The notes beneath the pieces are model-generated. The model was not told where the DNA came from. It saw only the letters and a list, made by a program, of their open reading frames with translations, and did no database searches. A program made the translations under genes and the position numbers. Shown one piece after another: positions 1 to 64,000 of a stretch of DNA of 64,000 nucleotides (positions within the stretch are counted from its first letter, which is position 1; every line of letters starts with the position of its first letter). Source of the DNA: Bispira polyomma (lineage: Eukaryota); the NCBI GenBank assembly GCA_965649765.1, contig OZ287757.1, positions 12,214,001 through 12,278,000 of the forward strand. The letters are read 5' to 3'.

Positions 1-339
1 CTTCTATTATCTAAACACAGATGACATTTTAGCTGGGAAAAAATATTAATGGAATCAATTTTCAATATTGGCCAAATATTTTCAGATAAATATAAATTTA
101 GCACGACCCCTGTTTTTACCACGACTACACATACAGTTAACCAGACAGACTTTAAGACCACACTTTTCCTACGACTTTCATTTCCTAATATGCAACCCCT
201 ATATAAAGACCACCTGTCAAAAAATACCACTTCGGGTTTTACATCGATTTTACCAGCCTTAGGTCATATCACAACAGCCAGATACAAGGGTGAACGAAAC
301 CAGTGGTGAAGCCACTGTGTATGAAATGAAAATGAAATA

Positions 340-712
340 GTACATTTGCTATAACGCACTTATAGAACACAGGGTCCTTTCAAATGCGCTTCCTCATGGG
401 CAGCCACTATGGGTGCCGAGGTGCTTGAGGATGACCATTTATCAACGTCCCCAAGGATCTTTAATCTGCCACTGGAGATATTACTCAGTGACAGAGGACC
501 GCCATTTTAAGTGGTCATCCGAACCACTAGGCAAACTTGTGTTCACATCTTGCCTAAGGATGTTATCCCACCAAATGAAACTAGCGGCCGGTACCGGCCG
601 TATACCACCGACCTACGGCAAAATACATTTCCACAAAAGGGATTCAGGCCCACCCACCCCCGACCCACCACTGGTGAGAGGCCAGTGATTGTGAACCATT
701 AGGTCACTTGGT
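340..712 (-). mobile_element. Degenerate tRNA-derived SINE fragments (Meta-domain-like body)
   Basis: Shares aaggatgttatcccacca..tgaaactag with 57620-57735 and ggtgagaggccagtgattgtgaa with the 41718/54338 SINE. Confidence 0.55.
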
Positions 713-1086
713 GGGGGATATTTATAAACAAGTTTCACTAGCTATAATTGTGGCTAACGCCCTTGTGAGTAGCCGCCTTGACTACTGCAACTCTCTTTTG
801 TTTGGAGTAAACAAGTCACAGATGAAAAAGCTCCGAGCTATTTAAAACTACCTATGCAAGGTGATTTTTCACCTGGGCGCTCGCACCAATGTCACTCCTT
901 CCCTCAAACAACTACAGTGGCTCCCCATTCACTCTAGAATTATGTTAACAAGATAAGAGTGGCCCAGGGGGCCACTTCGGCAGATGATCAGGAGAATGTT
1001 TGATAGATGTTTGTATTAGATGAAGGTGTTAGCTTGATAAAAATGTGAGGTATGTATGATTTTGTAAGGGTAGGTTGTAGTTGTAG

Positions 1087-1560
1087 CCAAAATCATAAAA
1101 TTTGTGAAAAGTTGTCAGACTCTGAACAAGATACCCTGTGGGCCAAAAATCAGGTCGAAATTGCTCTATCTCGCACTGTTTAGGAGATAGCAGACATTTT
1201 TCCGGAAAAGATGCGGAAATTCAGGAGGCCGCTAAAATTGTAAAATTTGTGAAAAGTTGTCAGACTTCGAAAAAGATGCCCTGTGGGTCAAAAATGAGGT
1301 CGAAATCAATCTATCTCGCACCGTTTAGGAGATAGCGGACATTTCCGAAGAAGAACCGGAAATTCAAGCTGGCCGCCAAAATCATAAAATTTGTGAAAAG
1401 TTTTCATAGCCCCTCAACCAGATGCCTGATGGCCCAAAAATGAGGTCAAAATCGCTCTATCTCGCACCATTCATGATATAGCAGACATTTTTCTGGAAAA
1501 GACGTGGAAATTCAAGATGGCCGCCAAAATCATAAAATTTGTGAAAAGTTTTCATAGCCT
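1087..1560. repeat. About 144-bp tandem repeat, roughly 3.3 copies
   Basis: Units start near 1087, 1231, 1375 and 1523 (gccaaaatcataaaatttgtgaaaagtt). Confidence 0.85.
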
Positions 1561-4500
1561 GCCTATGTGTGTTAAGACAGGCCTGGAATAAGAAAAGACA
1601 TATCAGACAGAACGTAATGACAATAGCATCAAACTTATTCGACGATGTCAACCTTTCTGTTTTTAGAGGTCGGGGAGGTAAGTCGGGGTACTTTTAGAAA
1701 ATATCAAACCTGTTGAATATCCTTCCAAACTACCGCGACAACCCCGTTTTCACCCCTTAAAATCGGCAAGGTTGAAGGCCAAATCGGCATAGTGGAACCA
1801 CCATTTAAACAAGAATGTAGTGACCACTGTAGCGGTCAGAGATTAAAAATTGTTCAAGCAAACGAACAACAAGATGTGAATGCCTGAATGGGCATATCGT
1901 CAGTTTCCTTCTGATTTATGACCTTCATGACATCAACTTGAGCTTGATCCTAAGGTCGTAGTTCAAATCTCTGGTTTTGTATAGGCTCACAATACATTGA
2001 TTACATTCCAAGTTTAAAAACTCTTGTTAATAAGATATAAAGCAAAAACATAAAAATTGGCCTTTTTGGGGCCAGAAAAGGGACCTTGACAGATCCGTTT
2101 TTTAAAACCTTTACCAGTAAGGCTGCTGATCGTTAAAATAATATACCAGAAAGTTTGGTGGCATTGTAAGTAACCAATTAAAGAGAAGACACAAACTCCT
2201 TGATTTCAAGGTCATAGGTCAAATTTGACCAGTGCATTAGCTTCTCTGACCTGGTTTTCTATATGTTTATAGTACATTCAAAGTGTCAAAATGCAATAAT
2301 TAATTATAGTTATTCATGTTTCATAGATTTAAACAAAAAAATTTAAAAAAAATATCCAAAATTTAAAATCTGAGCAAAATGCCATAAAGTGTTTTTAATA
2401 TCTATGTAGTAAAGTATACATTTGCAAAATTTCAGACTGATCCTTCAGTCATTTTGGAGAAGATTAACCTGCAAATATTTTGAATAGCCTGACTAATATA
2501 TGTTTTCTACATTATCATGTTATGAATAAATTTGTTAATTATTGTTCTCTACAAAAAAAAATTAAAATTAATGTGGACTTTTCCTCCCCCTCAATAAAGC
2601 TAATAGGAACTTTTCCTGGTGGGGAACTTCTGATTCAATTTATGGATGGGGGACTTCTCCGTACACCTATTACACAGTTTTTAATAAAGTAGGTATCTTC
2701 ATCTTTAAAAGCCTAAGGGTTTGTATATATCATGCCTTAATATCAATATTATATAAAATATATGCTGATTATACATTAAAATAAATAAAATATTGCATGT
2801 ATCAGGTGAAAATTCTGGATGACTTATAGTATTATCAACTACCGTATTTGACATAATTACCGCACATGCCCCATTAACCGCACATCCCGTAGTCCTCTTC
2901 CTGGGAGTTGATGCATCCATCCTTACGATCTGCCTATGTTTTTCATTTTTCTATTGGCTGATTGTTGCGCCTTAGAAGATACCTAGCATCAATAAGGCTC
3001 GTTAAAAATGCATAATACAATCCCCTAATTTTATGTTTGGTATGGTTCTCTATTTAAGATATTACTTCAGCCTTATGTTAAGTATCAGCATGTACCTATG
3101 CATATGAGAATTTATAGAGGAAAAAAATAATTCTGCAATAAATACTATATAAAATTTTGAGTTAGTACTCCGGTTATTTTCCAATACAAATGAATAACTG
3201 CAATCAAGACTTTTAGTGCCTGTGAAAGTAAACTTGTCATAGTAACCGACAGCTTCCTGCACTCAGGTTTACAAAGCTAGAAATTAGTCATAAATTTGAA
3301 TACTGCAGAAAGTGACTAAAGTGATAAAGTAGCCTTGTTGAAAGATATTTAAGGCTCAACTTTATTGTATTTAGGAAAATCAGTATGCACCCCTATTGGT
3401 GGCAAAATAATGACTTCCAATGTGTTTAGCATGATTAATGTAATTATAATATAATCTGATATATTATTTAAACAATAATGTTAAATTTAAATGAATAAAT
3501 ATATTATTTAGATCAATGGTGAGAAAAACAAGCCCAAGCAAGGTTACTATATCTGTCCTTCCATTAACTGCAGCAAATGGCCATTATAATCCAGTAAAAA
3601 TTTAAAGTAAATGATCAAAATTTTGCTTCAAGTTTCATTCGCCAAGTACATATTTTATTTCTTGTTGTAGGCTGTAGAAGTTTGAAACACTTATGCCTTT
3701 AAAGGCTAAGCGCATTTATCATACTGACAGCAAGAGAGTAAGTTACTACAGTTACCAAATAAATTTTTCAATAACTTTTTACTTTTTTCAGTTTTACAGC
3801 AAATTTTAATAGTAATACTTCATTGTGGAGCTTTCTATTATCAGATAGATTGTACAATTTACCAGTGTGAACACACCTGCAAAAGTATGCTATATATTTT
3901 AAAAACCAAGAATCAGCCTTAAACTAAATAACAATTGCTGCAGATTTATTACATTTTTAAGCTATCTGTGTTCAATCAAACCAGTTATTTTTTGGCTTAG
4001 GAATAATTTTTAATATTTTTATCCTGTAGTGACATTATTTAAAATATATATATCCCCCATATACATACATACATTGTAACACTTCAAATAGTTCAAAACA
4101 GAATGCTACATTAGTCAATAACATCATATTGGACTATTTGAACCCTCTACTATTAACAGCAACTGGCTTGTACTAACTGGACCCTCTCTACTTCAAAGAA
4201 CCTTTAATTGGTCCCGCCACAACACATACACATCTTCTATATACTACAAGGACAGGTAACACCCATAAATAGCCCTCCAACATCAAACATACTTTAAATT
4301 GATTCGTCCACAATACACACACACATGTTCTATATAATACAAGGGTAGATACCTAGCAACAAAACAATTAAAACACTAGTAACAACACACACAAACACAC
4401 ACACACTATTTGTGCACAAACCAAGGACAAGTAGTGGGGGTGGGGGGAGGGGGGGAATTGGCCAGTTGCCAATTACACGTAATTAAGGCACATGCATAAA

Positions 4501-5310
4501 CACAGCCTATGTAAAAAGATGAAAGACAATTAGGCCTTGGGTTAATTGGTGATGACTCATGCCACTCACACCACAGTACAGAGTTATAAGAATAAGAACA
4601 CAATCAATGAAAGGTATTGCCTTTGAGGCTGTGTATTGTATGGCAAGTCATAGCTGTCAATCATATTCTCCTTAGCAACAGGCAGTGGTTTTTATAAAAA
4701 CCTAAATAAGTCATCACAAATATATCAGATCAAGAAGCCAATTCAACGGCAGCATATACACAACACATAATGTACCCATACCAATTTTCAGGTCACAATT
4801 TCTTCATTTACTGAGAAAATTTGCTGTCATCAAACGGTTGCTAGGGAACAAGACCTCTAGTAAAGTTAATACAGCATACGTAACTTCAGCTAAAGCTGAA
4901 GTAACGTCATCTGCCGTAAAAATTCACGTTACTACTTTCAAGGCTGTAGTCACTCAACTACCTCGCTTCTTTTCTCTCTTTCAGTAACCTGAAGAGAGGC
5001 AATAGATTTTGTTTCTTTTGTTAGACCCTCCAGGAAGGCAGGATCCAGTGCTTTCTCCATTGAGTCTTCCACTCGACCTCATACCAGTAGATACACTTAT
5101 CGGTTCTAGAAAAAGGTTTAAAGCTTTTTCAACTATGCTTACCCACCCTAGTTCCCTCCTGTACACCCCCACATCTTTCCTTATGACCTTGCTCTGATCC
5201 ATGGACTACACGATCGGATCACTGATTCTGCTGTTGGACTTTAGAGGATGCCTTGCATCAATGAAGCACGTGAAGAATGTACAATAATAATATATTAAGC
5301 CAGGACTCAC

Positions 5311-5489
5311 TGCAGGTCCGATTCTGCCTGGCAATCCAGGTAAGCCATCCTCTCCATTTAATCCTGGCAGTCCAATATCCCCCTTGGCACCGCGGGGCCC
5401 GGGATTGCCTGGAATTCCGTCCAATCCCAAGTCACCTTTCTCTCCCTTAGCACCTGGAAAGCACTGCTGGCAGGTTCCTCCCCTGTCAC
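5311..5489 (-). CDS. COL4A2: Collagen IV exon (phase 1/0): [20 protein letters not shown]...GRIGPA
   Basis: tttgtacag acceptor, gtgagt donor, Gly-X-Y with CxxC interruption. Confidence 0.93.
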
Positions 5490-8400
5490 CTGTACAAATA
5501 TAACGCCAACACATTAATCGAGCTGTGCCAAAAAAATGGTTCACATTAAAAAGATGTGGAGACTTTTTTGATATGGATTTCATTCTGAAAAGTGCGCCAC
5601 CATCTTGGAAAATACATAAGACCTTAATGGATTGGTTAGAAGCAATCGACCCGGCCAAACTGAGGGGTTTCAGATTTATATTATCAATATTATATTAAAT
5701 TTATTGCCTGGAGTAAATTTTATGGGTAAAATGTTACAGATAACTTCCGGGATTCATTAACGACCTAATTTATTAACATTGATATGGCCACTATATACTC
5801 AGGCCCCTTCCTTAAAAAAATCAAACAAAAGAAGCAACAAAAGTAAACAACAATTGTGTGCATGTAATTGTGTGAACCCCATAAGTACTTACAAATTATT
5901 GATTCCTACTTTGGCCCAAACCTAATTGTTCATAATAGTGAGCTTTTATTGTATTTTTTCCTTTTATTGCTTGAAGTTTTACTTATGATGCTGTTTCACT
6001 ATCACTAACGGTCAGGGAGAGGCCCCAATTATGCGATGATGAGCAATTCTTGGCATTTTCTCACACTGTTTTCAAGAAAGCGTGGGAAAAATTGCATAAA
6101 AGTGCATAGTTAACAATTGCTCTTTGTGGATCACTTGCATATAAGGAACACAAAAAATGACTTCACACAAAGAAAAGCTGAACTTAAATCCTAACTGATC
6201 ATAAATTCAAGTTTTATAATTTCTTCCCAAAAATTGTTGAGTCATTTACATTCATAAATGTGATGTATAATGACATTAGTTATTTTACAATAGGAACACT
6301 GTGAGGTACTTTTAAGTAGCAATTCTCTTGCTAAATGTGTGATGCTCACCTTTCTGTCCAGGCACACCAGGGATTCCATCACGGCCTAATATCCCCTGAA
6401 AGCCCTTTTGTCCCTTTGGTCCTACGGGCCCGGTCTCTCCCACGATGCCGTCTGGGGTATCGCCTGAAGCCCCAGGAGGTCCATCAAATCCTCGGTCGCC
6501 CTTAGCGCCAGCAAATCCGTCTCGGCCAGGAATGCCAGGCCTGCCTTCGGGTCCGACTATGGACTTCCCTGGGAACCCCTTGTTACCGGGCTCACCCTTG
6601 GCCCCGGGGCGACCGCTCTGACCGGGAATACCATCTAAACCGGGGTTTCCTGAAAAATTATCAATTGACTATCAAATACCACCACCAAGGTCATGGGGGG
6701 TATAACTTGCATTGTATTAGGGCCGAGATGACCTGCCCCAAATTTATTGTATTTAAGTATTGTAGTGAGGCATGGTTAATTTATTGCAACATACAGTAGA
6801 ACCTCCATTATCTGACCATGTGTAGTTGAATAACAGAAGGTTTATAAACTACAAGAGGCATTTGAGTAGACAACAATAGGAAAAATGAATTAAAAAGAGG
6901 AAGAAAAAAAATTTAGTAGACAGAAAATAAAAAATAATAAATATATACATATTTAAAACAAAAAAAAATATTAAAAAAAGTATGGTAAAGTTATTTTAAT
7001 TGTTACCTGGTGGTCCCTCGTCTCCCTTCTGTCCAATCAGTCCATCCCTACCCTGGGGACCTGGAGGTCCGGGTAAGCCGTTACCCCCTGTATTACCCAC
7101 AGGTCCTCTCTCACCAGGTAACCCTGGGAGTCCGTCCTCTCCATCATCCCCGCGATCTCCCTTACGTCCCTGAGGGCCGGGCACACAACCACCGGCATCA
7201 CCGACCTGGGGGGAAACAACCGTAAAGGTGTAAACATGTAAATGTAACATCAAATTTGCCACCTGGAAAATGTTTTTTTTTTTTGGTAGAATTGTGGGTA
7301 ATATTTGCTGATAATAATATTATGGTAATTCTGAAATTTCTGTGACTATTTTGCCGTACTTTCTTAAATTCCAGCAAGTTGTCACCAGTTTTTATTGATT
7401 TGGCTTAAATTTTAGGGGTGGCAAATAACACATACAGTGGCGAATTTCAGATACAGTGGCGAATTTTAGATTCCTTACTCTACATTTTCTGACAATCACT
7501 AAGGTTGTAAGAATATCCTGACAATTAATACATCCAAATATACACTTTTGTAAATATCCTAATATACACTTTTGTAAACGATGTATTAGCAATACGAAAG
7601 TGGGAAAACCAATACATGTCACAACATTAAAGTAGGACGTCTACCTCAAAAATTCTTAAAACTAAATCTGTGAGCTAAATAATATCCACATACAGTGAAA
7701 CCCCTTCAAGTAGAACTCTGATAAGTGGAATTGCCTGTTAAGTAGAAGTTATTTCAATATTCCATTGCGATAGATTTAATTGAATTTTACTCTGCTAAGT
7801 AGAATTTCTGTTAAGTAGACCACATTTCTATGGTCCCTTCAGATTGGACTTAAAAGAGGTTCACCTATTTCTATTTGATGATCTTATTGTCACCCTCCTT
7901 CAAATTCATTGCTCCCCAGTGTTCTGTACAGAAATGACTCTTGATTGTGTTTTTACAAAACTTCTATATATTTAAACTAAAATTATCCCCTCCCAACATG
8001 ATGGGAACATGCAAGCTGTATTCACTGAATTTTTCACTGATTCACGGTATCAAATATACCAAAGCTATCCCATCACATTCTCCAGATTGTATTTGATCCC
8101 AGGACATGGCCCAGATTCAATGAGATCCCATAACATCAAGTGACATGGCCCAGATTCAATGAGATCCCATAACATCAAGTGACATGACCTACATTCAATG
8201 AGATCCCATAACATCAAGTGACATGGCCCAGATTCAATGAGATCCCATAACATCAAGTGACATAGCCCAGATTCAATGAGATCCCATAACATCAAGTGAC
8301 ATGGCCCAGATTCAATGAGACCCGATAACATCAAGTGACATGACCCAGATTCAATGAGATCCCATAACATCAAGTGACATGGCCCAGATTCAATGAAATC

Positions 8401-11400
8401 CCATAACATCAAGTGACATGGCCCAGATTCAATGAGACCCGATAACATCAAGTGACATGACCCAGATTCAATGAGATCCCATAACATCAAGTGACATGGC
8501 CCAGATTCAATGAGATCCCATAACATCAAGTGACATAGCCCAGATTCAATGAGATCCCATAACATCAAGTGACATGGCCCAGATTCAATGAGACCCGATA
8601 ACATCAAGTGACATGACCCAGATTCAATGAGATCCCATAACATCAAGTGACATGGCCCAGATTCAATGAGATCCCATAACCTTCACCCAGACCACATGAC
8701 ACCAGATGACCTTCACACAGACCACATGTCCGTCACACAGACCACATGACACCAGATGACCTTCACACAAACCACATGACCTTCCCACAGACCACATGAC
8801 ACCAGATGACCTTCACACAGGTCACATGACCCCACACCACTCACCCCTGGAGGTCCAGTCAATCCGCGTTCTCCGGTTGGTCCAGTCAATCCCCTGTCTC
8901 CCTTCATACCTCTGGCTCCTGGTCTGCCTGACTCTCCATCCTGACCGCTATCTCCCTTGAATCCGGGCTGTCCAGGCTGGCCTGGGAATCCTTGCTTACC
9001 CTGGGAAAGTAAAACATGGATTTGGAGAGAAGGCTTGGGTATGTTACATTGAAAAGAACACAATTTACACATTGCACGATTTATTCTCACATTCACCAAA
9101 TTGTATGAATTTGTTAACAATTTTTGGATGTTTTCAGAAAAAGAGTTTGCCCAGATATATCCCCACCTGTCTATTGTGGCCAGAGAGACAAACCACAGCA
9201 AGCAGCGGCTTAATACAACATATTATTACTAAACAATTTGCTACTAAAATATGCTTACATCACATTAAAAACAATAATAGGCAAAAAAGGGGCCATGCAT
9301 TTATTTGATTTACAGTCAGAACTCTTCCATATCAATTTCCAACTGAAGTGCAGAAAAGTCTCCAGTCTTCTAAAGGCGTTTAGAGTTTTTCTTCCATCTA
9401 CCCTGTTATGTGGAAATCTTGTTTATCTAGATACAATATACTTCTATATTGGTTAATTGATTCCTGTTGTTGCGCTTTAGAAGATCCCTCGCATCCAATA
9501 ATCTATCTAATTTAACTTTTTTAAAAGCGCTTATCTCTGTACTAGCAGATTCTATGGCGCACGAGACAGAAAATCATTTTGACAATTTTATATAGCCATT
9601 GGACGTGACCATGGAGAAGCCAGAAAAAGGTAAGGGAGGCTAAAGTCGAAAAGCCTTTCTAAATAGGTAGGTTTTGAGCTTTTTCCTAAAACAGGTAAGT
9701 GAGGAGAGGCAGTGTAAATATCATGAGGCAGATCATTCCACAGCTTTGGAGCATCATATAAGAAACTAGTGTTAAAATGTCTTTTTGACTTATGAACCGA
9801 TCGTACAAAGGTAGGGACACTGAAAAAGCATTTATAGGCCTACTACGCCTTGTATTGCGCTCCTTGTAAGGCGCATTAAAACTGTAATATCCAATAGCAA
9901 ACGCTCACCCTTGGTCCGGCTAGGCCAGGTACTCCTTTCTCACCCTTCATTCCTGGCAAGCCCGGTTCGCCCTGTAATAGGTATAGAAAAAACACATATT
10001 TATATATGAAGCCCTCTAATGCCTAGGTCCAACTGGCTGTCATGCTAGATCTCATGTAAAAATTAGGTTTGAGTGGGGTTTGCATCGGTTTTGCGTGCCT
10101 TGATGTGTTCAGGCGTGGATGTACATAATCTGGTGTAGGAGATGGTGGGCAAAAAATTTCAATTTTTGAACTGTTCAAAATTTTGTCACTCAAACGATGT
10201 AGCGTGGTTCATTTGTGTATTACGCACAGTCACTCACAGTTACGTATCATTATGCAACGGTCATGCAAATAGGCATTGAACCATGCTACATTCTTCTATT
10301 TGTGTGTGGGTTTATTTTTTTTAACGTTTTGCACGGACTTTTGCATCACATATCTTACAGGGCCATGCATGATGTGCATATCCTAACATGAATCTGGTGG
10401 GACAGGGGCTTTAGTGTCACAACAAAACATTGTACATAGCGAGGGAATGAGACACGTTTTTATAAAAAAAAGTCCTTTTTTTATTACTTATTAGGCAAAA
10501 CAAAAAGTGTGTATCATAATTGTTTTTACACAGGGACTTATAATCAGTTGAAATGTTCACTAGGAAATAATTTTAACTAAAATCTTTAAATATTAAATTA
10601 TAAATTATAAATTTTAAATTTTTAACTAAATCTCCATCATCTAAACTTCATTTGTCCGAATATTCAATTTTCTGAACTTAGTTTTTACACTCTCCCAAAG
10701 GTTATCTTTTCACAGAAATGCCTCTTCTATTTTGTGCACCCATTCTATCAGGTCCCTCAAACATGTTCGGATAATAAGAGGTTCTACTGTATTTTAGCTA
10801 AACAACTAGGGAGATAGAAATTTAGTTCAATAAAGTAGAACCTCCATTATTGATCGCTAAACCAAAGTATCAACCGGATCGGTGGATACAATAACAAATC
10901 TATTTAACAACCTAGGTTTTCTATTATAAACACTAAGCAATTCAGTCCTTTAGATATTACTATTGGAGTACCCTAAAACACTTATACATGTATTATCAAA
11001 AGTTAATATTTTATCGGAGTATTTTATGATTTTATCAACTCATTTGCACTCTCCCAAATTGATCAGCTGCAAAACTTTGACAATAATTAATGTTTTAATG
11101 AAGTCAATAATAATTAAAGGCGATACTGTCATAGTTTTGATTATAACCATAGACATTTTCGAGTCCCTGAAATTACTAGTTTCATTTTGGTTTTCCAAAC
11201 AATATTGTGCCCATTACTGAGTACCTGGTAACCCTTGTCACAGCCTTAGTTTACTGTAATGTAATTAAACTGGTTACTTACATTCTCTCCGGGTACACCA
11301 TCAAATCCGGGTATTCCTGAGATGCCGGGTTCACCCTAGATACATTAAAATAACAACAACCCTGATATTAACTGAACATGGAAATGATAAAATAAGACAT

Positions 11401-14400
11401 ACTGACATTTAGTAGATCTTCAGATTTTATGAAGATTGCTTTCAACAACGAAATATATTACATATCTATAAACCATGTAAGATGCATCTGTATTGAGAGT
11501 AAGAACCATTCACTTTAAATATCTTTAGTTTATTGTTACCTTAACCCTTTCCATCTCCCGAGAGCAATTGCTATTGCCGGGTACACACCACAGACTCACT
11601 TCTGGCATTTAATAAGGGCCTCATGTATATACCGGTTCCTCTCTCGGAAGCGCCCAGGGGCGAAAACGACGAAAATTCAAAGAAGTTGGGGGTGGGCGTT
11701 TGCGAGAATGTGCCGTTACGTGAACTCGTTTTTCGCTTCGATCCGTATAAAATGACATAAAGTACATCAAAATCACATATTTTGTCTGTAAAATAGAATA
11801 ATCAACAAATACATACAATTTCTTGGGAAAAACCGCCCCATTTTGTTGTTTTTATCTTCAACTGTGTACTGGATATTACAGGTGCTCCCAGGTGAGAAAA
11901 CATCACCATTGTTAGTGTACACAGAAAGCGCAAATGATGGCTGTTTATATGACCAAGTTACCTTAAACTGGTATGTTTTACAAAGTTTTGCATATAAAAA
12001 CATCGATTTTTGATAGTTTCTTTATGGTATTTGTTGTTATATGATACGTTTTTTGCAAAATTAATTGGCCGGTTTCCGTAATATTTGAAAGGTTGGGGAT
12101 GGGCATTTACGCGAACATGGGCGAGATGGAGAGTGGAACCGGTATATTGTTTTAAACAAAGGAGTCTGCTGTACTAACAAGTTCCTATTGGGAGGAATTG
12201 AGCGAAAATGAAATACTATTTTTTTTATGGGGGTGTCAACTGCTTGCCTAAAGACATTGTTCCAAGAAGTAACAAAATGTTGTTGGGTGCACGTCCGACA
12301 AGATAGGGGATCGAAAGGGTTCAAATAACTTTGTATTCTAAACACGACGAGCAGTTCATTTGGTGGAGGAAAACAGTAAAGGTCTTTGTTCAGTGAAAAA
12401 AAACATCAACCTCTTTTAGCCAACTTTACCACATACACACACACTGGGGCCTGAGATTTTGAACCTACGACTTTAAAGGTGGGAGGTAAGCGTGTTTACC
12501 ACTGAGCTTTATTATAATAAAAACATATCAAATATCAACACACCACAAATAATTGTGGTATATATAAATATATATATGTTACCAATGCCAATAAAAAGAA
12601 TTATGAATGTGTTAACTATATCTATATACCATAGATTTTGAGAATTAAAAGCTAAAGGCCAAAACAACAAGTACATAAAAAAACATTTATATAATTGATT
12701 GTACTTTCTACAAAATGAAATATTCTTGTTGAATTTTGTTTTCAGTTTTTACACAACCTTACAGGTAGGAAGAATATAATTCACATAATACAGTTTAGGC
12801 AGTATTTTCATTGATTTTATTTCGTCAAAACAGAAACATATTTTATTGGACAACATTCAATGTTATAACAACCAGGCCGGTATTCACAAAGATTCTTAGT
12901 CTTAAATTTTTTGGTCTGAACCAATTCGATTGGCTAAAATGATTTTCCCAAACAATCAGATTGGCTGACTCTAAAAAAAAGAATTGCATTTTATAAAAAT
13001 GTTTGTGAACACGACTCCTGGGACAACCTATAAGAATCCAAAATTGCTTCTTTTTTAATATGCTGCAAGCATTTTATATATCAAGAAGCTATTCTTTATT
13101 AATTGCAATGAATACTTTCTGATTATGAGGCAGGGGTAGGGTGGATTAGTCAATCAATAGATTAAGAAGCCCTTTGTTTCCATTTGTAAACAAAAAAATG
13201 AAGGGAGTTCAAAAATTTGCCCCTAATTTAAAATACAGATGGCCACCTATATATACTGTCACCTGACAACATAATTGAACTCATGTGTCTGTTTGGGTTC
13301 ATGTTTTAGTATTTATGTATACTGTAAGTATTTTTAGCGAAAAGTAAGATAAAGCATGCTTGGCAATGGTAGCGGTTAAAATCCTTCACGTACTACAAAG
13401 TCTAATTGTGAGTGTGAACACATAGGACTCGAAAATACGTTAGCAATTATCTACTTCCGGACACACTCTATATTTTGGGGAGTAATTTGCGATCAGAAGA
13501 ATAGCAATTTTTTTTGGTAAAAGCGTTGAGTTTGGGTTTTTTTTTTAATTTAAAATTCTACTGATACATATAATAAGCTCCACAAAAAAATAATATAATC
13601 TTTAGCAATTATTGTAAATGATTATTTTGATTAATTTAGGCTTACAACAGAAAAAGCGCGACTCAATGCAAACTGAGAAGAAGCCATGGTGTTTTAGGGC
13701 ATTAAAAGCATATATTACAGTCAAAACAAAATGACACCATTTTAATAAGACAGGGAAATGCAACGGAACTAGATTGATTTCCCAATCTTTTTCTTGATGA
13801 CACATAAAGACATAACATCATCTGACGGAAGAACATGGTTTTTTTAAAAAAAATATAAATATAATATTTGGGGGGTTGGTTGTTAAAACATTATTAAAAA
13901 TTTTAGCAGCAACACGAAAAGCACATGAATGTTATTGGTGCACTTGTGTACGTGGTAGAGATTATAAGGTGCGTTCACAGATATATAATGTAGACTAATG
14001 ATATAAAGCTTTCAGAGACAAGTGTATGTATTGTAAGTGAACACTTAAATATAATATATACAGAAACACCAAGATTTGCATGAATATCAACATTAATAAA
14101 CAAAATATATGAGAGGTACGGAAGAGTAGAAAAGATATATATTTATTTATTTTTTCTAATTGTTGACTTACGTATCTCGATAGATCAATTTAGCTTTGTT
14201 TTTTTTCCCATTTTTTTACTTACTAAGTTGATAAATATAGATACCTTAGTCGATTTATTGAGATGCTAAGTCGAGAAATAGACAGAAATTTTTTTGGATG
14301 TGGCTCTTTTACTCTTCCGAACAAATGGGTCTCTATAAATATTTATATGTGCACATATCATCAGAATTAATGCCTGTGTACGCACATATAAATATATGTA

Positions 14401-17208
14401 CAGTAAGGAATCTAAAATTTGCCACTGTATCTGAAATTCAACACCCTTAAAATTTAAGACGAATCAATAAAAAAAATGGGCAAAAAAACCAACAAACTAG
14501 AATTTAGGTAAGGGAGGGCAAAATAGTCACAAAAATCTAAATTTTTAGCAAATATTACCCACAATTCTACCAAAAACACATTTTCTTGGTGGCGAATTTT
14601 AAATACAGTGGTGTATTTTATATTCCTTACACTATATATATAACATGTAGGAAGCAAATGTGCAATTTTATTAAAAAGAATAATACACAAACGCTGCACA
14701 TTATTATATATATGAATAGAATTTTATATCTGATGTACAAAAAAGTAATAATATATACAGTTTCTTGCTGAGAAAACATTGCAATAACTTGAGGAAAACA
14801 AAATGTCAGGACATTCTTATCATATTTATCTATATTTTGGATATGTTAATTTAAATACCAGAGTTGACGCAGTTAACATACTAACCCTTTTCGAAAAACT
14901 AGCGTCTCTATTTAAGCAGGATTTCTATTTAACAGGGCCTGTTTTTCATACGAGTATAGATTTTTAACTTAACAGAATTCCACTTACAGGGGGTTTGACT
15001 ATACAGTGCAGTGTAACTGACTCTCAGATGCAGATCTACTGTAAGAAGGTTGATTACAACCAAAAATATAAGTTATTTTTTTAAATGTTTGCGAATTTTT
15101 TGAAACTTTTTTAACCGTTTCAAAAAACCCCTAAAATATATTGCAATGTTCTCTATTCCAATCGAAGCACAGACACACACAAGACCAACCTTATTGCCCT
15201 TATCCCCCGGCAAACCGCGTGGCCCGATCTGTGAGCCTCCCTTTCCTTCGAGGCCACCATTAGAGGGCGCCCCAGGCTTTCCCGGGGGTCCCGGGTAACC
15301 GGGCACACCCTTCTCCCCCTCCACACAGATGCCCATCTCACCCTTGCCACCCTTTGGCCCAATGGCACCTCTGGCCCCCTGATATGGACAGGAGTAAACA
15401 AAAAGAAAGCGGCCGTGCGGTGTGAGATGATATACGAAAGAAAATAAAGTGTAAATATATACAGAGGAGGCAAAAGGAGACCGGTTGTTGTCATATGTGC
15501 GATCCACTGTATAGTGATGGGAAACAACAGCCAAACTGCATCATGTGTGATAACTGTAGAATATTTTTAAAACATAAATTAAGAGTAAATAAAATATAGT
15601 ATATATATATAGGTGTGTAATGCAGATAAACAAGGGTATTTTTAGCACTTGAGCTATTGATTGTTTACTAGTTTAGAACGCTAAAAATTAAAAAGAAAAT
15701 TCTGGACGAAATTCGGTTTATTTCAGTTCCCAGCTTTAAATGTCTGGTGTACATGTGCCATAACAGTAAACAGAATATGAATCCCCGCAAAAATGTCTGA
15801 TGCACCAATACAGTAAACTAGTGTATAATATTAATACTACTATGATGTGGATACAGTGAAATTACAAGGATTTCAAGGTTTACACGCAATTTTGTACCAT
15901 GATAATTCTTCTCTTAATTGTATATTCATTCGGTCAATCGGTTCTTGCTTTTGATTTCCAATAGACAGTCTTGCGAAGTTTGATATTATGGATTGCTCGA
16001 GTACTAAAATTTTTGTTGTAATTATTTGTCAAAGACCTAGAAAAAAAGAGCAATACCAACTTTATATACATAGTAATACATATAATATATATATATATAT
16101 ATATAAATATGCAATCAAATATTATATATAATAAAATAGTATCAATTCATAATTATAATGAATCTGTAAATATTGGAAAACATTAAGCAATAGCGAAGTG
16201 GATAAAGTACATAAAAGAATATATATAATATATAAAAATGATAATTATTATTATGAATGAATCTGCAAAATAAATTACATATTAATAGACGTGTAATATA
16301 ATAATATACAAGTTGATATAATTATTGTAAACATTTAAAATACAAATGTACATGTATATACAAAAAATCACATATGGTACTGTAAAAATCAGCAATATAT
16401 ATAGTGATTCTTTACCAGTTCACGCCCGAGACTAGTTAAAGGATCGTATCAAAATTATTGGTTTACAAAATAGAGCGCAAGCACACACCATTTTGATGAG
16501 AGAAAATCATTTGTAATATTGTCATGTATAAAAACATATACTATAATGCGAGTGCCTGAAATAAATAGCCCTACAGAGAATTCTGGACTATAGTTCAATC
16601 TGGTCCAAGGGGCGTGAATTAGTACAGTACCACCTGTAGCAGTCAAATGTTCATTTAATCTATATATTCCTGTAATATTCTATATACATCTGAGCCCCGT
16701 CCAATCCTCTACCTTGTGGCCCTTCCATCCTCTGCGTAGATCAGCACTGGCACAGTTGCCCGTGGTTTCCCCCAGGTTCCCCACGGGACCTGGTGGTCCC
16801 GGTAGCCCACGGTGACCCTTTCGACCCTCCACACAGATCCCTGTTGTACCACGGTCCCCTTTACGGCCCAGACCTCCATCAGCACCCTGTTAGTAACCAT
16901 GGTAACAGGGGACATGTACTTTGTGTGTGTGTCAAATCTTCTATATTACTGTATTTATTACTGAATATATGTTGTCCTGTCCTAGAACTATTGCACAGGT
17001 TTTGGAGAGATCCATAAAGCCTTGATATTAACATATAGTTAAACCCCTTCAAGTTGAACTTTGACGGACCAGGAATAATACCTCTACTTAAGCAGGATTT
17101 CCACTTAGCAGAGTAGATTTAAAATGGAAAAGGCCTTTACTGGACTAAAAATCTGCCTCTAGTTTAAAGAGAAAATGACTTAACAGAGTTCTACTTAAAG
17201 GGGTTCGA

Positions 17209-17255
<47 letters not shown>

Positions 17256-20200
17256 GTCAAACGCCCCCTTTAGGTAGAACTTAGACAAGTAGAATTGCCT
17301 GTGAAATTTCTGATTAAAATTTATGCTGTTAAGTAAAATTTCTGTTAAGTAGAACATATTTTTATGGTCCCTTCAGATTCCACTTAACAGGGGAGGTTTT
17401 ACTGTGTATATTTATAGTAGATTCTCTGTAACTAAAAGCAGTATTAGTCCAATTTCTCCATAGTAGACTAGCACTACTTTGCTGGTCTCAAGAAGTGATC
17501 GAAAGAAATGCGAGTGCCTGAGTGTGCACATAGTCAGCCTCCTTATGGCTGGAAAAGAAATGTGAAGAAAATAAACAGCATGAGACATGTGTTAAAACAA
17601 ATATCAACCCTGACACAAACTTGCAACCTTTAAAGCAAGGATATGCATATAAATAACTAGTTCAAAAAGAGGATTTAACCAGGATTCAACATCATTGCAC
17701 GGTAGTACAAATAGGGGTTTAAGCTTTCAGAAAACAGAGCACCAAGAAAATCAAAGAGAAACATTCTCTTGTATCAACGTGTGTTGTGTTAGGCTGACAA
17801 CCAGAAATTACTAGTACTTTGAGTAGTAATACACTGAATTAGAACAGGGAATCAAAATTTGACCACTTTTTCTTTTGAAAAATATACACTGATTTGCTGA
17901 CTTTAAGCCTAATATAATTTCAAAGTAGTAAAGATGAACTTGAGAAATCGCTAAAAGTCGAATTATAAAGTAGTTAATATTTAATGGGTTTAACGTTTAA
18001 TTCGAATGCCGAATAATCTAATTCCCTTTTAGCCTTACTGTTAAGTACAAGCATACTCAGCTGTTTTTGTCTGTGAAAAAAAAAAAGAGTTATTAATCAA
18101 CCACACACATTGATTGCAATATTAGCACACTAATATTCAACTAGTATTCATCTTTTCAGTAGATTAAAAATCTACTCCGGGATTTACACATGGGAAAATC
18201 AATATTCTGGCATAATTCCAAGGCTAAATTGTGTGCATTTTAATCAGGCTCAATTTAGTATCTAATAAACATCTAATCTTGTCTGTGGCGTGCTTCTGTT
18301 AACGGGAAGCTTAACATTATATAGACTGCAAACTTGTTAACACGTTTTTGTCCCCTCGGCTGAAAAAACAAAATGCTTTGAAATAAATATGACCTGTAAC
18401 TCGAACAAAATAACAAAACAAGTTTACACCAATATGTAGACACATACTTTGTTTACATGTTAGGACAGTTATCCTGACGTTAGGACAACAAAACTGAAGA
18501 CGACTCGCTATATCTGCTCAGCATGTGTTATAATAATTCATAGAATTACAGTAAACTCTCCCACAAAAATCCCTAAAGAAACACTAAACCTCGACTTTTG
18601 TTGCAAAATTTCAAGATATTTTCTGGGAGATAAACGGTCTCAGTCGTTCCTATATGTTTGTACCATACTTTTAAACAAATCAGACTCATGGACATAAGAT
18701 TGTCATAGTACTTTTGAACCAATCAGATGGATGGACACAAGCTTGTCATGTTAAGAATAATACAAGTCACTGGAGGAACTATTTTATTTGGGAGTCAAAA
18801 ATTTAAAAACATTCCGCAGGAAAATGATCTTGGCTGTTTCGATATGCTGGTCCAACATTATACCATAGTTTTGATTTTAAACCAATCAGAATATAAAAGA
18901 CAAGCTTTGATTATAACCCAATCAGAATGTAGAACACAAGCTTTGATTTTAAACTAATCAGAATAGAGAAAAACTTGCCATATGTTGGAATATTTTTTAA
19001 CTTTTTATCAATATAACATCGCCAACAAAAAGAGGGCGAAATAATTCCCATTCTGTTTTTAGCGCGACTTTCAAGTTCTGGAAGACATGATTCATTTTTG
19101 CCAGTTTCCATGGTAACTAAATCCTAACGTAAAATGGCCAGCAGATGTAGGAGTGACGTACTGAGACGGTACACGATTTGTTATAAAAGTCAACAAACAA
19201 AAACAGCCATATACAACAAAGCCAGAATTCAATAATTACTCACTCATATCAACAATATAAACTTAGGATTTTTTTTCTGGGCCATATTTCATCAAGGGGC
19301 CTTTAAACTAAGAGAAAAAGATTACTGAATTAAAAAAAAAAACAACATCATCTATAACGGCAAATGTCATGAATTTAAAAAAAAACAGCATCATCTATAA
19401 CCGCAAATGTCATAAAAAAGATTCCATGACACTTTAAAACATGTGTAATTATTTAAATCTGGCCACCAATTGTAGCTTAGCATTTTGTACAGCTCTACTC
19501 GCTAAAATAGTTCCAAAGAAAAAGAAAGTTATGTACACATTAACACGGTGCTCAGTTTCCGTTCAGCCTTAAACTGTGTCTATTTTTTTTTGCTAATGTC
19601 AAACCAAAAACTTTTTATTAATTAAAAGTTAATAAATAAAACCACCAAAGAGAAGCAGTCTAGCTACTCCCAAGCAACAGCCAGTCAAACAAGACAGGAA
19701 TTAATAGGCAGCAAAGCCAGGTACTTTGATTTTCCTATTGCATTCCGTGCCATGATGAAGAAAAACACAAACTAGAATTGCGCCAACTTGACACATGCAT
19801 ATATCCCCCCCCCCCCGCCCCTCATAGACTAGCTAGATACTATACCCAGGGAGGCCACAGAAATGTGAAAACAAAAAACACCAACAAATTCCCTGTATAT
19901 TATTCCCCACTGTTAAGAACCACCCTCATAAGCTACCACCCCTACCCCTCCCTTAAATATAACTTATAACTGACACAAATTTTTTTATTTAAGTTCATGC
20001 CAATCTTAAAATGCCTTGTATTCTTTCCTGAATTTAATGCAGGGATTAAAGAAAAGGTTTCAGCCATTTTTCCTTCCCGATGTGGTGTTTTTTTTCACCC
20101 CTTATGTCTGTGACCACCCTGTGAGACAAACTTGTATATTGTGAGGTGGGGGAAATGTTTTAAACTGCCACCTGCCAGCAAGCATATTGCTTGCAAGTTG

Positions 20201-23200
20201 TAGTTGCCAGCCCATCTTGCTTGTAAATTAAGATAAATATTTAAACACAAGACGTTAGATTTTTCAAAAAAAATGTCTGTTTCGAAATGCCTGATTTACA
20301 ATTTCCTTTTGGTCTCCCTACTGTAGATAGTAGTCACACATATAGTTTCATCTATGGATATCAGTATAGAATATTGATCTTTTGAAGACTACTGGACAGG
20401 GAACTTTCGGCTTGTAACTTCTAAGAGTTACCAGCCCACTGGGCATGCAAGTTTTAGTGGTAGTTTCAAACACTGGGTAGGGGGGGGGGGGGGGGTGGCA
20501 TAACCAGCATACAGGCACGTGTCACAATCCTTTCACCTTTTCCCCCTTCATGCCATGTTGGCCCTGGGGCCCGAGAATGGTGGTATTGACGCCCACTGGC
20601 GCCCACTGGGTGCCATTGTAGCCGAGGCCTGGGACGCCAGGCACACCCCGCGGGCCCTTCTCACCCTTCACACAGCTACCCATGGTACCCTTCTGGCCTC
20701 GGGGTCCAATGGCGCCGGGGCCGCCCTAAGAAACAACCTCTCTGATTGTAACCACGTACAAACGGTGGTTATTTGTATGTAACCACAAACCCTTTCCTAC
20801 TAGTTAGGTAAGAAATAACCTCAGTGATCTTATATATAACCATGCAAAAAAACTGTGGTTATTTATATAACCACAAACATTTCCCTCCCACCTGGGGGAA
20901 AACCTCAACTCAATAACCATGCAGTGGTTTTATCACCTAAATGAGACCAAACCAAGATGACATGTGTTTGTAGAAGTTTAATTTGGTGTTTAAAACAATA
21001 TACAATTGACAAGTACATCTGAAAGAGTCAATAGACATATATATGTGTCATTATCTATATCATACAATAATATTTGCACTGGCTGGAAGTTTGAATCATG
21101 TGTTTCTTTTCAAATGCAATTCATGGAATGTATGTCGCTGAAAAAAAAAAAAAAAAAAAAATATATATAATTGAACAATAACCGTGACACAAGAGATACA
21201 AAATGTCTTCAATTTGTACTGCTTCCATGTTCAGGTCTTCAGTAAAAGGTGATGTCTTGTTGAACCATATTTTCTAGCTGACCTTTAATATGATCTCTCT
21301 CTCTGTCCAGACAGATCCAAGAGATATGGGTGACTCAATTAGAATACCGGCTAAATCCCGATTTTATCAATATTTATACTACTACTACTCCATCTTAGAT
21401 ATATATAGAGCTATAAAGAACTACATTACTCTGGATAGAAGATAAAAAAAAATTGTTTCTCACAAGTGTCAAGGTCAGACTATTCTATTTATAACACGAC
21501 AGCATTTTAATCATATTTATCGTGTCTATCGTGTCTTGATTTAGTAATATAGACTCTACTTCTTAAAGTGACACCAAAAATATACTTTAATACTACTTAT
21601 TTATCTAATGGTATGTCAAATTTGAAAATGGGGAAAATTTGTAGGTCATAACAATTTTATTGTAAGAAAAACTTCTAATGCAACATCATTTTTTTGCTTT
21701 TTAAATTATGATGAGAATATAACAGTATTTTGACTACTCAAATGACTACAAAGGCATAGATTATTATGACCCCATTATTACACACATACAGTATACCCAC
21801 ACATACATATTACACACATACAGTTTAATATGTAAAAGGACATGCCTTTTTGTAGAAAGTTATGGAAACGTATATTGGATCTTTAATAAGGGTCCTTTTA
21901 TAAAAGATTTATATAACAGCAAATACCCTACGAGTTCAATATTGATGTAGATCTTTTAAAATAAACTAATGGCTTTTTACAAAAAGATATGGAAACTGAT
22001 ATTGGATTTTCATTTGGGGCTCCCTTCGATAAAATATTGATGAAATAGCAAATGGTGTTCAATGTTGATGTAGAGCTTTTAAAAGCAAGTCTTTAGCATA
22101 CCTCAAATACTCTATGATATTATAGACAGTTAGTAGTTTTGGAAGAGATTTTAAAATCCCACATACAATAATAATATCACTCCTATATGTAAACATCAAG
22201 ATGTAGTGACGCCTGTTGAATTTCCTTTTTCAAACTATAGATTCTATACCTCAAATCTCAAAATGAAATATTTATATATCCTATGACTAATTTGAGTTGT
22301 TTGGTGTGAAATCTTGTACAAAAACTGCACAAGATAAAATGTTATACCACTGAGGAACTTGGATACCTATTTATACCGACTATTTTTGTGTCCTTAATGG
22401 AACTAGCAGTGATTATGATTATGTGGCAACTATTTTAAGAGCAGAGAACTAAAAACTGGACATTATTAATATGTGGGTGATCCTACCCACCAATATATTC
22501 ATCTGTAAAGATATTGTGACATATTTACACTTACATATCACTATAATTGTGAAAAATACAGCAGTATTTCTTATTTGGGTGTTATTCAGTATTATAAGTT
22601 CTCAATGGAATTAATATCAATGTCAACTTTGCAATATGAAATGCTAATAGAAAAAAATGTTTAGTTTAAATGAAATAATTTAAGGAAAAATAATACATAC
22701 ACATATATTTATGAACTTTGTAGAATGACATATTATAGACATATTTATCCTGATACAAAAAAAAAGGTTTTATTCATTTTCCTGAAAGAATTTTAAAACA
22801 TTATGATAGCAATAAATATATCACATTACAATTAGTTAGACAGCTATATATCTAGTTAAGAATAAAACAAATTATCACTTATAATAATTTAATTGTAGGA
22901 GAAAATTGAAAAAAGTTTTTATAGTGAATAATATTACATTTAATGGAAATATCTGTTTACCAAACAAAAGTTTACTTAAAAATAGTTACCAGACATTTAA
23001 TATGATTGTACCTTTGACTACTTGGTTACATGTGCGTTACCAAATACAAATTAAGAATGTGCTTGACAGCACAATTGTTTACATTGAGATGTCTTAATCA
23101 GAAAATGTTGTTTACAAAAATCTAATTTTATTTCCTTAAACTAAGTACTATTTTAATATTAGATAAAAGAAAACTTGTCGAGGCTTTGATTAAAACTTTC

Positions 23201-26200
23201 CACACTTACTGGTAAACCTGGTATGCCGGAATCCCCTTTGTACCCAATTGGTCCATCTTGTCCTGGGATGCCCTAGGGTATTAAAACACATAGCAACAAA
23301 CATTGATTATTTTCACAGAAGAAAATGATATATTGTTTTTAGATATATATAAAGTACCATAGCAACAATAATGTGTAATCTAAAAAGTAGTCACTTCTGA
23401 ACAACTTCAAATCCATTGATATCTGTTTTGAAGTAGGTTGATTTTCAATTTCAGATATATCCTAAATCAGCATGCCTTGAATAAGGTATTGTATTCCAAG
23501 TGTACTCACTTTCAGTTGAACGTTATGAAATTTACTTCTCTAATACCTTCTTATTTACCATTTATTAATTGGCAGAAATTACTGACTAGTAGATATCACA
23601 ATCTATCAATACCCTAACTTCTATTTTCAAAAGATTCACCTGTCCCAATTCAATTTTAACGGTTATAAACATGACATGTTAAAATGATATCAACTAAATT
23701 TTTCAATTGGAAAAAAACCCACCCAATTTTCCTTAAGGAACAACAGTAGAACCTCTATTATCTGAACATGTTGGGAGAGCAGGATGTTGTTTGGATAAAT
23801 CGGAGGGTTCACAAAATAGAAGAATATCGGAGGATGGAATTGAGTTCATAAAAATTAAACATTCGGATGACAGACGTTTGGATAATCGAGGTTTGTACTG
23901 TATTTAACTGAGCATAAATATAAATCAGGGGCGGTATTTACATAACGGTCTTAGTTCTAACTTAGTCTTAACCCCCCCCCTCCTCCCCCCCCCTCCCCCG
24001 CCATTATGAGAATTGTGTGTAACTTACCTGTATTCCTGGGAATCCGTCTCTTCCTGCCTCACCCTTATGACCTTTGACCCCTGCGCGACCTTCAGCCGCC
24101 TCCCCCTTCTGCCCCTTGAAGCCGTCCAGACCTGGGTTACCTGGGGGGCCTTCGGGGCCGGGAATACCTGGCAGACCGGGCTCACCCTGGGGAAAACAGG
24201 GAAAAACAAATAATTAGGGATTGCCTGGCAGACAAGGCTCACCCTGGCGGAAAACAGAGAAAAACAAATAATTAGGGATTGCCTGATAGTTTATGCCTCC
24301 AGAGGGAGCCGAGACTGAACAATTGGTTGACAAGTGGAAGAACCCAGGCTGGGGGTGTAAACTGTAAAGTCAACTAAGACCTTAATATAGGTGATATCAA
24401 ACTATTTACCTTCTGCACACAGTTACATTGCATTGGAATCAGATATTGAAAAATCTACATTCAAGAGGCAAAAATCTGTTGCATAAGAGGCGATATCAGC
24501 CTATAAACCTACACACATTTTTGAAGCCCTTCTTGCATCTTAAGTGATATATGAGGGCATTTTGGATTTATTTTAGACAGTAAAAGGCAACCACCCATTG
24601 ATCTACAGCCTGCTGGATATTCATAGTGAGCTCATACACGATAGGTATTAGTGAGGGGGATAGAAATACGAAGGGCTTGGAGCAGGTCTAGGCCTTATAC
24701 TGCTATGTGTAATGGGAAACAAATACATTATATGTCTGTATTTGAGAATTAACCGGTGGCCGTATTCACTAAGAGACTGAGCGAAGACTTAGGCTTAAAT
24801 CTAACACAAAAGTATACTAGATTTAAGCCTAAGACTTGGCTACATCTGTTAGTGAATTACGGGCCCTGGTAAACTGTATAAAGAGGAAAATACATTGTTT
24901 CTACTATTTTCTATTGTGAGGCACTGAAAAATATATAAAATAATATTTTTGGGGGGTGTCGACTGCTTGCTAACGGACATAGGGTTCTAGGAGTAACAAA
25001 TACCATCGACTACTAAGCTGACAACCTAGTGGTTGAAAGGTTGAAGAAGAACTTGCTCAACTTTAACAAAGGTCTACATTCGTCAAAAGGATGAAGAAAA
25101 ACTTGATCGGAATTAACAAAGGTCTACATTCGTCGAAAAGGTGAAGAAGAACTTGATCGGAATTAACAAAGGTCTACATTTGTCGAAAGGGTGAAGAAGA
25201 ACTTGATCGGAATTAACAGAGGTCTACACTCTAAAGAGGTTTATGGTCGACTACACAACACTACAGGGGACGACATGTCACAGCACAACAGTACTATGTA
25301 CATAAAACACGTCTTGGAACAACAGTACTTTATCCATATAATGTCGTGTAGTCGGCGGTCTATACAGTTCTTTAGTGGGTTTCATTATAACTTACTGATG
25401 TTCCGTTACAGCCATCTAGACCTCTATCTCCACGTGGGCCGGGGTTGCCTTGGTAACCCTAGAAAACAAAAAATTACCATTAGAAACCAGAATCACAGTT
25501 ACCATTAGAAACCAGAATTACAGTTACCATTAGAAACCAGAATCACAGTTACCATTAAAAACCAGAATCACTGTTACCACTAGAAACCACAATCACAGTT
25601 ACCATTAGAAACCAGAATCAGAAATACCATTAGAAACCAGAATCACAGATAACATTAGGAACCAGAATCACAGTTACCAGTAGAAACCAGAATCACAGTT
25701 ACCTGTAGAAACTTTTACTTAAGTACCAAAATATATATAGAGGGAGTTGGCTTGGTAATTTGTGTAAATAGTTTAATCTTGATTTCCTGATTAAAGTAAT
25801 GAGCAGTATAATAATTTCATAAACTAATCCTACAAGAATTATGTACTGACTCAATATCTGAAAATAAAAATAACAATAATGAGTCATTTCCTGCAGAGAC
25901 AGATGTCATTTTCGTTTAGAAGTCTATAAAACCAAATGATAATAAGTTATTACTTATACTTAAGACAACACCCACAATGTCTGGAACTAAAACATAAGAG
26001 AAAGACTATCTTCCTATTTTTAACCACAAAATCCAACCCAACCTTTACGAGATTACAGTGGGGAGACAACGCTTTGTATGATGATAGTACTACATCTATA
26101 TAGGACAGACTCGGTTGATTTCACCATTGTTAATTTGACAAAAGACAAGTAGGAATGAATATATTTTCTGGGTTTTTTTTCTTCTTTTATTTCCCCACAA

Positions 26201-29200
26201 ATTTTCAATGTTGACAGAATATATCTCACACACGACTTACTCACTGCTAGGTGTCTTGATTTGAATATCTGTCTTATATTGCACATAAAAGTATTTTAAA
26301 AAGGGGGCAATGAGCCAGACGTATAAAAACGTAACACAATAACGTAACAGAACTTTTGTGCCCTTTATAAAAGCTATATAATAAAATATGATTATTTTGT
26401 ATATCTCCCACCCCCCCCAACTTAGTACAATATCCAATATCACCTATTTTTCGCCGTCTCGGAATTTACAAAAGAAACTAGCGTTTAAAGTATCTATTTT
26501 CGATCTTCGAAAATATTTTTTTTAAACCCAAATAAAAAGCAATTGCACCCTTTGTTAAAAAATGACTACCTTTTTGTTGATGAATGTTTGGAGACATGTT
26601 TGTAAGTACTATCATTAAGAGATAAAACATCATATTACCACTGATAACAAGACAAGTAAATCAAAGGTTCTCTTGTCATCTGAAGAAACCATTCATAATT
26701 CAGATACATTTTCCACTCATTCAAATGTCAGATTAAAAAGCAGGTTATATATGCTTAATTCAAACATCGTATCACAGGGTAAAAAATTTTGGGTCAATTT
26801 TTATGTTTTTTTCTTTTTTTTTTTTTTGTTTGTCATTTTGACACGTTGGGAACAAATTTTTAAAAAAGAACAATACTTTCATTAAAGCTATTCAAAAAGT
26901 GATGAGTTTTTTTTTTTCCATTCGAGTTGTTTATACAATATGTCAGGAAATAAGTCAAAAGATGATAAATCACTGCTTTTGATCAGATATAGTCCTTTTT
27001 TACCAGCAAATTAGACAATTCAAAGCAAATATATATACATATATATTATTTTTGTGTCCAAAGAAAAGATTTTGACGAAGCTGTGCTTAGCAGTATCATA
27101 TTTACACAGAGTAAAGAATCTAAAATTCGCCACTATATTTAAAATTCGCCACACCTAAAAAATGTTGTGTTATTGGTAGAATTGTGGGTAACATTTGCTG
27201 AAATTAAGATTTGTGGTGAGTATTTTGTCTTTCTGACCTAAATTCCAGTTATTTTTTGCCCAGTTTTTATTGAGTTGGGGTTTAATTTTAAGGGTGTCGA
27301 ATTTCAGATACAGTGGCAAATTTCAGATTCCTTTTTCTATACGCATGTTTTTCAAACTTTTTGGATGTCATTCACACAGATATAGGTTTCATATATATTT
27401 ACTATATAACTTTAAACAGACAAAAATCATTTATTTTTGTGTATATGTCAACACTCATGCGGGTGTTAGCTTAAAAATCTAGGTCACCTTGTCTGTTTTC
27501 ATTTCTTTGTTGTTTCGGAGACAAAAAGGCCTCAAGTTGTGGCTTGTCTGTCACAATAACATCCTTAACATCCTTAACCCGTCACCATAGACTTCAATTC
27601 TTGTTTTTAAATTTAGGTAAATTGAATAGTTATTGTGTATTGTGTAGTGATTTTTGATGGTAATCTATTTTTGAAATGGGTTTTCAAAGATTTGCAGTTG
27701 ATACCGTTTTCAATTCTAAACCCCCTAGACATACCTCTAGTTAGGCAGGCTTCTCACTTAACAGGGTCGATTTTATGGAACTGTTCAGACTTTTGGCAAC
27801 ATTAAAAGGAAATCAATTGATCAGACTTCTACCTCAAGGGGTTTGACCTAAAAGGGAATCAATTGATCAGACTTCTACTTAAAGAGGTTTGACTGTAGTT
27901 ATGGTATTTTACTGGAATTCAACTTACTGGAATTCCATTGATTCCTGGGAATCCTGGCAAGCCCATCTTTCCCTGAAAAAGAAAAGAACAAACATACAAT
28001 CATTTACTTGTTCATGTACAAATTACCAGTCTTGATGAAGAATGAATATTACATATTATTAAGTATTTTTGTTGCATTAAAGCATTTGCGCTCAATTCTT
28101 TAGTCGATTCTTTACTCAATTCTTTTACTGATATGGCTTCACCTCAAAATAGGTTCATGTAAACTTTATATCAGTCAAATAGATATATAGTCGCCACCCC
28201 TTAGTGCTGTCCACCTCACCCATTCTCCTTTAGGTCCTATACCCCCCCCCCTCCATCCAGTCCATCAATGGTGCACCCTCCCTTTTCTACTTTTCTACCA
28301 CAGGTGTGTATGTAAGACTGTCACCAGTTCATTCTCCTACCTCACTGCCCCCCGCCCCTACTTTGCGGACCCAACTCTTCCAGTCATCCCATCCACCCTA
28401 CCCCTCTCTCCTGTTTACCCACTCACCCTCTTACTGTGTCCTCCCTATCTTACCCTCTCTCTCTTGGATCCTCTAGTTACCCCCCTAATTTCCCCCCTTA
28501 CTTCTGCTCTCTCCCTTGGATCCTCTAGGTCCCCCCCCCCTCCCCTACCTAACCTCTCTTCCTTGGATCCTCTAGGTCCCCCTCCTCACTTCCGCTCTCT
28601 CCCTTGAATCCTCTAGGTCCCCCCCCTCCCCTCTCTCCCTCCCCTGACTCCCTTCACTCCACCCACCCCTTTCTTACCCTCTCTCCCTTGGATCCTCTAG
28701 GTCCGTCACTGCCCCAGTCTCCCTTGTATCCCTTTGGCCCCTGGATTCCCTCTGGCCCTGCGCGGCCCTGCAATCCGGGCTCTCCTTGTGGACCAATCAG
28801 ACCTGGGGCTCCCTGAAAAAAGACACAGACAGTGCATATAAATACGACGTCAATACACAGCTATAATTGGGGCACAGCAGTCTTTAAATTTAGCACAAAT
28901 GTTAAACAGATACACAAATATATCCTATATTACATAACTCATATTCTGTCTTTCTATTCTTTTATACAGTGAAAGCCTGTAAAGTCGAAGCTAAAGGGAC
29001 CATCAAAACATGTTCTACTTAACAGAACTTCTACCATTTCTAATGGAAACAGTCAAATTAATTTCCTTTAAAAATTCAGAATACAAAACTTGCCTAAACT
29101 TTGTCAAAAGATAATGTTGGTCTTTTGAAATGTCAACTGAGTGCAGTTGTACTTTTCTTGTAATACTGGTGTCTAGTCACTGTGTAAATACGAATTACAG

Positions 29201-32200
29201 TCAAAACAGACAGTTAACTGTCACTAATAACAAATACTAATGTTCTGTACGCCCTTTTTTGTCTGAACTCAATTTTCTCATGTTTAATATCCAAGACGAC
29301 TTCTAAGAATGAAACAACTTAAACTTTTACTCTCTTAATAAGGGGAGGGTTTTTTTGTTTTTTTTTCCAAACATTCTATGCTTACTACAAAAAAAAAATA
29401 TATGATAAATTACTACACATAATTTACTTCTTCAAAAGGCTCAATTGATTTAGTGTGTGGTTAAAAAGAATAAAATTTGTAGTATATAACAAACTTATTT
29501 CTAAATATCAAAAGATTTTTGTTTAGCAAAAATTGTATACTTTTAAGGCTGTCAGAGGAAGTATAAACAAGGGATACGTTTTAACTGAAGATTCTAAAAC
29601 AAACACGGCCCATTTATTTTGTACACAGTCGCTATTACTTCAAGTAAACTTTAAAAACAGCCCCTACCATTATTGTCTTATTTTTGACAATGTAAGCATT
29701 TAAAAAAAAAAAAAAAAAAATAAATAAAAATTTTCTCATGGCAAAATTTCAAAGTATTTTAGTCTTTTGCAATTGAGACCTAAAAGTATAACAACAAAAG
29801 AGACTGGTTTTTTGGTCTGTATATTTAATTGAACCCTGGTTTGATAAAATAACTGGATGTCAAAGATAAAAGACATTTTCACTGGGTAGAAATAAAAACA
29901 TCATGGTTTTATGCAAAGTAACGCACTAGCAGAGGTGGCCATTTACAGCAGTTTGAAGAAGATTTTCTTAAATATACATGTACTTCTAAAAGAACACAAA
30001 ATGTGATATTCCAGTCATATATACAATAAGTATTGCAATATATTTTAGGCAAATTTGAAGAGATAGGTTTTAACCTTTTTTCCTTCAACCAGAAAATGTT
30101 TCAAGCGATATAAGCTCCACTAGGAGACTATATTCCATAACCATAGGGGCAGCGATAGAGAAAGATCTGCATCTAGCCATCTTGGTGGGTTTTAACAGAG
30201 CGAAACAGCAAGTCTCTTTCCCCTTTTAAGGGTACATGTACAAAGACTTTTGGGTTGAAATCCAGTCGGCCATCCACCTTTGACCTCTAATAGTACAAAT
30301 AGTACAAATAGTCCACATAGTACAAACCACACACTCACAGAACCTATATAAATATATACAAAACCCCTAAGGACACATTTGTAAAAGTTTTATCAATATA
30401 AAACAAATTTATTGCAACAACACTTGAATAATTTGAGACAGACTCAGTTACTATTCAGTTTGGTTCATTCTGAAATCCCCCTTTATGAACTTAAAAGGCA
30501 TTTCCTTTTCTGATGCACTCACACACATATGGTACATTCCATGTTGTTCAAAATGCTTGCATGTTTCCATCTTTTCATAACAAAATGTTTCTAGGATCTC
30601 AGTCCAGAAAAGTTTCAATAATATCAAAAGTTCCCACCTTATACTACTATCTTACTCAATCCTAATAAAAATTTAGTATCTTTTCTTTTTGACTTTGATT
30701 TTTGTGCGTGTCTGTATTTTACTATATGGAAAAAACGAGAGATCTATATCTTGGCAACAAATAATAACAAGGTAGAGGAAATTGTAACTGTTTTGTTAAA
30801 GTAATTTAACAAGTAAATAAACAAGTGTTTTGGTATTGATTTACTCCTTAAGAAAACCAGTGTATAAAGTAAATATTTAGTTTACTCGTTTTACAATGAC
30901 ACACATCAAAAGAAATGATGACGCCTCTGTAACATAAGGAGATGGAACTAGGGCTATCTGTAGTATGTGTCATTAGTGTTATTAGATGTTCGGGGAATGA
31001 TTGAAGTTTTCTAATATGAATATCATTTACAACAGCAAAAAACAGTTTACAAGTGGGATGTTTTAGCCAGAAAAAGATAGGGTCACTACTTTACCATATT
31101 TTGCTCTAAACTTCTAGTCTATATGTTAGGGGTGTGTAGATGGTGCCTGGAAATCATATTGCGATATCTTGGATCATAATACTTTTGCACAAATTAAAAC
31201 AAGTTTTAAAGTCACGTCACTATCCACCCACGCCAAAAAGCTTGTACAGTAAAAATTGTAATCAGTGATCTTGGAAGAAACTGTAAAGATTATGTGAATT
31301 TGAGGAAATTTTTCATTCAAGCATGCATTGCCTTATTTCTGATTCTGTTGCTGACAAATAATGCATATGCTCTCATACCTTATTTCTAAGAAGTGGCCGA
31401 TATTTTTTGTTAAAAATTATGTGTCTAATACAGGTTGCTTTTCCAATTTTGTATTGCAATATGTTGAGTTTTTATTATATTGTTACACCCTTATCTGTAA
31501 ACATGGGGCCTACCACATAATTATCCCATCAATGAACCTAGTGACTATTCGCAGGAGTCGAACCGGGGACCTTCCAATTACAAGACGTACTCCTTAACCA
31601 GTAGGTCAAGGGAGAGCTGTATAACAGTATTCCTGGCCAGTTGTGTTGTTACCCACTACTAGGCCAAAAATCTTGAGTGACATGATGCTTCAAATAATGA
31701 GCATTAGTGTCCCCTTCCACCTATATAGATCTATCATTAGTACACAATGAAGAGGGATGAGACCTCGCCAAAAATAACAGAAAAAGAGTCAACTATCCAC
31801 CACCTCCCTGACCTGATTCTATCAAAACCAAAATACATCTCAGAAATCTAGGGCCTTGTAATATCGACCACCTCCCTGACCTGATTCTATCAAAACCAAA
31901 ATACATCTCAGAAATCTAGGGCCTTGTAATATCGACCACCTCCCTGACCTGATTCTATCAAAACCAAAATACGTCTCTGAAATCTAGGGCTTGTAATATC
32001 GACCACCTCCCTGACCTGATTCTATCAAAAACCAAAATACATCTCGGACATCTAGGGCCTTATAATATTGACCACCTCCCTGACCTGATTCTATCAAAAC
32101 CAAAATACATCTCTGAGATCTAGGGCCTTATAATATCGACCACCTCCCTGACCTGATTCTATCAAAACCAAAATACGTCTCGGAAATCTAGGGCCTTGTA

Positions 32201-35200
32201 ATATCGACCACCTCCCTGACCTGATTCTATCAAAACCAAAATAAATCTCTGAGATCTAGGGCCTTGACTCTATGTCTGTGTGCCAAATTTGAGACCATAG
32301 CTACCATCCACTTCCGAAATTAGCCTATTGACACTTTTTTTAAACTTAACCTGACCATACGCATGATATAACATATCTATACAGGCATTTTCCTGTAAAA
32401 CCTTATCAACTAACTCAAATAGATTTTTTAAAAGCTCTCCATTTTGCACTTGTTTGTTATTTCTAAACTTAAAACCAAAACATCGGAGACAAGTACAGCT
32501 AAGTTGCAAACATTTTTTTGCGTGGGGGTTTGATTTTTTTTGTTTGGCTAAAAATACACAACAAACATCTTTCATCGTGTCTATACAAACAAGGGACAGT
32601 TGGTTTTGAAAACATACACAAACGATTCTGTAACACAATTTCGGTGCAAATCACCTTTCTTCTTAGGGTAAGAAAAATAAATACTCATTTTCTGTTTTGG
32701 TTTTTGCTTGTTATATAGTCTACGTTCTAATGGTATAACTTATAAAAATACCTACATGTTCATTAATGCAATGTTTTCAGCAATAATATTTTTCAGCTAC
32801 CAAAAGAAGGCCCCACTTACATATATTTCAATGCTACATGTATATAGTTTTTTATAAAGATTTGTATCTGCACAATTGGCTATTTTGGAGAACGATTTGT
32901 TCTGGCAATCAATTTTACAACTTTAGACAAAGATTGTATATTTTTATATATGTATTTGTGGTAATGTTTGTAATTATTTAAGATATTTTTGTTTTTCTTT
33001 TATTCTGTTCAAAAGCTGAGTCTTGACTTTAGGCGAGAGCTGGGATATATATCGACAGAGCAATAGGTTATTCACAAACCATATTATAGACTTTACTTGA
33101 TACAAAACAAGACTGGAAAAAAGTGTACGTTAATGGGAGGTGTTCATCATTCAAACATACAATAGCATTTATTTGTTACAAATCAGGATTGGGAAACAGT
33201 GTTCATTACAGAGAGGTGTTCACTATTGAGAGGTACTATCGACTTTACTTGTGGCAAAACACGACTAGGAAAAAGTGTTCGTTAAAGGGAGGTCTTCACT
33301 ATTCACAACTTTTACTGTATTTTACTTTCTTATTACTTAAAATTCTCTTTAGTGAAACAATGACTCGCTTCTTAAGAATATCTGTCTATAAACTGTTAAA
33401 TCTCTGTCTGGCACAAGAGTGAACCAATAGAAAGACACCCCTTAATTAAATTTTTAGTCTTCATTAATGTTTTATGGTCTGATAATAATTACTCCCATTA
33501 AATCACTCACTTTCTTGTTTGTTAACCCCAGACGATTTACAAAATCTGTCCTCATTTGACCCGACCTATTAAATATTCATTGACCTTTCCTTCTGTTAAC
33601 CCAGATTGTTTACAAACTCTATCCTCATTTGACCTGACCTACTTAATAAGTATTGACCTTCTCCTTTGAAGTTGGTATTGAACAAATAAAATACTAATAT
33701 ATTATATATTATAAAATTCGAAACAGCTGGGCCACCGGAAAGCGTTTTTACAAAAGCAAATTCTTATAATTAATCTGCATTATAGTTTATTTTCTAGAAA
33801 AACATAACTGTGCTTTAGTTGATCAGCGCTGTTATATCCAGTTTCTTTGCAAATTATTGTAACATTAGATGAGTTTTGTTGTTTATCTGGATATTGAAAT
33901 AAATCTTCCCCCCCCCCCACTCCCCTATAACACCCCCCAGAAGCTGCAACTTCAAAGGAAAACAGGCTTTTGATCACGGTATGGGATAATTATGGAAGAA
34001 AAAGGTTTTCACTACGTAGGTGAAATAAAGGTTTGTCATGTATTTCTATAAAAAAAAAGAACAAATTCTCTCTAATCATTGGTCGACTATCTTTAAATAT
34101 ATAGGTATCATATATTTCACTCATAAAAAGATCCAGAATCACAAAAAAAAGCTGATCCAATTAAACCTTGTTTTCAAAATCCCAGTACTTCTTGTATGGT
34201 AAAAGAACCTGCAGTTATTTGTTTTTACCTTTTTGCTAATAGTTCTTAACGTTTGATGTTAATGGGCTTCTATTAGGAACAGTTTGCTTAGCTTGCTGGT
34301 CTGATTAGGACTCTGTTTTTTTTTTGTGCACTTAAGGCTTTAGTAACGTAAACACAAAAAAACAATCACCGCTAAACCACGTTATGTGTGCTCCAGCTTC
34401 TCAGAAACTGCACAACTTTTTCTTTGTGGTCTTAAACTCGATTTATGGATAACATATTTACATTTTCATGAAAGTAATAATAAAGAATGACATATATTTT
34501 AATTATATACTAATTCATATATTTTATGTGTCATTTTAATAGGTATCTTGAGACATACACTGCATATAGCAGTGTGTAAAATTGTAACTGAAATGGGTAA
34601 TATTTTCAAAGTACATGCTTCACAAACGTGACACAATTCACATACCAAGAAAGAATCAATACTGAAGTATAAATCATGACTAGAAAAGAAAAACATCAGC
34701 ATTATTTTGAATGAATTAGTTTTTCAAAAAAAGCACAAAAACGGGGATAATTTTAGAAAAACATTTAAGTTACACTCTTCCAAACAGAAAGATGTTTTAT
34801 ATTCTTTGTTTTTATAAAATAAGGAAACATATTGAAAAATGTAAATCATTGAAAATAATATATATGTTTTCTGACATTGTTTAGTGTATCTAATGTCTGC
34901 AAATGTGTTGGATCAATACTAGTATTGTGTCACAATAGAAAGGCTTCACTGCGAGAATTGGTTATAAATATGACGTTCCTACATAGATTTCAAATTGTGT
35001 GACGTCACAATACAAAAGTCGCGGTGTGGGTGTTTAATCACTTGATGGCCAACTACTTAATTTTTAAATTGTGTAGACATACCAAAATTAGTTAAAAACA
35101 CCACTAGAGAAGCATTTTAAGGCTACCTTAGTCTGTATATAGGTGAAAATGAACTTGCGCAAATGCAGTATGATTTATCGGCAACGTATTTGTGCGTTTA

Positions 35201-36776
35201 CGTTACTAAAGCCTTAAAGAAAGCTGATGGAAGGGTTGTTTTCTGTAAATGTCTGTTAGATCTACATATCTTAACCCTTTCAACCCCGAGGGAAAATTTT
35301 CGACGGGAAAATGAAGGAAATTTTTTCAGGTTATAAGTTATTTATAGTTAGAGTTACTAAAACACACAGCACAGACTACCTCCAGTATTCAATAACGGGT
35401 TAGAATCACTAAAACACACAGCACAGACTACCTCCGGCATTCATTAACGGCCTCATGTATAATTTTTTTAAATAGAAAAGTCTGCTGTACTTGAGGCACT
35501 GAAGGATAATATAATATTTTTTTTTTTTGGGGGGGGGGGGGGGGGGGTGTCGACTGCTATCAGACAACACAAGGGTAGAAATATTTATTTTAGTGTTGGC
35601 AATTAATTATAAAGTTTCGCTAACCAGTTTCCAGACATATGGGCAACAAAATCTGGGATATTGATTTTCCACTTTGGGAGTAAATCCTAAATGTACTGTA
35701 AATATCGTCAAAAGAGAATAAATATATTCAAATGTTTTCAGGCAATATGAAACATATATATTTTTACTGTTTTTACCATTGATAAAAGCAAATACCGCTT
35801 ACCTACACCTATAAATATATATTTGGTAGGGCACAGAAAAGGGGGAAACTGAGTCAGATATCTGAATCCAGGTTATAAAACTTACAAATAGAGCTTCTTG
35901 TATTTAGGTTAACCAGTCTGGTAATTTAGAACTTTTGTCTGAGAAAGAGAAAAACAAACTTAGCAGACAACTTGCTGGTGCTTTATTCTGGGCAGTTCAT
36001 ACTCGTCAAACACACCCCAACTCACACTGACAAACCAAAAACTCCAATGAAGGCAAGTCAAAAATATACAAAACACAAAAAGTATTTGTACTTGTGACCA
36101 TTCATTTAATAGATTTTTCCGTGCTGAATTTAAATATGCAATCAGATCTTTATATATCGCACTTTTCACCAGAGATAGGACGGAAAATGTTCAGAGTTTT
36201 AGTTTAAGTCAAAGCTTGATATTTTGGGAAGAATAAGGGGGTCGTTTGGTGGATAAACCTGCTTCAACAAAACTTGTTTGGTTTGTGGTTTTTTTTCAGT
36301 CTCAAGACAAAACACATGCCATGCTTGTGTGGTAAATGGCATCTAACATTTAAAGAAAGTTTTTTTTGGTTAATTTTTGTTCAAAAGAAATCAAGAGGTA
36401 GAAGGAATTTATTCGTATATTACCTGGATTTTTGTGGAACAACCTGAGCTAACACCCAAGGCCCTCTATACTTGTAAGTACAAGGATTTTCAAACAACTA
36501 AATCTATTTTACCAGCTAGTTGAGACTTAATACTTTTGCTACAAGTAAGCAGAATTGTTTACTTGATCTCCCTTGACTCCAGAATATCCAGATTACAAAT
36601 CATTCCTAACATTTAAGAGACAACCCTGTTGCCCGCTCTTGACATGACTTATATGACAGTAAGCATTAAAACACCCTATTATCACTCACCCGTGCTCCTT
36701 TTTCTCCGATACATCTACAACCACTTGCTGTACAGCCACTGCAACGGCTCGGTAATACTTCGTCCCTGCTACTTTG
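5311..36776 (-). CDS. COL4A2: Type IV (basement membrane) collagen, alpha2/let-2-like chain; partial multi-exon gene (7S domain plus N-terminal helix, 15 exons seen, about 560 aa with one alternative exon)
   Basis: GT-AG exons join in frame to give CxxCxxxxCxCxGEKGxRG, [24 protein letters not shown] and an interrupted Gly-X-Y helix. The alpha2 call rests on remembered similarity to let-2/COL4A2; NC1 is not in the window. Confidence 0.85.
6350..6649 (-). CDS. COL4A2: Collagen IV exon (300 nt, phase 1/1): [21 protein letters not shown]...GVPGQK
   Basis: tttttcag acceptor, gtgagc donor, Gly-X-Y; missed by the ORF track. Confidence 0.93.
7007..7205 (-). CDS. COL4A2: Collagen IV exon (199 nt, phase 0/1): [22 protein letters not shown]...GDEGPP
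   Basis: ttcccccccag acceptor, gtaaca donor, Gly-X-Y. Confidence 0.92.
7250..7479. mobile_element. About 230-bp MITE family with AGAGTAAGGAATCTAAAATTCGCCAC ends (partial copy)
   Basis: Related copies at 14402-14630, 27108-27333, 37836-38070, 51938-52186 and 53195-53435. Confidence 0.7.
7691..7866. mobile_element. Short CAGT-ended MITE family (Tc1/mariner/pogo-like ends)
   Basis: tacagtgaaacccctt...aagaggttcac; related copies near 17035-17212, 17252-17405, 41130-41300 and 59695. Confidence 0.6.
8103..8680. repeat. 39-bp minisatellite, about 15 copies
   Basis: Unit gacatggcccagattcaatgagatcccataacatcaagt; explains the repetitive ORF 8065-8646. Confidence 0.95.
8681..8832. repeat. 10/20/30-bp compound tandem repeat next to an exon donor
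   Basis: cttcacacag-accacatgac-accagatgac blocks. Confidence 0.85.
8845..9000 (-). CDS. COL4A2: Collagen IV exon (156 nt): [19 protein letters not shown]...GLTGPPG
   Basis: actttcccag acceptor, gtgagt donor. Confidence 0.92.
9505..9857 (-). mobile_element. L2/CR1-type LINE 3' end remnant
   Basis: Minus strand encodes [14 protein letters not shown] and frameshifted [14 protein letters not shown], typical of this ORF2 C-terminus; second copy at 41355-41717. Confidence 0.75.
9909..9971 (-). CDS. COL4A2: Collagen IV exon (63 nt): [21 protein letters not shown]
   Basis: attacag acceptor, gtgagc donor, perfect Gly-X-Y. Confidence 0.92.
11282..11335 (-). CDS. COL4A2: Collagen IV exon (54 nt): [18 protein letters not shown]
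   Basis: atctag acceptor, gtaagt donor, perfect Gly-X-Y. Confidence 0.92.
11545..12319. mobile_element. Non-autonomous piggyBac-like element (TTAA|CCCTTTC...GAAAGGG|TTCA)
   Basis: Short TIRs with a TTAA-type target; deleted relatives near 35271-35580, 40894-41130, 46754-46971 and 51799-52335. Confidence 0.6.
14402..14630. mobile_element. About 230-bp MITE copy
   Basis: TIR gtaaggaat...attccttac. Confidence 0.75.
15190..15378 (-). CDS. COL4A2: Collagen IV alternative exon C (189 nt): [63 protein letters not shown]
   Basis: atatcag acceptor, gttggt donor, phase 0/0; homologous to 16713-16886 and 20537-20725. Confidence 0.88.
16713..16886 (-). CDS. COL4A2: Collagen IV alternative exon B (174 nt): [58 protein letters not shown]
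   Basis: tactaacag acceptor (weak pyrimidine tract), gtagag donor, phase 0/0. Confidence 0.82.
17212..17247. repeat. (TA)n microsatellite between two MITE copies
   Basis: Read directly from the sequence. Confidence 0.9.
20537..20725 (-). CDS. COL4A2: Collagen IV alternative exon A (189 nt): [63 protein letters not shown]
   Basis: gtttcttag acceptor, gtgaaa donor, phase 0/0. Confidence 0.88.
23210..23272 (-). CDS. COL4A2: Collagen IV exon (63 nt): [21 protein letters not shown]
   Basis: accctag acceptor, gtaagt donor. Confidence 0.92.
23744..23902. mobile_element. MITE with CAGTAGAACCTCTATTATC TIRs
   Basis: Related copies at 42191-42680 and 46277-46476; half-ends near 6793 and 10770. Confidence 0.7.
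24028..24186 (-). CDS. COL4A2: Collagen IV exon (159 nt): [53 protein letters not shown]
   Basis: ttttccccag acceptor, gtaagt donor. Confidence 0.93.
24758..24866. mobile_element. About 110-bp palindromic MITE (ggccgtattcactaa...ttagtgaattacgggcc)
   Basis: Copies at 38974-39087 and about 53820-53922. Confidence 0.75.
25041..25230. repeat. 50-bp tandem repeat, about 4 copies
   Basis: gtgaagaagaacttgatcggaattaacaaaggtctacatt... Confidence 0.9.
25396..25458 (-). CDS. COL4A2: Collagen IV 7S exon (63 nt): [21 protein letters not shown]
   Basis: Diagnostic 7S GCNGT (Cys plus N-glycosylation sequon); ttttctag acceptor, gtaagt donor. Confidence 0.95.
25474..25703. repeat. 25-bp minisatellite, about 9 copies, 15 nt from an exon acceptor
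   Basis: Unit ttaccattagaaaccagaatcacag. Confidence 0.92.
27928..27972 (-). CDS. COL4A2: Collagen IV 7S exon (45 nt): [15 protein letters not shown]
   Basis: ctttttcag acceptor, gtaagt donor. Confidence 0.93.
28678..28812 (-). CDS. COL4A2: Collagen IV 7S exon (135 nt): [45 protein letters not shown]
   Basis: cttttttcag acceptor, gtaaga donor, perfect Gly-X-Y. Confidence 0.94.
31800..32265. repeat. 68-bp minisatellite, about 7 copies
   Basis: Unit ccacctccctgacctgattctatcaaaaccaaaatacatctc...gtaatatcga. Confidence 0.95.
34336..35213. mobile_element. Non-autonomous DNA transposon, Kolobok-like (TTAA target, GG...CC ends)
   Basis: Perfect 18-bp TIR ggctttagtaacgtaaac / gtttacgttactaaagcc flanked by TTAA on both sides. 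Confidence 0.8.
36690..36776 (-). CDS. COL4A2: Collagen IV 7S Cys-rich start exon (87 nt): [29 protein letters not shown]
   Basis: Four-Cys 7S motif followed by GEKG; ttttatag acceptor, gtgagt donor; phase 0/0. Confidence 0.92.
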
Positions 36777-38474
36777 CTATAAAACGGAAAAAAATGCGAG
36801 AAACAATGTTTATTATTGGTTCAGCAATTGTTGTTAGTTTGCTATAGTGAAAGGAATATAAGGGAGAAACAATGTTTGTTATCATTGGCTTAGAATTTGA
36901 GTTTTCAGCCCCCGCCCCAAAGATAAGCTCCTAATGCCCTGCTGTAAATCATACAAAGTTGGGAAGACGACTAATTAAATAAGTATAGTGAATGTCATTA
37001 TTATGAACACATTGATGTGTACAATATATACACTTTAACTATAAATATATAATTAAAATTTGGAAAGAACAATCTGATGATATAATTCTAATTGAATTTA
37101 CTCTGGAGAGAGAGTTTTGGAAAATTTGTATTTTTAATCATCTTTTAATATAATATTTTACAAAAGCATTAAAAATAGTAAATTGAAGATCTGCTTCTCT
37201 CTCTTATAACGTGGAGATCAAATACAGGAGAGTAAATGGTAAAATCAGTGTAATTACGACTCGACATAACTACAAACATTACTGATAACTATTAAGATAT
37301 ATAATAAGAGGTATAATTATTTAAGTTTTTCTTTAAAACAAACAGAAAAATAAATATATAGCTGTAATTTACACAAAATTAAGCATGCTTGATTATATTT
37401 TCCCAGAGTACATTTTAATACGGTATATGAAAAATGGTTCACACATCATAAACGATTTGTCTACAAGATACATACCCTTAAAACCGTAAGCAGAATTTCC
37501 ACTTAACAGGTCGATTTTTAAAAAGAAAATTCCTCGGTGGGATTAAGACATGTGCATTAACAGACTTCTGCTTAAAGAGGCAAGCGAGCATGTTTGGGAT
37601 GTTGGGGCTGGTTTTCAAAATTCATGGTCTATGTCTAAGTTTGCTGCCTATAAAACGCAGGCCTGAAGTGCATTCACCTTCCCTAAAAATACTTACTACA
37701 TCTATTATAGGAGTTTGTATGACCTCCCACCTTTCAAGGAGATAGATAAATATAGAAACCCAATTTCCCTTGATTGAAGGCCTATGGAAGGAATCGAGGC
37801 CAAGTTTTACATCATTACGTCTACTTGGATATCCCGAGTAAGGAATATACACTTCGCCACTGTATCTTAAAATTCACCACCCTAGAAAATGTTGTGTTTT
37901 TGGTTGAATTGTGGGCAATATTTGCCACAAATTGAGATTTTTGGTGACTATTTTGCCCTTACATACTTAAATTCCAGCTATTTTTCACCACTTACTAATG
38001 CGTTGGCTTAAATATTTAGGGGGGGGGGGGGGTGAATTTTAAAAGAGTGGCAATATTTTAGATTCCTTACCCCATTTTTCGGAGACTGCGCTTTGGAGTA
38101 GCAAATCCAACAATTTTTCAACAGTTATTATCTAAATGTTACTGCATATTAAGTGCGAGCAGAATACATGTATAGTTGGTTGTAATAATATATAAAGCCT
38201 TTTTAAATTTGCAAATTTTCGCTGTGTTCACAGTATATGTGTGGTATAATTTACACAGGTAGTTGTAGGAACTCTGATTAGTGCTGCCAAGCAAATCAAT
38301 CACATACATTTAGTTCTGTGTTCTGATGTCAAAAAGGGCAGTTGTTATACAACTACAATCTTACAGTTTTACAGCCTTATGGAATTACTCATCTAGGTAT
38401 ATGTATATACCTTCTATTTGCCCTGGGGCCCCTGTATTCTGCAAAAAGATCTCAAACTCAACATAGACTCAAAC

Positions 38475-38976
38475 CAGGGCCTTATTCTCGAATGTATACT
38501 CAGCTCAAACTCATGGTCAACTAAAATCTGGATTCTCTAGAACTTCGGATACGTTAAACATATCTAAAATCTGACTGCATATTTGAATTCCGTGTTAAAA
38601 GCTCTATGAATGGTCACAAGTAGAAGTTATTTCCATGTAAATGATTTCCACAAACCCTATATTTGAGTTGAGTATGAGTTTAAGCCGAGTATACGTTCGA
38701 GAATACGGGCCCAGAACTACTCATGTACATATGGAACATTTCGAACGTATACTCAGCTTAAATTCATACTCAACTCAAATACAGGCCATGTGGAAATCAT
38801 TGTACATGGAAATAACCTATACTTGTGACCATTCGTTTTAATAGAGCTTTTAACTGTGAATTCAAATATTAAGTCCGATTTTTTTTATATATTTACCGTA
38901 TCCAGAGTTATGGAAAATCCAGACTTGAGTTGAGTAGGAGTTTGAGCTGAGTATACATTGAAGAATACTAGCCCTG
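38475..38976. mobile_element. Two adjacent, oppositely oriented copies of an about 240-bp MITE
   Basis: tattctcgaatgtatactcagct...gagtatacgttcgagaata ends; 38475-38714 and about 38740-38976 have reverse-complementary interiors. Confidence 0.75.
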
Positions 38977-41354
38977 GGCCTGTATTCACTAACAGACTTA
39001 GCCAAGGCTTATGATTAAATCTAGCAGCAAGTTATACTAGATTTAAGCCTAAGTCTTGGCTAAGTCTGTCTGTGAATACAGGACCTGGACAGTAATATAT
39101 TACATGTGTGTACAACACAGCTATGGAAGTAGTAAACAGATAAACTGACCAATTGTCGTGACCATTATTTACCATTTACTACTACAGATGTTTGGTGGTA
39201 AATACAGTACGAAAATTCTATCATCTGAACCAGAGATTTCGGTTCAGATAATAGAAAAAGGAGTTAAGAGCTATTTTTTGAGGTGGTAACTTCCTGATAA
39301 CTTAAAACTTCAGCAAAGGTTATCAACAGACATGAAGCATTTGCATTTTTTTTTTTTACACCGGGTTTATTCTATCATACAACCAAAGTCTTGTACAAAC
39401 CTTTCATTCTAGCTTCATACAGAATTTGTTATTTTTTTTAAACCTGTGAACGGGAATCCTATATTATAGCTTCTTCTTTTTGTTATGTGTTTTTTTTTCT
39501 TCTAAATTTCTGTTGCTCTTCTAAAAAGGGTGATAAAAACCGTTTAAAGGACATAAGCCCCTCCTAAAAAGGCAATCGTAAAAACCAGACCCCCCCCAAA
39601 TAAAGAAAACATGGTACTTACCGATTGTTCGTATTTTCACTCCAAATGATGATCAAGTACTTACTGATTCTTTTTGTAATAGTTCAAATTTAAAAAAACA
39701 CACAAATAAATCAACATTTTCTGCGTGGCGGTGTATATTGTGTCAATAATAGAATGCATCACATACATAAGAACATGCTTAGTTTTTTTTTTTTTTTTTT
39801 TTAATACTTAATAATGTAAATATTTGTATTTTATATACAGAAATATTACAAAATTGGATAGATATTCAAATGCAATATTACATATTACATCAAACATTGT
39901 TTTTTTTTTTCAAATTCTTCCATTTGAACAAAACATAAACAATATATTCATACACATCCATAAATGTATGAAATGAAACTCGCAACACTTTGGGTTTTTT
40001 ATTTAACATAAAAAAAATTTAACAATACTTTTTCCTTTTTTGATACATTACAAAAATAAAATTTCCATGCATATTTATAGAAAAAACATATTTTTACAAT
40101 TGAATCAGATCTTAGAGCCTTTATAAAAACAATGTATTTAAGATTCAACGAGATAACCAGACTTCTGTGAAAGGATTCACGCCTTAACTATCACTAAATA
40201 TAACTTAATACTATTATTGTCTACTTCTTGCAAAAGATCCCAAAAAATCCATACCAAACTACATACAGACATACTCGTACAATAGGAACAGATTTGCAGT
40301 GCTTTGACTGACACTTTACCTCTTTGTGAAAAATAGATAAATTCAAAAAAATATTTATCATCTATTTAATTTTTAAAAAAACATTAGCGCTTCGAATGAA
40401 AGGTAACACAATAAATAGATCACATTGGATACCAACCCAGATTTCTGACTCATTCTATTGTAGTAAATATATCATTCACATGTGTAAGAGATGCTTTACA
40501 GTTGTTTTTTTTCATAAAATCTCAAAACGCCCGACTTTAAACGACAGGGTGTTTTTATTAGAAATTTAAAGCTTTTTAACTGTTCTATTTTTATTTGTGA
40601 CATACTTTTAATAAAGTAAAGTAAGAGCTTTCTTGTATAGTGACTAATACCTGTCTGCCCAAAGACCTAGTGCAAATACCGTACCTTCTTTATGGAATCA
40701 ATTTTTGTATTTACATTGAAATAATCATCCCGCAAAGAATAGAAGTATAAAGAATGGCAGACGAAGTGTATTTTTTTTATACTTTTTGTACAATAGTACA
40801 TATACAAACATTATTTGTTATGATACTTTACCGTAAAGCTCAAAACACATGCTCAACAAAATGAAAACATTACAAAAACGACATAGAACGTTCATCCCCT
40901 TTTAAATCGAGCCTCAAGAGAAAACTATCGCCGGAAACTGAAGGCCATTTCAGGGTGAAAGGTTACAGATAGCTAGAGTCACTAAAACGTGGACTACTTC
41001 CGACATTTAATGATGGGTCTCGCATATAATGTTTTAAACAAAGAAGTCTGCTGTACCAATTTTCTATTGCAAGGAACTGAGGGTGACTAATGTGATATTT
41101 TTAGGGTGTCGACTGCTTGCCAACCTCGGGGGTTTATATCGACCCTCAAGGGACCAATTTAAAATACTTCTACTTAGCAGGATTTCCACTAAACAGGGTA
41201 GAATTTTAAAATGACAGAATTTTGTGGGACTACAGAGTTTTTAGTCACAGCAAAAAAAATTGATTTGATCAGAGTTCAACTTAAATGGGGGTTCAATTGT
41301 AAATGTGCCTTTATTACTGAACAGTATATTATCATACTTTTGTGTGAAGACAAA

Positions 41355-41717
41355 ATCTAACCTAACTTTAAAAGTGCTTAACTCTGTGCTAGCAGATTCT
41401 AAGGCGCATGAGACAGAAAATCATTTAGAAAATTTCATATATCCATTTGACGTACAGGGGTCGTGACTATGGAGACACCGGAAAAAGGTAAGGAGGCTAA
41501 GGTGGAAAAGCCTTGCTGAATAGGTAGGTTTTGAGCTTTTTCCTGAAACAGGCAAGTGAGGAGGCAGTGCGAATATCATGAGGCAGATCATTCCACAGAT
41601 TAGGAAAATCATGAGAAAACATTGTTGAAATGTCTTTTTGGCTTGTGAACTGAAAGGTAGTCGTGTTTTAAGGTAGGGACACTTGAGAAAGCATTTTCTG
41701 GCCTACTACACCTTGTA
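41355..41717 (-). mobile_element. L2/CR1-type LINE 3' end remnant
   Basis: Colinear with 9505-9857. Confidence 0.75.
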
Positions 41718-41968
41718 TTTGAATTGGGATATTTAATGTCCACTCTAGTACCTGTTTAGGTTATACTGGGACGGATAGTTAGAAACGCTGGAGGAAACAC
41801 TGCATACAGTTGATCAAGGTTCTGCACTGAAACCAGCGGCCCACAGTGAAGAACTACCACCTTTCCCACATAGGCATCGATGTGAGTCGAACTCACGCCG
41901 CCCAGAGGTGAGAGACCAGTGATTGTGAAGTGCAATGCTTGCTAACCACTAGGCCACCGCGGCCCCCA
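41718..41968 (-). mobile_element. Full-length tRNA-derived SINE with 14-bp TSD
   Basis: A box tggcctagtgg, B box gagttcgac; TSD tactacaccttgta at 41704-41717 and 41969-41982. Confidence 0.9.
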
Positions 41969-42717
41969 TACTACACCTTGTAATGCCATGTATAGGTATA
42001 TGTACACAAAAACCTGGGATGCAGCACTTGTTCTGGGATTTACAGTAAAAAAAAACAAAACACAAATTAAAGACTGAGCACAAAGTTTGAGCTTTTACAG
42101 AAATGAGAATATCAAAATACAGAATAATTAAGACATTGAAGAGAATGCCAGAAAAGACTAATCTTCTATTACATATTTAAATGATGTCTATACAGTAGAT
42201 CCTCTATCATCCGAACACCTTAGGTTACTAGAAGGTTCATAGAAAGAGTAGAAATATGCAAATGTGTTAGAAGCGGAAACGTGTGTTAAGAGAAAACTGA
42301 ATAAAATCACTTATATTGGAAGTTCATTCATTCATTATCAAAACTTTTTTTTTTTTTTTGGGGGGGGGGGGGGGTTGTTTCTTGTTTGAAAATTATTTAT
42401 CTTTTTCAAGGCGTGGGAGTAAATCAGGAGAAGTTTGTATAATAGAAGGTAGTGCTGTACGTTTTAAAAGAGAAACCTATATCTCGACATACATACAGTA
42501 GAATCGCTATTATACAAACATCTTACAGTACGTAAACAAAGCAAGATTTTGTTAAAAAATTGGAAGGTTTTTTTTACCTCCTGTATTAAAAAAAAAAAAA
42601 ACATCAGAAAAACCTCGATTGGGAGAGTGAAAATTGAATATTTGGATAATAGAATTGCTGATAATAGAGGATCTACTGTACAATATATAGAGATATATAC
42701 ATGTTTATACATAAATA

Positions 42718-42723
42718 TTTATT
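42718..42723 (-). promoter_or_regulatory. Candidate polyadenylation signal AATAAA
   Basis: About 36 nt after the TAA of exon 42760-42987; the hexamer is common in AT-rich DNA. Confidence 0.4.
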
Positions 42724-42759
42724 CTGCTGCATTTTATCTTCGTGTGTACACAGATATTA

Positions 42760-42987
42760 TTATAGATAATTCCACATATCTCCAGCCATGCAGGGTGGAT
42801 TCCCCAAACCAACCGATTCTTCGATTTCTCCTCCCTTGTTGGACGGTTGCTCCGGTTGTTCGACCACTGGCTCCTCAGGTACTGGCACTGGGACGTCGGT
42901 TCTGCCGCCATCCGGTTGTGATGGGATCGGTTCATAGTCATAATTGTATTCCTCCACCGCTCCAACGGGCGCAGTCTCCACGGAACC
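42760..42987 (-). CDS. Array last exon: GSVETAPVGAVEEYNYDYEPIPSQPDGG...NKGGEIEES(VGLGNPPCMAGDMWNYL*)
   Basis: tttttcccacatgcag acceptor; TAA at 42760-42762; possible internal donor TCG|GTTGGT at 42814/42813. Confidence 0.8.
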   Translation of the reverse strand, partial: GSVETAPVGAVEEYNYDYEPIPSQPDGGRTDVPVPVPEEPVVEQPEQPSNKGGEIEESVGLGNPPCMAGDMWNYL

Positions 42988-45900
42988 CTGCATGTGGGAA
43001 AAATGGTGTACACTGAACAGATGTGTAGTAACCAAACAGAGATAACATATCGTATTGAGAGAAGTTATTGATGTTGAATATGTAGGTTACAAGAAATCGA
43101 TCAGAATACATTTACATTTAAAGCCCCTAAACGATTGGGATGGCTTGAATTTTTTTTTAATTTAGCGTATTTGTAATGATGGCAGGCAGTGTGTGAAATT
43201 CACTGTGGCCCAGCGCCACCGCTTAATTGAAAAAGCCACTTCTTTTCAAATTCCGGTGGCCCGTTTGGCCACCATATTTCCGGGGCTTTGACTTTTTTTA
43301 CTACACACGCTACAGTAAACTTGTGATACCAGATTGTTCCATTTGCTTCGGCACGCATGCGCAGATGAAATTTATTGTTGAATAAAAGGAAGATTTTATA
43401 TATTCTTAAGTAGTCATATATGTGATCTTTATATATTCTAATTAAACGCATATTTTACTAACTTCATCTATTATTGCCCAGTGCTCTCACTGCTAACCAG
43501 TGTTTCACAGTTAAATCAACCCCTCTTGCCCACTCATTCGAAACAAATAAGAGCGGCTGGTAAATTTTCAGCCCATTTTTTTGAAGTAACACAATATATC
43601 TTTTATTATGTATTAAAAAAATTTGTTTTAAGTTGTATTCTGAAATAAAATTTATAGCTTAATTTTTTTAAGTATTGGGCAACCTGATTGTAATCCAAGC
43701 CACCACACTTTTTCCGCGAAGTTCACATACTAATGACAGGGTACTCATACACCCCCCTCCCCACACACCCTCTCCAAGGATCTGTACACACCCTCACCTT
43801 CACCACTCTGTATCTAGAATACTCATACATACCCCTCCTTCCCCATGGATCTTTATCCCCCTTCACCTTCTCCACTCTGTATCCAGAGAGTACTCATACA
43901 TCCCCCTCCCCTTCCCCATAGATCTGTATCCCCCCTCACCTTCACCACTCCATATCCAGTGTACGTATACACTCCAGGTCCCTCCGCTGTCGCCTCTCCA
44001 GACGTCACCTCTCCAGATTCCACCTCTCCATCAAACTCTCCCCCTGAGAAGACTGGCTCCCTGTTTATGTCTGTCACTGTGGTGGATCCAGACTCCCCAG
44101 ATCCGTACACTTCAGTAGAGCCAGAGGCATCAAATCCACGGTCTCCAGAAATGGAGAATCCTGAGCCTGATCCTGAGACATCAAATCCACTGCCGCCACT
44201 CTGGGAAAGTTAAACGATGATATAGCTATGAATATAGACGATAGTCTTATTTTGACAAACAAGTTCTTATTTGTTGTTAAAATGGACTTCTACAATGAAG
44301 AAAACCTTTCAAAATACAACAAAATTAAATGTGCTGAAATATATCAATTTGAATACAATATACTCACTGGGTAGACAAAGTATGTGTAATCCCCTGATCC
44401 AGACTCCCATCCACTGCCGGAATCCTGGAGAGAGAAACAAACAACACATTACTTGACATGTTTATTAGATTCAATAAGAGCTTCTCCATAAAATGTTTAT
44501 TGTTTGACAGTAATTGTACTTGGGAGTATCATAACTCACATATTAACTTGCCTGCCAGTATTGATCAATGTGATGAAATGTGTTCCAATCAAATCAAATA
44601 TTTAGAAAAGTTTGGGAAAGTATTAAAGATCTCAGAATACTTACCACCCCTTCATAGGGTCCACCAATAACAACCTCTTCTCCTTCATCCCCTCCTTCAG
44701 GAGTTACCTGGAATGTTAACAGACACAGCATATATAGTATTCCATTGTATTTTGTCTTTTTAGCGTGCCGTCTTGATGCAAGGCATCGACTGAATTGCAG
44801 AATTTCCCGAGAGAGACATTATTTTGAATTATAAAAGTAAGTAAGGAAAATATTTGCTGTTATATATTTAAAGTGAACTGTCTACCTGTCTACCCTCTAC
44901 TAAATATACACCTAATTAACATATTCATTACCTAATTAACATAAATTATATTATTGTTTATTCATATTTGATATCACTACATCCAAGATGGCGTCCCTCC
45001 AGGGAAATTCTGCAATCCTGCCGAGGCATCTTCCAAAGTGCAACAACATAATTAATTGACCAATCGAGAAGTCCAACGAAACATAGCCAAAGTCATAAGG
45101 ACGGATGTGAAGTGTACAGGGAAGCAACAACAGAGTCAGTTAACCAATAGAGACGTTCAAAAACATAGCCAAGATCGTAAGGAAGAATCTAAATGTGGCT
45201 GTGTGTGGGAAGGGGACCAAGTGGAGTAAGCAAGTTTGAAGAGATGGGTTTCAAGTATGTTTCTGTACCTAGATAGTGTTTCAGGTGATGCTAACTCAAA
45301 AGGGAGACCATTTCATAACATAGGGGCAGCAGTAGAGAAAGCTCTCCATCCAGCCTTCTTGGTGGGTCTCACAGCCTTCTTGGTGGGTCTTACAGCCTTC
45401 TTGGTGGGTCTTAAAGCCTGCTTGGTTGGTCTTACAGAAAGTAAAGTCTTAGCTTCAAATTCATTGGTCTCTCACCAATGTGGGTTCGAATTTGGTTTGA
45501 TCCTTCATATGGGAAAGTTTGTCAGGTACTTTTCAGAGTTCGATGGTATACACAGTGGCTTTAGCACTGGTTTCTTCCACCAATGAATCTGGCCGTCGTG
45601 ATATGACCTAAGGCGGTTATGAAAAGCAACGTAAAACCCAACTAAATTCCAATTAAAATTTTTAGAAGCATTACATATTTAATTCTTGGTCCAAAACAAT
45701 AAGTTTATTAAAATTTATATTTAAACTTTTTTTCAAAACCTTGAAAAGTAACAATCATTCTAAACTATAAATCTGTCTGTTTGATTTACAACTGTGGTAA
45801 CAAAAGAAATCAAACATTTGCAAAAAAGAAATGAATATTTGGATTAGAGAAGTTCATATGATGGAGTTTTGTAATCTACTCACCACTTCTGGGTAGGTCA

Positions 45901-48900
45901 CCACTCCTTTCTCACTAATGATCACATCAGCCTGTAAAATAAACAAATGAAGAACTCAGAGCTACAGGAGAAACCGTGTTAGGTCGAATCTAGAGCTATA
46001 ACAAGTTGTTCTACTAAAGAAAAATAATAAAATTTTTGTGGTGTCCATTGCTTGCCATCAGACATGGCTTCTGGGGAGTAACAAATGCTACTAGTCGACA
46101 ACCTAAGGGTCAAGGGGTCGAATGGGTGGGCGATATTTTCTCAACAGAATTCTACTTAAAAGGGGTTCAAGTGTACACTAATTGACAATACAGATGTCTA
46201 TTTGTTTTGTGTACATAAATATGCATTAACCAGAATTATAATCTGACTGGTTAGTGTAAATGAACTAATTACTAAGGTAGAACCTGTATTATCCGACCCT
46301 CTATTATCCAACCTTCTATTATCCGAATAATTGATTATATCGACCCATTTGGACTAGCCCAAACTTATTTATTGCTATGTTTTTATACTAAAATGCCACT
46401 TCTATTTTACAGACCTTTTATTATCCAAACAAATTGTCACTCTCCCAAGATGTCCATATAAGAGAGGTTCTACTGTACATATAAACAGAGGCCGGAACTA
46501 CTTTTGTGACTCACCCGACCATCCCCTCCTTCTGTAAATTCTGGGGCCGTTTCACCCTTCTCTCCAGTTACTACATTCACCTGAAAATATAGTGCCGTCA
46601 CTTGTTGAACTTTTGTGGTACAATTTTTTTGAATATTTTAAACAAATTAACCAAACAAACCCCTATACTCAACCTATAATAAATCCCCCATTTTTACACG
46701 GATATAATTTGTTAATAGACAGACCGACATAAAACTCATATAAACTTCATATTTTAACCCTTTCAATTCCAAAAGAAAACTATTGCCCGGAAACTGAATG
46801 GAAATATTTCGGTAATAGATTACAGATAGCTGGAGTCACTGAAAGACACCCCACAAGACTATACTTCCAACAATTACAAATTAACTCACGTATAATTTTT
46901 TTTAAACAGGGAATTCTACAATGAAAAATATAATAAAATGAGTGCTAGTCGACAACCTAAGGGTTGAAAGGATTCAAATCCACCGCTTTGCAAACTAGCT
47001 TCACAAAACTGCACCTTCCAGTAATATATAAACAATTACATAATAATAACACATAAACCAATTATCAGTCTCTTAAAGGTTTTGGGAAAAAAACGGGATA
47101 TTTAATCCATTTTTTCAGCAGTTATGGTACTATATAACGGCACTATATAAGATGTTTTGTTCACTTACTGTTTCATCACCTCCTTCAGTGTATTCCGGAG
47201 CCGTTTCTCCCTTTTCATTTGAAGGCACAAACACCTGAAGATAAGAGTCAAACAGACGATATAACCTTTCACCTACTAACTGTAGTATTACCACGATAAA
47301 TATCTAGTTTCATACTCTCTTGTCAGCAATTTGTTAGTCCTAGAACTTATATCTATTACTTTATTTTTCTTCAATTCCTCTCTATAAGAAATTGTTAGTA
47401 CAGGCGACGTCCATGTTTAAAAAATTATATGCGAGACTGTTATTGAATGCCATAAGTAGTCTGAATTCATCTGTAACTTATTGCTAAAAATATTTTGTTT
47501 GTCAATCCATGAAATACTTACTTCTCCCCACACATTATATTGTTGTAAATCGATGAATTACTTAAGTGTCACACCAATTAGTTACTATCCTTACTAAAAA
47601 ATAATTTTCTTTGTCAATCCATGAAATACTTACTTCTCCCCCTACAATTCCTGTGTACTGGGGACCTACTGGGCCTTTCTCCTCAACATTCAGCTGCAAC
47701 AAAAAAAAAAACAACAACACAAAACTATTATACTGTACAATTGCTATGTGCAATTTAATATCTTACTAAATAAAGAAAACATTCAAAGGTTATATATTTA
47801 ATTCTCTCTTAAAATTTTATGGTATTACAGCATAAAACTTCTATTATCTGAACTTTCTGTTATCCCAGTACACGATTGTCATGATCTTTTGCTTATCACT
47901 ATTTCCCAAAATTCATATTTTCAAATTGTCTTTCCTAATGTTTTAGTAAACCTTCTATTATCCAAACAGAATCAAAGCTAGGTGTGTTGTTGAGATAACC
48001 AAGGTTCTCCTGTCACTGATGCGTTCAATAGCATCATAAATGCCTGTATTGTTACCCGCTCTGTCAACCTTCTAGTATCCCTTACATCGGTGTATTGGCT
48101 CCCCAAACTAATTAAATACCTCTTGTGGGTTTTTTTTATCAAGTCTGAGGTTGTTTTCATTCTGAAAAGGGTGCCGCTATCACTGTGTGAATTACTAGCC
48201 CTGACATTTTGGCTGTATCTTTGCCCATGTATAATTAACCTCATGTGACATTGTAAAATCCTTTATTATCACTCACTCTATTTATAAAACCTCCTATTAT
48301 CACTCACTCTGTGTATAAAACCTTTTATTATCACTCACTCTATGTCCAAAAACCTTCTATATTATCACTCACCCCTGCATTGCCCCCCTGGGAATATCCT
48401 TGTGCTTGGGCAGATTTCTCTTGTGATTGACGATACTACAACACATAAAAACAGAATACGCTACAAAAATCATAGATTAATTCACACTTTCAATAATCTA
48501 CCATCACATGAAACACAAACAATACAATCAAATTTGTGTTTAAACGCAAAACAAAGTAAAAACACTTCTGTTATCCGAATTAATCATGTCTAAATATTCA
48601 GTTTAATACACTCTTTGCCCCTTTAACGATTTTCCTATTGTTTATTTACTGAAGTACTTATTCTATTTTGTTAATTGACAGTTTATATCCACACAACATT
48701 GGTTCTACTAGATTAACTAATATTCATGTAATTTCCTATTGTGATTAAATTTTTTTGAATAAGAATAACTATAAATTCTTATATATCCTAACATATTGGG
48801 TGTACATTGATTCAACTTGTAATAAAAAGGATAGAATTATGTAAATTATATTGCATAAACAGGACATCTGCCAAGTTATCGTTGTTTCAATAATAAAGGT

Positions 48901-51900
48901 GTCATATTTTATATTGTGTACTTACCAGTTCAGCTTCCCGTGCAGACGTGTACTGTTGCTGAAACAAGAAATATATCACATTAATATGAGAATAGTGGCA
49001 AGGAAAAATCTCCAAAGAACTACAATAATTGTTTATACAAAATCCCCAGGCGTAAATAATACCATTTCTTAGACTAACAGACAGGCCCATTAGCAGCCAG
49101 GTACCCATGCATACACCGGGGTAGAGAGAGGGACAACTGTTCTGTGTGAAGTACCTTGTCCAAGAGTGTACAATCTCTAGGCCTGCAGGCGAGGATCGAA
49201 CCTGGGACCCTCTAGGATTCAAACTTAAACACTCTAGCCTTGGAGACTAAGTGGTTTTAACAAAAGCCAAAGAAGTGGGCGTTTATTTGAGAGGTTTTTT
49301 TTTTATATACATATCTACACTGCTGTGTGAAAGCCACCTAGCAATATCAATAAACAAACACTTAGAAATCATCTCTTTCTGAAAGTGCTTTTCACTTGTA
49401 ACCTGTACATTACTGTGACTTTATGTTTTATATACATCTTTTCTTTGATGTTTAACTCCCGATTTTGTAAAACTCCCAAACTTTCAAGAAAAAACCTCCT
49501 GCATCCGACATCAAAAGCAAGACATTATTTTTTAGGTCTCTGTGTACCGTATTTTCTATAATAAAGGTCCCCTTCTCTAATTATAGCCCCCCCCCCCTCC
49601 CCCCCCCACCATCTCTAAACATATGTTTAGGTCCATTAAATGCTAATATTTCTGCAGGTACTACATTAAAATACCACTGGAAATCACTACATCACTCTTC
49701 CAGGCAATGTGGAACATGTTTTAAATAGTGACTTGTATCCGACATAAGTGTACGATAATGTAGGTCAGCCTGTAAATTGTATTGATCTATGGCCGAGAAT
49801 CAAACGATTTTGTGGATGGTTTCTATGATTTTCTTAACAATATGTTATACTACCAGATATCAATATCATTTTCTTTAACTTTTTCATGACTAGGAGAAAA
49901 GCACCGGCAGGAACTGATGGAAATTTTTCGGCAACAGATAATAGCAATAGTCATTAAAACAAACACCACAGACTACTTTGGGGGTGGGGGGGACGGGAAA
50001 AATATTGCCATTAACAAAAATCTTCTTACTAAAAAAATTTAAAAAAAATTATAGCCTAAATTATAGAAAACCCTGACGCCCCAGGGGTGTTCATTACACA
50101 AAGTACAGTATTCAGTATGTACTGACCCTGGCCTTCTCTTCAGACTGCCTCCTCTCCAGCTCATAGCGCTCACGTTCTCTCTGGAAAGTTTTAGAGGAAA
50201 AGAAACGTTTTAAATAAACACCCAAGACTTGACAACAATTTTTCAATTTGTAAATTGCATTATGGTCTTTTTGTTAACAGATTTTATTCCTTTATATTTA
50301 CTCTAATAATAGTTAAAAATAAATTATTTAATGCAAACAAATATCAAGTCCCCAATGTCTGATTTCATAATTCAGACGTTTGCGTAATAGAGATTTGATT
50401 GTATTTACTGTTTTTCTTCTGAGAATTATTGTCCATGCTACTATTACACCTGACTCTAAATGTATCATTTGTAAACACCGTAAATGAACTCAAGTTACAT
50501 TTTTTCTCCTTATCAGTAAGATATTAATCTTTAATAACACATATATACATATATGAGCTACCATTGACACTAACATCATGAATGGCAAAAATATACAGGC
50601 ACTTTTTACTGTTTGGAAAAAAACATTGAAAAGAACAAAACTAAATATATAGAAAGACAAAAAAAAATGTCAAGGGATTTTGAAAGTGATCCAATCATTC
50701 CAGAAAGCAAAAAAATGTTATTCAGCCAGTTTAGTATATATCTCACAGCTGTCACTCAGTAGAGTGCATACTTTTCCTAACACGATAGATATTACCTAAA
50801 CATGAAATAATCTTAAAAACATTCTAGAATCCACATTTCCATCCAGACCTGCCTCATAACGTTTGATGGATTCACTTCTTGAATGGAGCTTCCCATCATC
50901 CCTATGTTTTTGGGGGTTGTTGACTAATGAAATACATTCTATCAGTAGTTTTGGAAAGATGACAACCAAACAAACAAACCAACGAACAGGAAGACAGAAA
51001 ACATAATTTCCTCATTTGGTGGCGGTTTTATAAATATACACCACACTACAATTCCTTACCAATCCATGCAAATTTCTTCGTGCATATTCCATCATTCGTC
51101 TCTGCAAGGCGCGAATACAGTAAAAATACAAAGCAAGGTTGTGTATAATAATACAGACATAAGGTGTGGGAAAGGCAAGCTGGAAGCCAAAAAAAAAAAA
51201 AATAAATATTTTTTTAAATATGAAAGGTCCTGTCTCTCTTGAAAAGAAATGCAAATAAATTGATAAGAATTATACATCAAAGATTACCAATTTTTCAAAA
51301 CATCTGATATTTATTGATACAAATATTATATACATACTGAAAAGCCATACAATACATTACGTTTACAATACACATAGTTTATTATCAAATACGATAAGAA
51401 CAAAAAAGCAAAATTAAAAATAGTGCAAGATAATCAATTAAATGTGTAAGTTAGTTAGGTTTTATTTAAAAGCAAAAATAGTTCAGAAAAACACAAAGTT
51501 GAAACATCTGTTTATTCAAGGGTAAATCATCATTCCGTATTTTATGTATTTTTAAAATTTCCAGAAAAATATAATATATTTCGGGGAGAAAAATTAGAAA
51601 TAGTTTTAAATGTTGCAGATGCATGATGACGGATTTCTACGGCAGGCGACACTTACCCTGTATTCATAGTCATCCCGTCCTGGCTGTATCTATAGTAATA
51701 ACGAATAAACAAAAACAAAGGATGAGTAATTCAATACATTCAATGTTACATTATTCAATATTGACCAAAATTTAGGAAACCTAAAAATATCCCACCATTC
51801 CCCTTTTGACCCAAAGAGAAAACTATCACCAGGAACTGAAAGAAATGTTTGGGGATAATAGATTAAAAATAGCTGGTGTAACTAAAACAAACATTCAAGA

Positions 51901-54900
51901 GCCTCGCATATAATTATTTATATAAGGAAATCTGCTGTAGAGTAACAAATCTAAAATTGGCCACTGTATCTGAAATTGGCCACCTACAAAATGTTCTGTT
52001 TTTTGTGGAATTGTGGGTAATATTTGCTAAAGTCGAGATTTTTGTGACTATTTTGCCTTACTTACCCAAATTCCATTTATATTTTCGCCAGTTTTTAATT
52101 TATTCAGCCTAAATTTTAGGGGTGGCCAATTTCAGATACAGTGGCCAATTTCAGATACAATGGCCAATTTTAAATTCCTTACTCTACTAATGAGTCCCTT
52201 TTTCAAGGAACTGAAAGGAAAATAAAATACTATTTTTGGGGTGTGTCAGCTGCTCGTCAATGACAGATATAGCCTGTGGGAGTAAGAAATGCCATCAGCT
52301 GCTAGTGTTGACAAATCAGAGGTCGAAAAAGTTAAAATTGCACCCTATTTATTTTGTTTTTTTGGGGCTAGTGGTTTCTCTTAAGAAGTAATTCAGCTTG
52401 AGTTACCTTCAAGTCCAACTTCATAAGTTAAAAATACCCACCAACACATTTATATGACCAAAATTGTTTGACAAAACACACTACCACTTGCTGACATTTC
52501 ATACTATATATAAATACCTACCCTATCATCACGTCCCTGTGCATATTCAGGATTAGGACCTTTTTCATCCGATGCTCTGTACCTCTGGAAAGAGAAAACA
52601 ACACAGATATAAACATTTATACACACAAACCTTGTATAGTGTCTAAACTTCTGTTATCTAAATGGTTGGAATTGATGAGACACAACAGAGTGTGTTTGGA
52701 TAACAGGGATTCTGTTATCTGTGTCTATGTGTTGATATCATGTATATATTTTTGTGGTGGTTTTTTTTTTTGTATTTATACTAACAAAACAAACACCAGA
52801 TTGACTGACAAACACTAAAAAATATCAACAAAAGAATATTGACACAAAGGAATTATTTCTAGCTAAAAATAAAATATTTATTTTTTTTCCGTGACTTTAG
52901 TTAAAAAAAAAACTTAACACAAAAGGAAAAACCATTCTTATGGGATGTAAAATTAAGAACATATTGATATTTTTAAAAGAAAAAAAAAAAGATTCTTTTT
53001 ACAAAAGACTTCGGTGTTAAATTTCTATTACTGCACGTCAAATTTCTCATAGAAGAATTGGATATCGGGATGTGGTGGTGAGGTTTAGATGGGGACTTCA
53101 GACAATATACAGAGTGCAATATATAATATTTCTTAATCTATTTTTATTTTCAAGTTTAATAAAAAAGTCTATCAGACAAGTTCTTTTATACTTAAGAGTA
53201 AAGAATATAAAATTTGCCACTTTATCTATAATTTGTCACCACCTACAAAAATGTTGTGTTTTTGGGTGGAATTGAGGGTAATATTTGCTAAAATTGAGAT
53301 ATTTGGGACTTTTTTGTCTTATTTACCTAAATTCCAAGTTACTTTTTCCACCAGTTTTTTTTTTTTATTGATTTAGCTTAAATTTTGGGGGTGGTGAATT
53401 TTAGATGCAGTGGCGAATTTTAGATTCCTTACTCTGTGCATTGTCTGTTATAACCATCTTACGAGATGCACGACTCTCACCTTTCAAAATAGAAGTTTTT
53501 TAAAATAGAAAGATAAGAAAAGACAATTTGGGGTAGAAGGGATTGCTAAAGAATATAGGAACACCAAGCAAAAAAGGCTATTATAATATAACTAGTGTAC
53601 AAGCTTGTCTAAATTAAAGACACATGATACGCTCACAATATTGTTACGTCATCACCTTTTTGGTTCTTACTTTTTAGTGTTGTTTTTTCCCCCCAGACCA
53701 CTAAACAGACCTGGTTCAACTCTCAATGTTGATTTTATGCCAGACAAAACAGACATCCACCAACACACAAACACGGACTGACACGCCGATATTCATGAAA
53801 GCTCAGGGTCTAGAATTGACTGATGGACTTAGCCAAGTTTAAGGCTTACCGTAAATGTAGTATACCTTTGTGCTAGATTTAAGCCTAAAACCTAGCTATG
53901 TCTGTTAGTGAATACAGGCCCAGATAAAAATGGTGCTGCTCAGGTTTTCAATTAACAATTGTTTCTTTTAAGATGTAGTTACAATTTAAGGCAACTAATC
54001 TCCATAGTTTACACATAGCAGGAGAGTGTTTGTTTTTTTCGGTTGATTAAAGTTCCCCAACGCACAATACAGATATTACTAGTTTTCCTATTGGTTATTC
54101 TTGTTTTACAATGCATTTGTTGATTATAGGGACACTCTTGTTGTAATAAATTTATTTTTTACAACTGACAATGTTTTTTACAAGTGGTGAATTGTCCAGA
54201 CAAATTGGGGTGACTATTTAATGTGTTAGGGTGTAGTAGTTACTCACCCTGACATCCTCCCTGCCCCGAGCATACTGTCTGTCAGGTCCTTTCTCCTGGG
54301 ACTGATGATAACGCTACAAACATATAGACAAGGCTGAATTTTTTTTACTTTGGATATTAAACGTCCACTCTAGTACATGTTATATTGGGACGGGTAGTTT
54401 GAAACACTGGAGGAAACACTGCATACAGTTGATCAATGTTCTGCACTAAAACCAGCGGTCCACAGTAAGGAACTACCACCTTTCCCACATAGGCATCGAC
54501 GGAATTCGAACTCACGCCGCCCAGAGGTGAGAGACCAGTGATTGTGAAGCACAATGCTTGCTAACCACTAGGCCACCGCGGCCTCTAGACAAGGCTGATA
54601 ATTGGTTCATCTTCTACATACTACTACTGGTCAGCCAGTGAATTTCACCACCTAAAATAAAATCTTTAAATTTGACGATGGGTACCCTACTTTTTCCGGT
54701 TTGTGGGCATTCCAACCGTATTTTTAAGGTTTCTGTGGTTTAGCAACAACAATTTTTAAGATAGACTCCTAGGGCAGGTGGAGTTGATGGTTTAAAATAT
54801 ACTGAAATAAATATAATGAAAAATGTGGCCATTTCTATGCTAAAAGTTCATGTTATGGCGGAAAACGATTTTAAAACAGTTATTATAGTTTTGTATGAAG

Positions 54901-57900
54901 AAAACGAAATGACTGCATTATCCTCAGAATTAAAATAGGATACCTCAAAGTATGAACCTAAAATTTTTAGCACAAATAGCTGAAAATGTTGTCGCCATCC
55001 CCCAAAAAACAGAGAAGTACCATTATCGAGTATCCAAAAGTTAGTAAATCTTCGACTTACCCTGATATCCTCCCTTCCAGTAGCGTATTCTCTGTTGGGC
55101 CCTTTCTCCTGTGACTGGGCATATCTCTGATCCTCCCTGCCTGTGGCATACTGAGGCCCCTTCTCTTCTGAAGGTCGGACGTTTATCTGAAAAATACAAG
55201 GAGGACAACTCTATTATAAGAACACCTTGGGAGAATTAACATCTGTTCGTGTAACAGAATGCTCGTCACAAAAACAGTGACAGAGGAAGTTTTAGTATTA
55301 AAACAATTTAGAGTAAAAGTAAAAATAATTTAATAACTCATCAAATACATCTGACTATCTGACAGTTAATGAGAAAAAGAGCAAGGAGTTTGTTCAGATA
55401 ATAGAAGTTTCATAAAATACAAGAGTTACATTTGACATTGGAAATCTTTTTCAATGAATCAAATATTTAAATGATAAAAGTTTGGGTAATTATTAGTCAA
55501 TAGACAAACAGACAGACCGAGAGTTTCAGTCAAATACCCACCCTATCGTTTCTGCCAGTGGCAAACCTCGGGTCTGGGCCTTTTTCATCAGAACGGGCAA
55601 AGTTCAACTAAAATGTGGAACAAAAAAACATTTATAAAACTGAAAAAACACACACAAATATCACCCTGTGGCATTTTCTTACCACCAGAAGCAGTGAATA
55701 CCCCCCCCCCCCCCCGCCAAAAAATATTACCGGTATGTAATTTTTCTTCAATTCCTGACAAAGAAAATGCAAAATGCAGCAGTAATTCCCTGTTTAAAAC
55801 ATTATACGCGTGGCTGTTATAGAGTACTGAAATTAGTCTGTGGTTTATTTTTTTAAGTGACACCAGCTATCTCTAATCTATTACCCGAAAAATTTCCTTC
55901 AGTCAAATACCCACCCTATCGTTTCTGCCAGTGGCAAACCTCGGGTCTGGGCCTTTTTCATCAGAACGGGCAAAGTTCAACTAAAATGTGAAACAAAAAA
56001 AACATTTATAAAACTGAAAAAACACACACAAATATCACCCCCTGGCATTTTCTTACCACCAGAAGCAGTGAATACCCCCCCCCCCCAAAAAAAAATATTA
56101 CCGGTATGTAATTTTTCTTCAATTCCTGACCAAGAAAATGCAAATTGCAGCAGTAATTCCCTGTTTAAAACATTATACGCGTGGCTGTTATAGAATACTG
56201 AAATTAGTCTGTGGTTTATTTTTTTAAGTGACACCAGCTATCTCTAATCTATTACCCGAAAAATTTCCTTCAGTCAAATACCCACCCTATCGTTTCTGCC
56301 AGTGGCAAACCTCGGATCTGGGCCTTTTTCATCAGAACGAGCAAAGTTCACCTGAAAATTGAAAGAAAAAACCCCATGTAAAACAAAATATAGCAATGCA
56401 GCCAAAAAGACTGCAAAAAGGTAATTCCTGCATCTACCTCTTCCACCATTGACCTTTGAAAAAATATTTTTGCCCAATCAAATTGCTCAAGACAAAAAAT
56501 TTAAGACGAAGAATCTTTGACAATACCAGCTATGTATTATTTAAATGCTTTAGTTTACATCTTATAATATTCTTTAGTAACTGACTATAGCAGTTCTGTA
56601 CACTCAGAAACTTGCTTTTGTGTAAGAATATCAAGAAACTTGGTTCTACTGCGATTTCGACCGTGGCTCTTGCAGATCTTGACAGACAGAGAGTCTCAGT
56701 AAAACACTTACCCTATCATTTCTGCCAGTGGCAAACCTTGGATCTGGGCCTTTTTCATCGGAACGGGCAAAGTTCAACTAAAAATTAAAAGAAAATACAA
56801 AATATAACAATCTAGCCAGTAGCCATAAAGACTGCAAAAAAAAGTAATTCCAACATTCTTCCACACCCTATAATATTCTTTACTAACCGACCATATCAGT
56901 GCGAGACCTAGTGTATATACATCCACTACTCACCCTGTCATCTCTACCGGTGGCAAATCTTGGATCGGGTCCCTTCTCATCGGAGGGACGAAAGTTCAAC
57001 TGTAAAAAAATATGTGAAATAAGTTGTTGGTGAAAATTGACAGTTGTAGTCAGTAAAGCTGTGTAGTCCCTAAGCTGTAACAAATAATAATAAGATTTAA
57101 AAGTGGTGCCCCCAATATCTGAACTTATTACACGAACGTATTACAGGTGTAGAATTGTTAGAGGACGCGACAACCATAGCGAACAGTAACTGTAAATATA
57201 AAGATTTTATTTATAAAACAAGTAATCTGACCCGTTTTCAATGCAAAGTTTGTATTAAAATGAAATATAGTGTCATAGATACTTTATATTTTACAGATTA
57301 CTTGTTAAATGTAACAAATTTTACATTTTAAGTTACTGTCCGCGATAGCTGTCGTGTCGGCTAAGCTGTCCAACCGTGTATACAAAATATTTGATGATGC
57401 TAATTGATATTTAATAATTTTGTTTCCTACATAATTCATTTTTGGCAATGTAATATGGGTTATTAAGGGTTAATTGTAATTAGATTTTTAATCAGTACGT
57501 ATAGATGTACCTTCATCTGACATTTAGAGCGCTAATTAACCCTTTCCTGACTGTAACAGTCTACTGCATCAGTTACTGTCATTCCTCTAACTGAAGAGAG
57601 AGGCTTTGAGGATGACACCATTCTTGCTCAAGGATGTTATCCCACCAATGAAACTAGTGGCTGGTACTGGGAATAGAACCCAGGACCTTCTGATCATCAG
57701 ACCGGCTCCCTACCTGACCACTAGGCCACGAGGAACCACAAGAAGTTGGTTAACAACATCCAAAGTAACTTACCCTGTCATTTCTACCCTCAGCAAATCT
57801 GGGATCTGGGCCTTTTTCTTCAGATGGACGGAAATTTAGCTGAAAATACAGACACAAAATAACAGTCATCTGTTATGTAGACTCAGCTAGTGAATGCAAA

Positions 57901-60900
57901 CTCTCAAACATTTGGACATAAATTAAACACAGTATAAAAGTTTAAACATTTGTTAGAAGCAAGGGGCACAATACATAATTCTAACAGCACACGGCTGTCT
58001 CAGCGACTCTAATTAGGTGAACGATGCGGTAAAATTCACCATATACACATATAGACTAAATATGTCTGTAGTGTACTTGATGCCCAGTAAATAATATAGT
58101 TTGTTCAATAATGTGACTTTTGCAGTAAATACAGCCAGAATCAGATAATTATGTTAAGTTCTCATATGAGAATGGGAATAACACTTTTTAAAGCTATGAT
58201 ATACAGTAATTTTGACCACTCTTGGGAGTATCGAAACACTCAGGCTTCACCTTTGTGCTACTACGCCTCCAATCGTGGTAAAACAAGAATTGTTCAGTGA
58301 ATAATAATAACTTTATATTCTGTGGTTTAAATAAGATTTTCTCAATGTTCCAGATGCCAGATATTATATTTCAGAAACGAATAAGTGTCCGCAAATGGGG
58401 GCAATGTCAGCAGCCCATGAATATCAAGTTTGGTACAGTAAACTAGACAATTCATATAAATAACAAAGGCTGAACTTACTTGGAATTCTTTAATTGTCTA
58501 AATTTTGACATAAAATTTTTTTTCGTCATAAACATTCACGCACAGACAAATACTTTATAAACCTTCTATTATCCAAACAAAATTGTATTACTATCAAAGA
58601 GTTCAGATGAAGAAGTGGGAAAATTTACTCACTCGGTCGTTTCTGCCTGAGGCAAATCTGGGGTCGGGACCCTTTTCCTCTGATGGACGGAAGTTCAACT
58701 AAAAAGGTAAAAACAAAAAACACCTGTTAACATATATGACCTTAGATGCTGAAAGTGACATAGAAAAATTCCGAACAAATATAGACTCATTCCACATTTT
58801 GATCACGTAAGCGGAAAAAATATACAAAATGTATTTTTAACATTTGAATACATTTTTTTATTTCCTATTTTCTTAATTTGTGTTGGAGATAAGTGAAGTT
58901 AATTTACATTTTGAAATGCCAACACTGCTGTTACATGACCAAGTGTAAAACAGATATTTTGGTCCATAAAAGAAAGTGATCGATAACAGAAAGTTTGACA
59001 ATAGTACTGATTCTTGTAACTGCAGTAATTTTATAACACTACCCTTTGCACTAAGATTTGGCCTATGTTTTTTACACAATAAACAGATCTTTACCCCGTC
59101 CGATCTCCCTGTAGCAAATCTGGGGTCAGGACCCTTTTCATCAGATGGACGGAAATTGAGCTGAAAAAATATAGGGGCAAAATATCAGTTGATTTGTAGA
59201 TGTTAAAGTTTAATTTATAACAAAATAATGCAACAAATATATTCCAATATAGAATCAAATCTAGTCCCTTTTTCTAGGTGCTAGATCCTCCCTCTGGGAG
59301 AATTGAAAGCATCAACCAAAAAGATTAACATTCAGCGCAGGGAAAAGGAGGCCTGGGTTGGCAGGGTCGGGTTATTACAATATCTGAACACAATGTATCT
59401 CTCCAAAATTTTATATTATAGCTTCCACTGAATTCCTTTAAAATCAAACATTACACACCTGATCTTCCCTGCCACGTGTATATTGAGTGTTGGGTCCTTT
59501 CTCTGAGCCAATCTGGAAGATATCACACAAAAACAGCTCCAGATTATTGTATTGTACATTTTTAACGCACACTATAATGTACAGACACATAATAAGTATT
59601 GTGTTAGCTTACCAAAGAAATTGTCTACTTATGATCTTGCCTGAGTTTTTATATTTGTCAAGTATATTAACAATCAATGGTTTACTATAGATTTACAGTG
59701 GAACCACTTTTAAGTTAAAACCTCAAGGAGCCAGAAGAAATACTTCTACTTAATCAGGATTTCCACTTTTTGGAGCAGATCCAGATAAAAGGGCGGATTA
59801 AAAAAAAAATATTTTCAATGTTTTTGCACTGTGGCTCCTTGGCAGATGTATGCAGTCTAGCAAGTACTATTTCATAATATCTAAGATTATAATAAAGATT
59901 ATAATTACCAATTCATCAGGTTGTCCTCTGGCATATTCTATAGTATGTCTCTGTAAAGGATTACAATACAACTATTACTGCTTTGTTGGACCCCGAGAAC
60001 TGAAACCTTAAGGGCCCAGGGGAAAATACCTCTACTTGAGTACGATAGTCACTTGATAGCTTTTGTGGAAAACTATAAAGTTTTTTGGTATCATTAAAAA
60101 AAAATGTTTTCACTACTATTTCGATGTACAAGAAATTTCAGCTTTTGATTACATATCTTTACTTCTGACAATATGGGTTTCTGCATCATCTATTGTTGTG
60201 GAAAATTTAGCTAATAAGACTACTGAAAAGAGAGTAATTTCAGGTTGAGTGTTTATGTGTCCTACATTTTCATTGGCCAAAAATAATACATAAGCCTGTC
60301 AATTAACTCACCCTGGTGTCAATATCTTGTCTTCTTGTCTCTGCATAGTTGATCTGTAGAATGACAGCAGGATATTGAGACATTAACAACAAATTGACAT
60401 TAATTACTTACACAAATACAATACCACCGATGGAGAATAATTCCACTATACTGAGGGATAAAACACTTTGACACACTTTGATGACGTCATAAATGACATT
60501 TTGCAACATCTGATTACATTATAAATGAAAAAATATATTTTTCTTAGTGTCAAATGCAGTATACATCACATAGAAGTTATTCCTGTGTGCTGAGGGAGCT
60601 ACACAATATTTTATACTGTTGATTGCTGGCCGACAGACATGGCACGGGCGAATACAATTGTCCGTCGACTTCTAGCTGATAGACTAGGTCGTCAAGAGGT
60701 TTAAACCTCCTTTTTCTTTAGGCAAGTACTTGGTGCCAACTGGTGGTTTTAGATTGACCAAAATTAGTATTGTATGTAATTATCTACGAAATGCACAAAC
60801 ATCACTTACCCCCTTCTCATTTTGTGCTCCAACCTGTGGGCGAAAGAAAGCATAACATAATGTACACAATAAATATATATATATAGATTGTATGTTTAAT

Positions 60901-61620
60901 TTGGTTCTTATGTCATGGAAAATCAGTACCATTTATATATAAGAACCCTTATTTTTGCACTATAAACTACAGACCTATAGAACACGTATTTGACATTATT
61001 AGGAGGACGTGTAATTTAAACCAACTGTCCATAGAGGTGAGATGCAAGTGATAATACAGCAAACACTTCTAACCAATAAGCACTGTATATGCCACTACCT
61101 GTACAAAGTTTTATGCCCAAACTCCTAAAATATCTAAAATAGTGCCGACTTGACACATTTTATCCCCAGTTGACAAAACTCTACATAATGACCATCCTTA
61201 TTAAACTTACTTGCGTCGATTCAGCACATGCTTATCCCCCGATGATGAAGAAATATGTAAATGGCCCACAGACAGAACTAAATTTGGGTACGATTGATTT
61301 TTGGGATTTTTTAAATTATCTATGAAGGAACCAACAGTATCAGAATATATTCAGATATAACGCCGAGAAACAACAGAGGCCACATATTAGGCAAATAACA
61401 GCTGACCTAGATTTTATAAACACAGTTTCACTCCCCCAAATTTCATTTTCCTATTAATTCATACTAAAATGCCTTTTCTGTTTTTTCCAACATTCTACTA
61501 TTATCCATACAAAATTTTGCTCTCCTCTCGGATAATTGACTTTCCAGTGTATTTTACAGGAGTTCAAATAATCGAGTGTATCCTTACCTGGCTATATCCT
61601 TGAGGGTAAAGGTAACCAAG
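42760..61620 (-). CDS. Array of 29 phase-0 exons, about 680 aa, non-collagenous EKG(P)-repeat plus Ser-Gly/acidic protein; probably the N-terminal extension or an alternative product of the collagen IV gene
   Basis: All exons have AG/GT ends, lengths divisible by 3, no in-frame stops and recurring peptide motifs; same strand and phase as the 7S exon. Linkage to the collagen is inferred. Confidence 0.8.
43940..44200 (-). CDS. Array exon (261 nt), Ser-Gly/acidic: SGGSGFDVSGSGSGFSISGDRG...GPGVYTYTGYGVVK
   Basis: actttcccag acceptor, gtgagg donor, open phase-0 frame. Confidence 0.85.
44368..44424 (-). CDS. Array exon: DSGSGWESGSGDYTYFVYP
   Basis: ttctctctccag acceptor, gtgagt donor, 57 nt. Confidence 0.85.
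44645..44707 (-). CDS. Array exon: VTPEGGDEGEEVVIGGPYEGV
   Basis: cattccag acceptor, gtaagt donor, 63 nt. Confidence 0.82.
45350..45436. repeat. 21-bp tandem repeat, 4 copies
   Basis: cagccttcttggtgggtctta. Confidence 0.85.
45455..45645 (+). mobile_element. Diverged tRNA-derived SINE fragment
   Basis: ggtctctcacc..gggttcgaat..tgggaaag, related to the 41718 SINE head. Confidence 0.55.
45884..45931 (-). CDS. Array exon: ADVIISEKGVVTYPEV
   Basis: attttacag acceptor, gtgagt donor, 48 nt. Confidence 0.8.
46515..46580 (-). CDS. Array exon: VNVVTGEKGETAPEFTEGGDGR
   Basis: attttcag acceptor, gtgagt donor, 66 nt; paralogous to 47169-47234. Confidence 0.87.
47169..47234 (-). CDS. Array exon: VFVPSNEKGETAPEYTEGGDET
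   Basis: atcttcag acceptor, gtaagt donor, 66 nt. Confidence 0.87.
47634..47693 (-). CDS. Array exon: LNVEEKGPVGPQYTGIVGGE
   Basis: tttttgttgcag acceptor, gtaagt donor, 60 nt. Confidence 0.87.
48373..48435 (-). CDS. Array exon: YRQSQEKSAQAQGYSQGGNAG
   Basis: gtgttgtag acceptor, gtgagt donor, 63 nt. Confidence 0.82.
48926..48958 (-). CDS. Array exon: QQYTSAREAEL
   Basis: cttgtttcag acceptor, gtaagt donor, 33 nt. Confidence 0.75.
49085..49245 (-). mobile_element. tRNA-derived SINE with Deu/Nin-like central domain
   Basis: B box ggttcgatcc, then cttggacaaggtactt...ccccggtgtatgcatgggtacc. Confidence 0.6.
50127..50180 (-). CDS. Array exon: RERERYELERRQSEEKAR
   Basis: actttccag acceptor, gtcagt donor, 54 nt. 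Confidence 0.78.
51060..51101 (-). CDS. Array exon: RRMMEYARRNLHGL
   Basis: ccttgcag acceptor, gtaagg donor, 42 nt; resembles 59909-59950 (R...EYAR...L). Confidence 0.62.
51657..51689 (-). CDS. Array exon: IQPGRDDYEYR
   Basis: ttactatag acceptor (alternative in-frame cag 6 nt inside), gtaagt donor. Confidence 0.72.
51938..52186. mobile_element. About 250-bp MITE nested in a piggyBac-like fragment
   Basis: TA-flanked gagtaa...ttactc ends interrupt the tctgctgta|c site that is intact in other copies (near 12165 and 41047). Confidence 0.75.
52522..52584 (-). CDS. Array exon: RYRASDEKGPNPEYAQGRDDR
   Basis: tctctttccag acceptor, gtaggt donor, 63 nt. Confidence 0.88.
53195..53435. mobile_element. 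About 240-bp MITE copy
   Basis: agagtaaagaat...attccttactct. Confidence 0.75.
54248..54313 (-). CDS. Array exon: RYHQSQEKGPDRQYARGREDVR
   Basis: tgtttgtag acceptor, gtgagt donor, 66 nt. Confidence 0.87.
54338..54585 (-). mobile_element. Full-length tRNA-derived SINE with 13-bp TSD
   Basis: Highly similar to 41718-41968; TSD tagacaaggctga at 54325-54337 and 54586-54598; A-rich tail. Confidence 0.92.
55061..55186 (-). CDS. Array exon with two units: INVRPSEEKGPQYATGREDQRYAQSQEKGPNREYATGREDIR
   Basis: atttttcag acceptor, gtaagt donor, 126 nt. Confidence 0.9.
55542..55607 (-). CDS. 66-nt repeat exon: LNFARSDEKGPDPRFATGRNDR
   Basis: cattttag acceptor, gtgggt donor. Confidence 0.88.
55915..55980 (-). 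CDS. 66-nt repeat exon: LNFARSDEKGPDPRFATGRNDR
   Basis: Identical to 55542-55607. Confidence 0.88.
56286..56351 (-). CDS. 66-nt repeat exon: VNFARSDEKGPDPRFATGRNDR
   Basis: aattttcag acceptor, gtgggt donor. Confidence 0.88.
56712..56777 (-). CDS. 66-nt repeat exon: LNFARSDEKGPDPRFATGRNDR
   Basis: atttttag acceptor, gtaagt donor; synonymous differences from its neighbours. Confidence 0.9.
56934..56999 (-). CDS. 66-nt repeat exon: LNFRPSDEKGPDPRFATGRDDR
   Basis: tttttttacag acceptor, gtgagt donor. Confidence 0.9.
57620..57735 (-). mobile_element. tRNA-derived SINE head fragment
   Basis: gtggcctagtggtcagg A box, gggttctattccc B-box-like; relative near 31520-31620. Confidence 0.6.
57774..57839 (-). 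CDS. 66-nt repeat exon: LNFRPSEEKGPDPRFAEGRNDR
   Basis: tattttcag acceptor, gtaagt donor. Confidence 0.9.
58633..58698 (-). CDS. 66-nt repeat exon: LNFRPSEEKGPDPRFASGRNDR
   Basis: cctttttag acceptor, gtgagt donor. Confidence 0.9.
59095..59160 (-). CDS. 66-nt repeat exon: LNFRPSDEKGPDPRFATGRSDG
   Basis: attttttcag acceptor, gtaaag donor. Confidence 0.9.
59459..59512 (-). CDS. Array exon: IGSEKGPNTQYTRGREDQ
   Basis: atcttccag acceptor, gtgtgt donor, 54 nt. Confidence 0.83.
59909..59950 (-). CDS. Array exon: RHTIEYARGQPDEL
   Basis: cctttacag acceptor, gtaatt donor, 42 nt. Confidence 0.75.
60312..60353 (-). CDS. Array exon: INYAETRRQDIDTR
   Basis: attctacag acceptor, gtgagt donor, 42 nt. Confidence 0.75.
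60810..60833 (-). CDS. Array microexon: VGAQNEKG
   Basis: ctttctttcgcccacag acceptor, gtaagt donor, 24 nt, EKG motif. Confidence 0.75.
61588..61620 (-). CDS. Array exon: LGYLYPQGYSQ
   Basis: tttatttacag acceptor, gtaagg donor, 33 nt; QGYSQ recurs in 48373-48435. Confidence 0.72.
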
Positions 61621-64000
61621 CTGTAAATAAATAAATGTTTATATTTTATACCAAGAGACACACTGGTGTTTGTTTGTGTGACTATTAAACAGATCATTTC
61701 AACTATTAGTGTTACAAAAATCACAAAATAATAATAATCGTATATATAAGTTAATAACTAATAGCTTTGGAATGCATTGGTGTTGTTCCTACTAGTTAAC
61801 TTAAATTGTTGCATTTATCAGTGATATAAAGATTAATTGTCTTTATAATTTTAGACCATTTTCGTTTTTGGTAAATTTATGAACAAACGATTGAATGAAA
61901 AATCAATTGAAGGTGTTTGTGTTCATTAAATGAGATGGCTTAAGAAGTAGGGAATACTTTATCAAATATACAGTTTTTTTTGCAAACTACCAGTATAAAC
62001 CTTTTTAACAAAGGTATTTTACCTATAGAATCAATGTACCAAAATATGGTCTATTCAAATTTCCATTCTAAATGTTTTAAACGTCACAATTATAATGCTT
62101 TACACATAAATTATATAAAACCAATACAAACGTTAAATCTTGAAATAGAAAAATGTTAGGTAATATAAAATACACATTCCAGTAAGAGATAAGTGCTGCT
62201 CTCAAATGAGTGACTCTGCTACGATATCTAAAATACTGAACAAAACAACTTTAATAGACTGGAAAGTGGGGGTACCACCATTATATACACGTGACCTGTC
62301 CCTAATTCTCATCTTCTAACCCGTCTCATTCAATGAACGATATTCATAATATTTCGTAAGGTTTAAGTGTGTCAGAAAGCCACAAATTAATTTATACAGC
62401 TTACAGATAACGTTTTTTGATCCAGTCATCTGATGTAAAAAATGGTGGAAATATGTTAATATTTATAAAAATAATATTCACATAATATTATTACTTTATT
62501 TAGCTCTATGTACATATACTAAGTACACTGAATTAAGTTATATGCATATTAATTTTATAAATATTAATTTTTGTCACATTTGTTTTACGTCAGGTGACTG
62601 CATAAAACATCATCTGTTAAAATTCAATGGAAAATATGTATTGGTATAGAAAATTAAAGAGAGAAAAGTATGTAACATATGGAGAGAGAGATCGATTGAT
62701 GCGCTGTTACGGGACAAAAGTGTCATTAAAGGCATACTCAGGGACGTTACTGTGGATCAATAGTTAAGCTTGCAGGTTTAATGTTAATACTTCTTTAGGA
62801 ATTTGATTACCGGTACTAATTTTATAATCACCAAAGGGTTAAATTCGATATTAAAAAGCAAGAATTTAAATATTTTTTTGGGGGGGGAGAATCATCCCTG
62901 AGTACATCTTTAAAGAGAGAACAGTGTTAGATTTATGTAGTAAAAGTTTGGAGAAGTGATAAGACTCAGAAATCAGAGGGGGTGTGTATAATATATATTG
63001 AAAATCTAAAAGGAGAGGATATTCACAATAATATCAAACACTAATGCAATCTCTAACCATGACATACGCCTTGTATAAAAATGTGTACAGAAAACATATC
63101 TAAACATTTACGATTGACACATGGCAGGGCCTTCAATTTAAAAACTTATTTCTTTTTAAGTATTAATTTATGGTACCTAATTGATGTACACATTTATAAT
63201 AATGTCTTCTGATAAAAAGGTAATTTTTTAGGGCAAGAAAAGGGTAAATTTTAAATTGCTTTAACAGTTTATTTGTAGAGAAAGCAGTACAAGGTACTTT
63301 GTAAACCATGCCAGTATTTAGCAAGTCTACTGCCATCATTTACATGCTGGGGCTGGGAATTGAACCCATGACTGCAGACCCAAGAGTGTCAACTCTACAT
63401 CATGGAAACTCTGTGCTTCTACCAACAAAAGACTCAACTTAACAAAGCTCTAGATAAATGGGTCCAGTCAGTTGTCTTTAACTTCCTATTCAGAGGGACA
63501 TTGTATTACTGTATGATTGTAACGTTAACTATTCTGAACAAAGTACTTTGAATACTCACCCTCCAAAGTCTTGGCTGTGTTGAGTGTGTTTTCCAAATAC
63601 AGTAAAAAAGGTTTGAAATCGATGACTCGATAGCAATTAATTTGAGTAGAATTCTTTTTTTGTCGAAGACAAAAATATATTGAAGTAAAATCGATTTTTC
63701 ATGTAGCTATATCAGCGTAAAGCTCTGATATGATAATGAATACCTTGATTTCTAACACGGTTTCTTATTTTTAAGTATGTTTTCCTTGAATCTTGATATA
63801 CTGACAATGATACGATTACATATATCTTTTAAGTGAAACAAGAGCTTGATTTCATAGTTGATGGTAGATCTATCCCTGAAACAGCCATGTTTTACCAATA
63901 CAAGGCTGTTGGCGATGCTTACCATCAGTAAAATTAACGCATCACATGATGGGACAGAAACATTGTCTAATTTAATGGCAATTATGTATTATACGGACTA

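Follow-up and report, generated by a model that had tools for sequence, protein, structure and literature searches.

An alpha2(IV) collagen gene with a cluster of three paralogous exons

The window analysed here, a stretch of 64,000 nucleotides, carries part of an invertebrate alpha2(IV) collagen gene, which is encoded on the minus strand of a 1.04-Gb animal genome. The Gly-X-Y exons of this gene extend from about position 28.8 kb down past the low end of the window, and its NC1 exons are found 16-19 kb beyond that end, in the stretch of the next 20 kb. The best named relatives of the NC1 domain are alpha-2(IV) or NC1-domain chains, mostly from invertebrates, and the NC1 pieces share 67-84% identity with invertebrate chains and 65-74% with vertebrate chains. 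The product combines an interrupted Gly-X-Y domain with a terminal NC1 domain (PF01413) nearest to alpha2(IV), as befits an alpha2-like type IV collagen. Elsewhere in the window, the minus strand has open frames at 42760-44420 in which Ser-Gly and acidic residues abound and which resemble glycosaminoglycan attachment regions; they represent either another gene or far 5' exons of the collagen gene. The exons that concern us, in the order of transcription, are as follows.

23210..23272, minus strand: upstream flanking exon, 21 codons (Gly-X-Y frame, AG/GT ends)
20537..20725, minus strand: alternative exon A, 63 codons, weak donor (sequence, donor score)
16713..16886, minus strand: alternative exon B, 58 codons, with a weak donor and no pyrimidine tract at its acceptor (sequence, donor score)
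15190..15378, minus strand: alternative exon C, 63 codons, weak donor (sequence, donor score)
11282..11335, minus strand: downstream flanking exon, 18 codons (Gly-X-Y frame; spacing comparison)

Exons A, B and C, of 174-189 nt, are all in phase 0 and are separated by introns of 3.6 kb (A-B) and 1.3 kb (B-C). Exon A is 50% and exon B 48% identical to exon C, and a genome search with exon C matched A, B and C only. All three preserve the Gly frame and differ in the central interruption; each encodes a different version of one triple-helix break. The interruption of exon A contains two N-X-T sequons, that of exon B an extra Cys and that of exon C neither, which would give the isoforms unequal potential for glycosylation and cross-linking. 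A single-exon protein, P0195, shares the Cys-bearing interruption of exon B (16713-16886), a likeness which hints that a B-type exon is present in another animal; in a tree of 29 exon units, P0195 and exon B were not grouped. The cluster introns also hold high-copy repeats at 17060-17400, 20200-20480 and 15800-16000, with depths of up to thousands of times the background.

The spacing of protein landmarks indicates how many of these exons a single mRNA carries. From the GCNGT motif to the repeated unit there are 94 residues, the same as in the intronless relative L094, and between the unit and the following Cys motif there are 144 residues with one exon or 265 with all three, versus 145 in L094; the homologues L089 and L090 have a single copy of the unit. 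Since the one-exon spacing matches L094, one exon per mRNA is very likely, and we regard the paralogous exons A, B and C as very likely mutually exclusive. Their duplication is old, because four-fold synonymous sites are identical at only 5/22, 7/21 and 5/19 positions in the pairwise comparisons, which is the chance level. A sequence-only reading of this DNA had proposed such a cluster under the control of a competing RNA switch; paralogy and spacing support the cluster well, while the case for the switch proved weak.

The same exon duplicated in other animals

The exon occurs in two tandem copies at three of the 10 homologous loci that a metagenome scan provided for comparison (L087:164-671, L088:7776-8693 and L093:2565-3498). 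The first copies at these three loci have weak GUU(U/G)GU donors resembling that of exon C. L088 and L093 have a UGCAUG-containing block in common before the second copy; GCAUG lies 21-31 nt upstream of four of the six duplicated homologous exons and belongs to the best-preserved intronic block between L088 and L093. For the three homologous first exons, no downstream partner of the donor outdid shuffles; for the L088 first exon an upstream poly-G run, as a partner, beats all 60 shuffles. Independent duplication of the exon was considered and is not demonstrated, as one of 26 inner branches was supported in the 29-unit tree. A search of the literature outside subscription journals returned no fitting title on col4a2 exon clusters or on docking systems of molluscs or annelids. 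As this alpha2(IV) exon is present in tandem copies both here and at the three loci, reminiscent of nematode let-2, swapping the flexible break may be a repeated way to tune basement membranes.

Weak splice sites and putative sites for splicing proteins

The donors of A, B and C score 3.3, 1.7 and 1.9, against a median of 4.3 for 27 donors of the gene; in the 27-donor comparisons of scores and partners the donor positions were chosen by a semi-automatic procedure, so that a small number could be misplaced. Three motifs adjoin the cluster exons.

20841..20923, minus strand: two UGCAUG motifs, 121 and 198 nt before exon A
16889..16895, minus strand: UACUAAC directly before the acceptor AG of exon B, STAR/QKI-type or branch-point-like
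15174..15181, minus strand: UGUGUG run just past the donor of exon C, SUP-12-type

Exon A is the only one among 27 exons with UGCAUG within 200 nt upstream, and it has two copies, against a background of 0.048 per 200 nt; we take this motif to be the RBFOX consensus. Motifs shared downstream of A, B and C were sought as well and discarded, the exon pairs ranking 37th, 46th and 104th of 351 donor pairs. In C. elegans, CUAAC is an ASD-2 site and UGUGUG a SUP-12 site (PMC3875643). By their sequence, the matches at the cluster are putative protein sites.

These features fit a mechanism in which each mRNA likely carries one of the three exons and splicing proteins likely make most of the choice. 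Exon A would be repressed through the RBFOX-type sites upstream of it, B would be gated by a STAR-type site on its poor acceptor, and the UG run would aid the donor of exon C. Protein-led choice at weak splice sites, joined by no more than one helix that would hide the donor of A, is the reading that we consider probable. It is supported by the nematode orthologue let-2, which is switched by the protein ASD-2 (PMC4165533), by the ordinary standing of A's pairing partner among the donors of the gene, and by the homologous first exons without a downstream partner. Set against it are a twin 15-mer on the helix core, the match of its derived letters, a gain of G/C in the surrounding repeat and a proximal helix that survives local folding.

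A twin 15-mer and a predicted long-range helix at the donor of exon A

The sequence-only reading had proposed that two identical 15-mers compete for the donor of exon A, pairing of the proximal copy leading to B and pairing of the distal copy, by looping out B, to C. We judge this model unlikely. Much of what it was built on is nevertheless sound: both copies are present, at 16545-16559 and 17507-17521, and the pre-mRNA strings at 17520-17500 and 20535-20512 read as quoted. The window has no further match at up to two mismatches, and 0/100 shuffles gave two matches. The 15-mer is not a high-copy word either, with three exact copies in 1.04 Gb versus one for the reversed control. The pairing announced as 7+5+8 bp is returned by RNAduplex as 7+5+7 at -25.2 kcal/mol, the eighth pair being a terminal G-U, and the distal copy does form the 7+5 core with the same site, at -16.8 kcal/mol, so that one site has two complementary elements. 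The statement that the copies lie in otherwise unrelated DNA was not confirmed, as the distal copy is inside a dispersed repeat and the proximal element adjoins a second repeat fragment.

In 164 kb around the gene there are 15 isolated complex exact repeats of at least 15 nt at distances of 60-5500 nt, the twin included, and 3/15 are, by inspection, non-coding, non-tandem and more than 500 nt apart. The twin covers exactly the 12-bp core of the best helix of A, a point in favour of the competing model and the single striking coincidence of the case. From the repeat counts and the expected helix sites we estimate, roughly, a joint chance of about 1 in 1000 per cluster, to be read against a scan that covers very many windows. 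Over both copies, contigs of three sequencing runs from one study showed no letter differences.

The two arms of the proximal helix are the following.

20508..20537, minus strand: donor region of exon A, the proposed docking site, with no other genome match over this part
17497..17524, minus strand: proximal element, the best predicted partner of A's donor, containing the 15-mer 17507-17521

The helix of 20537-20508 with 17524-17497 comprises 24 bp and reaches over -1/+1 of the donor. In a scan of the 24-kb pre-mRNA, the proximal 30-mer and the donor region of A are mutual best partners, at -28.7 and -30.0, with the next-best partners at -25.9 and -27.3, which also speaks for the competing model. 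Among intron-sized control strands from this genome, 15/166 pair as well as the proximal element when loops are unrestricted and 8/164 when loops are compact, as do 8/200 local shuffles. The expected number of equally good sites is 0.049 for the A-B intron and rises to 0.15 over 11.3 kb. Within 11.3 kb the partner of A's donor has a p of 0.16, and seven of 26 other donors of the gene stand at 0.163 or below; for two of those seven, no control site is as good. A presumably constitutive donor (5310 and 9228) has an upstream partner at -28.6, and no control in 300 kb is as good.

Folding calculations speak for the proximal helix, which is predicted with a probability of 0.82-0.99 in three of four constructs and of 0.11 in the fourth. 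Of 19 controls at -25 or better in 588 kb, only 4 reach a helix probability of at least 0.9 in both contexts; the proximal element reaches it too. With local folding included, about 0.025 such sites are expected in the A-B intron, and the chance of an equally good proximal helix for this intron is about 0.02-0.05. Masking of A's donor by the proximal pairing, as had been suggested, is accordingly thermodynamically plausible, and still 8/164 controls pair as well. At 20480-20545, the donor is also predicted to pair with a poly-C run 40 nt downstream, a rival to the long-range helix. We also rejected a broader network in which the B donor would pair with 12327-12300 (-29.0) and the C donor with 18296-18273 (-27.2), 0.19 and 0.40 such partners being expected by chance in 11.3 kb; the partner of the B donor overlaps a low-copy repeat, which counts against it too.

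Within the protein-led reading, then, the proximal helix may add to the skipping of exon A, something we hold to be somewhat short of even. As judgements rather than computed values, we consider it fairly possible, a little below an even chance, that no helix works at all, and rather doubtful that the proximal helix alone does.

The distal copy and the repeat around it

The distal 15-mer has to be considered together with the repeats around the two copies.

16545..16559, minus strand: distal 15-mer inside a MITE-like repeat; 7/15 letters differ from the family majority
16393..16636, no strand assigned: decayed MITE-like dispersed repeat with inverted ends, about 240 nt (E 4e-34 to a profile of other copies)
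17406..17496, no strand assigned: second dispersed repeat family, left part, ending beside the proximal element

The MITE-like family has at least 40 copies (41 matches to one family member), and its majority was taken from 25 copies, four of 29, which aligned by their ends only, having been dropped as misoriented. Seven of the 15 distal letters are derived relative to this majority, and all seven equal the proximal copy. The repeat copy shows 17 G/C gains versus 5 losses, the largest gain of 26 rows, and a 5-nt insertion lies directly beside the distal 15-mer. This match and the G/C-biased remodelling favour the competing model, in which a transposon would only recently have supplied the distal selector. 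However, the remainder of the copy differs from the majority at 34/118 places (29%), and measured against this divergence the excess of derived letters alone is non-significant (P 0.11). When the same derived letters were placed at random, -16.8 was reached in 0.65% of 2000 trials, a figure that is post hoc and bound up with the identity of the two copies. The derived letters were not traced to a subfamily of the repeat; this source was rejected, since 0/7 other genome matches to an overlapping 15-mer are family copies, and no further member of the family was seen to have them. Just 5' of the distal 15-mer, at 16565-16591, derived letters strengthen a hairpin to -7.5, versus -3.3 for the family majority, a gain equalled in 4% of 2000 simulations.

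As a competitor, the distal copy performs poorly. Its duplex with A's donor, at -16.8 versus -26 to -29, is about 10 kcal/mol weaker than the proximal one, and at least three other partners in the intron of the distal copy pair better; opening costs about 6 kcal/mol on each side, local rivals exist, and A's donor is outside the top ten partners of the distal 30-mer in the 24-kb scan. In cut-out constructs, the distal helix with A's donor is predicted at 0.001 or less in 4/4, whether the proximal element is present or the distal one stands alone, so the distal copy failed, in prediction, to compete for the docking site. Being made later and much weaker, it is not expected to outcompete the proximal site; in tested systems, exon use tracks relative pairing strength (PMC4691838). 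Moreover, nothing in the competing model prevents double inclusion of B and C. The age of the repeat tells against it as well. Chance-level synonymous sites among A, B and C, taken with the 29% divergence of the repeat, suggest that exclusivity likely predates the distal copy, and since the repeat seems to be of more recent date than the exons, the distal copy is unlikely to have been the original cause of exclusivity. Competing selection by two pairings, the centre of the sequence-only reading, is consequently not sustained: the distal partner is weaker, not among the top three, predicted unpaired and situated in a younger-looking repeat.

The twin might instead serve as a protein-binding word flanking B, or as a partner of the UG-rich stretch after the donor of C. 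The copies do flank exon B on both sides, the 15-mer pairs with the donor region of C at -15.5, and letters that pair poorly with A's donor are also identical between the copies. Distal pairing with the donor region of C is nevertheless predicted at 0.023 or less, the downstream likeness of A and C is the 37th-ranked value given above, and we know of no protein consensus that fits the 15-mer; we find such a role quite improbable.

The twin arose either as a short copied patch, by convergence under selection, or by chance. Templated insertions of 2-35 bp from templates kilobases away are described (PMC7454005). It is likely that the distal twin is incidental, the result of a short templated repair or of chance, and does not work as a second selector. 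That a transposon fragment in an old exon cluster was rewritten into an exact selector copy, with a 5' splice site as the docking site, is a proposition that we hold to be slightly less credible still than the competing model itself. If true, an invertebrate collagen IV gene would be showing a selector soon after its origin. Should the RNA switch exist, its selector would have come from a transposon by short-patch copying or convergence, unlike in the arm-duplication model (PMC6071210).

Comparison with known systems

Among the systems with tandem paralogous exons, Dscam1, 14-3-3zeta, Mhc and srp resemble the present cluster in having two intronic elements complementary to one site (PMC6071210; PMC4691838). 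In those systems the known docking sites are located before or after the exon cluster and are conserved across species (PMC6071210; PMC4691838), whereas here the donor of the first exon would itself be the docking site, and one of the two selectors comes from a repeat and is much the weaker. Given the predicted failure of the distal copy to compete, we do not class the cluster as a docking/selector system.

A closer parallel for the proximal helix is provided by CG33298 of Drosophila and by R1/R3/R4 of human ATE1, where a long-range helix likewise lies over a splice site and is expected to change which exon is used (PMC2724269; PMC7797038). These precedents count for the competing model too. 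The CG33298 and ATE1 helices are conserved and proven by compensatory mutants (PMC2724269; PMC7797038), whereas the helix here is a prediction; the former spans 185 nt and the latter mask acceptors, while here a donor would be covered over 3.0 kb (PMC2724269; PMC7797038). At best, the predicted proximal helix works like the splice-site masking of CG33298 and ATE1.

The nearest relative of the whole cluster is let-2 of C. elegans, where use of exon 9 excludes that of exon 10, the two being distinguished by an interruption (PMC2119826), and where a 30-nt intron blocks double inclusion and ASD-2 acts as the switch (PMC4165533). Both genes encode the same chain type, and in both the main difference between the mutually exclusive paralogous exons is an interruption of Gly-X-Y. 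The let-2 gene has two exons of 108/111 nt and a 30-nt intron, whereas the present one has three exons of 174-189 nt and kilobase introns. The cluster is best placed beside let-2, as a further set of collagen IV exons that are very likely used one at a time.

Follow-up and report, generated by a model that had tools for sequence, protein, structure and literature searches.

A candidate long-range splicing switch at an exon array in a collagen IV alpha2-type gene of Bispira polyomma

In a 64,000-nt stretch of the Bispira polyomma genome (the window), an array of small exons carrying a lysine motif lies in front of a collagen IV 7S exon and is bracketed by a unique pair of complementary 19-base sequences, from which we conclude that the gene probably makes both the normal chain and a chain with a long cross-linkable head. 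The 7S-helix-NC1 layout of collagen IV is regarded as invariant in animals. If the proposal is correct, basement-membrane mechanics could be tuned in a new way, by an optional head of several hundred residues made up of telopeptide-like cross-link sites, and the duplex formed by the two sequences would be a splicing switch of unusually long range.

The collagen IV gene around the array

This annelid chain has a C-terminal NC1 domain with two C4 repeats, and a Cys-rich 7S domain that includes an Asn-Gly-Thr site and is followed by an interrupted Gly-X-Y helix (Table 1), and an alpha1-type gene lies head-to-head with it, the two coding starts being ~1.2 kb apart; the head-to-head COL4A1/2 pair is conserved across animals (PMC12141075). 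The alpha2 class is a provisional reading from motifs (EKAHSQDLG versus ERAAGQDLG, and C-x-x-EKG versus C-K-G-T-KG), and there were database matches named alpha2/alpha6. Three apparently mutually exclusive exons are present farther down the gene. The first coding bases and exon 2 encode a 20-aa signal peptide, MKLWFSVLLVLCIFSHSVLA, which ends in phase 0. Since the signal peptide is upstream of the array and the alpha1 gene is head-to-head, the array as predicted lies within the alpha2(IV) transcription unit. An earlier sequence-only reading had expected the first exon of the collagen upstream of the array, and the sequence beyond position 64000 indeed contains both signal-peptide exons, ~18 and ~11 kb past the window end, and the alpha1-type gene. 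As that reading had also proposed, there was no convincing signal-peptide exon between 42700 and 36777, nor any coding-like exon. The signal-peptide candidate L001:1312-1378, with a weak donor and poor hydrophobic core, was dropped after exon 2 (12288881-12288929) was found, and a candidate exon at 41542-41456 was rejected as it sits in repeat-like sequence, unlike the array exons. In a second animal (ENA ERZ24900295) the orthologous gene is present, including a counterpart of the 7S exon at 36690-36776, and no array was found within 15 kb upstream of 7S; its signal-peptide exon was not recognised along the contig either.

Table 1. Features of the alpha2-type gene and its array (window positions, or contig positions where prefixed G000:C10)
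Feature	Position	Strand	Remarks
Signal-peptide exon of head-to-head alpha1-type gene	G000:C10:12297292-12297369	+	
First coding bases	G000:C10:12296102-12296112	-	~18 kb past window end
Exon 2	G000:C10:12288881-12288929	-	~11 kb past window end
Arm 1	G000:C10:12288763-12288781	-	99 nt after exon-2 donor
30th array exon	G000:C10:12278801-12278833	-	beyond window end
Intron leaving window	61621-64000	-	
Five lead-in cassettes	59459-61620: 61620-61588, 60833-60810, 60353-60312, 59950-59909, 59512-59459	-	
Core repeat block	52522-59160	-	11 exons, 12 units of ~22 aa
Core exons 1-6	59160-59095, 58698-58633, 57839-57774, 56999-56934, 56777-56712, 56351-56286	-	
Core exons 7-11	55980-55915, 55607-55542, 55186-55061, 54313-54248, 52584-52522	-	55186-55061 holds two units
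Five Arg/Glu/Tyr-rich cassettes	48373-51689: 51689-51657, 51101-51060 (42 nt), 50180-50127, 48958-48926, 48435-48373	-	dibasic sites
Five acidic cassettes	44645-47693: 47693-47634, 47234-47169, 46580-46515, 45931-45884, 44707-44645	-	4/5 with diverged EKG units
Ser-Gly block	43940-44424: 44424-44368, 44200-43940	-	candidate glycosaminoglycan attachment region
Last array exon	42814-42987	-	Pro/Glu/Val linker with YNYDYE stretch; in-frame donor G/GTTGGT at 42813
Arm 2	37428-37446	-	651 nt before 7S acceptor
First 7S exon, alpha2-type	36690-36776	-	phase 0, Cys-rich, ends C-I-G-EKGAR, strong splice sites
Gly-X-Y exons in window	5311-28812	-	include GCNGT glycosylation site at 25458-25396
NC1 exons, downstream continuation	G000:C10:12195073-12197833		

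Array exons, lysine motif and the junction with 7S

Within the window we predicted 29 array exons on the minus strand (61620-42814), each of 24-261 nt, bounded by AG and GT, in phase 0 and without stops, with a summed length of 1998 nt (666 aa, or 677 aa with the 30th exon). The 29 phase-0, stop-free exons ahead of a phase-0 7S exon had been noted before and were borne out by exon boundaries, splice-site matrix scan and substitution pattern, and with all junctions in phase 0 an in-frame extension of the size suggested then (~670 aa) is possible, at ~670-680 aa. The encoded head of 677 aa is cysteine-free and probably disordered. A splice-site matrix trained solely on 45 Gly-X-Y exons detected 28 symmetric open exons across the 19 kb of the array, a density of 14.7 per 10 kb; for seven control stretches the density was 0-1.7. 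The consensus of the core unit is aromatic-x-x-S-[DEQ]-EKGP-[DN]-P-x-[FY]-A-x-GR-[NDE]-D-R, and a recent 371-bp tandem duplication contains three core copies. Eight 66-nt repeat copies gave pS = 0.70 and pN = 0.087, with third positions making up 20/29 variable columns, which shows purifying selection on the repeats. Three public DNA runs (listed long contigs) covered most of 54000-59900 with zero differences outside the near-identical 371-bp repeats. A search for RNA runs containing the locus found none.

These data bear on whether the array codes at all, the alternative being that it consists of echoed splice sites or decayed duplicates, or is an artefact of assembly. Donor echoes are present at 47634 and 43940 (the latter, in the Ser-Gly block, with two out-of-frame echoes downstream), and two copies in the 371-bp tandem repeat are identical, their number being unconfirmed by the DNA runs. 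Against this, synonymous sites are near saturation with few replacements, symmetric open exons are in ~9-fold or greater excess, and independent DNA runs hold the sequence. A non-functional array is already largely refuted by pS/pN, and we consider it very improbable. Elsewhere in the genome there was no match to the repeat, the last array exon or the 7S exon. Array exons had no matches in Pfam, PDB, ESM Atlas, JGI metagenomes or a 5.8-billion protein set (searched with the 42-aa exon); since these database searches restrict length or miss small clusters, empty results do not prove absence.

The lysines of the head are concentrated in one motif, as 20/23 lie within E-K-[G/A/S] (18 EKG, 14 EKGP), and 10/13 do so outside the recent core copies. 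Their spacing is 19-22 residues in 17/19 intervals and is kept across exons of unequal length. Metazoan telopeptide cross-link sites read X-K-(G/A)-P in lysine-poor surroundings, with REKGP in collagen II and KGHR as helical acceptor (PMC5120351), and the collagen II C-telopeptide contains EKGPDPLQ (PMC10280293). The array core EKGPDP is identical to this lysyl-oxidase site, stands in non-helical sequence, and is in lysine-poor surroundings, with 3/23 lysines outside E-K-[G/A/S]. The chain is a collagen IV and has no uninterrupted fibrillar helix with COLFI propeptide alongside, and the motif may be telopeptide-like in function at most; short motifs do not fix lysyl oxidase specificity (PMC5120351). 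The genome contains one single lysyl oxidase gene and a tandem cluster of approximately seven. KGH accounted for 6/71 G-x-K-G sites in the alpha2-type chain and 6/51 in the alpha1-type partner, versus 0/65 in the orthologue without array near 7S (one-sided Fisher p ~0.018, hand-computed), but KGH is not specific, since it occurs in an amphioxus chain as well (4/16). The Ser-Gly block has 16 Ser-Gly dipeptides in 106 aa in acidic context (net charge -14), and such clustering beside acidic residues is that of proteoglycan cores, making these candidate glycan sites.

The core repeat pattern also resembles amidated-peptide precursors, and the head could be a convertase-cut precursor or propeptide. 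It would then either yield amidated 17-mers from the core, via cleavage where G-R precedes an acidic spacer (R-x4-R and R-x-x-R), or be shed at the dibasic cluster 51657-50127, leaving a near-canonical chain. There are 14 GR-[NDES]-D motifs and 8 dibasic sites; however, the G-R/basic cleavage motif of 13 upstream units is lost in the diverged downstream units, which retain EKG and the aromatic residue. Furin works poorly with acidic P2 residues, and neuropeptide precursor genes do not typically have a collagen promoter, encode a Ser-Gly block or place each unit in its own exon. We consider either route improbable.

The main rival of a chain fused to 7S is a free secreted protein. One promoter would then give two unfused products, with the bridge described below yielding canonical alpha2(IV), and array transcripts always reading through 42814 to a stop near 42763 and the polyA hexamer beyond to give a protein of ~714 aa with one C-terminal cysteine, which could still be a matrix cross-linker linked by lysyl oxidase. 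Acceptor and donor of the last array exon are weak (3.4 and 4.0 bits), and beyond the donor at 42813 the frame is open for 17 codons, followed by two stops and, 40 nt on, an AATAAA hexamer at 42723. The duplex encloses this polyA site too, as in Drosophila Nmnat (PMC6027157), and GC content after the donor (0.44) is higher than in most introns. The tail, however, is intron-like in codon content and includes many residues missing from the array, coding-likeness changing from +0.73 bit per codon up to donor 42814 to -0.47 beyond. True array introns often show comparable features (read-through of 17 or more codons in 6/26, nearby AATAAA in 3/26), and the strong 7S acceptor can be reached from any upstream phase-0 donor as well. 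The donor score of 4.0 bits exceeds just 3/45 training donors, and GTTGGT also serves as donor at the homologous end of exon 15378-15190. Since coding-likeness is lost at this in-frame donor, onward splicing to 7S across an intron of 6037 nt (42814 to 36776) is favoured; we regard fusion of array and 7S in the transcript as likely, and the free protein as rather unlikely.

A candidate RNA bridge around the array

The two arms are a perfect 19-nt inverted pair, 37 kb apart, bracketing the entire array, and in the 1.035 Gb genome the 19-mer occurs without mismatch just twice, at the arms themselves. The 20-bp arm duplex is predicted at -29.4 kcal/mol, with next-best partners at -16.6 and -16.8, and the chance expectation for such a pair was 1.4e-4 in the windows searched. 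A control inverted pair was a transposon end with >5000 genomic copies; a transposon terminal inverted repeat was rejected for the arms, which have just two copies and lack a target-site duplication. Long-range splicing duplexes are near-perfect helices of at least 12 bp in flanking introns, and the arms would form a unique one of 20 bp. In the second animal the arm sequence was resembled only by 4-mismatch repeats. A precedent is the long-range duplex at human DST exons 47-52 (PMC6027157). The 37-kb spread far exceeds the 10-14 kb spanned by the longest tabulated duplexes (PMC6027157), and co-transcriptional splicing of strong array exons could pre-empt arm pairing.

In the model that we favour, and to which we give an even chance, the bridge when formed leads to the canonical alpha2 chain, and when open to a long chain whose head can be cross-linked and bears glycosaminoglycan. 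Pairing of arm 1 with arm 2 would loop out the 37-kb block, leaving an effective intron of ~750 nt, and join the signal peptide to 7S as in the ordinary chain; such direct joining, known from other chains, is possible by array skipping, as phase 0 meets phase 0. Without the duplex, the strong-site exons would enter the transcript mostly together, with the weak donor of the last exon spliced to 7S. After secretion, lysyl oxidase may convert up to 20 telopeptide-like E-K-G lysines to aldehydes, which would bond to helical KGH lysines on other collagen molecules, with the Ser-Gly block carrying glycosaminoglycan. In the long form, every 7S node of the network would gain hydration and multivalent cross-links of the fibrillar type.

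Alternatively, combinatorial splicing could select tissue-specific subsets of the 30 exons and give many head lengths. Every exon is in phase 0, some sites are weak (59950, 59160, 46580), and the mutually exclusive exons farther down would fit such a mode. However, phase 0 throughout is a consequence of insertion into a phase-0 intron, most array sites equal constitutive collagen exons in strength, and a docking/selector series is missing, as each arm pairs well with a single partner; we find this mode quite improbable. The strong sites, the 19-22-residue lysine period across unequal exons and the unique duplex bracket instead point to an all-or-none switch. The sequence-only reading, in which any subset of cassettes can be skipped, was arithmetically correct, although this is probably not the main mode; it had overlooked the lysine motif and the 19-nt duplex, while its exon and frame observations stand. 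Somewhat more tentatively than the two-product model, we propose that a single 20-bp duplex over 37 kb could work as an on/off switch for the head, the gene giving either an ordinary basement-membrane chain or one bearing ~20 lysyl-oxidase sites like those of collagen II together with a glycosaminoglycan block. A network collagen would then acquire multivalent cross-linking of the fibrillar type, possibly for a stiff, hydrated skeleton, as in the cartilage-like tissue of fan worms. Annelid-type erythrocruorin linker genes are present in the genome, and the head is a speculative molecular candidate for the sabellid cartilage matrix (PMC9020720).

Comparison with known systems

The gene shares with alpha2-type collagen IV (COL4A2, C. 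elegans let-2) the signal peptide, a Cys-rich 7S ending in C-x-x-EKG, GCNGT, the interrupted helix, two C4 repeats and the head-to-head alpha1 gene. Described collagen IV chains begin with 7S (PMC12141075, PMC6744580), whereas in this gene a non-collagenous stretch of 677 aa can come first. We found no described collagen IV with such a head, although the NC1 matches from a representative library were mostly fragments, with no full-length annelid chain among them, and an NC1 alignment likewise yielded no full-length invertebrate chains. With the collagen II C-telopeptide (REKGP/EKGPDP) the array shares E-K-G-P in non-helical, otherwise lysine-poor sequence, with helical KGH acceptors in the same chains. 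Fibrillar telopeptides have one site each, compared with up to 20 candidate sites in tandem here, at the N-terminus of a network collagen. The likeness is limited to the motif and probably convergent, and EKG was absent from the one readable worm fibrillar C-telopeptide.

A comparable case of N-terminal isoforms is the variable region of collagen XI. LOXL2 cross-links the collagen IV 7S dodecamer (PMC7619536), and the chemistry proposed here would likewise act at the N-terminal node, but on an added repeat array rather than on lysines inside 7S. Collagen XVIII, likewise of basement membranes, carries glycosaminoglycan and exists with either a short or a long non-collagenous N-terminus (PMC6744580), features that are also proposed here; in contrast, it is a multiplexin without NC1/C4, and its heads are folded TSP/frizzled domains without a repeat array. 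Human DST and Drosophila Nmnat have intronic arms that pair over 14-22 bp, so that a cluster of exons or a polyA site is looped out (PMC6027157). The candidate duplex likewise flanks a block, which is of 37 kb and 30 exons here versus 10 kb and 6 exons.

The exon array and its gene

The assembly searched (1.035 Gb, 75 contigs) contained five collagen IV genes, arranged as two opposed pairs on contig C10 and one gene on C5, and also erythrocruorin linker genes, the latter in keeping with an annelid. The array-bearing gene is read as alpha2-type from its NC1 and 7S motifs. The 29 phase-0, stop-free exons proposed in the sequence-only reading were all recovered (24–261 nt, 666 aa in total), and an extra cassette outside the window brings the array to 30 exons and 677 aa. 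With a splice-site matrix trained only on 45 collagen exons, most array exons scored like constitutive exons, and symmetric open exons numbered 14.7 per 10 kb in the array versus 0–1.7 in seven control stretches. Eight 66-nt core copies differed at 70% of synonymous sites and 8.7% of replacement sites; the core repeats are thus under selection as translated sequence. Most of the tested array sequence agreed with public DNA contigs, and a non-functional or artefactual array is extremely improbable. The array is a real, selected, lineage-restricted coding sequence within the collagen IV alpha2 gene.

Exon-by-exon searches with the encoded head gave no match elsewhere in this genome or in outside sequence collections, but long proteins and small clusters escape searches of this kind. 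On a contig of a second animal (ENA ERZ24900295) the exons were laid out alike and the 7S exon had its orthologue, but the 15 kb upstream of 7S, a span holding 12 exons in the Bispira gene, contained no array; since the signal-peptide exon of that animal's gene was not identified within the contig walk, this absence is only suggestive. A literature search gave no collagen IV with a comparable N-terminal extension. The extension of Drosophila Cg25C is short (~45 aa). The genome yielded only two COLFI loci. P0402, a 1090-aa Logan protein, joins VWA, collagen and C4 domains in an unusual collagen IV-like architecture.

Features of the array gene and related loci (positions above 64000 extend the window numbering)
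Feature	Position	Strand	Remark
Signal-peptide exon, alpha1-type gene	83292-83369	+	outside window
First 11 coding bases, alpha2-type gene	82112-82102	-	~1.2 kb from alpha1-type start
Exon joined to those 11 bases	74929-74881	-	
Candidate RNA-bridge arms	74781-74763; 37446-37428		
Extra cassette	64833-64801	-	outside window
Tandem duplication	55525-56371		371 bp, 96% identity; three near-identical repeat exons, two identical; copy number unconfirmed by public contigs
Exon-end copies including donor sites	47533, 43878, 43809	-	recur in following intron; 43940 echoes out of frame
Last array exon	42987-42814	-	
First 7S exon	36776-36690	-	
MITE-like element	34332-35217		885 bp; 22-nt terminal inverted repeats with >5000 genomic copies
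Gly-X-Y exons	28812 to past window's start	-	same gene as array
Three homologous phase-0 exons	20725-20537, 16886-16713, 15378-15190	-	mutually exclusive by appearance
Two such exons, second animal's orthologue	L035 near 13284 and 13546		apparently mutually exclusive
NC1 exons of array gene	C10:12.195-12.198 Mb	-	
Partner alpha1-type gene	G000:C10:12302700-12357600		16-kb and 34-kb introns near 5′ end, no cassette array inside; long inverted repeat pair ~27 kb apart in 34-kb intron
Second opposed collagen IV pair	G000:C10:35.99-36.10 Mb		
Fifth collagen IV gene	C5:64.17 Mb		
Lysyl-oxidase-domain genes	G000:C11:13.56-13.78 Mb; C5:27.87 Mb		tandem cluster of ~7; single gene
Exon-like stretch	L001:1312-1409	-	raised GC, weak donor
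Fibrillar collagen C-telopeptide	L028:389-589		furin-type REKR site, without EKG motif

The 5′ end and the junction with 7S

The collagen's own first exon had been predicted upstream of the array, and inspection past position 64000 located it there together with a head-to-head alpha1-type gene; the 11 coding bases and the exon joined to them encode a textbook 20-aa signal peptide, ending in phase 0. Between array and 7S we found no convincing signal-peptide exon, as the sequence-only reading had maintained, and no coding-like terminal exon, and no start of its own was found for the array. Because the signal peptide lies upstream and neither type of exon was found between array and 7S, the array sits inside the collagen's transcription unit.

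The last array exon has a donor (G|GTTGGT) of 4.0 bits, exceeding only 3/45 training donors; left unspliced, it runs through 17 further codons into two stops and an AATAAA, as might be expected of an array made solely as a free secreted protein, which we consider rather unlikely. When the remaining array exons were used to train a codon model, it gave +0.73 bit per codon before this donor and -0.47 beyond it, the latter within the range of true intron starts, and true array introns also show 17-codon read-through (6/26) and AATAAA within 120 nt (3/26); the coding signal thus stops at the donor. Exon 15378-15190 likewise uses GTTGGT as the donor at its homologous end, and past the last array exon the sole good acceptor followed by coding-like sequence is that of 7S. 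The array is probably fused to 7S as one chain, which may coexist with a free secreted form. The in-frame extension of up to ~670 aa claimed earlier stood as regards its summed phase-0 exons, with fusion to 7S a prediction.

A candidate RNA bridge across the array

Comparison of 2 kb downstream of the signal-peptide donor with 3 kb upstream of the 7S acceptor gave one perfect 19-nt complementary match, unique within 204 kb with three mismatches allowed; genome-wide, the only two exact copies of the 19-mer are these two arms. Their predicted duplex is 20 bp (-29.4 kcal/mol; next-best partners no better than -16.8), and the chance expectation for such a match is 1.4e-4 in the windows searched and 0.03 anywhere in 54 kb, making the candidate RNA switch statistically strong. 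No target-site duplication was present at the arms. Just one other inverted pair was unique locally, and it is a transposon end with >5000 copies. The bridge quite probably works as a splicing switch, in which pairing would shorten the 38-kb intron to ~750 nt and mask the AATAAA along with the whole set of 30 exons. Such duplexes underlie block skipping of human DST exons 47-52 and are coupled to polyadenylation in Drosophila Nmnat, the longest spread among those tabulated being 14 kb (PMC6027157).

The head and known cross-link sites

Counts on the joined exon translations showed a head without cysteine and rich in Gly, Glu, Arg, Asp, Pro and Ser. Its 23 lysines lie mostly in E-K-[G/A/S] (20/23), with EKG at 18 and EKGP at 14, and outside the recent core copies the proportion is 10/13. 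These lysines are spaced 19–22 residues apart in 17/19 intervals, and since this spacing persists across diverged 48–66-nt exons, it suggests that the array exons are read in series; free combinatorial choice of the phase-0 cassettes is very unlikely. The repeats also combine G-R with acidic spacers, as in a convertase-processed precursor, but diverged units have lost G-R, and we regard such processing as improbable, if slightly less so than free cassette choice. Downstream of the repeats lies an acidic 106-aa block with 16 Ser-Gly dipeptides, followed by a Pro/Glu linker; clustered Ser-Gly in acidic surroundings is a typical glycosaminoglycan attachment context.

In sum, a collagen IV alpha2 gene contains a coding array whose cross-link motif is telling, and a candidate RNA switch. 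In our best model, to which we give an even chance and in which every splicing and chemistry step is inferred, the formed duplex would yield the canonical alpha2 chain and the open duplex a long chain, whose cross-linkable head would bring to the 7S node as many as 20 lysines able to form aldehydes, together with glycosaminoglycan.

A lysyl-oxidase role for the head is somewhat favoured. The genome contains ~8 lysyl oxidase domains, a single cluster accounting for seven, and cross-linking of 7S by LOXL2 has been reported (PMC7619536). KGH occurs at 6/71 helical G-x-K-G sites in the array chain, 6/51 in the alpha1-type partner and 0/65 in the second animal's orthologue (hand-computed one-sided Fisher p ~0.018), which is modest support only because an amphioxus chain also has KGH. 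According to a survey of animal fibrillar collagens, the lysyl-oxidase site is X-K-(G/A)-P where few other lysines lie nearby; KGP is usual in invertebrates, and the helical acceptor is KGHR (PMC5120351). The EKGPDP of the head core is identical to a sequence in the C-telopeptide of collagen II (PMC10280293).

What the first reader, a model, noticed from the sequence alone, without database searches (positions are those of the whole stretch)
42718..42987. Dual-use exon: stop plus polyA, or in-frame splice towards the collagen
Seen: read through, the exon ends ...EIEESVGLGNPPCMAGDMWNYL* with AATAAA about 36 nt later. It also contains TCG|GTTGGT at 42814/42813, exactly in phase 0, and GTTGGT is the donor I infer for collagen exon C. 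The tail supplies the only Cys in the whole array. Known: composite terminal/internal exons switch protein form, as in secreted versus membrane IgM. Inference: one locus makes a free, possibly disulfide-linked repeat/proteoglycan protein and a collagen IV chain carrying it.
Basis: partly seen in the sequence, partly recalled or inferred. Interest (0 to 1): 0.78.

Follow-up and report, generated by a model that had tools for sequence, protein, structure and literature searches.

The report
Last exon beside worm collagen IV
This stretch is most likely the ordinary last exon of a new, repeat-rich secreted-protein transcript that sits just upstream of a fan worm's collagen IV gene; the proposed hidden splice site inside it is no better than chance, and no RNA data exist to show whether the repeat protein is ever joined to the collagen.

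Summary
All sequence facts hold on the minus strand. The exon is 42987-42760: acceptor cag, 75 codons, TAA. AATAAA lies 36 nt later, TCG|GTTGGT at 42814/42813 is in phase 0, and the tail holds the only Cys of a 615-aa head.

The "dual use" is not supported beyond chance:
- Nine of the exon's twelve GTs are in phase 0, because they are Val codons.
- The GTTGGT site scores 2.6 bits on a donor matrix from this locus. All 27 trusted donors used in that matrix (28 listed, one mis-called) score at least 5.6, and 11% of all GTs on the strand score as high.
- Every head exon is phase 0-0, so skipping this exon (donor after 43940 to acceptor 36776) is equally in frame and uses strong sites.

A head-collagen link remains plausible:
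- The 6-kb gap holds no credible signal-peptide exon for the collagen 7S exon.
- The whole head lies inside a head-to-head collagen IV gene pair, whose partner has a textbook signal exon.

No RNA run exists for this species, and the head has no relatives in 1.84 billion proteins.

Verdict: a real terminal exon, either of a separate gene or of a skipped alternative last exon. The composite-exon reading has a probability of about 0.1.

The parts
42760..42987 (-). The exon in question: 228 nt, 75 codons plus TAA, read from 42987 down to 42760 and starting in phase 0. It is acidic and Pro-rich, with the motif EEYNYDYEP, and its tail holds the only Cys of the head.
   Evidence: GC is 57% in the body and 47% in the tail, against 27-35% in the flanks. 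The exon is unique in the genome. Pfam gave no match.
42988..43010 (-). Pyrimidine tract and acceptor cag of the exon. This acceptor is weak.
   Evidence: It scores 6.2 bits on an acceptor matrix built from 25 acceptors of this locus (range 5.1-21.9).
42808..42813 (-). GTTGGT, the proposed internal donor after TCG (42814). It reads as codons Val-Gly.
   Evidence: It scores 2.6 bits, while 27 trusted donors score 5.6-14.3. Of all GTs on the strand, 10.8% score as high.
42760..42762 (-). Stop codon TAA.
42718..42723 (-). AATAAA polyadenylation-type hexamer, 36 nt after the stop. It is followed by a CA and a T/GT-rich stretch.
   Evidence: The chance of AATAAA within 50 nt is 6%. No RNA 3' ends are available.
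43940..44200 (-). The preceding Ser-Gly-rich head exon (87 codons, phase 0-0), with the strong donor AAG|GTGAGG after 43940.
   Evidence: The donor scores 10.4 bits and the acceptor 11.4.
43940..60353 (-). Head array: 23 trusted phase 0-0 exons, mostly 66 nt and of the EKGPDP type, with strong splice sites and no Cys.
   Evidence: The array occurs only at this locus in the genome and has no relatives in 1.84 billion proteins.
36777..42759 (-). The 6-kb gap between the stop and the collagen 7S exon. About 2.4 kb of it is high-copy repeats (37800-38000, 38400-39200, 40800-42000). It holds no credible signal-peptide exon.
   Evidence: Scans; repeat depth; local repeats.
36690..36776 (-). Collagen IV 7S exon (29 codons, Cys cluster CSGC...C.C then GEKGAR). 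The acceptor at 36776 is in phase 0, a TAG lies directly upstream, and the donor is CGG|GTGAGT.
   Evidence: The acceptor scores 8.8 bits. The NC1 exons of the same gene lie at C10:12195073-12197833.

Best explanation
Positions 42987-42760 form a plain 3'-terminal coding exon of the Cys-free, telopeptide-like and Ser-Gly-rich 'head' transcript. The upstream donor after 43940 splices to the weak acceptor at 42987. Translation then runs 75 codons to TAA, and the RNA is cleaved some 15-25 nt after AATAAA (42723-42718). The GT at 42813 is a valine codon, not a working donor.

This leaves two sub-cases of roughly similar weight:
(a) The head is a separate gene that ends here, and collagen IV has an undetected first exon in the gap (about 0.4).
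(b) Head and collagen IV form one transcription unit. The donor after 43940 then chooses between the near, weak acceptor 42987 (free head protein) and the far acceptor 36776 (collagen IV carrying the head, junction GYGVVK|QSSRDEV). That would be a skipped-terminal-exon switch of the calcitonin/CGRP kind (about 0.3).

Shown here: the sequence features, splice-site scores, phases, and the absence of a signal exon in the gap. Inferred: actual use of any site.
For: Evidence that this is a real exon:
- GC jumps to 57% exactly at the acceptor and falls to 27% just after the stop.
- The composition and the acidic Tyr motifs match neighbouring head exons.

Evidence that it is terminal:
- No in-phase GT in the exon reaches the range of 27 trusted donors. 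The best are 3.7 and 2.6 bits, against a minimum of 5.6.
- It has a stop codon, with AATAAA 36 nt later. The chance of that hexamer within 50 nt is 6%.

Evidence that the skip route is open:
- All 24 trusted head exons and the 7S acceptor are phase 0.
- The donor after 43940 scores 10.4 bits. Acceptor 42987 scores 6.2 and acceptor 36776 scores 8.8.

Evidence for a link to the collagen:
- The same scan that picks out the partner gene's textbook signal exon (L005:9292-9369:+, donor 11.5 bits) finds nothing comparable on the minus strand in the gap.
- The head lies between the two genes of a head-to-head collagen IV pair and has the orientation of the downstream gene.
- Such pairs are conserved across animals (PMC12141075).
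Against: - There is no RNA of any kind. The only public runs that hold this DNA are genomic.
- No orthologue is available for testing conservation of the tail, the stop or the GT.
- Weak internal donors are typical of regulated composite exons, so a low score does not exclude use.
- The tail's GC (47%) is only about the 88th percentile of the first 51 nt of 34 introns here. A 17-codon read-through is also ordinary. The tail is therefore not proven to be coding.
- The head's own start and signal exon were not found either. My exon-1 scan is therefore not fully sensitive.
Confidence: 0.68

Rival explanations
1. The same exon is either read through to the stop and polyadenylated, or spliced at TCG|GTTGGT (42814/42813) in frame to the 7S exon at 36776. 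This would give a free head protein and a collagen IV chain carrying it, in the manner of IgM secreted/membrane forms or sFLT1.
For: - The phase is right, and the layout matches a composite exon: donor, then a stop after 17 codons, then AATAAA about 90 nt after the donor.
- GTTGGT is also the inferred donor of collagen exon C.
- Composite exons usually have weak donors (general knowledge).
- No signal exon for the collagen lies in the gap.
Against: - The donor scores 2.6 bits, below all 27 trusted donors and equalled by 10.8% of all GTs.
- Nine of the twelve GTs in the exon are in phase 0, and 42957 scores higher.
- Exon C's donor is itself unverified and belongs to a putative alternative exon.
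- The strong donor after 43940 gives an in-frame route without this site.
- There is no RNA.
Confidence: 0.1
2. An internal exon only. Positions 42987-42814 (or 42987-42958) form a constitutive head exon with an unusually weak donor. The stop and AATAAA are then ordinary intron sequence met by reading through, and no free head protein is made.
For: - Read-through of other head donors stays open for up to 16-73 codons.
- The tail's GC is within the intron range.
- AATAAA is common in this AT-rich DNA, at 1.3 per kb.
Against: - All 27 trusted donors of the locus score at least 5.6 bits, and a constitutive exon at 2.6-3.7 bits would be an outlier.
- GC stays high up to the stop and drops right after it.
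Confidence: 0.08
3. Not a used exon. The open frame is a decaying or cryptic exon that is always skipped, and the head is always spliced from 43940 to the 7S exon.
For: - The acceptor is weak, at 6.2 bits.
- About one open frame of 108 codons is expected by chance in six frames of 64 kb at this composition (my estimate).
Against: - The GC step is sharp and exon-like.
- The composition is head-like, the start is in phase 0 at a proper acceptor, and the stop is followed by AATAAA.
Confidence: 0.1

Closest known systems
Skipped terminal exon switches (calcitonin/CGRP type alternative last exons; classes as defined in the intronic-polyadenylation literature listed, e.g. PMC5928244, which I listed but did not read)
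   Same: An exon with an acceptor, a stop and a polyA signal but no usable donor sits between an upstream donor and a downstream acceptor. That donor and acceptor are in frame with each other.
   Different: Neither isoform has been observed here. The two products would be a free repeat protein and a collagen IV chain with an N-terminal head, and I know of no precedent for that.
Composite terminal exons (IgM secreted/membrane switch; soluble FLT1 from intron read-through)
   Same: The layout is a candidate donor followed by a short unique tail, a stop and AATAAA.
   Different: The candidate donor is statistically indistinguishable from a random in-frame Val codon and is not needed for an in-frame product.
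Canonical head-to-head collagen IV gene pair (COL4A1|COL4A2; PMC12141075)
   Same: - There are two collagen IV genes on opposite strands with 5' ends facing.
- Both have a short Cys-rich 7S exon in phase 0, followed by a 45-codon and then a 15-codon Gly-X-Y exon.
- The partner gene has a standard signal exon.
   Different: - About 46 kb separate the partner's first exon from this gene's 7S exon.
- That space holds an 18-kb array of about 25 non-collagen exons in the same orientation.
- No signal exon for this gene was found next to the partner's.

Membership tests
Composite (dual-use) terminal exon | A working 5' splice site inside the exon, upstream of the stop | tested here: inconclusive
   The GT at 42813 is in phase 0 but scores only 2.6 bits. 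Trusted donors score at least 5.6, and 10.8% of all GTs score as high. No RNA is available to show use.
Composite (dual-use) terminal exon | A polyadenylation signal downstream of that splice site, within the would-be intron | tested here: met
   AATAAA lies at 42723-42718. This holds at sequence level only, and the chance of the hexamer within 50 nt is 6%.
Composite (dual-use) terminal exon | Both mRNA forms exist | not testable with these tools
   There are no RNA runs for this organism. The three runs that hold the DNA are genomic contigs.
Skipped terminal exon (alternative last exon) | The exon has an acceptor, a stop and a polyA signal but lacks a competent donor | tested here: met
   The acceptor scores 6.2 bits.
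Skipped terminal exon (alternative last exon) | The upstream donor can join the next downstream exon in frame | tested here: met
   The donor after 43940 is in phase 0 and scores 10.4 bits. The acceptor at 36776 is in phase 0 and scores 8.8 bits.
Skipped terminal exon (alternative last exon) | Both mRNA forms exist | not testable with these tools
   No RNA data exist.
Independent collagen IV gene downstream | Its own first exon with start codon and signal peptide between 42760 and 36777, ending in phase 0 | tested here: not met
   Only two ATG-to-phase-0-donor candidates reach 4 bits or more, and neither looks like a signal peptide. Weaker ones have unusable donors. As a positive control, the partner gene's signal exon came second by hydrophobicity (3.2), behind a TG-repeat artefact, and had by far the strongest donor (11.5 bits) in the same kind of scan. 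A two-exon 5' end was not excluded.
Collagen IV | 7S Cys cluster, Gly-X-Y exons and a C4 (NC1) domain on the same strand | tested here: met
   The 7S exon is at 36776-36690. Gly-X-Y exons run from 28812 to 5311. PF01413 matches lie at C10:12195073-12197833 on the minus strand.

The most novel reading that the evidence does not exclude
One transcription unit inside a head-to-head collagen IV pair has grown a lineage-specific, Cys-free head of about 25 exons and 540 aa in what was intron 1. The head consists of telopeptide-like EKGPDP repeats plus Ser-Gly and acidic-Tyr blocks. An alternative last exon then decides between two products. One is a free head protein ending in a lone-Cys tail. The other is a collagen IV chain that carries the head in front of its 7S domain. 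The route could be exon skipping or, less likely, the internal GTTGGT.
Probability: 0.35. Interest if true: 0.7.

Novelty: new member of a known kind. Interest (0 to 1): 0.3.

Why it matters
As it stands, this is an ordinary gene end in an undescribed, species-restricted gene, and the proposed splice trick is not needed to explain anything.

It would matter if RNA showed the head on collagen IV. No collagen IV chain that I know of has a large domain in front of the 7S cross-linking region. A switch between a free and a collagen-borne form of a cross-link-motif and proteoglycan-like module would then be a new way to tune a basement membrane.

The practical value of this check is threefold. It shows which junctions to look for: 43940-42987, 43940-36776 and 42814-36776. 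It shows that the phase argument carries no weight. And it places the locus inside a collagen IV gene pair.

Tried and rejected
- RNA evidence. The look-up of sequencing runs listed only three runs, all holding intron and exon alike. Read laying showed single-copy genomic contigs with no splice joints. Splicing and polyadenylation therefore could not be tested.
- Relatives. The word search with the 75-aa exon was blank. HMMER with the 42-aa double head exon against 1.84 billion proteins gave no hits. Pfam was blank for four exon peptides. The own-genome search found no paralogue of the exon or of the head repeat.
- Joined models.
- Signal-exon hunts. Scans of the gap, of the region upstream of the array, and of the region next to the partner's first exon gave nothing convincing.
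  - The ATG frame at 60932-60810 looks signal-like. I rejected it as evidence because the same artefact (a pyrimidine tract read in frame) appears upstream of several head exons, and its ATG sits in a TATA-like run.
  - The frame at 89834-89778 (extended coordinates) lies inside the partner's intron 2 and is no better than false positives on the other strand.
- CpG observed/expected as a promoter mark did not flag even the partner's promoter, so I dropped it.
- The 7S exons of the second collagen IV pair could not be located by pattern, so that pair gave no control for spacing.
- Tail GC and read-through length as proof of coding were not significant against other introns.

Full report
**What is there.** The window is G000:C10:12214001-12278000, and everything relevant lies on the minus strand.
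- The exon starts at 42987 behind a pyrimidine tract and cag.
- It is open for 75 codons, ends ...EIEESVGLGNPPCMAGDMWNYL, and stops at TAA 42762-42760.
- AATAAA follows at 42723-42718.
- TCG ends at 42814 and GTTGGT begins at 42813. Positions 42987-42814 make 174 nt, so the GT is in phase 0.
- GC rises to 57% at the acceptor. It is 47% in the 51-nt tail and falls to 27% right after the stop.

**Context upstream.** The exon is preceded by an array of small exons.
- I trust 23 of these exons between 60353 and 43940. Most are 66 nt and encode variants of LNFRPSDEKGPDPRFATGRNDR.
- They are followed by acidic and Ser-Gly exons (44707-44645, 44424-44368, 44200-43940).
- All are phase 0-0 with strong sites: acceptors of 6-21 bits and donors mostly GTAAGT or GTGAGT.
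- Together with the exon in question they give 615 aa with a single Cys, in the tail.
- The repeat and the exon occur nowhere else in the 1.04-Gb genome.
- They have no Pfam match and no word-search hit.
- The 42-aa double repeat has no relative in 1.84 billion representative proteins.

**Context downstream.**
- Positions 36776-36690 form a collagen IV 7S exon ([11 protein letters not shown], then the Cys cluster, then GEKGAR). An in-frame TAG lies directly upstream, so it needs an upstream exon ending in phase 0.
- Gly-X-Y exons follow down to the window's start.
- The C4/NC1 exons of the same gene lie at C10:12195073-12197833.

**Test of the internal donor.** I built a donor matrix from 27 trusted donors of this locus (28 were listed, one of them mis-called).
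- Trusted donors score 5.6-14.3 bits, whereas TCG|GTTGGT scores 2.6.
- Of all 4019 GTs on the strand, 10.8% do as well.
- Nine of the exon's twelve GTs are in phase 0, simply because they are Val codons, and one of them (42957) scores 3.7.
- The hexamer it shares with collagen exon C (AAG|GTTGGT at 15190) is real. That donor, however, is only inferred, for a putative alternative exon. GTTGGT occurs 12 times on this strand.

Because all head exons are phase 0-0, the donor after 43940 (AAG|GTGAGG, 10.4 bits) can join acceptor 36776 (8.8 bits) in frame, skipping the exon. Its own acceptor is weak, at 6.2 bits. The phase argument therefore carries no weight, and the internal donor is not needed.

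**Is the tail coding?** This is only weakly supported.
- Its GC is about the 88th percentile of the first 51 nt of 34 introns of the locus.
- A read-through of 17 open codons is ordinary.
- AATAAA within 50 nt has a 6% chance.

Against a purely internal exon stands the lack of any donor within the range seen in every other exon here.

**Is the head linked to the collagen?** A genome-wide scan for C4 domains gave new context. It shows a partner collagen IV gene on the plus strand, head-to-head with this one.
- Its first exon is a textbook signal peptide with a GTAAGT donor (L005:9292-9369:+).
- Its second exon is a 20-codon 7S Cys exon (L006:4632-4691:+).
- Its third and fourth exons mirror this gene's 45- and 15-codon exons.

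The head array thus lies between the partner's first exon and this gene's 7S exon, in this gene's orientation. Head-to-head pairs are the conserved state in animals (PMC12141075).

The same scans that find the partner's signal exon find no credible one on the minus strand in the 6-kb gap. About 2.4 kb of that gap is high-copy repeat.

These points favour one transcription unit. Two things weigh against it. The head's own start was not found either, so my scan is not fully sensitive. And a stop followed by a polyA signal is the usual mark of a gene end.

**Expression.** No RNA run holds this sequence. The three runs that hold it are genomic: single-copy contigs run across introns, and the only joints lie in repeats. 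Splicing and polyadenylation remain untested.

**Weights.**

| Reading | Probability |
|---|---|
| Terminal exon of a separate head gene | about 0.4 |
| Terminal exon that is skipped to make head-collagen IV | about 0.3 |
| Internal exon only | about 0.08 |
| Unused exon | about 0.1 |

**Verdict.** The thing is real and ordinary in kind (a last exon). The claimed dual use is unsupported but not excluded. The locus as a whole deserves RNA work. Earlier notes of this scan on the same window treat the head as part of collagen IV. My checks neither confirm nor refute that.

Noticed in passing
L005:9292-9369 (+), L006:4632-4691 (+), L008:1051-1185 (+); NC1 at G000:C10:12388556-12391450: A second collagen IV gene lies head-to-head with the window's gene. 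It has a clear signal-peptide exon, a 20-codon 7S Cys exon 5.3 kb further on, and then 45- and 15-codon Gly-X-Y exons that mirror the window's gene. Its first exon is about 46 kb from the window gene's 7S exon.
   Followed up: partly
G000:C10:35993275-36001827 (-) and 36093342-36100250 (+); G000:C5:64173232-64178142 (+): C4-domain matches mark a second head-to-head collagen IV-like pair about 107 kb across, plus a fifth C4-domain gene on another contig. I could not find the 7S exons of that pair by pattern.
   Followed up: partly
window 43779-43959: A tandem repeat (period about 70-73, 2.6 copies, 83% matches) starts inside the Ser-Gly exon's 3' end. It repeats the exon end together with its GTGAAG|GTGAGG donor about three times into the intron.
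   Followed up: partly
window 37800-38000, 38400-39200, 40800-42000; also 54357-54554: These are very high-copy interspersed repeats, with word depth up to millions in genomic runs. The element at 41756-41935 recurs in a head intron at 54357-54554.
   Followed up: no
window 42630-42654: A short repeated piece just downstream of the putative cleavage site. Genomic contigs break there, and it matches four other places in the 280 kb examined.
   Followed up: no
window 60810-60932 and 61588-61620: The 5' end of the head is unresolved. The two most upstream proposed exons have weak acceptors (5.1-5.5 bits). An ATG-initiated frame at 60932 with a hydrophobic stretch and a strong GTAAGT donor could be a first exon, or it could be just a pyrimidine tract read in frame.
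   Followed up: partly
window 15190, 16716, 20537: The three homologous collagen exons A, B and C all end ...K|GT with weak donors (GTGAAA, GTAGAG, GTTGGT; exons A and C were scored at 2.8 and 4.7 bits, exon B was not scored). This contrasts with the GTAAGT/GTGAGT donors of the neighbouring collagen exons and would fit alternative use.
   Followed up: partly

Follow-up and report, generated by a model that had tools for sequence, protein, structure and literature searches.

Introduction

Collagen IV is regarded as a structurally conservative collagen that 7S and NC1 bonds hold together. The telopeptide/K-G-H cross-link code, for its part, is regarded as a property of fibrillar collagens. Many lysyl-oxidase sites on a disordered chain, encoded by in-phase cassette exons with alternative splicing, are found in tropoelastin, a protein whose paired KA/KP lysines give desmosine, which has no triple helix and which is not known outside vertebrates. 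Collagens with Ser-Gly glycosaminoglycan sites include the multiplexins XV/XVIII and collagen IX, the latter being joined to fibrils through lysyl oxidase chemistry.

In the fibrillar system, the donors are X-K-G/A-P sites with lysine-free flanks in non-helical sequence and the acceptors are K-G-H-R/K sites in the helix (PMC5120351). Some vertebrate donors vary in having K-S. The target set of LH2 is X-K-G/A/S (PMC7852207), and K-G-H-R additionally binds heparan sulfate (PMC12995845). COL2A1 carries EKGPDP in its C-telopeptide and DEKAGG in its N-telopeptide (PMC12900657). As for collagen IV itself, COL4A1/2 form a head-to-head pair (PMC12141075) and LOXL2 has been reported to cross-link 7S lysines (PMC7619536). 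In the sea urchin SURF case, optional tandem N-terminal exon modules lie in the large first intron of a fibrillar gene (PMC2852846).

Gene context and exon layout

The window analysed here is a stretch of 64,000 nucleotides of Bispira polyomma DNA. Its repeat exons (45884-60833, minus strand, plus one further exon at 61588-61620) lie within a collagen IV gene of the alpha2 type, on the same strand and one half of a head-to-head pair. In this gene they stand between the 7S exon and the only signal peptide found for it. The C-terminal tandem C4 (NC1) gives PF01413 matches at G000:C10:12195073-12197833 on the same strand, together with PDB NC1 matches, and scores best with alpha2, the NC1 of the partner being alpha1-like. 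The ATGs of the two genes are 1.18 kb apart across a divergent shared promoter, and the long Gly-X-Y helix (about 500 scored triplets) is interrupted. The features, including the non-helical region that we call the head, are as follows.

G000:C10:12296102-12296112 and 12288881-12288929: signal-peptide exons, beyond the window
61588..61620, minus strand: first confident head exon in the window, 11 aa
60810..60833, minus strand: 8-aa exon ending N-E-K-G (site 1)
59909..60353, minus strand: two Lys-free spacer exons (60312-60353, 59909-59950)
59459..59512, minus strand: repeat exon, S-E-K-G-P
59095..59160, minus strand: EKGPDP exon 1
58633..58698, minus strand: EKGPDP exon 2
57774..57839, minus strand: EKGPDP exon 3
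56934..56999, minus strand: EKGPDP exon 4
56712..56777, minus strand: EKGPDP exon 5
55542..56351, minus strand: EKGPDP exons 6-8 (56286-56351, 55915-55980, 55542-55607), a recent 371-bp tandem array
55061..55186, minus strand: double-repeat exon, two EKGP sites
52522..54313, minus strand: two repeat exons (54248-54313, 52522-52584), Q-E-K-G-P and D-E-K-G-P
48926..51689, minus strand: four Arg/Glu-rich exons (51657-51689, 51060-51101, 50127-50180, 48926-48958)
45884..48435, minus strand: five divergent repeat exons (48373-48435, 47634-47693, 47169-47234, 46515-46580, 45884-45931)
43940..44707, minus strand: acidic Ser-Gly/Tyr-rich exons (44645-44707, 44368-44424, 43940-44200), 16 Ser-Gly pairs
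42814..42987, minus strand: last head exon, acidic, Pro-rich, weak phase-0 GTTGGT donor
36690..36776, minus strand: collagen IV 7S-start exon, C-x-x-C..C-x-C and first Gly-X-Y
5311..28812, minus strand: interrupted Gly-X-Y exons of the alpha2-type chain, continuing below the window to NC1
24062..24081, minus strand: helical K-G-H-K site, candidate acceptor, in exon 24028-24186
16713..16886, minus strand: candidate alternative exon B, two K-G-H sites (KGHR, KGHK)

All the head exons (29/29) are AG..GT bounded, phase 0 and stop-free, and the head contains no cysteine. DNA contigs from two samples span the stretch, so that an assembly artefact is not the explanation; a search of sequencing runs for it gave three, all of DNA contigs. 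The original prediction took the protein to be extracellular, and a signal peptide was found beyond the window, 1.2 kb from the ATG of the partner gene: a 20-aa leader on two exons, M-K-L-W followed by 16 aa from a hydrophobic exon that ends in V-L-A, called by eye and hydropathy, without SignalP. Between head and 7S, no exon was found that would convincingly encode a signal peptide. In the partner alpha1-like chain just a few residues separate signal peptide and 7S.

Composition and selection of the lysine repeats

Eight EKGPDP and 18 EKG motifs had been counted, mostly one per exon. Exon translation and a DNA pattern count gave the same numbers, the EKGPDP copies lying in eight 66-nt exons (8 pattern matches vs 0.00 expected). 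One motif per exon holds for most, but exon 55061-55186 has two sites and six exons have none. It was also correct that the motif lysines are the only ones: 25 exons (481 aa) contain 20 Lys, every one of them after Glu (18 EKG, one EKA in the Arg/Glu-rich exon 50127-50180 and one EKS in the divergent exon 48373-48435), with no Lys beyond the motif sites and 68 Arg in the same exons. Within-exon shuffles produced on average 0.5 such Lys sites, with a maximum of 4 in 20,000. K-G-P is found in 14 of the 20 sites. As had been noticed, the differences among the eight EKGPDP copies are largely synonymous (pooled pS 0.72 vs pN 0.086), and the repeat exons are under purifying selection, although these are not eight independent origins, since three copies belong to the recent 371-bp tandem array.

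The repeat consensus can be written F-x-x-S-[D/E]-E-K-[G/A/S]-x(0-2)-P-[Q/E/R]-[F/Y]-x-x-G-x-x-D, with conserved aromatic residues at K-6 and K+4..7. Single-sequence folding gave no secondary structure (pTM 0.13, which is weak evidence). The Arg/Glu-rich exons possibly form a charged helix, and the acidic Ser-Gly/Tyr-rich block is a candidate glycosaminoglycan and sulfotyrosine region. Homology searches were run exon by exon or with alignments; neither the repeat nor the acidic block had a match in Pfam, PDB or the ESM Atlas, a JGI metagenome scan gave no relative, and a word-index search with the cross-species alignment returned the same contigs only. Matches P0001, P0003 and P0006 were rejected as unrelated repeat proteins.

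Conservation in other species

An orthologue (L040) from a second animal has the same head with the same order of blocks, the Arg/Glu-rich group being in the same position and the acidic-context Ser-Gly sites numbering 9, against 16 in the window. Two single-base frameshifts (near 1156 and 2081), apparently assembly indels, were handled by keeping the pieces separate. The expected conservation of the lysine was borne out, with 19 of its 20 head lysines being K-[G/A/S]. However, EKGPDP occurs at 0/20 of its sites and K-G-P at 5/20, so the COL2A1 hexamer is incidental and the proposed mimicry of vertebrate COL2A1 in particular has to be abandoned. The telopeptide-like context of the lysine stands: it fits X-K-G/A-P flanked by lysine-free sequence (PMC5120351) as well as the X-K-G/A/S set of LH2 (PMC7852207). 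Across three species, 41/42 lysines are K-[G/A/S] and 39/42 are preceded by Glu, and there is no K-to-R swap at the sites despite abundant Arg. The head repeats are conserved between species whose introns fail to align. What is conserved is X-K-G/A(-P), the pan-metazoan telopeptide pattern, set in sequence otherwise free of lysine.

As to the telopeptides of the species itself, the C9 chain, taken as clade A comparison, lacks Lys in its C-telopeptide region, and the pattern K-[G/A]-P-D-P is too common across the genome to pinpoint one. The genome has about eight lysyl oxidase genes.

Candidate helical acceptor sites and proposed function

K-G-H, the fibrillar helical acceptor motif, is present in both chains of the collagen IV pair. 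All scored G-H-x triplets are preceded by Lys (12/12; background 0.147, binomial p 1e-10), against 1/4 in control loci, and K-G sites continue as K-G-H in 12/140 cases vs 1/199 in six other alpha2-like loci (Fisher p 1.5e-4). These six control loci are partial and mostly without assigned taxon, so that K-G-H may be widespread in annelids and have nothing to do with the head. No match to G-x-K-G-H-[K/R/Q/N/S/H]-G was found in the three paralogous collagen IV loci. The alpha1 chain has 6 K-G-H-(K/R) sites and the alpha2 chain 5-7 depending on splicing, four K-G-H-K/R sites of the latter lying below the window; the homologues of exon B at 20537-20725 and 15190-15378 are without K-G-H sites.

With such sites in both chains, collagen IV helices are the likeliest target of the tail. 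The acceptors originally envisaged, with fibrils as partners, are in part retained: fibrils may be partners too, but the likeliest acceptors are the K-G-H sites in the helix of the pair itself. We lean, slightly, towards the head being an optional, disordered N-terminal extension of about 670 aa of the alpha2-type chain, and likewise towards a lysyl-oxidase donor/acceptor system that has moved into collagen IV, multivalent and splice-tunable, mainly cross-linking its own network. The repeat lysines, possibly hydroxylated first, would be oxidised extracellularly by an SRCR-type lysyl oxidase, and the aldehydes would condense with Lys/Hyl of helical K-G-H-(K/R) sites. The tail would most likely tie adjacent collagen IV helices together laterally, and K-G-H sites of the fibrillar chains of the animal may be within its reach as well. 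Donor number could vary through the phase-0 cassette exons, and acceptor number through alternative exon B; we infer both the partner and this regulation by splicing.

A bolder reading, which we hold tentatively and at a little below even chances, is that a basement-membrane collagen IV protomer took over the fibrillar cross-link code in its entirety and made it multivalent, giving a third, lateral covalent linkage beside the 7S and NC1 bonds. It would set about 20 telopeptide-type donors, carried on a flexible alpha2 head, against 17-19 K-G-H acceptors in the helix per alpha1-alpha1-alpha2 trimer, both adjustable by splicing, an arithmetic to which we give the same guarded credence. Such a collagen IV would yield a sheet that is tough and tunable, or else a covalent link to fibrils, and the code would be portable and usable for lateral cross-linking of a network collagen. 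The about 40 natural variant sites would be a series for probing recognition by SRCR-type lysyl oxidase, and the head a template for multivalent enzyme-cured collagen materials.

Alternative explanations

The head could never be joined to collagen, if the shared promoter and signal peptide served separate transcripts, one skipping to 7S as ordinary collagen IV and the other ending in 42987-42720 and encoding an independent secreted protein, a multivalent lysine cross-linker whose end resembles a proteoglycan. The donor at 42814 scores 1.9 bits, below all trusted donors (37/37), and read-through past it meets an in-frame stop near 42760 and, about 40 nt further, AATAAA, which speaks for this alternative and against our preferred reading; moreover, signal-peptide donor and 7S acceptor are both phase 0 and hence compatible even without the head. 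However, the last head exon of the orthologue has a canonical, strong phase-0 GTAAGT donor and a read-through tail unrelated to that of the window, a candidate alternative exon C of the same gene appears to share the GTTGGT donor, and short and stand-alone isoforms can coexist with the long chain. The orthologue sequence stops 2.9 kb past its last head exon, short of any 7S exon; among the matches listed, its tail shares no conserved non-coding sequence with the 42813-36777 intron, which leaves an internal promoter unsupported. Phase, position and the orthologue donor point one way and the weak donor the other; we consider separate transcripts unlikely and the head probably spliced onto 7S.

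Lysyl-oxidase chemistry at the head lysines seems probable, if less firmly so than the splicing. Against it, mammalian LOX failed to oxidise free D-E-K peptides in the work of Nagan and Kagan as cited in PMC5120351, and D-E-K makes up 18/42 sites in the three species; neither a D-period nor a clear donor/acceptor or between-chain register was seen in K-G-H spacing under our rough exon model. The heparan sulfate binding of K-G-H-R counts against it as well. A lysyl-hydroxylase/glycosylation site or non-covalent docking, in which case the head would form no covalent cross-link and serve as a glycosylated spacer or for binding, would suit the LH2-type lysine context, the conserved aromatics and the adjoining Ser-Gly block, but the absence of other lysines, together with the matched K-G-H sites, is the cross-link signature, and docking belongs to the telopeptide mechanism in any case; we rate it marginally below separate transcripts. 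Slightly less likely again are transglutaminase isopeptides to nearby Gln, or quinone/peroxidase tanning. These also require Lys over Arg, several sites have Gln beside them (Q-S-Q-E-K, E-K-A-Q-Q-P-Q) and transglutaminases cross-link collagens as well (PMC5120351), but the eight core repeats are without Gln, and the K+1 restriction to G/A/S and the helical K-G-H enrichment would go unexplained. A prohormone-like array, from which cleavage at basic residues and amidation at G-R would release short bioactive peptides, is very improbable: 13 window repeats end [F/Y]-x-x-G-R with acidic residues next, but the orthologue, while keeping G and D, has G-R in only 3 repeats, so an amidated neuropeptide precursor was rejected for its unconserved Gly-basic signals, dibasic flanks are absent and the repeats lie within a collagen IV gene. 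Neutral low-complexity expansion or non-coding repeats, which the three recently duplicated copies might suggest, deserve the least credence of all, being ruled out by the selection signal, together with the intact splice sites and the conservation despite non-aligning introns.

Comparison with known systems

The multiplexins XV/XVIII and collagen IX differ from the gene described here in having other terminal domains and no tandem telopeptide array. Tropoelastin resembles the head by description, with no sequence likeness implied. In SURF, too, an invertebrate collagen gene keeps optional tandem N-terminal modules within a large first intron, but these modules are folded, with four cysteines, and part of a fibrillar N-propeptide, whereas the head is cysteine-free.

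With the COL4A2/let-2/Viking class the gene shares the Cys-rich 7S start, the interrupted helix, the alpha2-scoring NC1 and the divergent promoter. Unlike an ordinary COL4A2 it has, between the exons for the signal peptide and 7S, coding sequence for about 670 non-helical residues, a head with no counterpart in collagen IV in the literature searched, and it has repeated helical K-G-H sites that are absent from the control collagen IV chains. What is new is the K-G-H in both collagen IV chains, and head and K-G-H sites together suggest a candidate, undescribed way of stitching basement membrane.

Clade A fibrillar collagens share the X-K-G/A-P donors in lysine-free non-helical sequence and the helical K-G-H-R/K acceptors, and both EKGPDP and DEKAGG of COL2A1 are found among the repeats of two head-bearing species. 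In them each end has a single donor and each chain two acceptors, placed by the D-stagger, in contrast to the about 20 tandem donors at one end and the 5-7 acceptors per chain found here, without a COLFI domain or clear periodic spacing; a fibrillar telopeptide site stands singly beside an uninterrupted helix in a chain with COLFI and is exposed when the propeptide is cleaved, which is not the arrangement here. The repeats would work like a telopeptide without being one, in a network collagen with NC1 and about 20 tandem sites.

A lysine motif array within a collagen IV gene

The features of the alpha2-type gene and of its opposite-strand partner are as follows.

12297292-12297369, plus strand, beyond the window: partner signal peptide
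12296112-12296102 and 12288929-12288881, minus strand, beyond the window: head gene signal peptide in two exons, M-K-L-W and then a hydrophobic run ending in V-L-A
61620 to 45884, minus strand: 25 exons of the head with the repeats, encoding 481 aa
44707-42814, minus strand: four acidic Ser-Gly/Tyr/Pro exons, downstream of the repeats
36776-36690, minus strand: collagen IV 7S-start exon, downstream of the acidic exons
between 7S exon and NC1, minus strand: interrupted Gly-X-Y exons
20537-20725, 16713-16886 and 15190-15378, minus strand: helix exons homologous to one another, all phase 0 and with weak donors, candidate alternatives
C10, 12.195-12.198 Mb, same strand as the head, beyond the window: NC1

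The head-bearing gene is a true collagen IV. Its NC1 gives its top score against alpha2(IV) and shares 69-81% identity with the alpha2-like chains found in other animals. Together with its alpha1-like, plus-strand partner the gene forms the usual head-to-head COL4A1/2 arrangement (PMC12141075), the two ATGs lying 1.18 kb apart. In the partner the leader runs directly into the Cys exon with no head between, and a Gly-rich C-terminal tail of ca. 40 aa continues in frame after the NC1 (L001:1489-1896). The head itself comprises 29 exons (666 aa, all phase 0; up to three further micro-exons are possible upstream). As the leader lies upstream and no convincing signal-peptide exon was found between the acidic block and the 7S exon, these 29 exons sit inside the collagen IV transcription unit, from leader to 7S. 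The signal peptide also agrees with the extracellular location presupposed by the original prediction.

The repeats are real and coding. Their lysines number exactly 20, and all of them follow Glu (18 EKG, one EKA, one EKS; eight are EKGPDP), so that both motif counts of the original prediction hold and the motif Lys is indeed the sole lysine of these exons. Arg (68 residues) is three times as common, which indicates that Lys is kept out of these exons everywhere but in the motif; within-exon shuffling gave on average 0.5 E-K-type sites, with a maximum of 4, against the 20 observed. The largely synonymous differences first noted were likewise confirmed among the eight 66-nt copies (pS 0.72, pN 0.086), three of which form a recent 371-bp tandem array. 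The repeat was found at a single locus in the whole genome, and the assembly across it is backed by DNA contigs from two samples.

Conservation of the head

A repeat profile search recovered homologues in two further animal-derived assemblies. In the orthologue contig L040 the blocks are arranged as in the window: repeats, then the Arg/Glu-rich segment, more repeats and finally the acidic Ser-Gly/Tyr block. Its introns do not align with those of the window. Its 20 lysines, leaving out two in an off-frame piece, come after E (17) or S (3); the next residue is A in 11 cases, G in seven, S in one and D in one. Across the three species 41 of 42 head lysines are K-[G/A/S] and none is replaced by Arg, in keeping with the conservation on which the original prediction depended. 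Ser at K-3, an aromatic residue at K-6 and another within K+4 to K+7, followed by G-x-x-D, are also conserved. The proposed mimicry of the COL2A1 telopeptide fared worse: EKGPDP is the COL2A1 hexamer (PMC2716783, PMC12900657) and occurs at 0 of the 20 L040 sites, so that it is a variant of one lineage multiplied via exon duplication. A G-R amidation signal was discarded as not conserved (13 window repeats vs. 3 in the orthologue).

The Arg/Glu-rich segment (48926-51689; L040:2694-4900) interrupts the array at a matching position in the two species and is possibly a single charged helix or coiled coil. The acidic Ser-Gly and Tyr clusters (43940-44707; L040:6181-7719) share E-Y-N-Y-x-x-D/E and hold 16 Ser-Gly pairs in the window and 9 in the orthologue; their composition suggests glycosaminoglycan attachment and tyrosine sulfation.

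Is the head spliced to the collagen? A long chain with the head joined to 7S is predicted, and we hold it to be quite probable. The position of the head in the gene, its uniform phase 0 and the canonical phase-0 donor ending the last head exon of L040 all favour joining, whereas the weakness of the window donor at 42814 speaks against it, as does read-through past that donor, which reaches a stop and AATAAA. Candidate alternative exon C of the head gene seemingly has the same GTTGGT donor as 42814. Besides the long chain, short and stand-alone isoforms may also be present.

Donor and acceptor motifs

Fibrillar donor sites across Metazoa are X-K-G/A-P within otherwise lysine-free, non-helical sequence, and the acceptors are helical K-G-H-R (PMC5120351); LH2 targets X-K-G, X-K-A and X-K-S (PMC7852207). 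At the sequence level, the head repeats fit this donor description in both motif and setting. As for acceptors, all 12 G-H-x triplets (six per chain) in the scored Gly-X-Y runs of the pair follow Lys (14.7% by chance, p 1e-10), nine of them as K-G-H-K/R. The alpha2-like loci used as controls are only six, possibly without any annelid among them, and one is a near-complete chain from Trichuris; their 1,292 triplets comprise four G-H-x, a single K-G-H and not one K-G-H-K/R (Fisher p 1.5e-4). The spacing of the acceptors showed no regularity. Exon 16713-16886 carries two K-G-H sites and its two homologues none; the three are probably mutually exclusive.

Genome-wide, G-x-K-G-H-x-G has 66 matches, 9 of them inside the pair and one in each of two fibrillar genes (K-G-H-K in that on C13), the remainder being at background level; neither the three other collagen IV loci nor the giant collagen genes of C13 have any. 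The latter, at 10.02-10.16 Mb (minus) and 10.22-10.31 Mb (plus), are two divergent Gly-X-Y genes of very large size; each has dozens of long collagen exons, neither gave a COLFI or C4 match, and both are candidates for giant annelid cuticle-type collagens. The other collagen IV loci are a second head-to-head pair (C10, 35.99-36.10 Mb) and a fifth, single gene (C5, 64.17 Mb); in the two compared, NC1 is divergent (48-54% to the head-bearing chain). Only two fibrillar loci were detected, and the one on C9 (51.73 Mb; L027:389-590) has, like clade B chains, no Lys ahead of a furin-type R-E-K-R in its C-telopeptide region.

The mitochondrial genetic code is 5. The nearest COI relative (L042, COI 80% identical) has a mitogenome in which one strand carries cox1-3 and nad3 and the second strand the remaining protein genes, a two-strand arrangement that we take to fit sabellid annelids.

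A possible cross-linking role

Lysyl oxidase is encoded by a single gene on C5 (27.87 Mb) and by a tandem array of about seven genes on C11 (13.57-13.78 Mb). In protostomes the only lysyl oxidases are those of the SRCR-type LOXL2/3/4 class, for which collagen IV has been proposed as a substrate (PMC4448552). Mammalian LOX did not oxidise free D-E-K peptides (PMC5120351), so that docking on a helix is possibly required. In the mechanism we propose, one alpha2 chain per protomer would carry its head as a flexible extension at the 7S end (folding of the sequence by itself gave no structure, which is weak evidence), lysyl oxidase would convert the repeat lysines to aldehydes, and these would condense with K-G-H lysines of neighbouring helices, the Ser-Gly block perhaps serving as a glycosaminoglycan-bearing spacer. 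Two independent sequence signals, donors and acceptors, point to one chemistry. Their numbers are similar, ca. 20 donors against 17-19 acceptors per alpha1-alpha1-alpha2 trimer, perhaps by coincidence. A staple from basement membrane to fibrils, as first put forward, is possible via the fibrillar K-G-H sites. Since other collagen IV molecules are the nearest partners, lateral lashing of the collagen IV network seems likelier.

No family, structure or publication describing such a head was found, in a literature search thin on subscription journals. The architecture is surprising, and it is conserved. Although the head repeats, arrayed in tandem in a chain that is not COLFI, are not telopeptides, they would work like those of fibrillar collagens.
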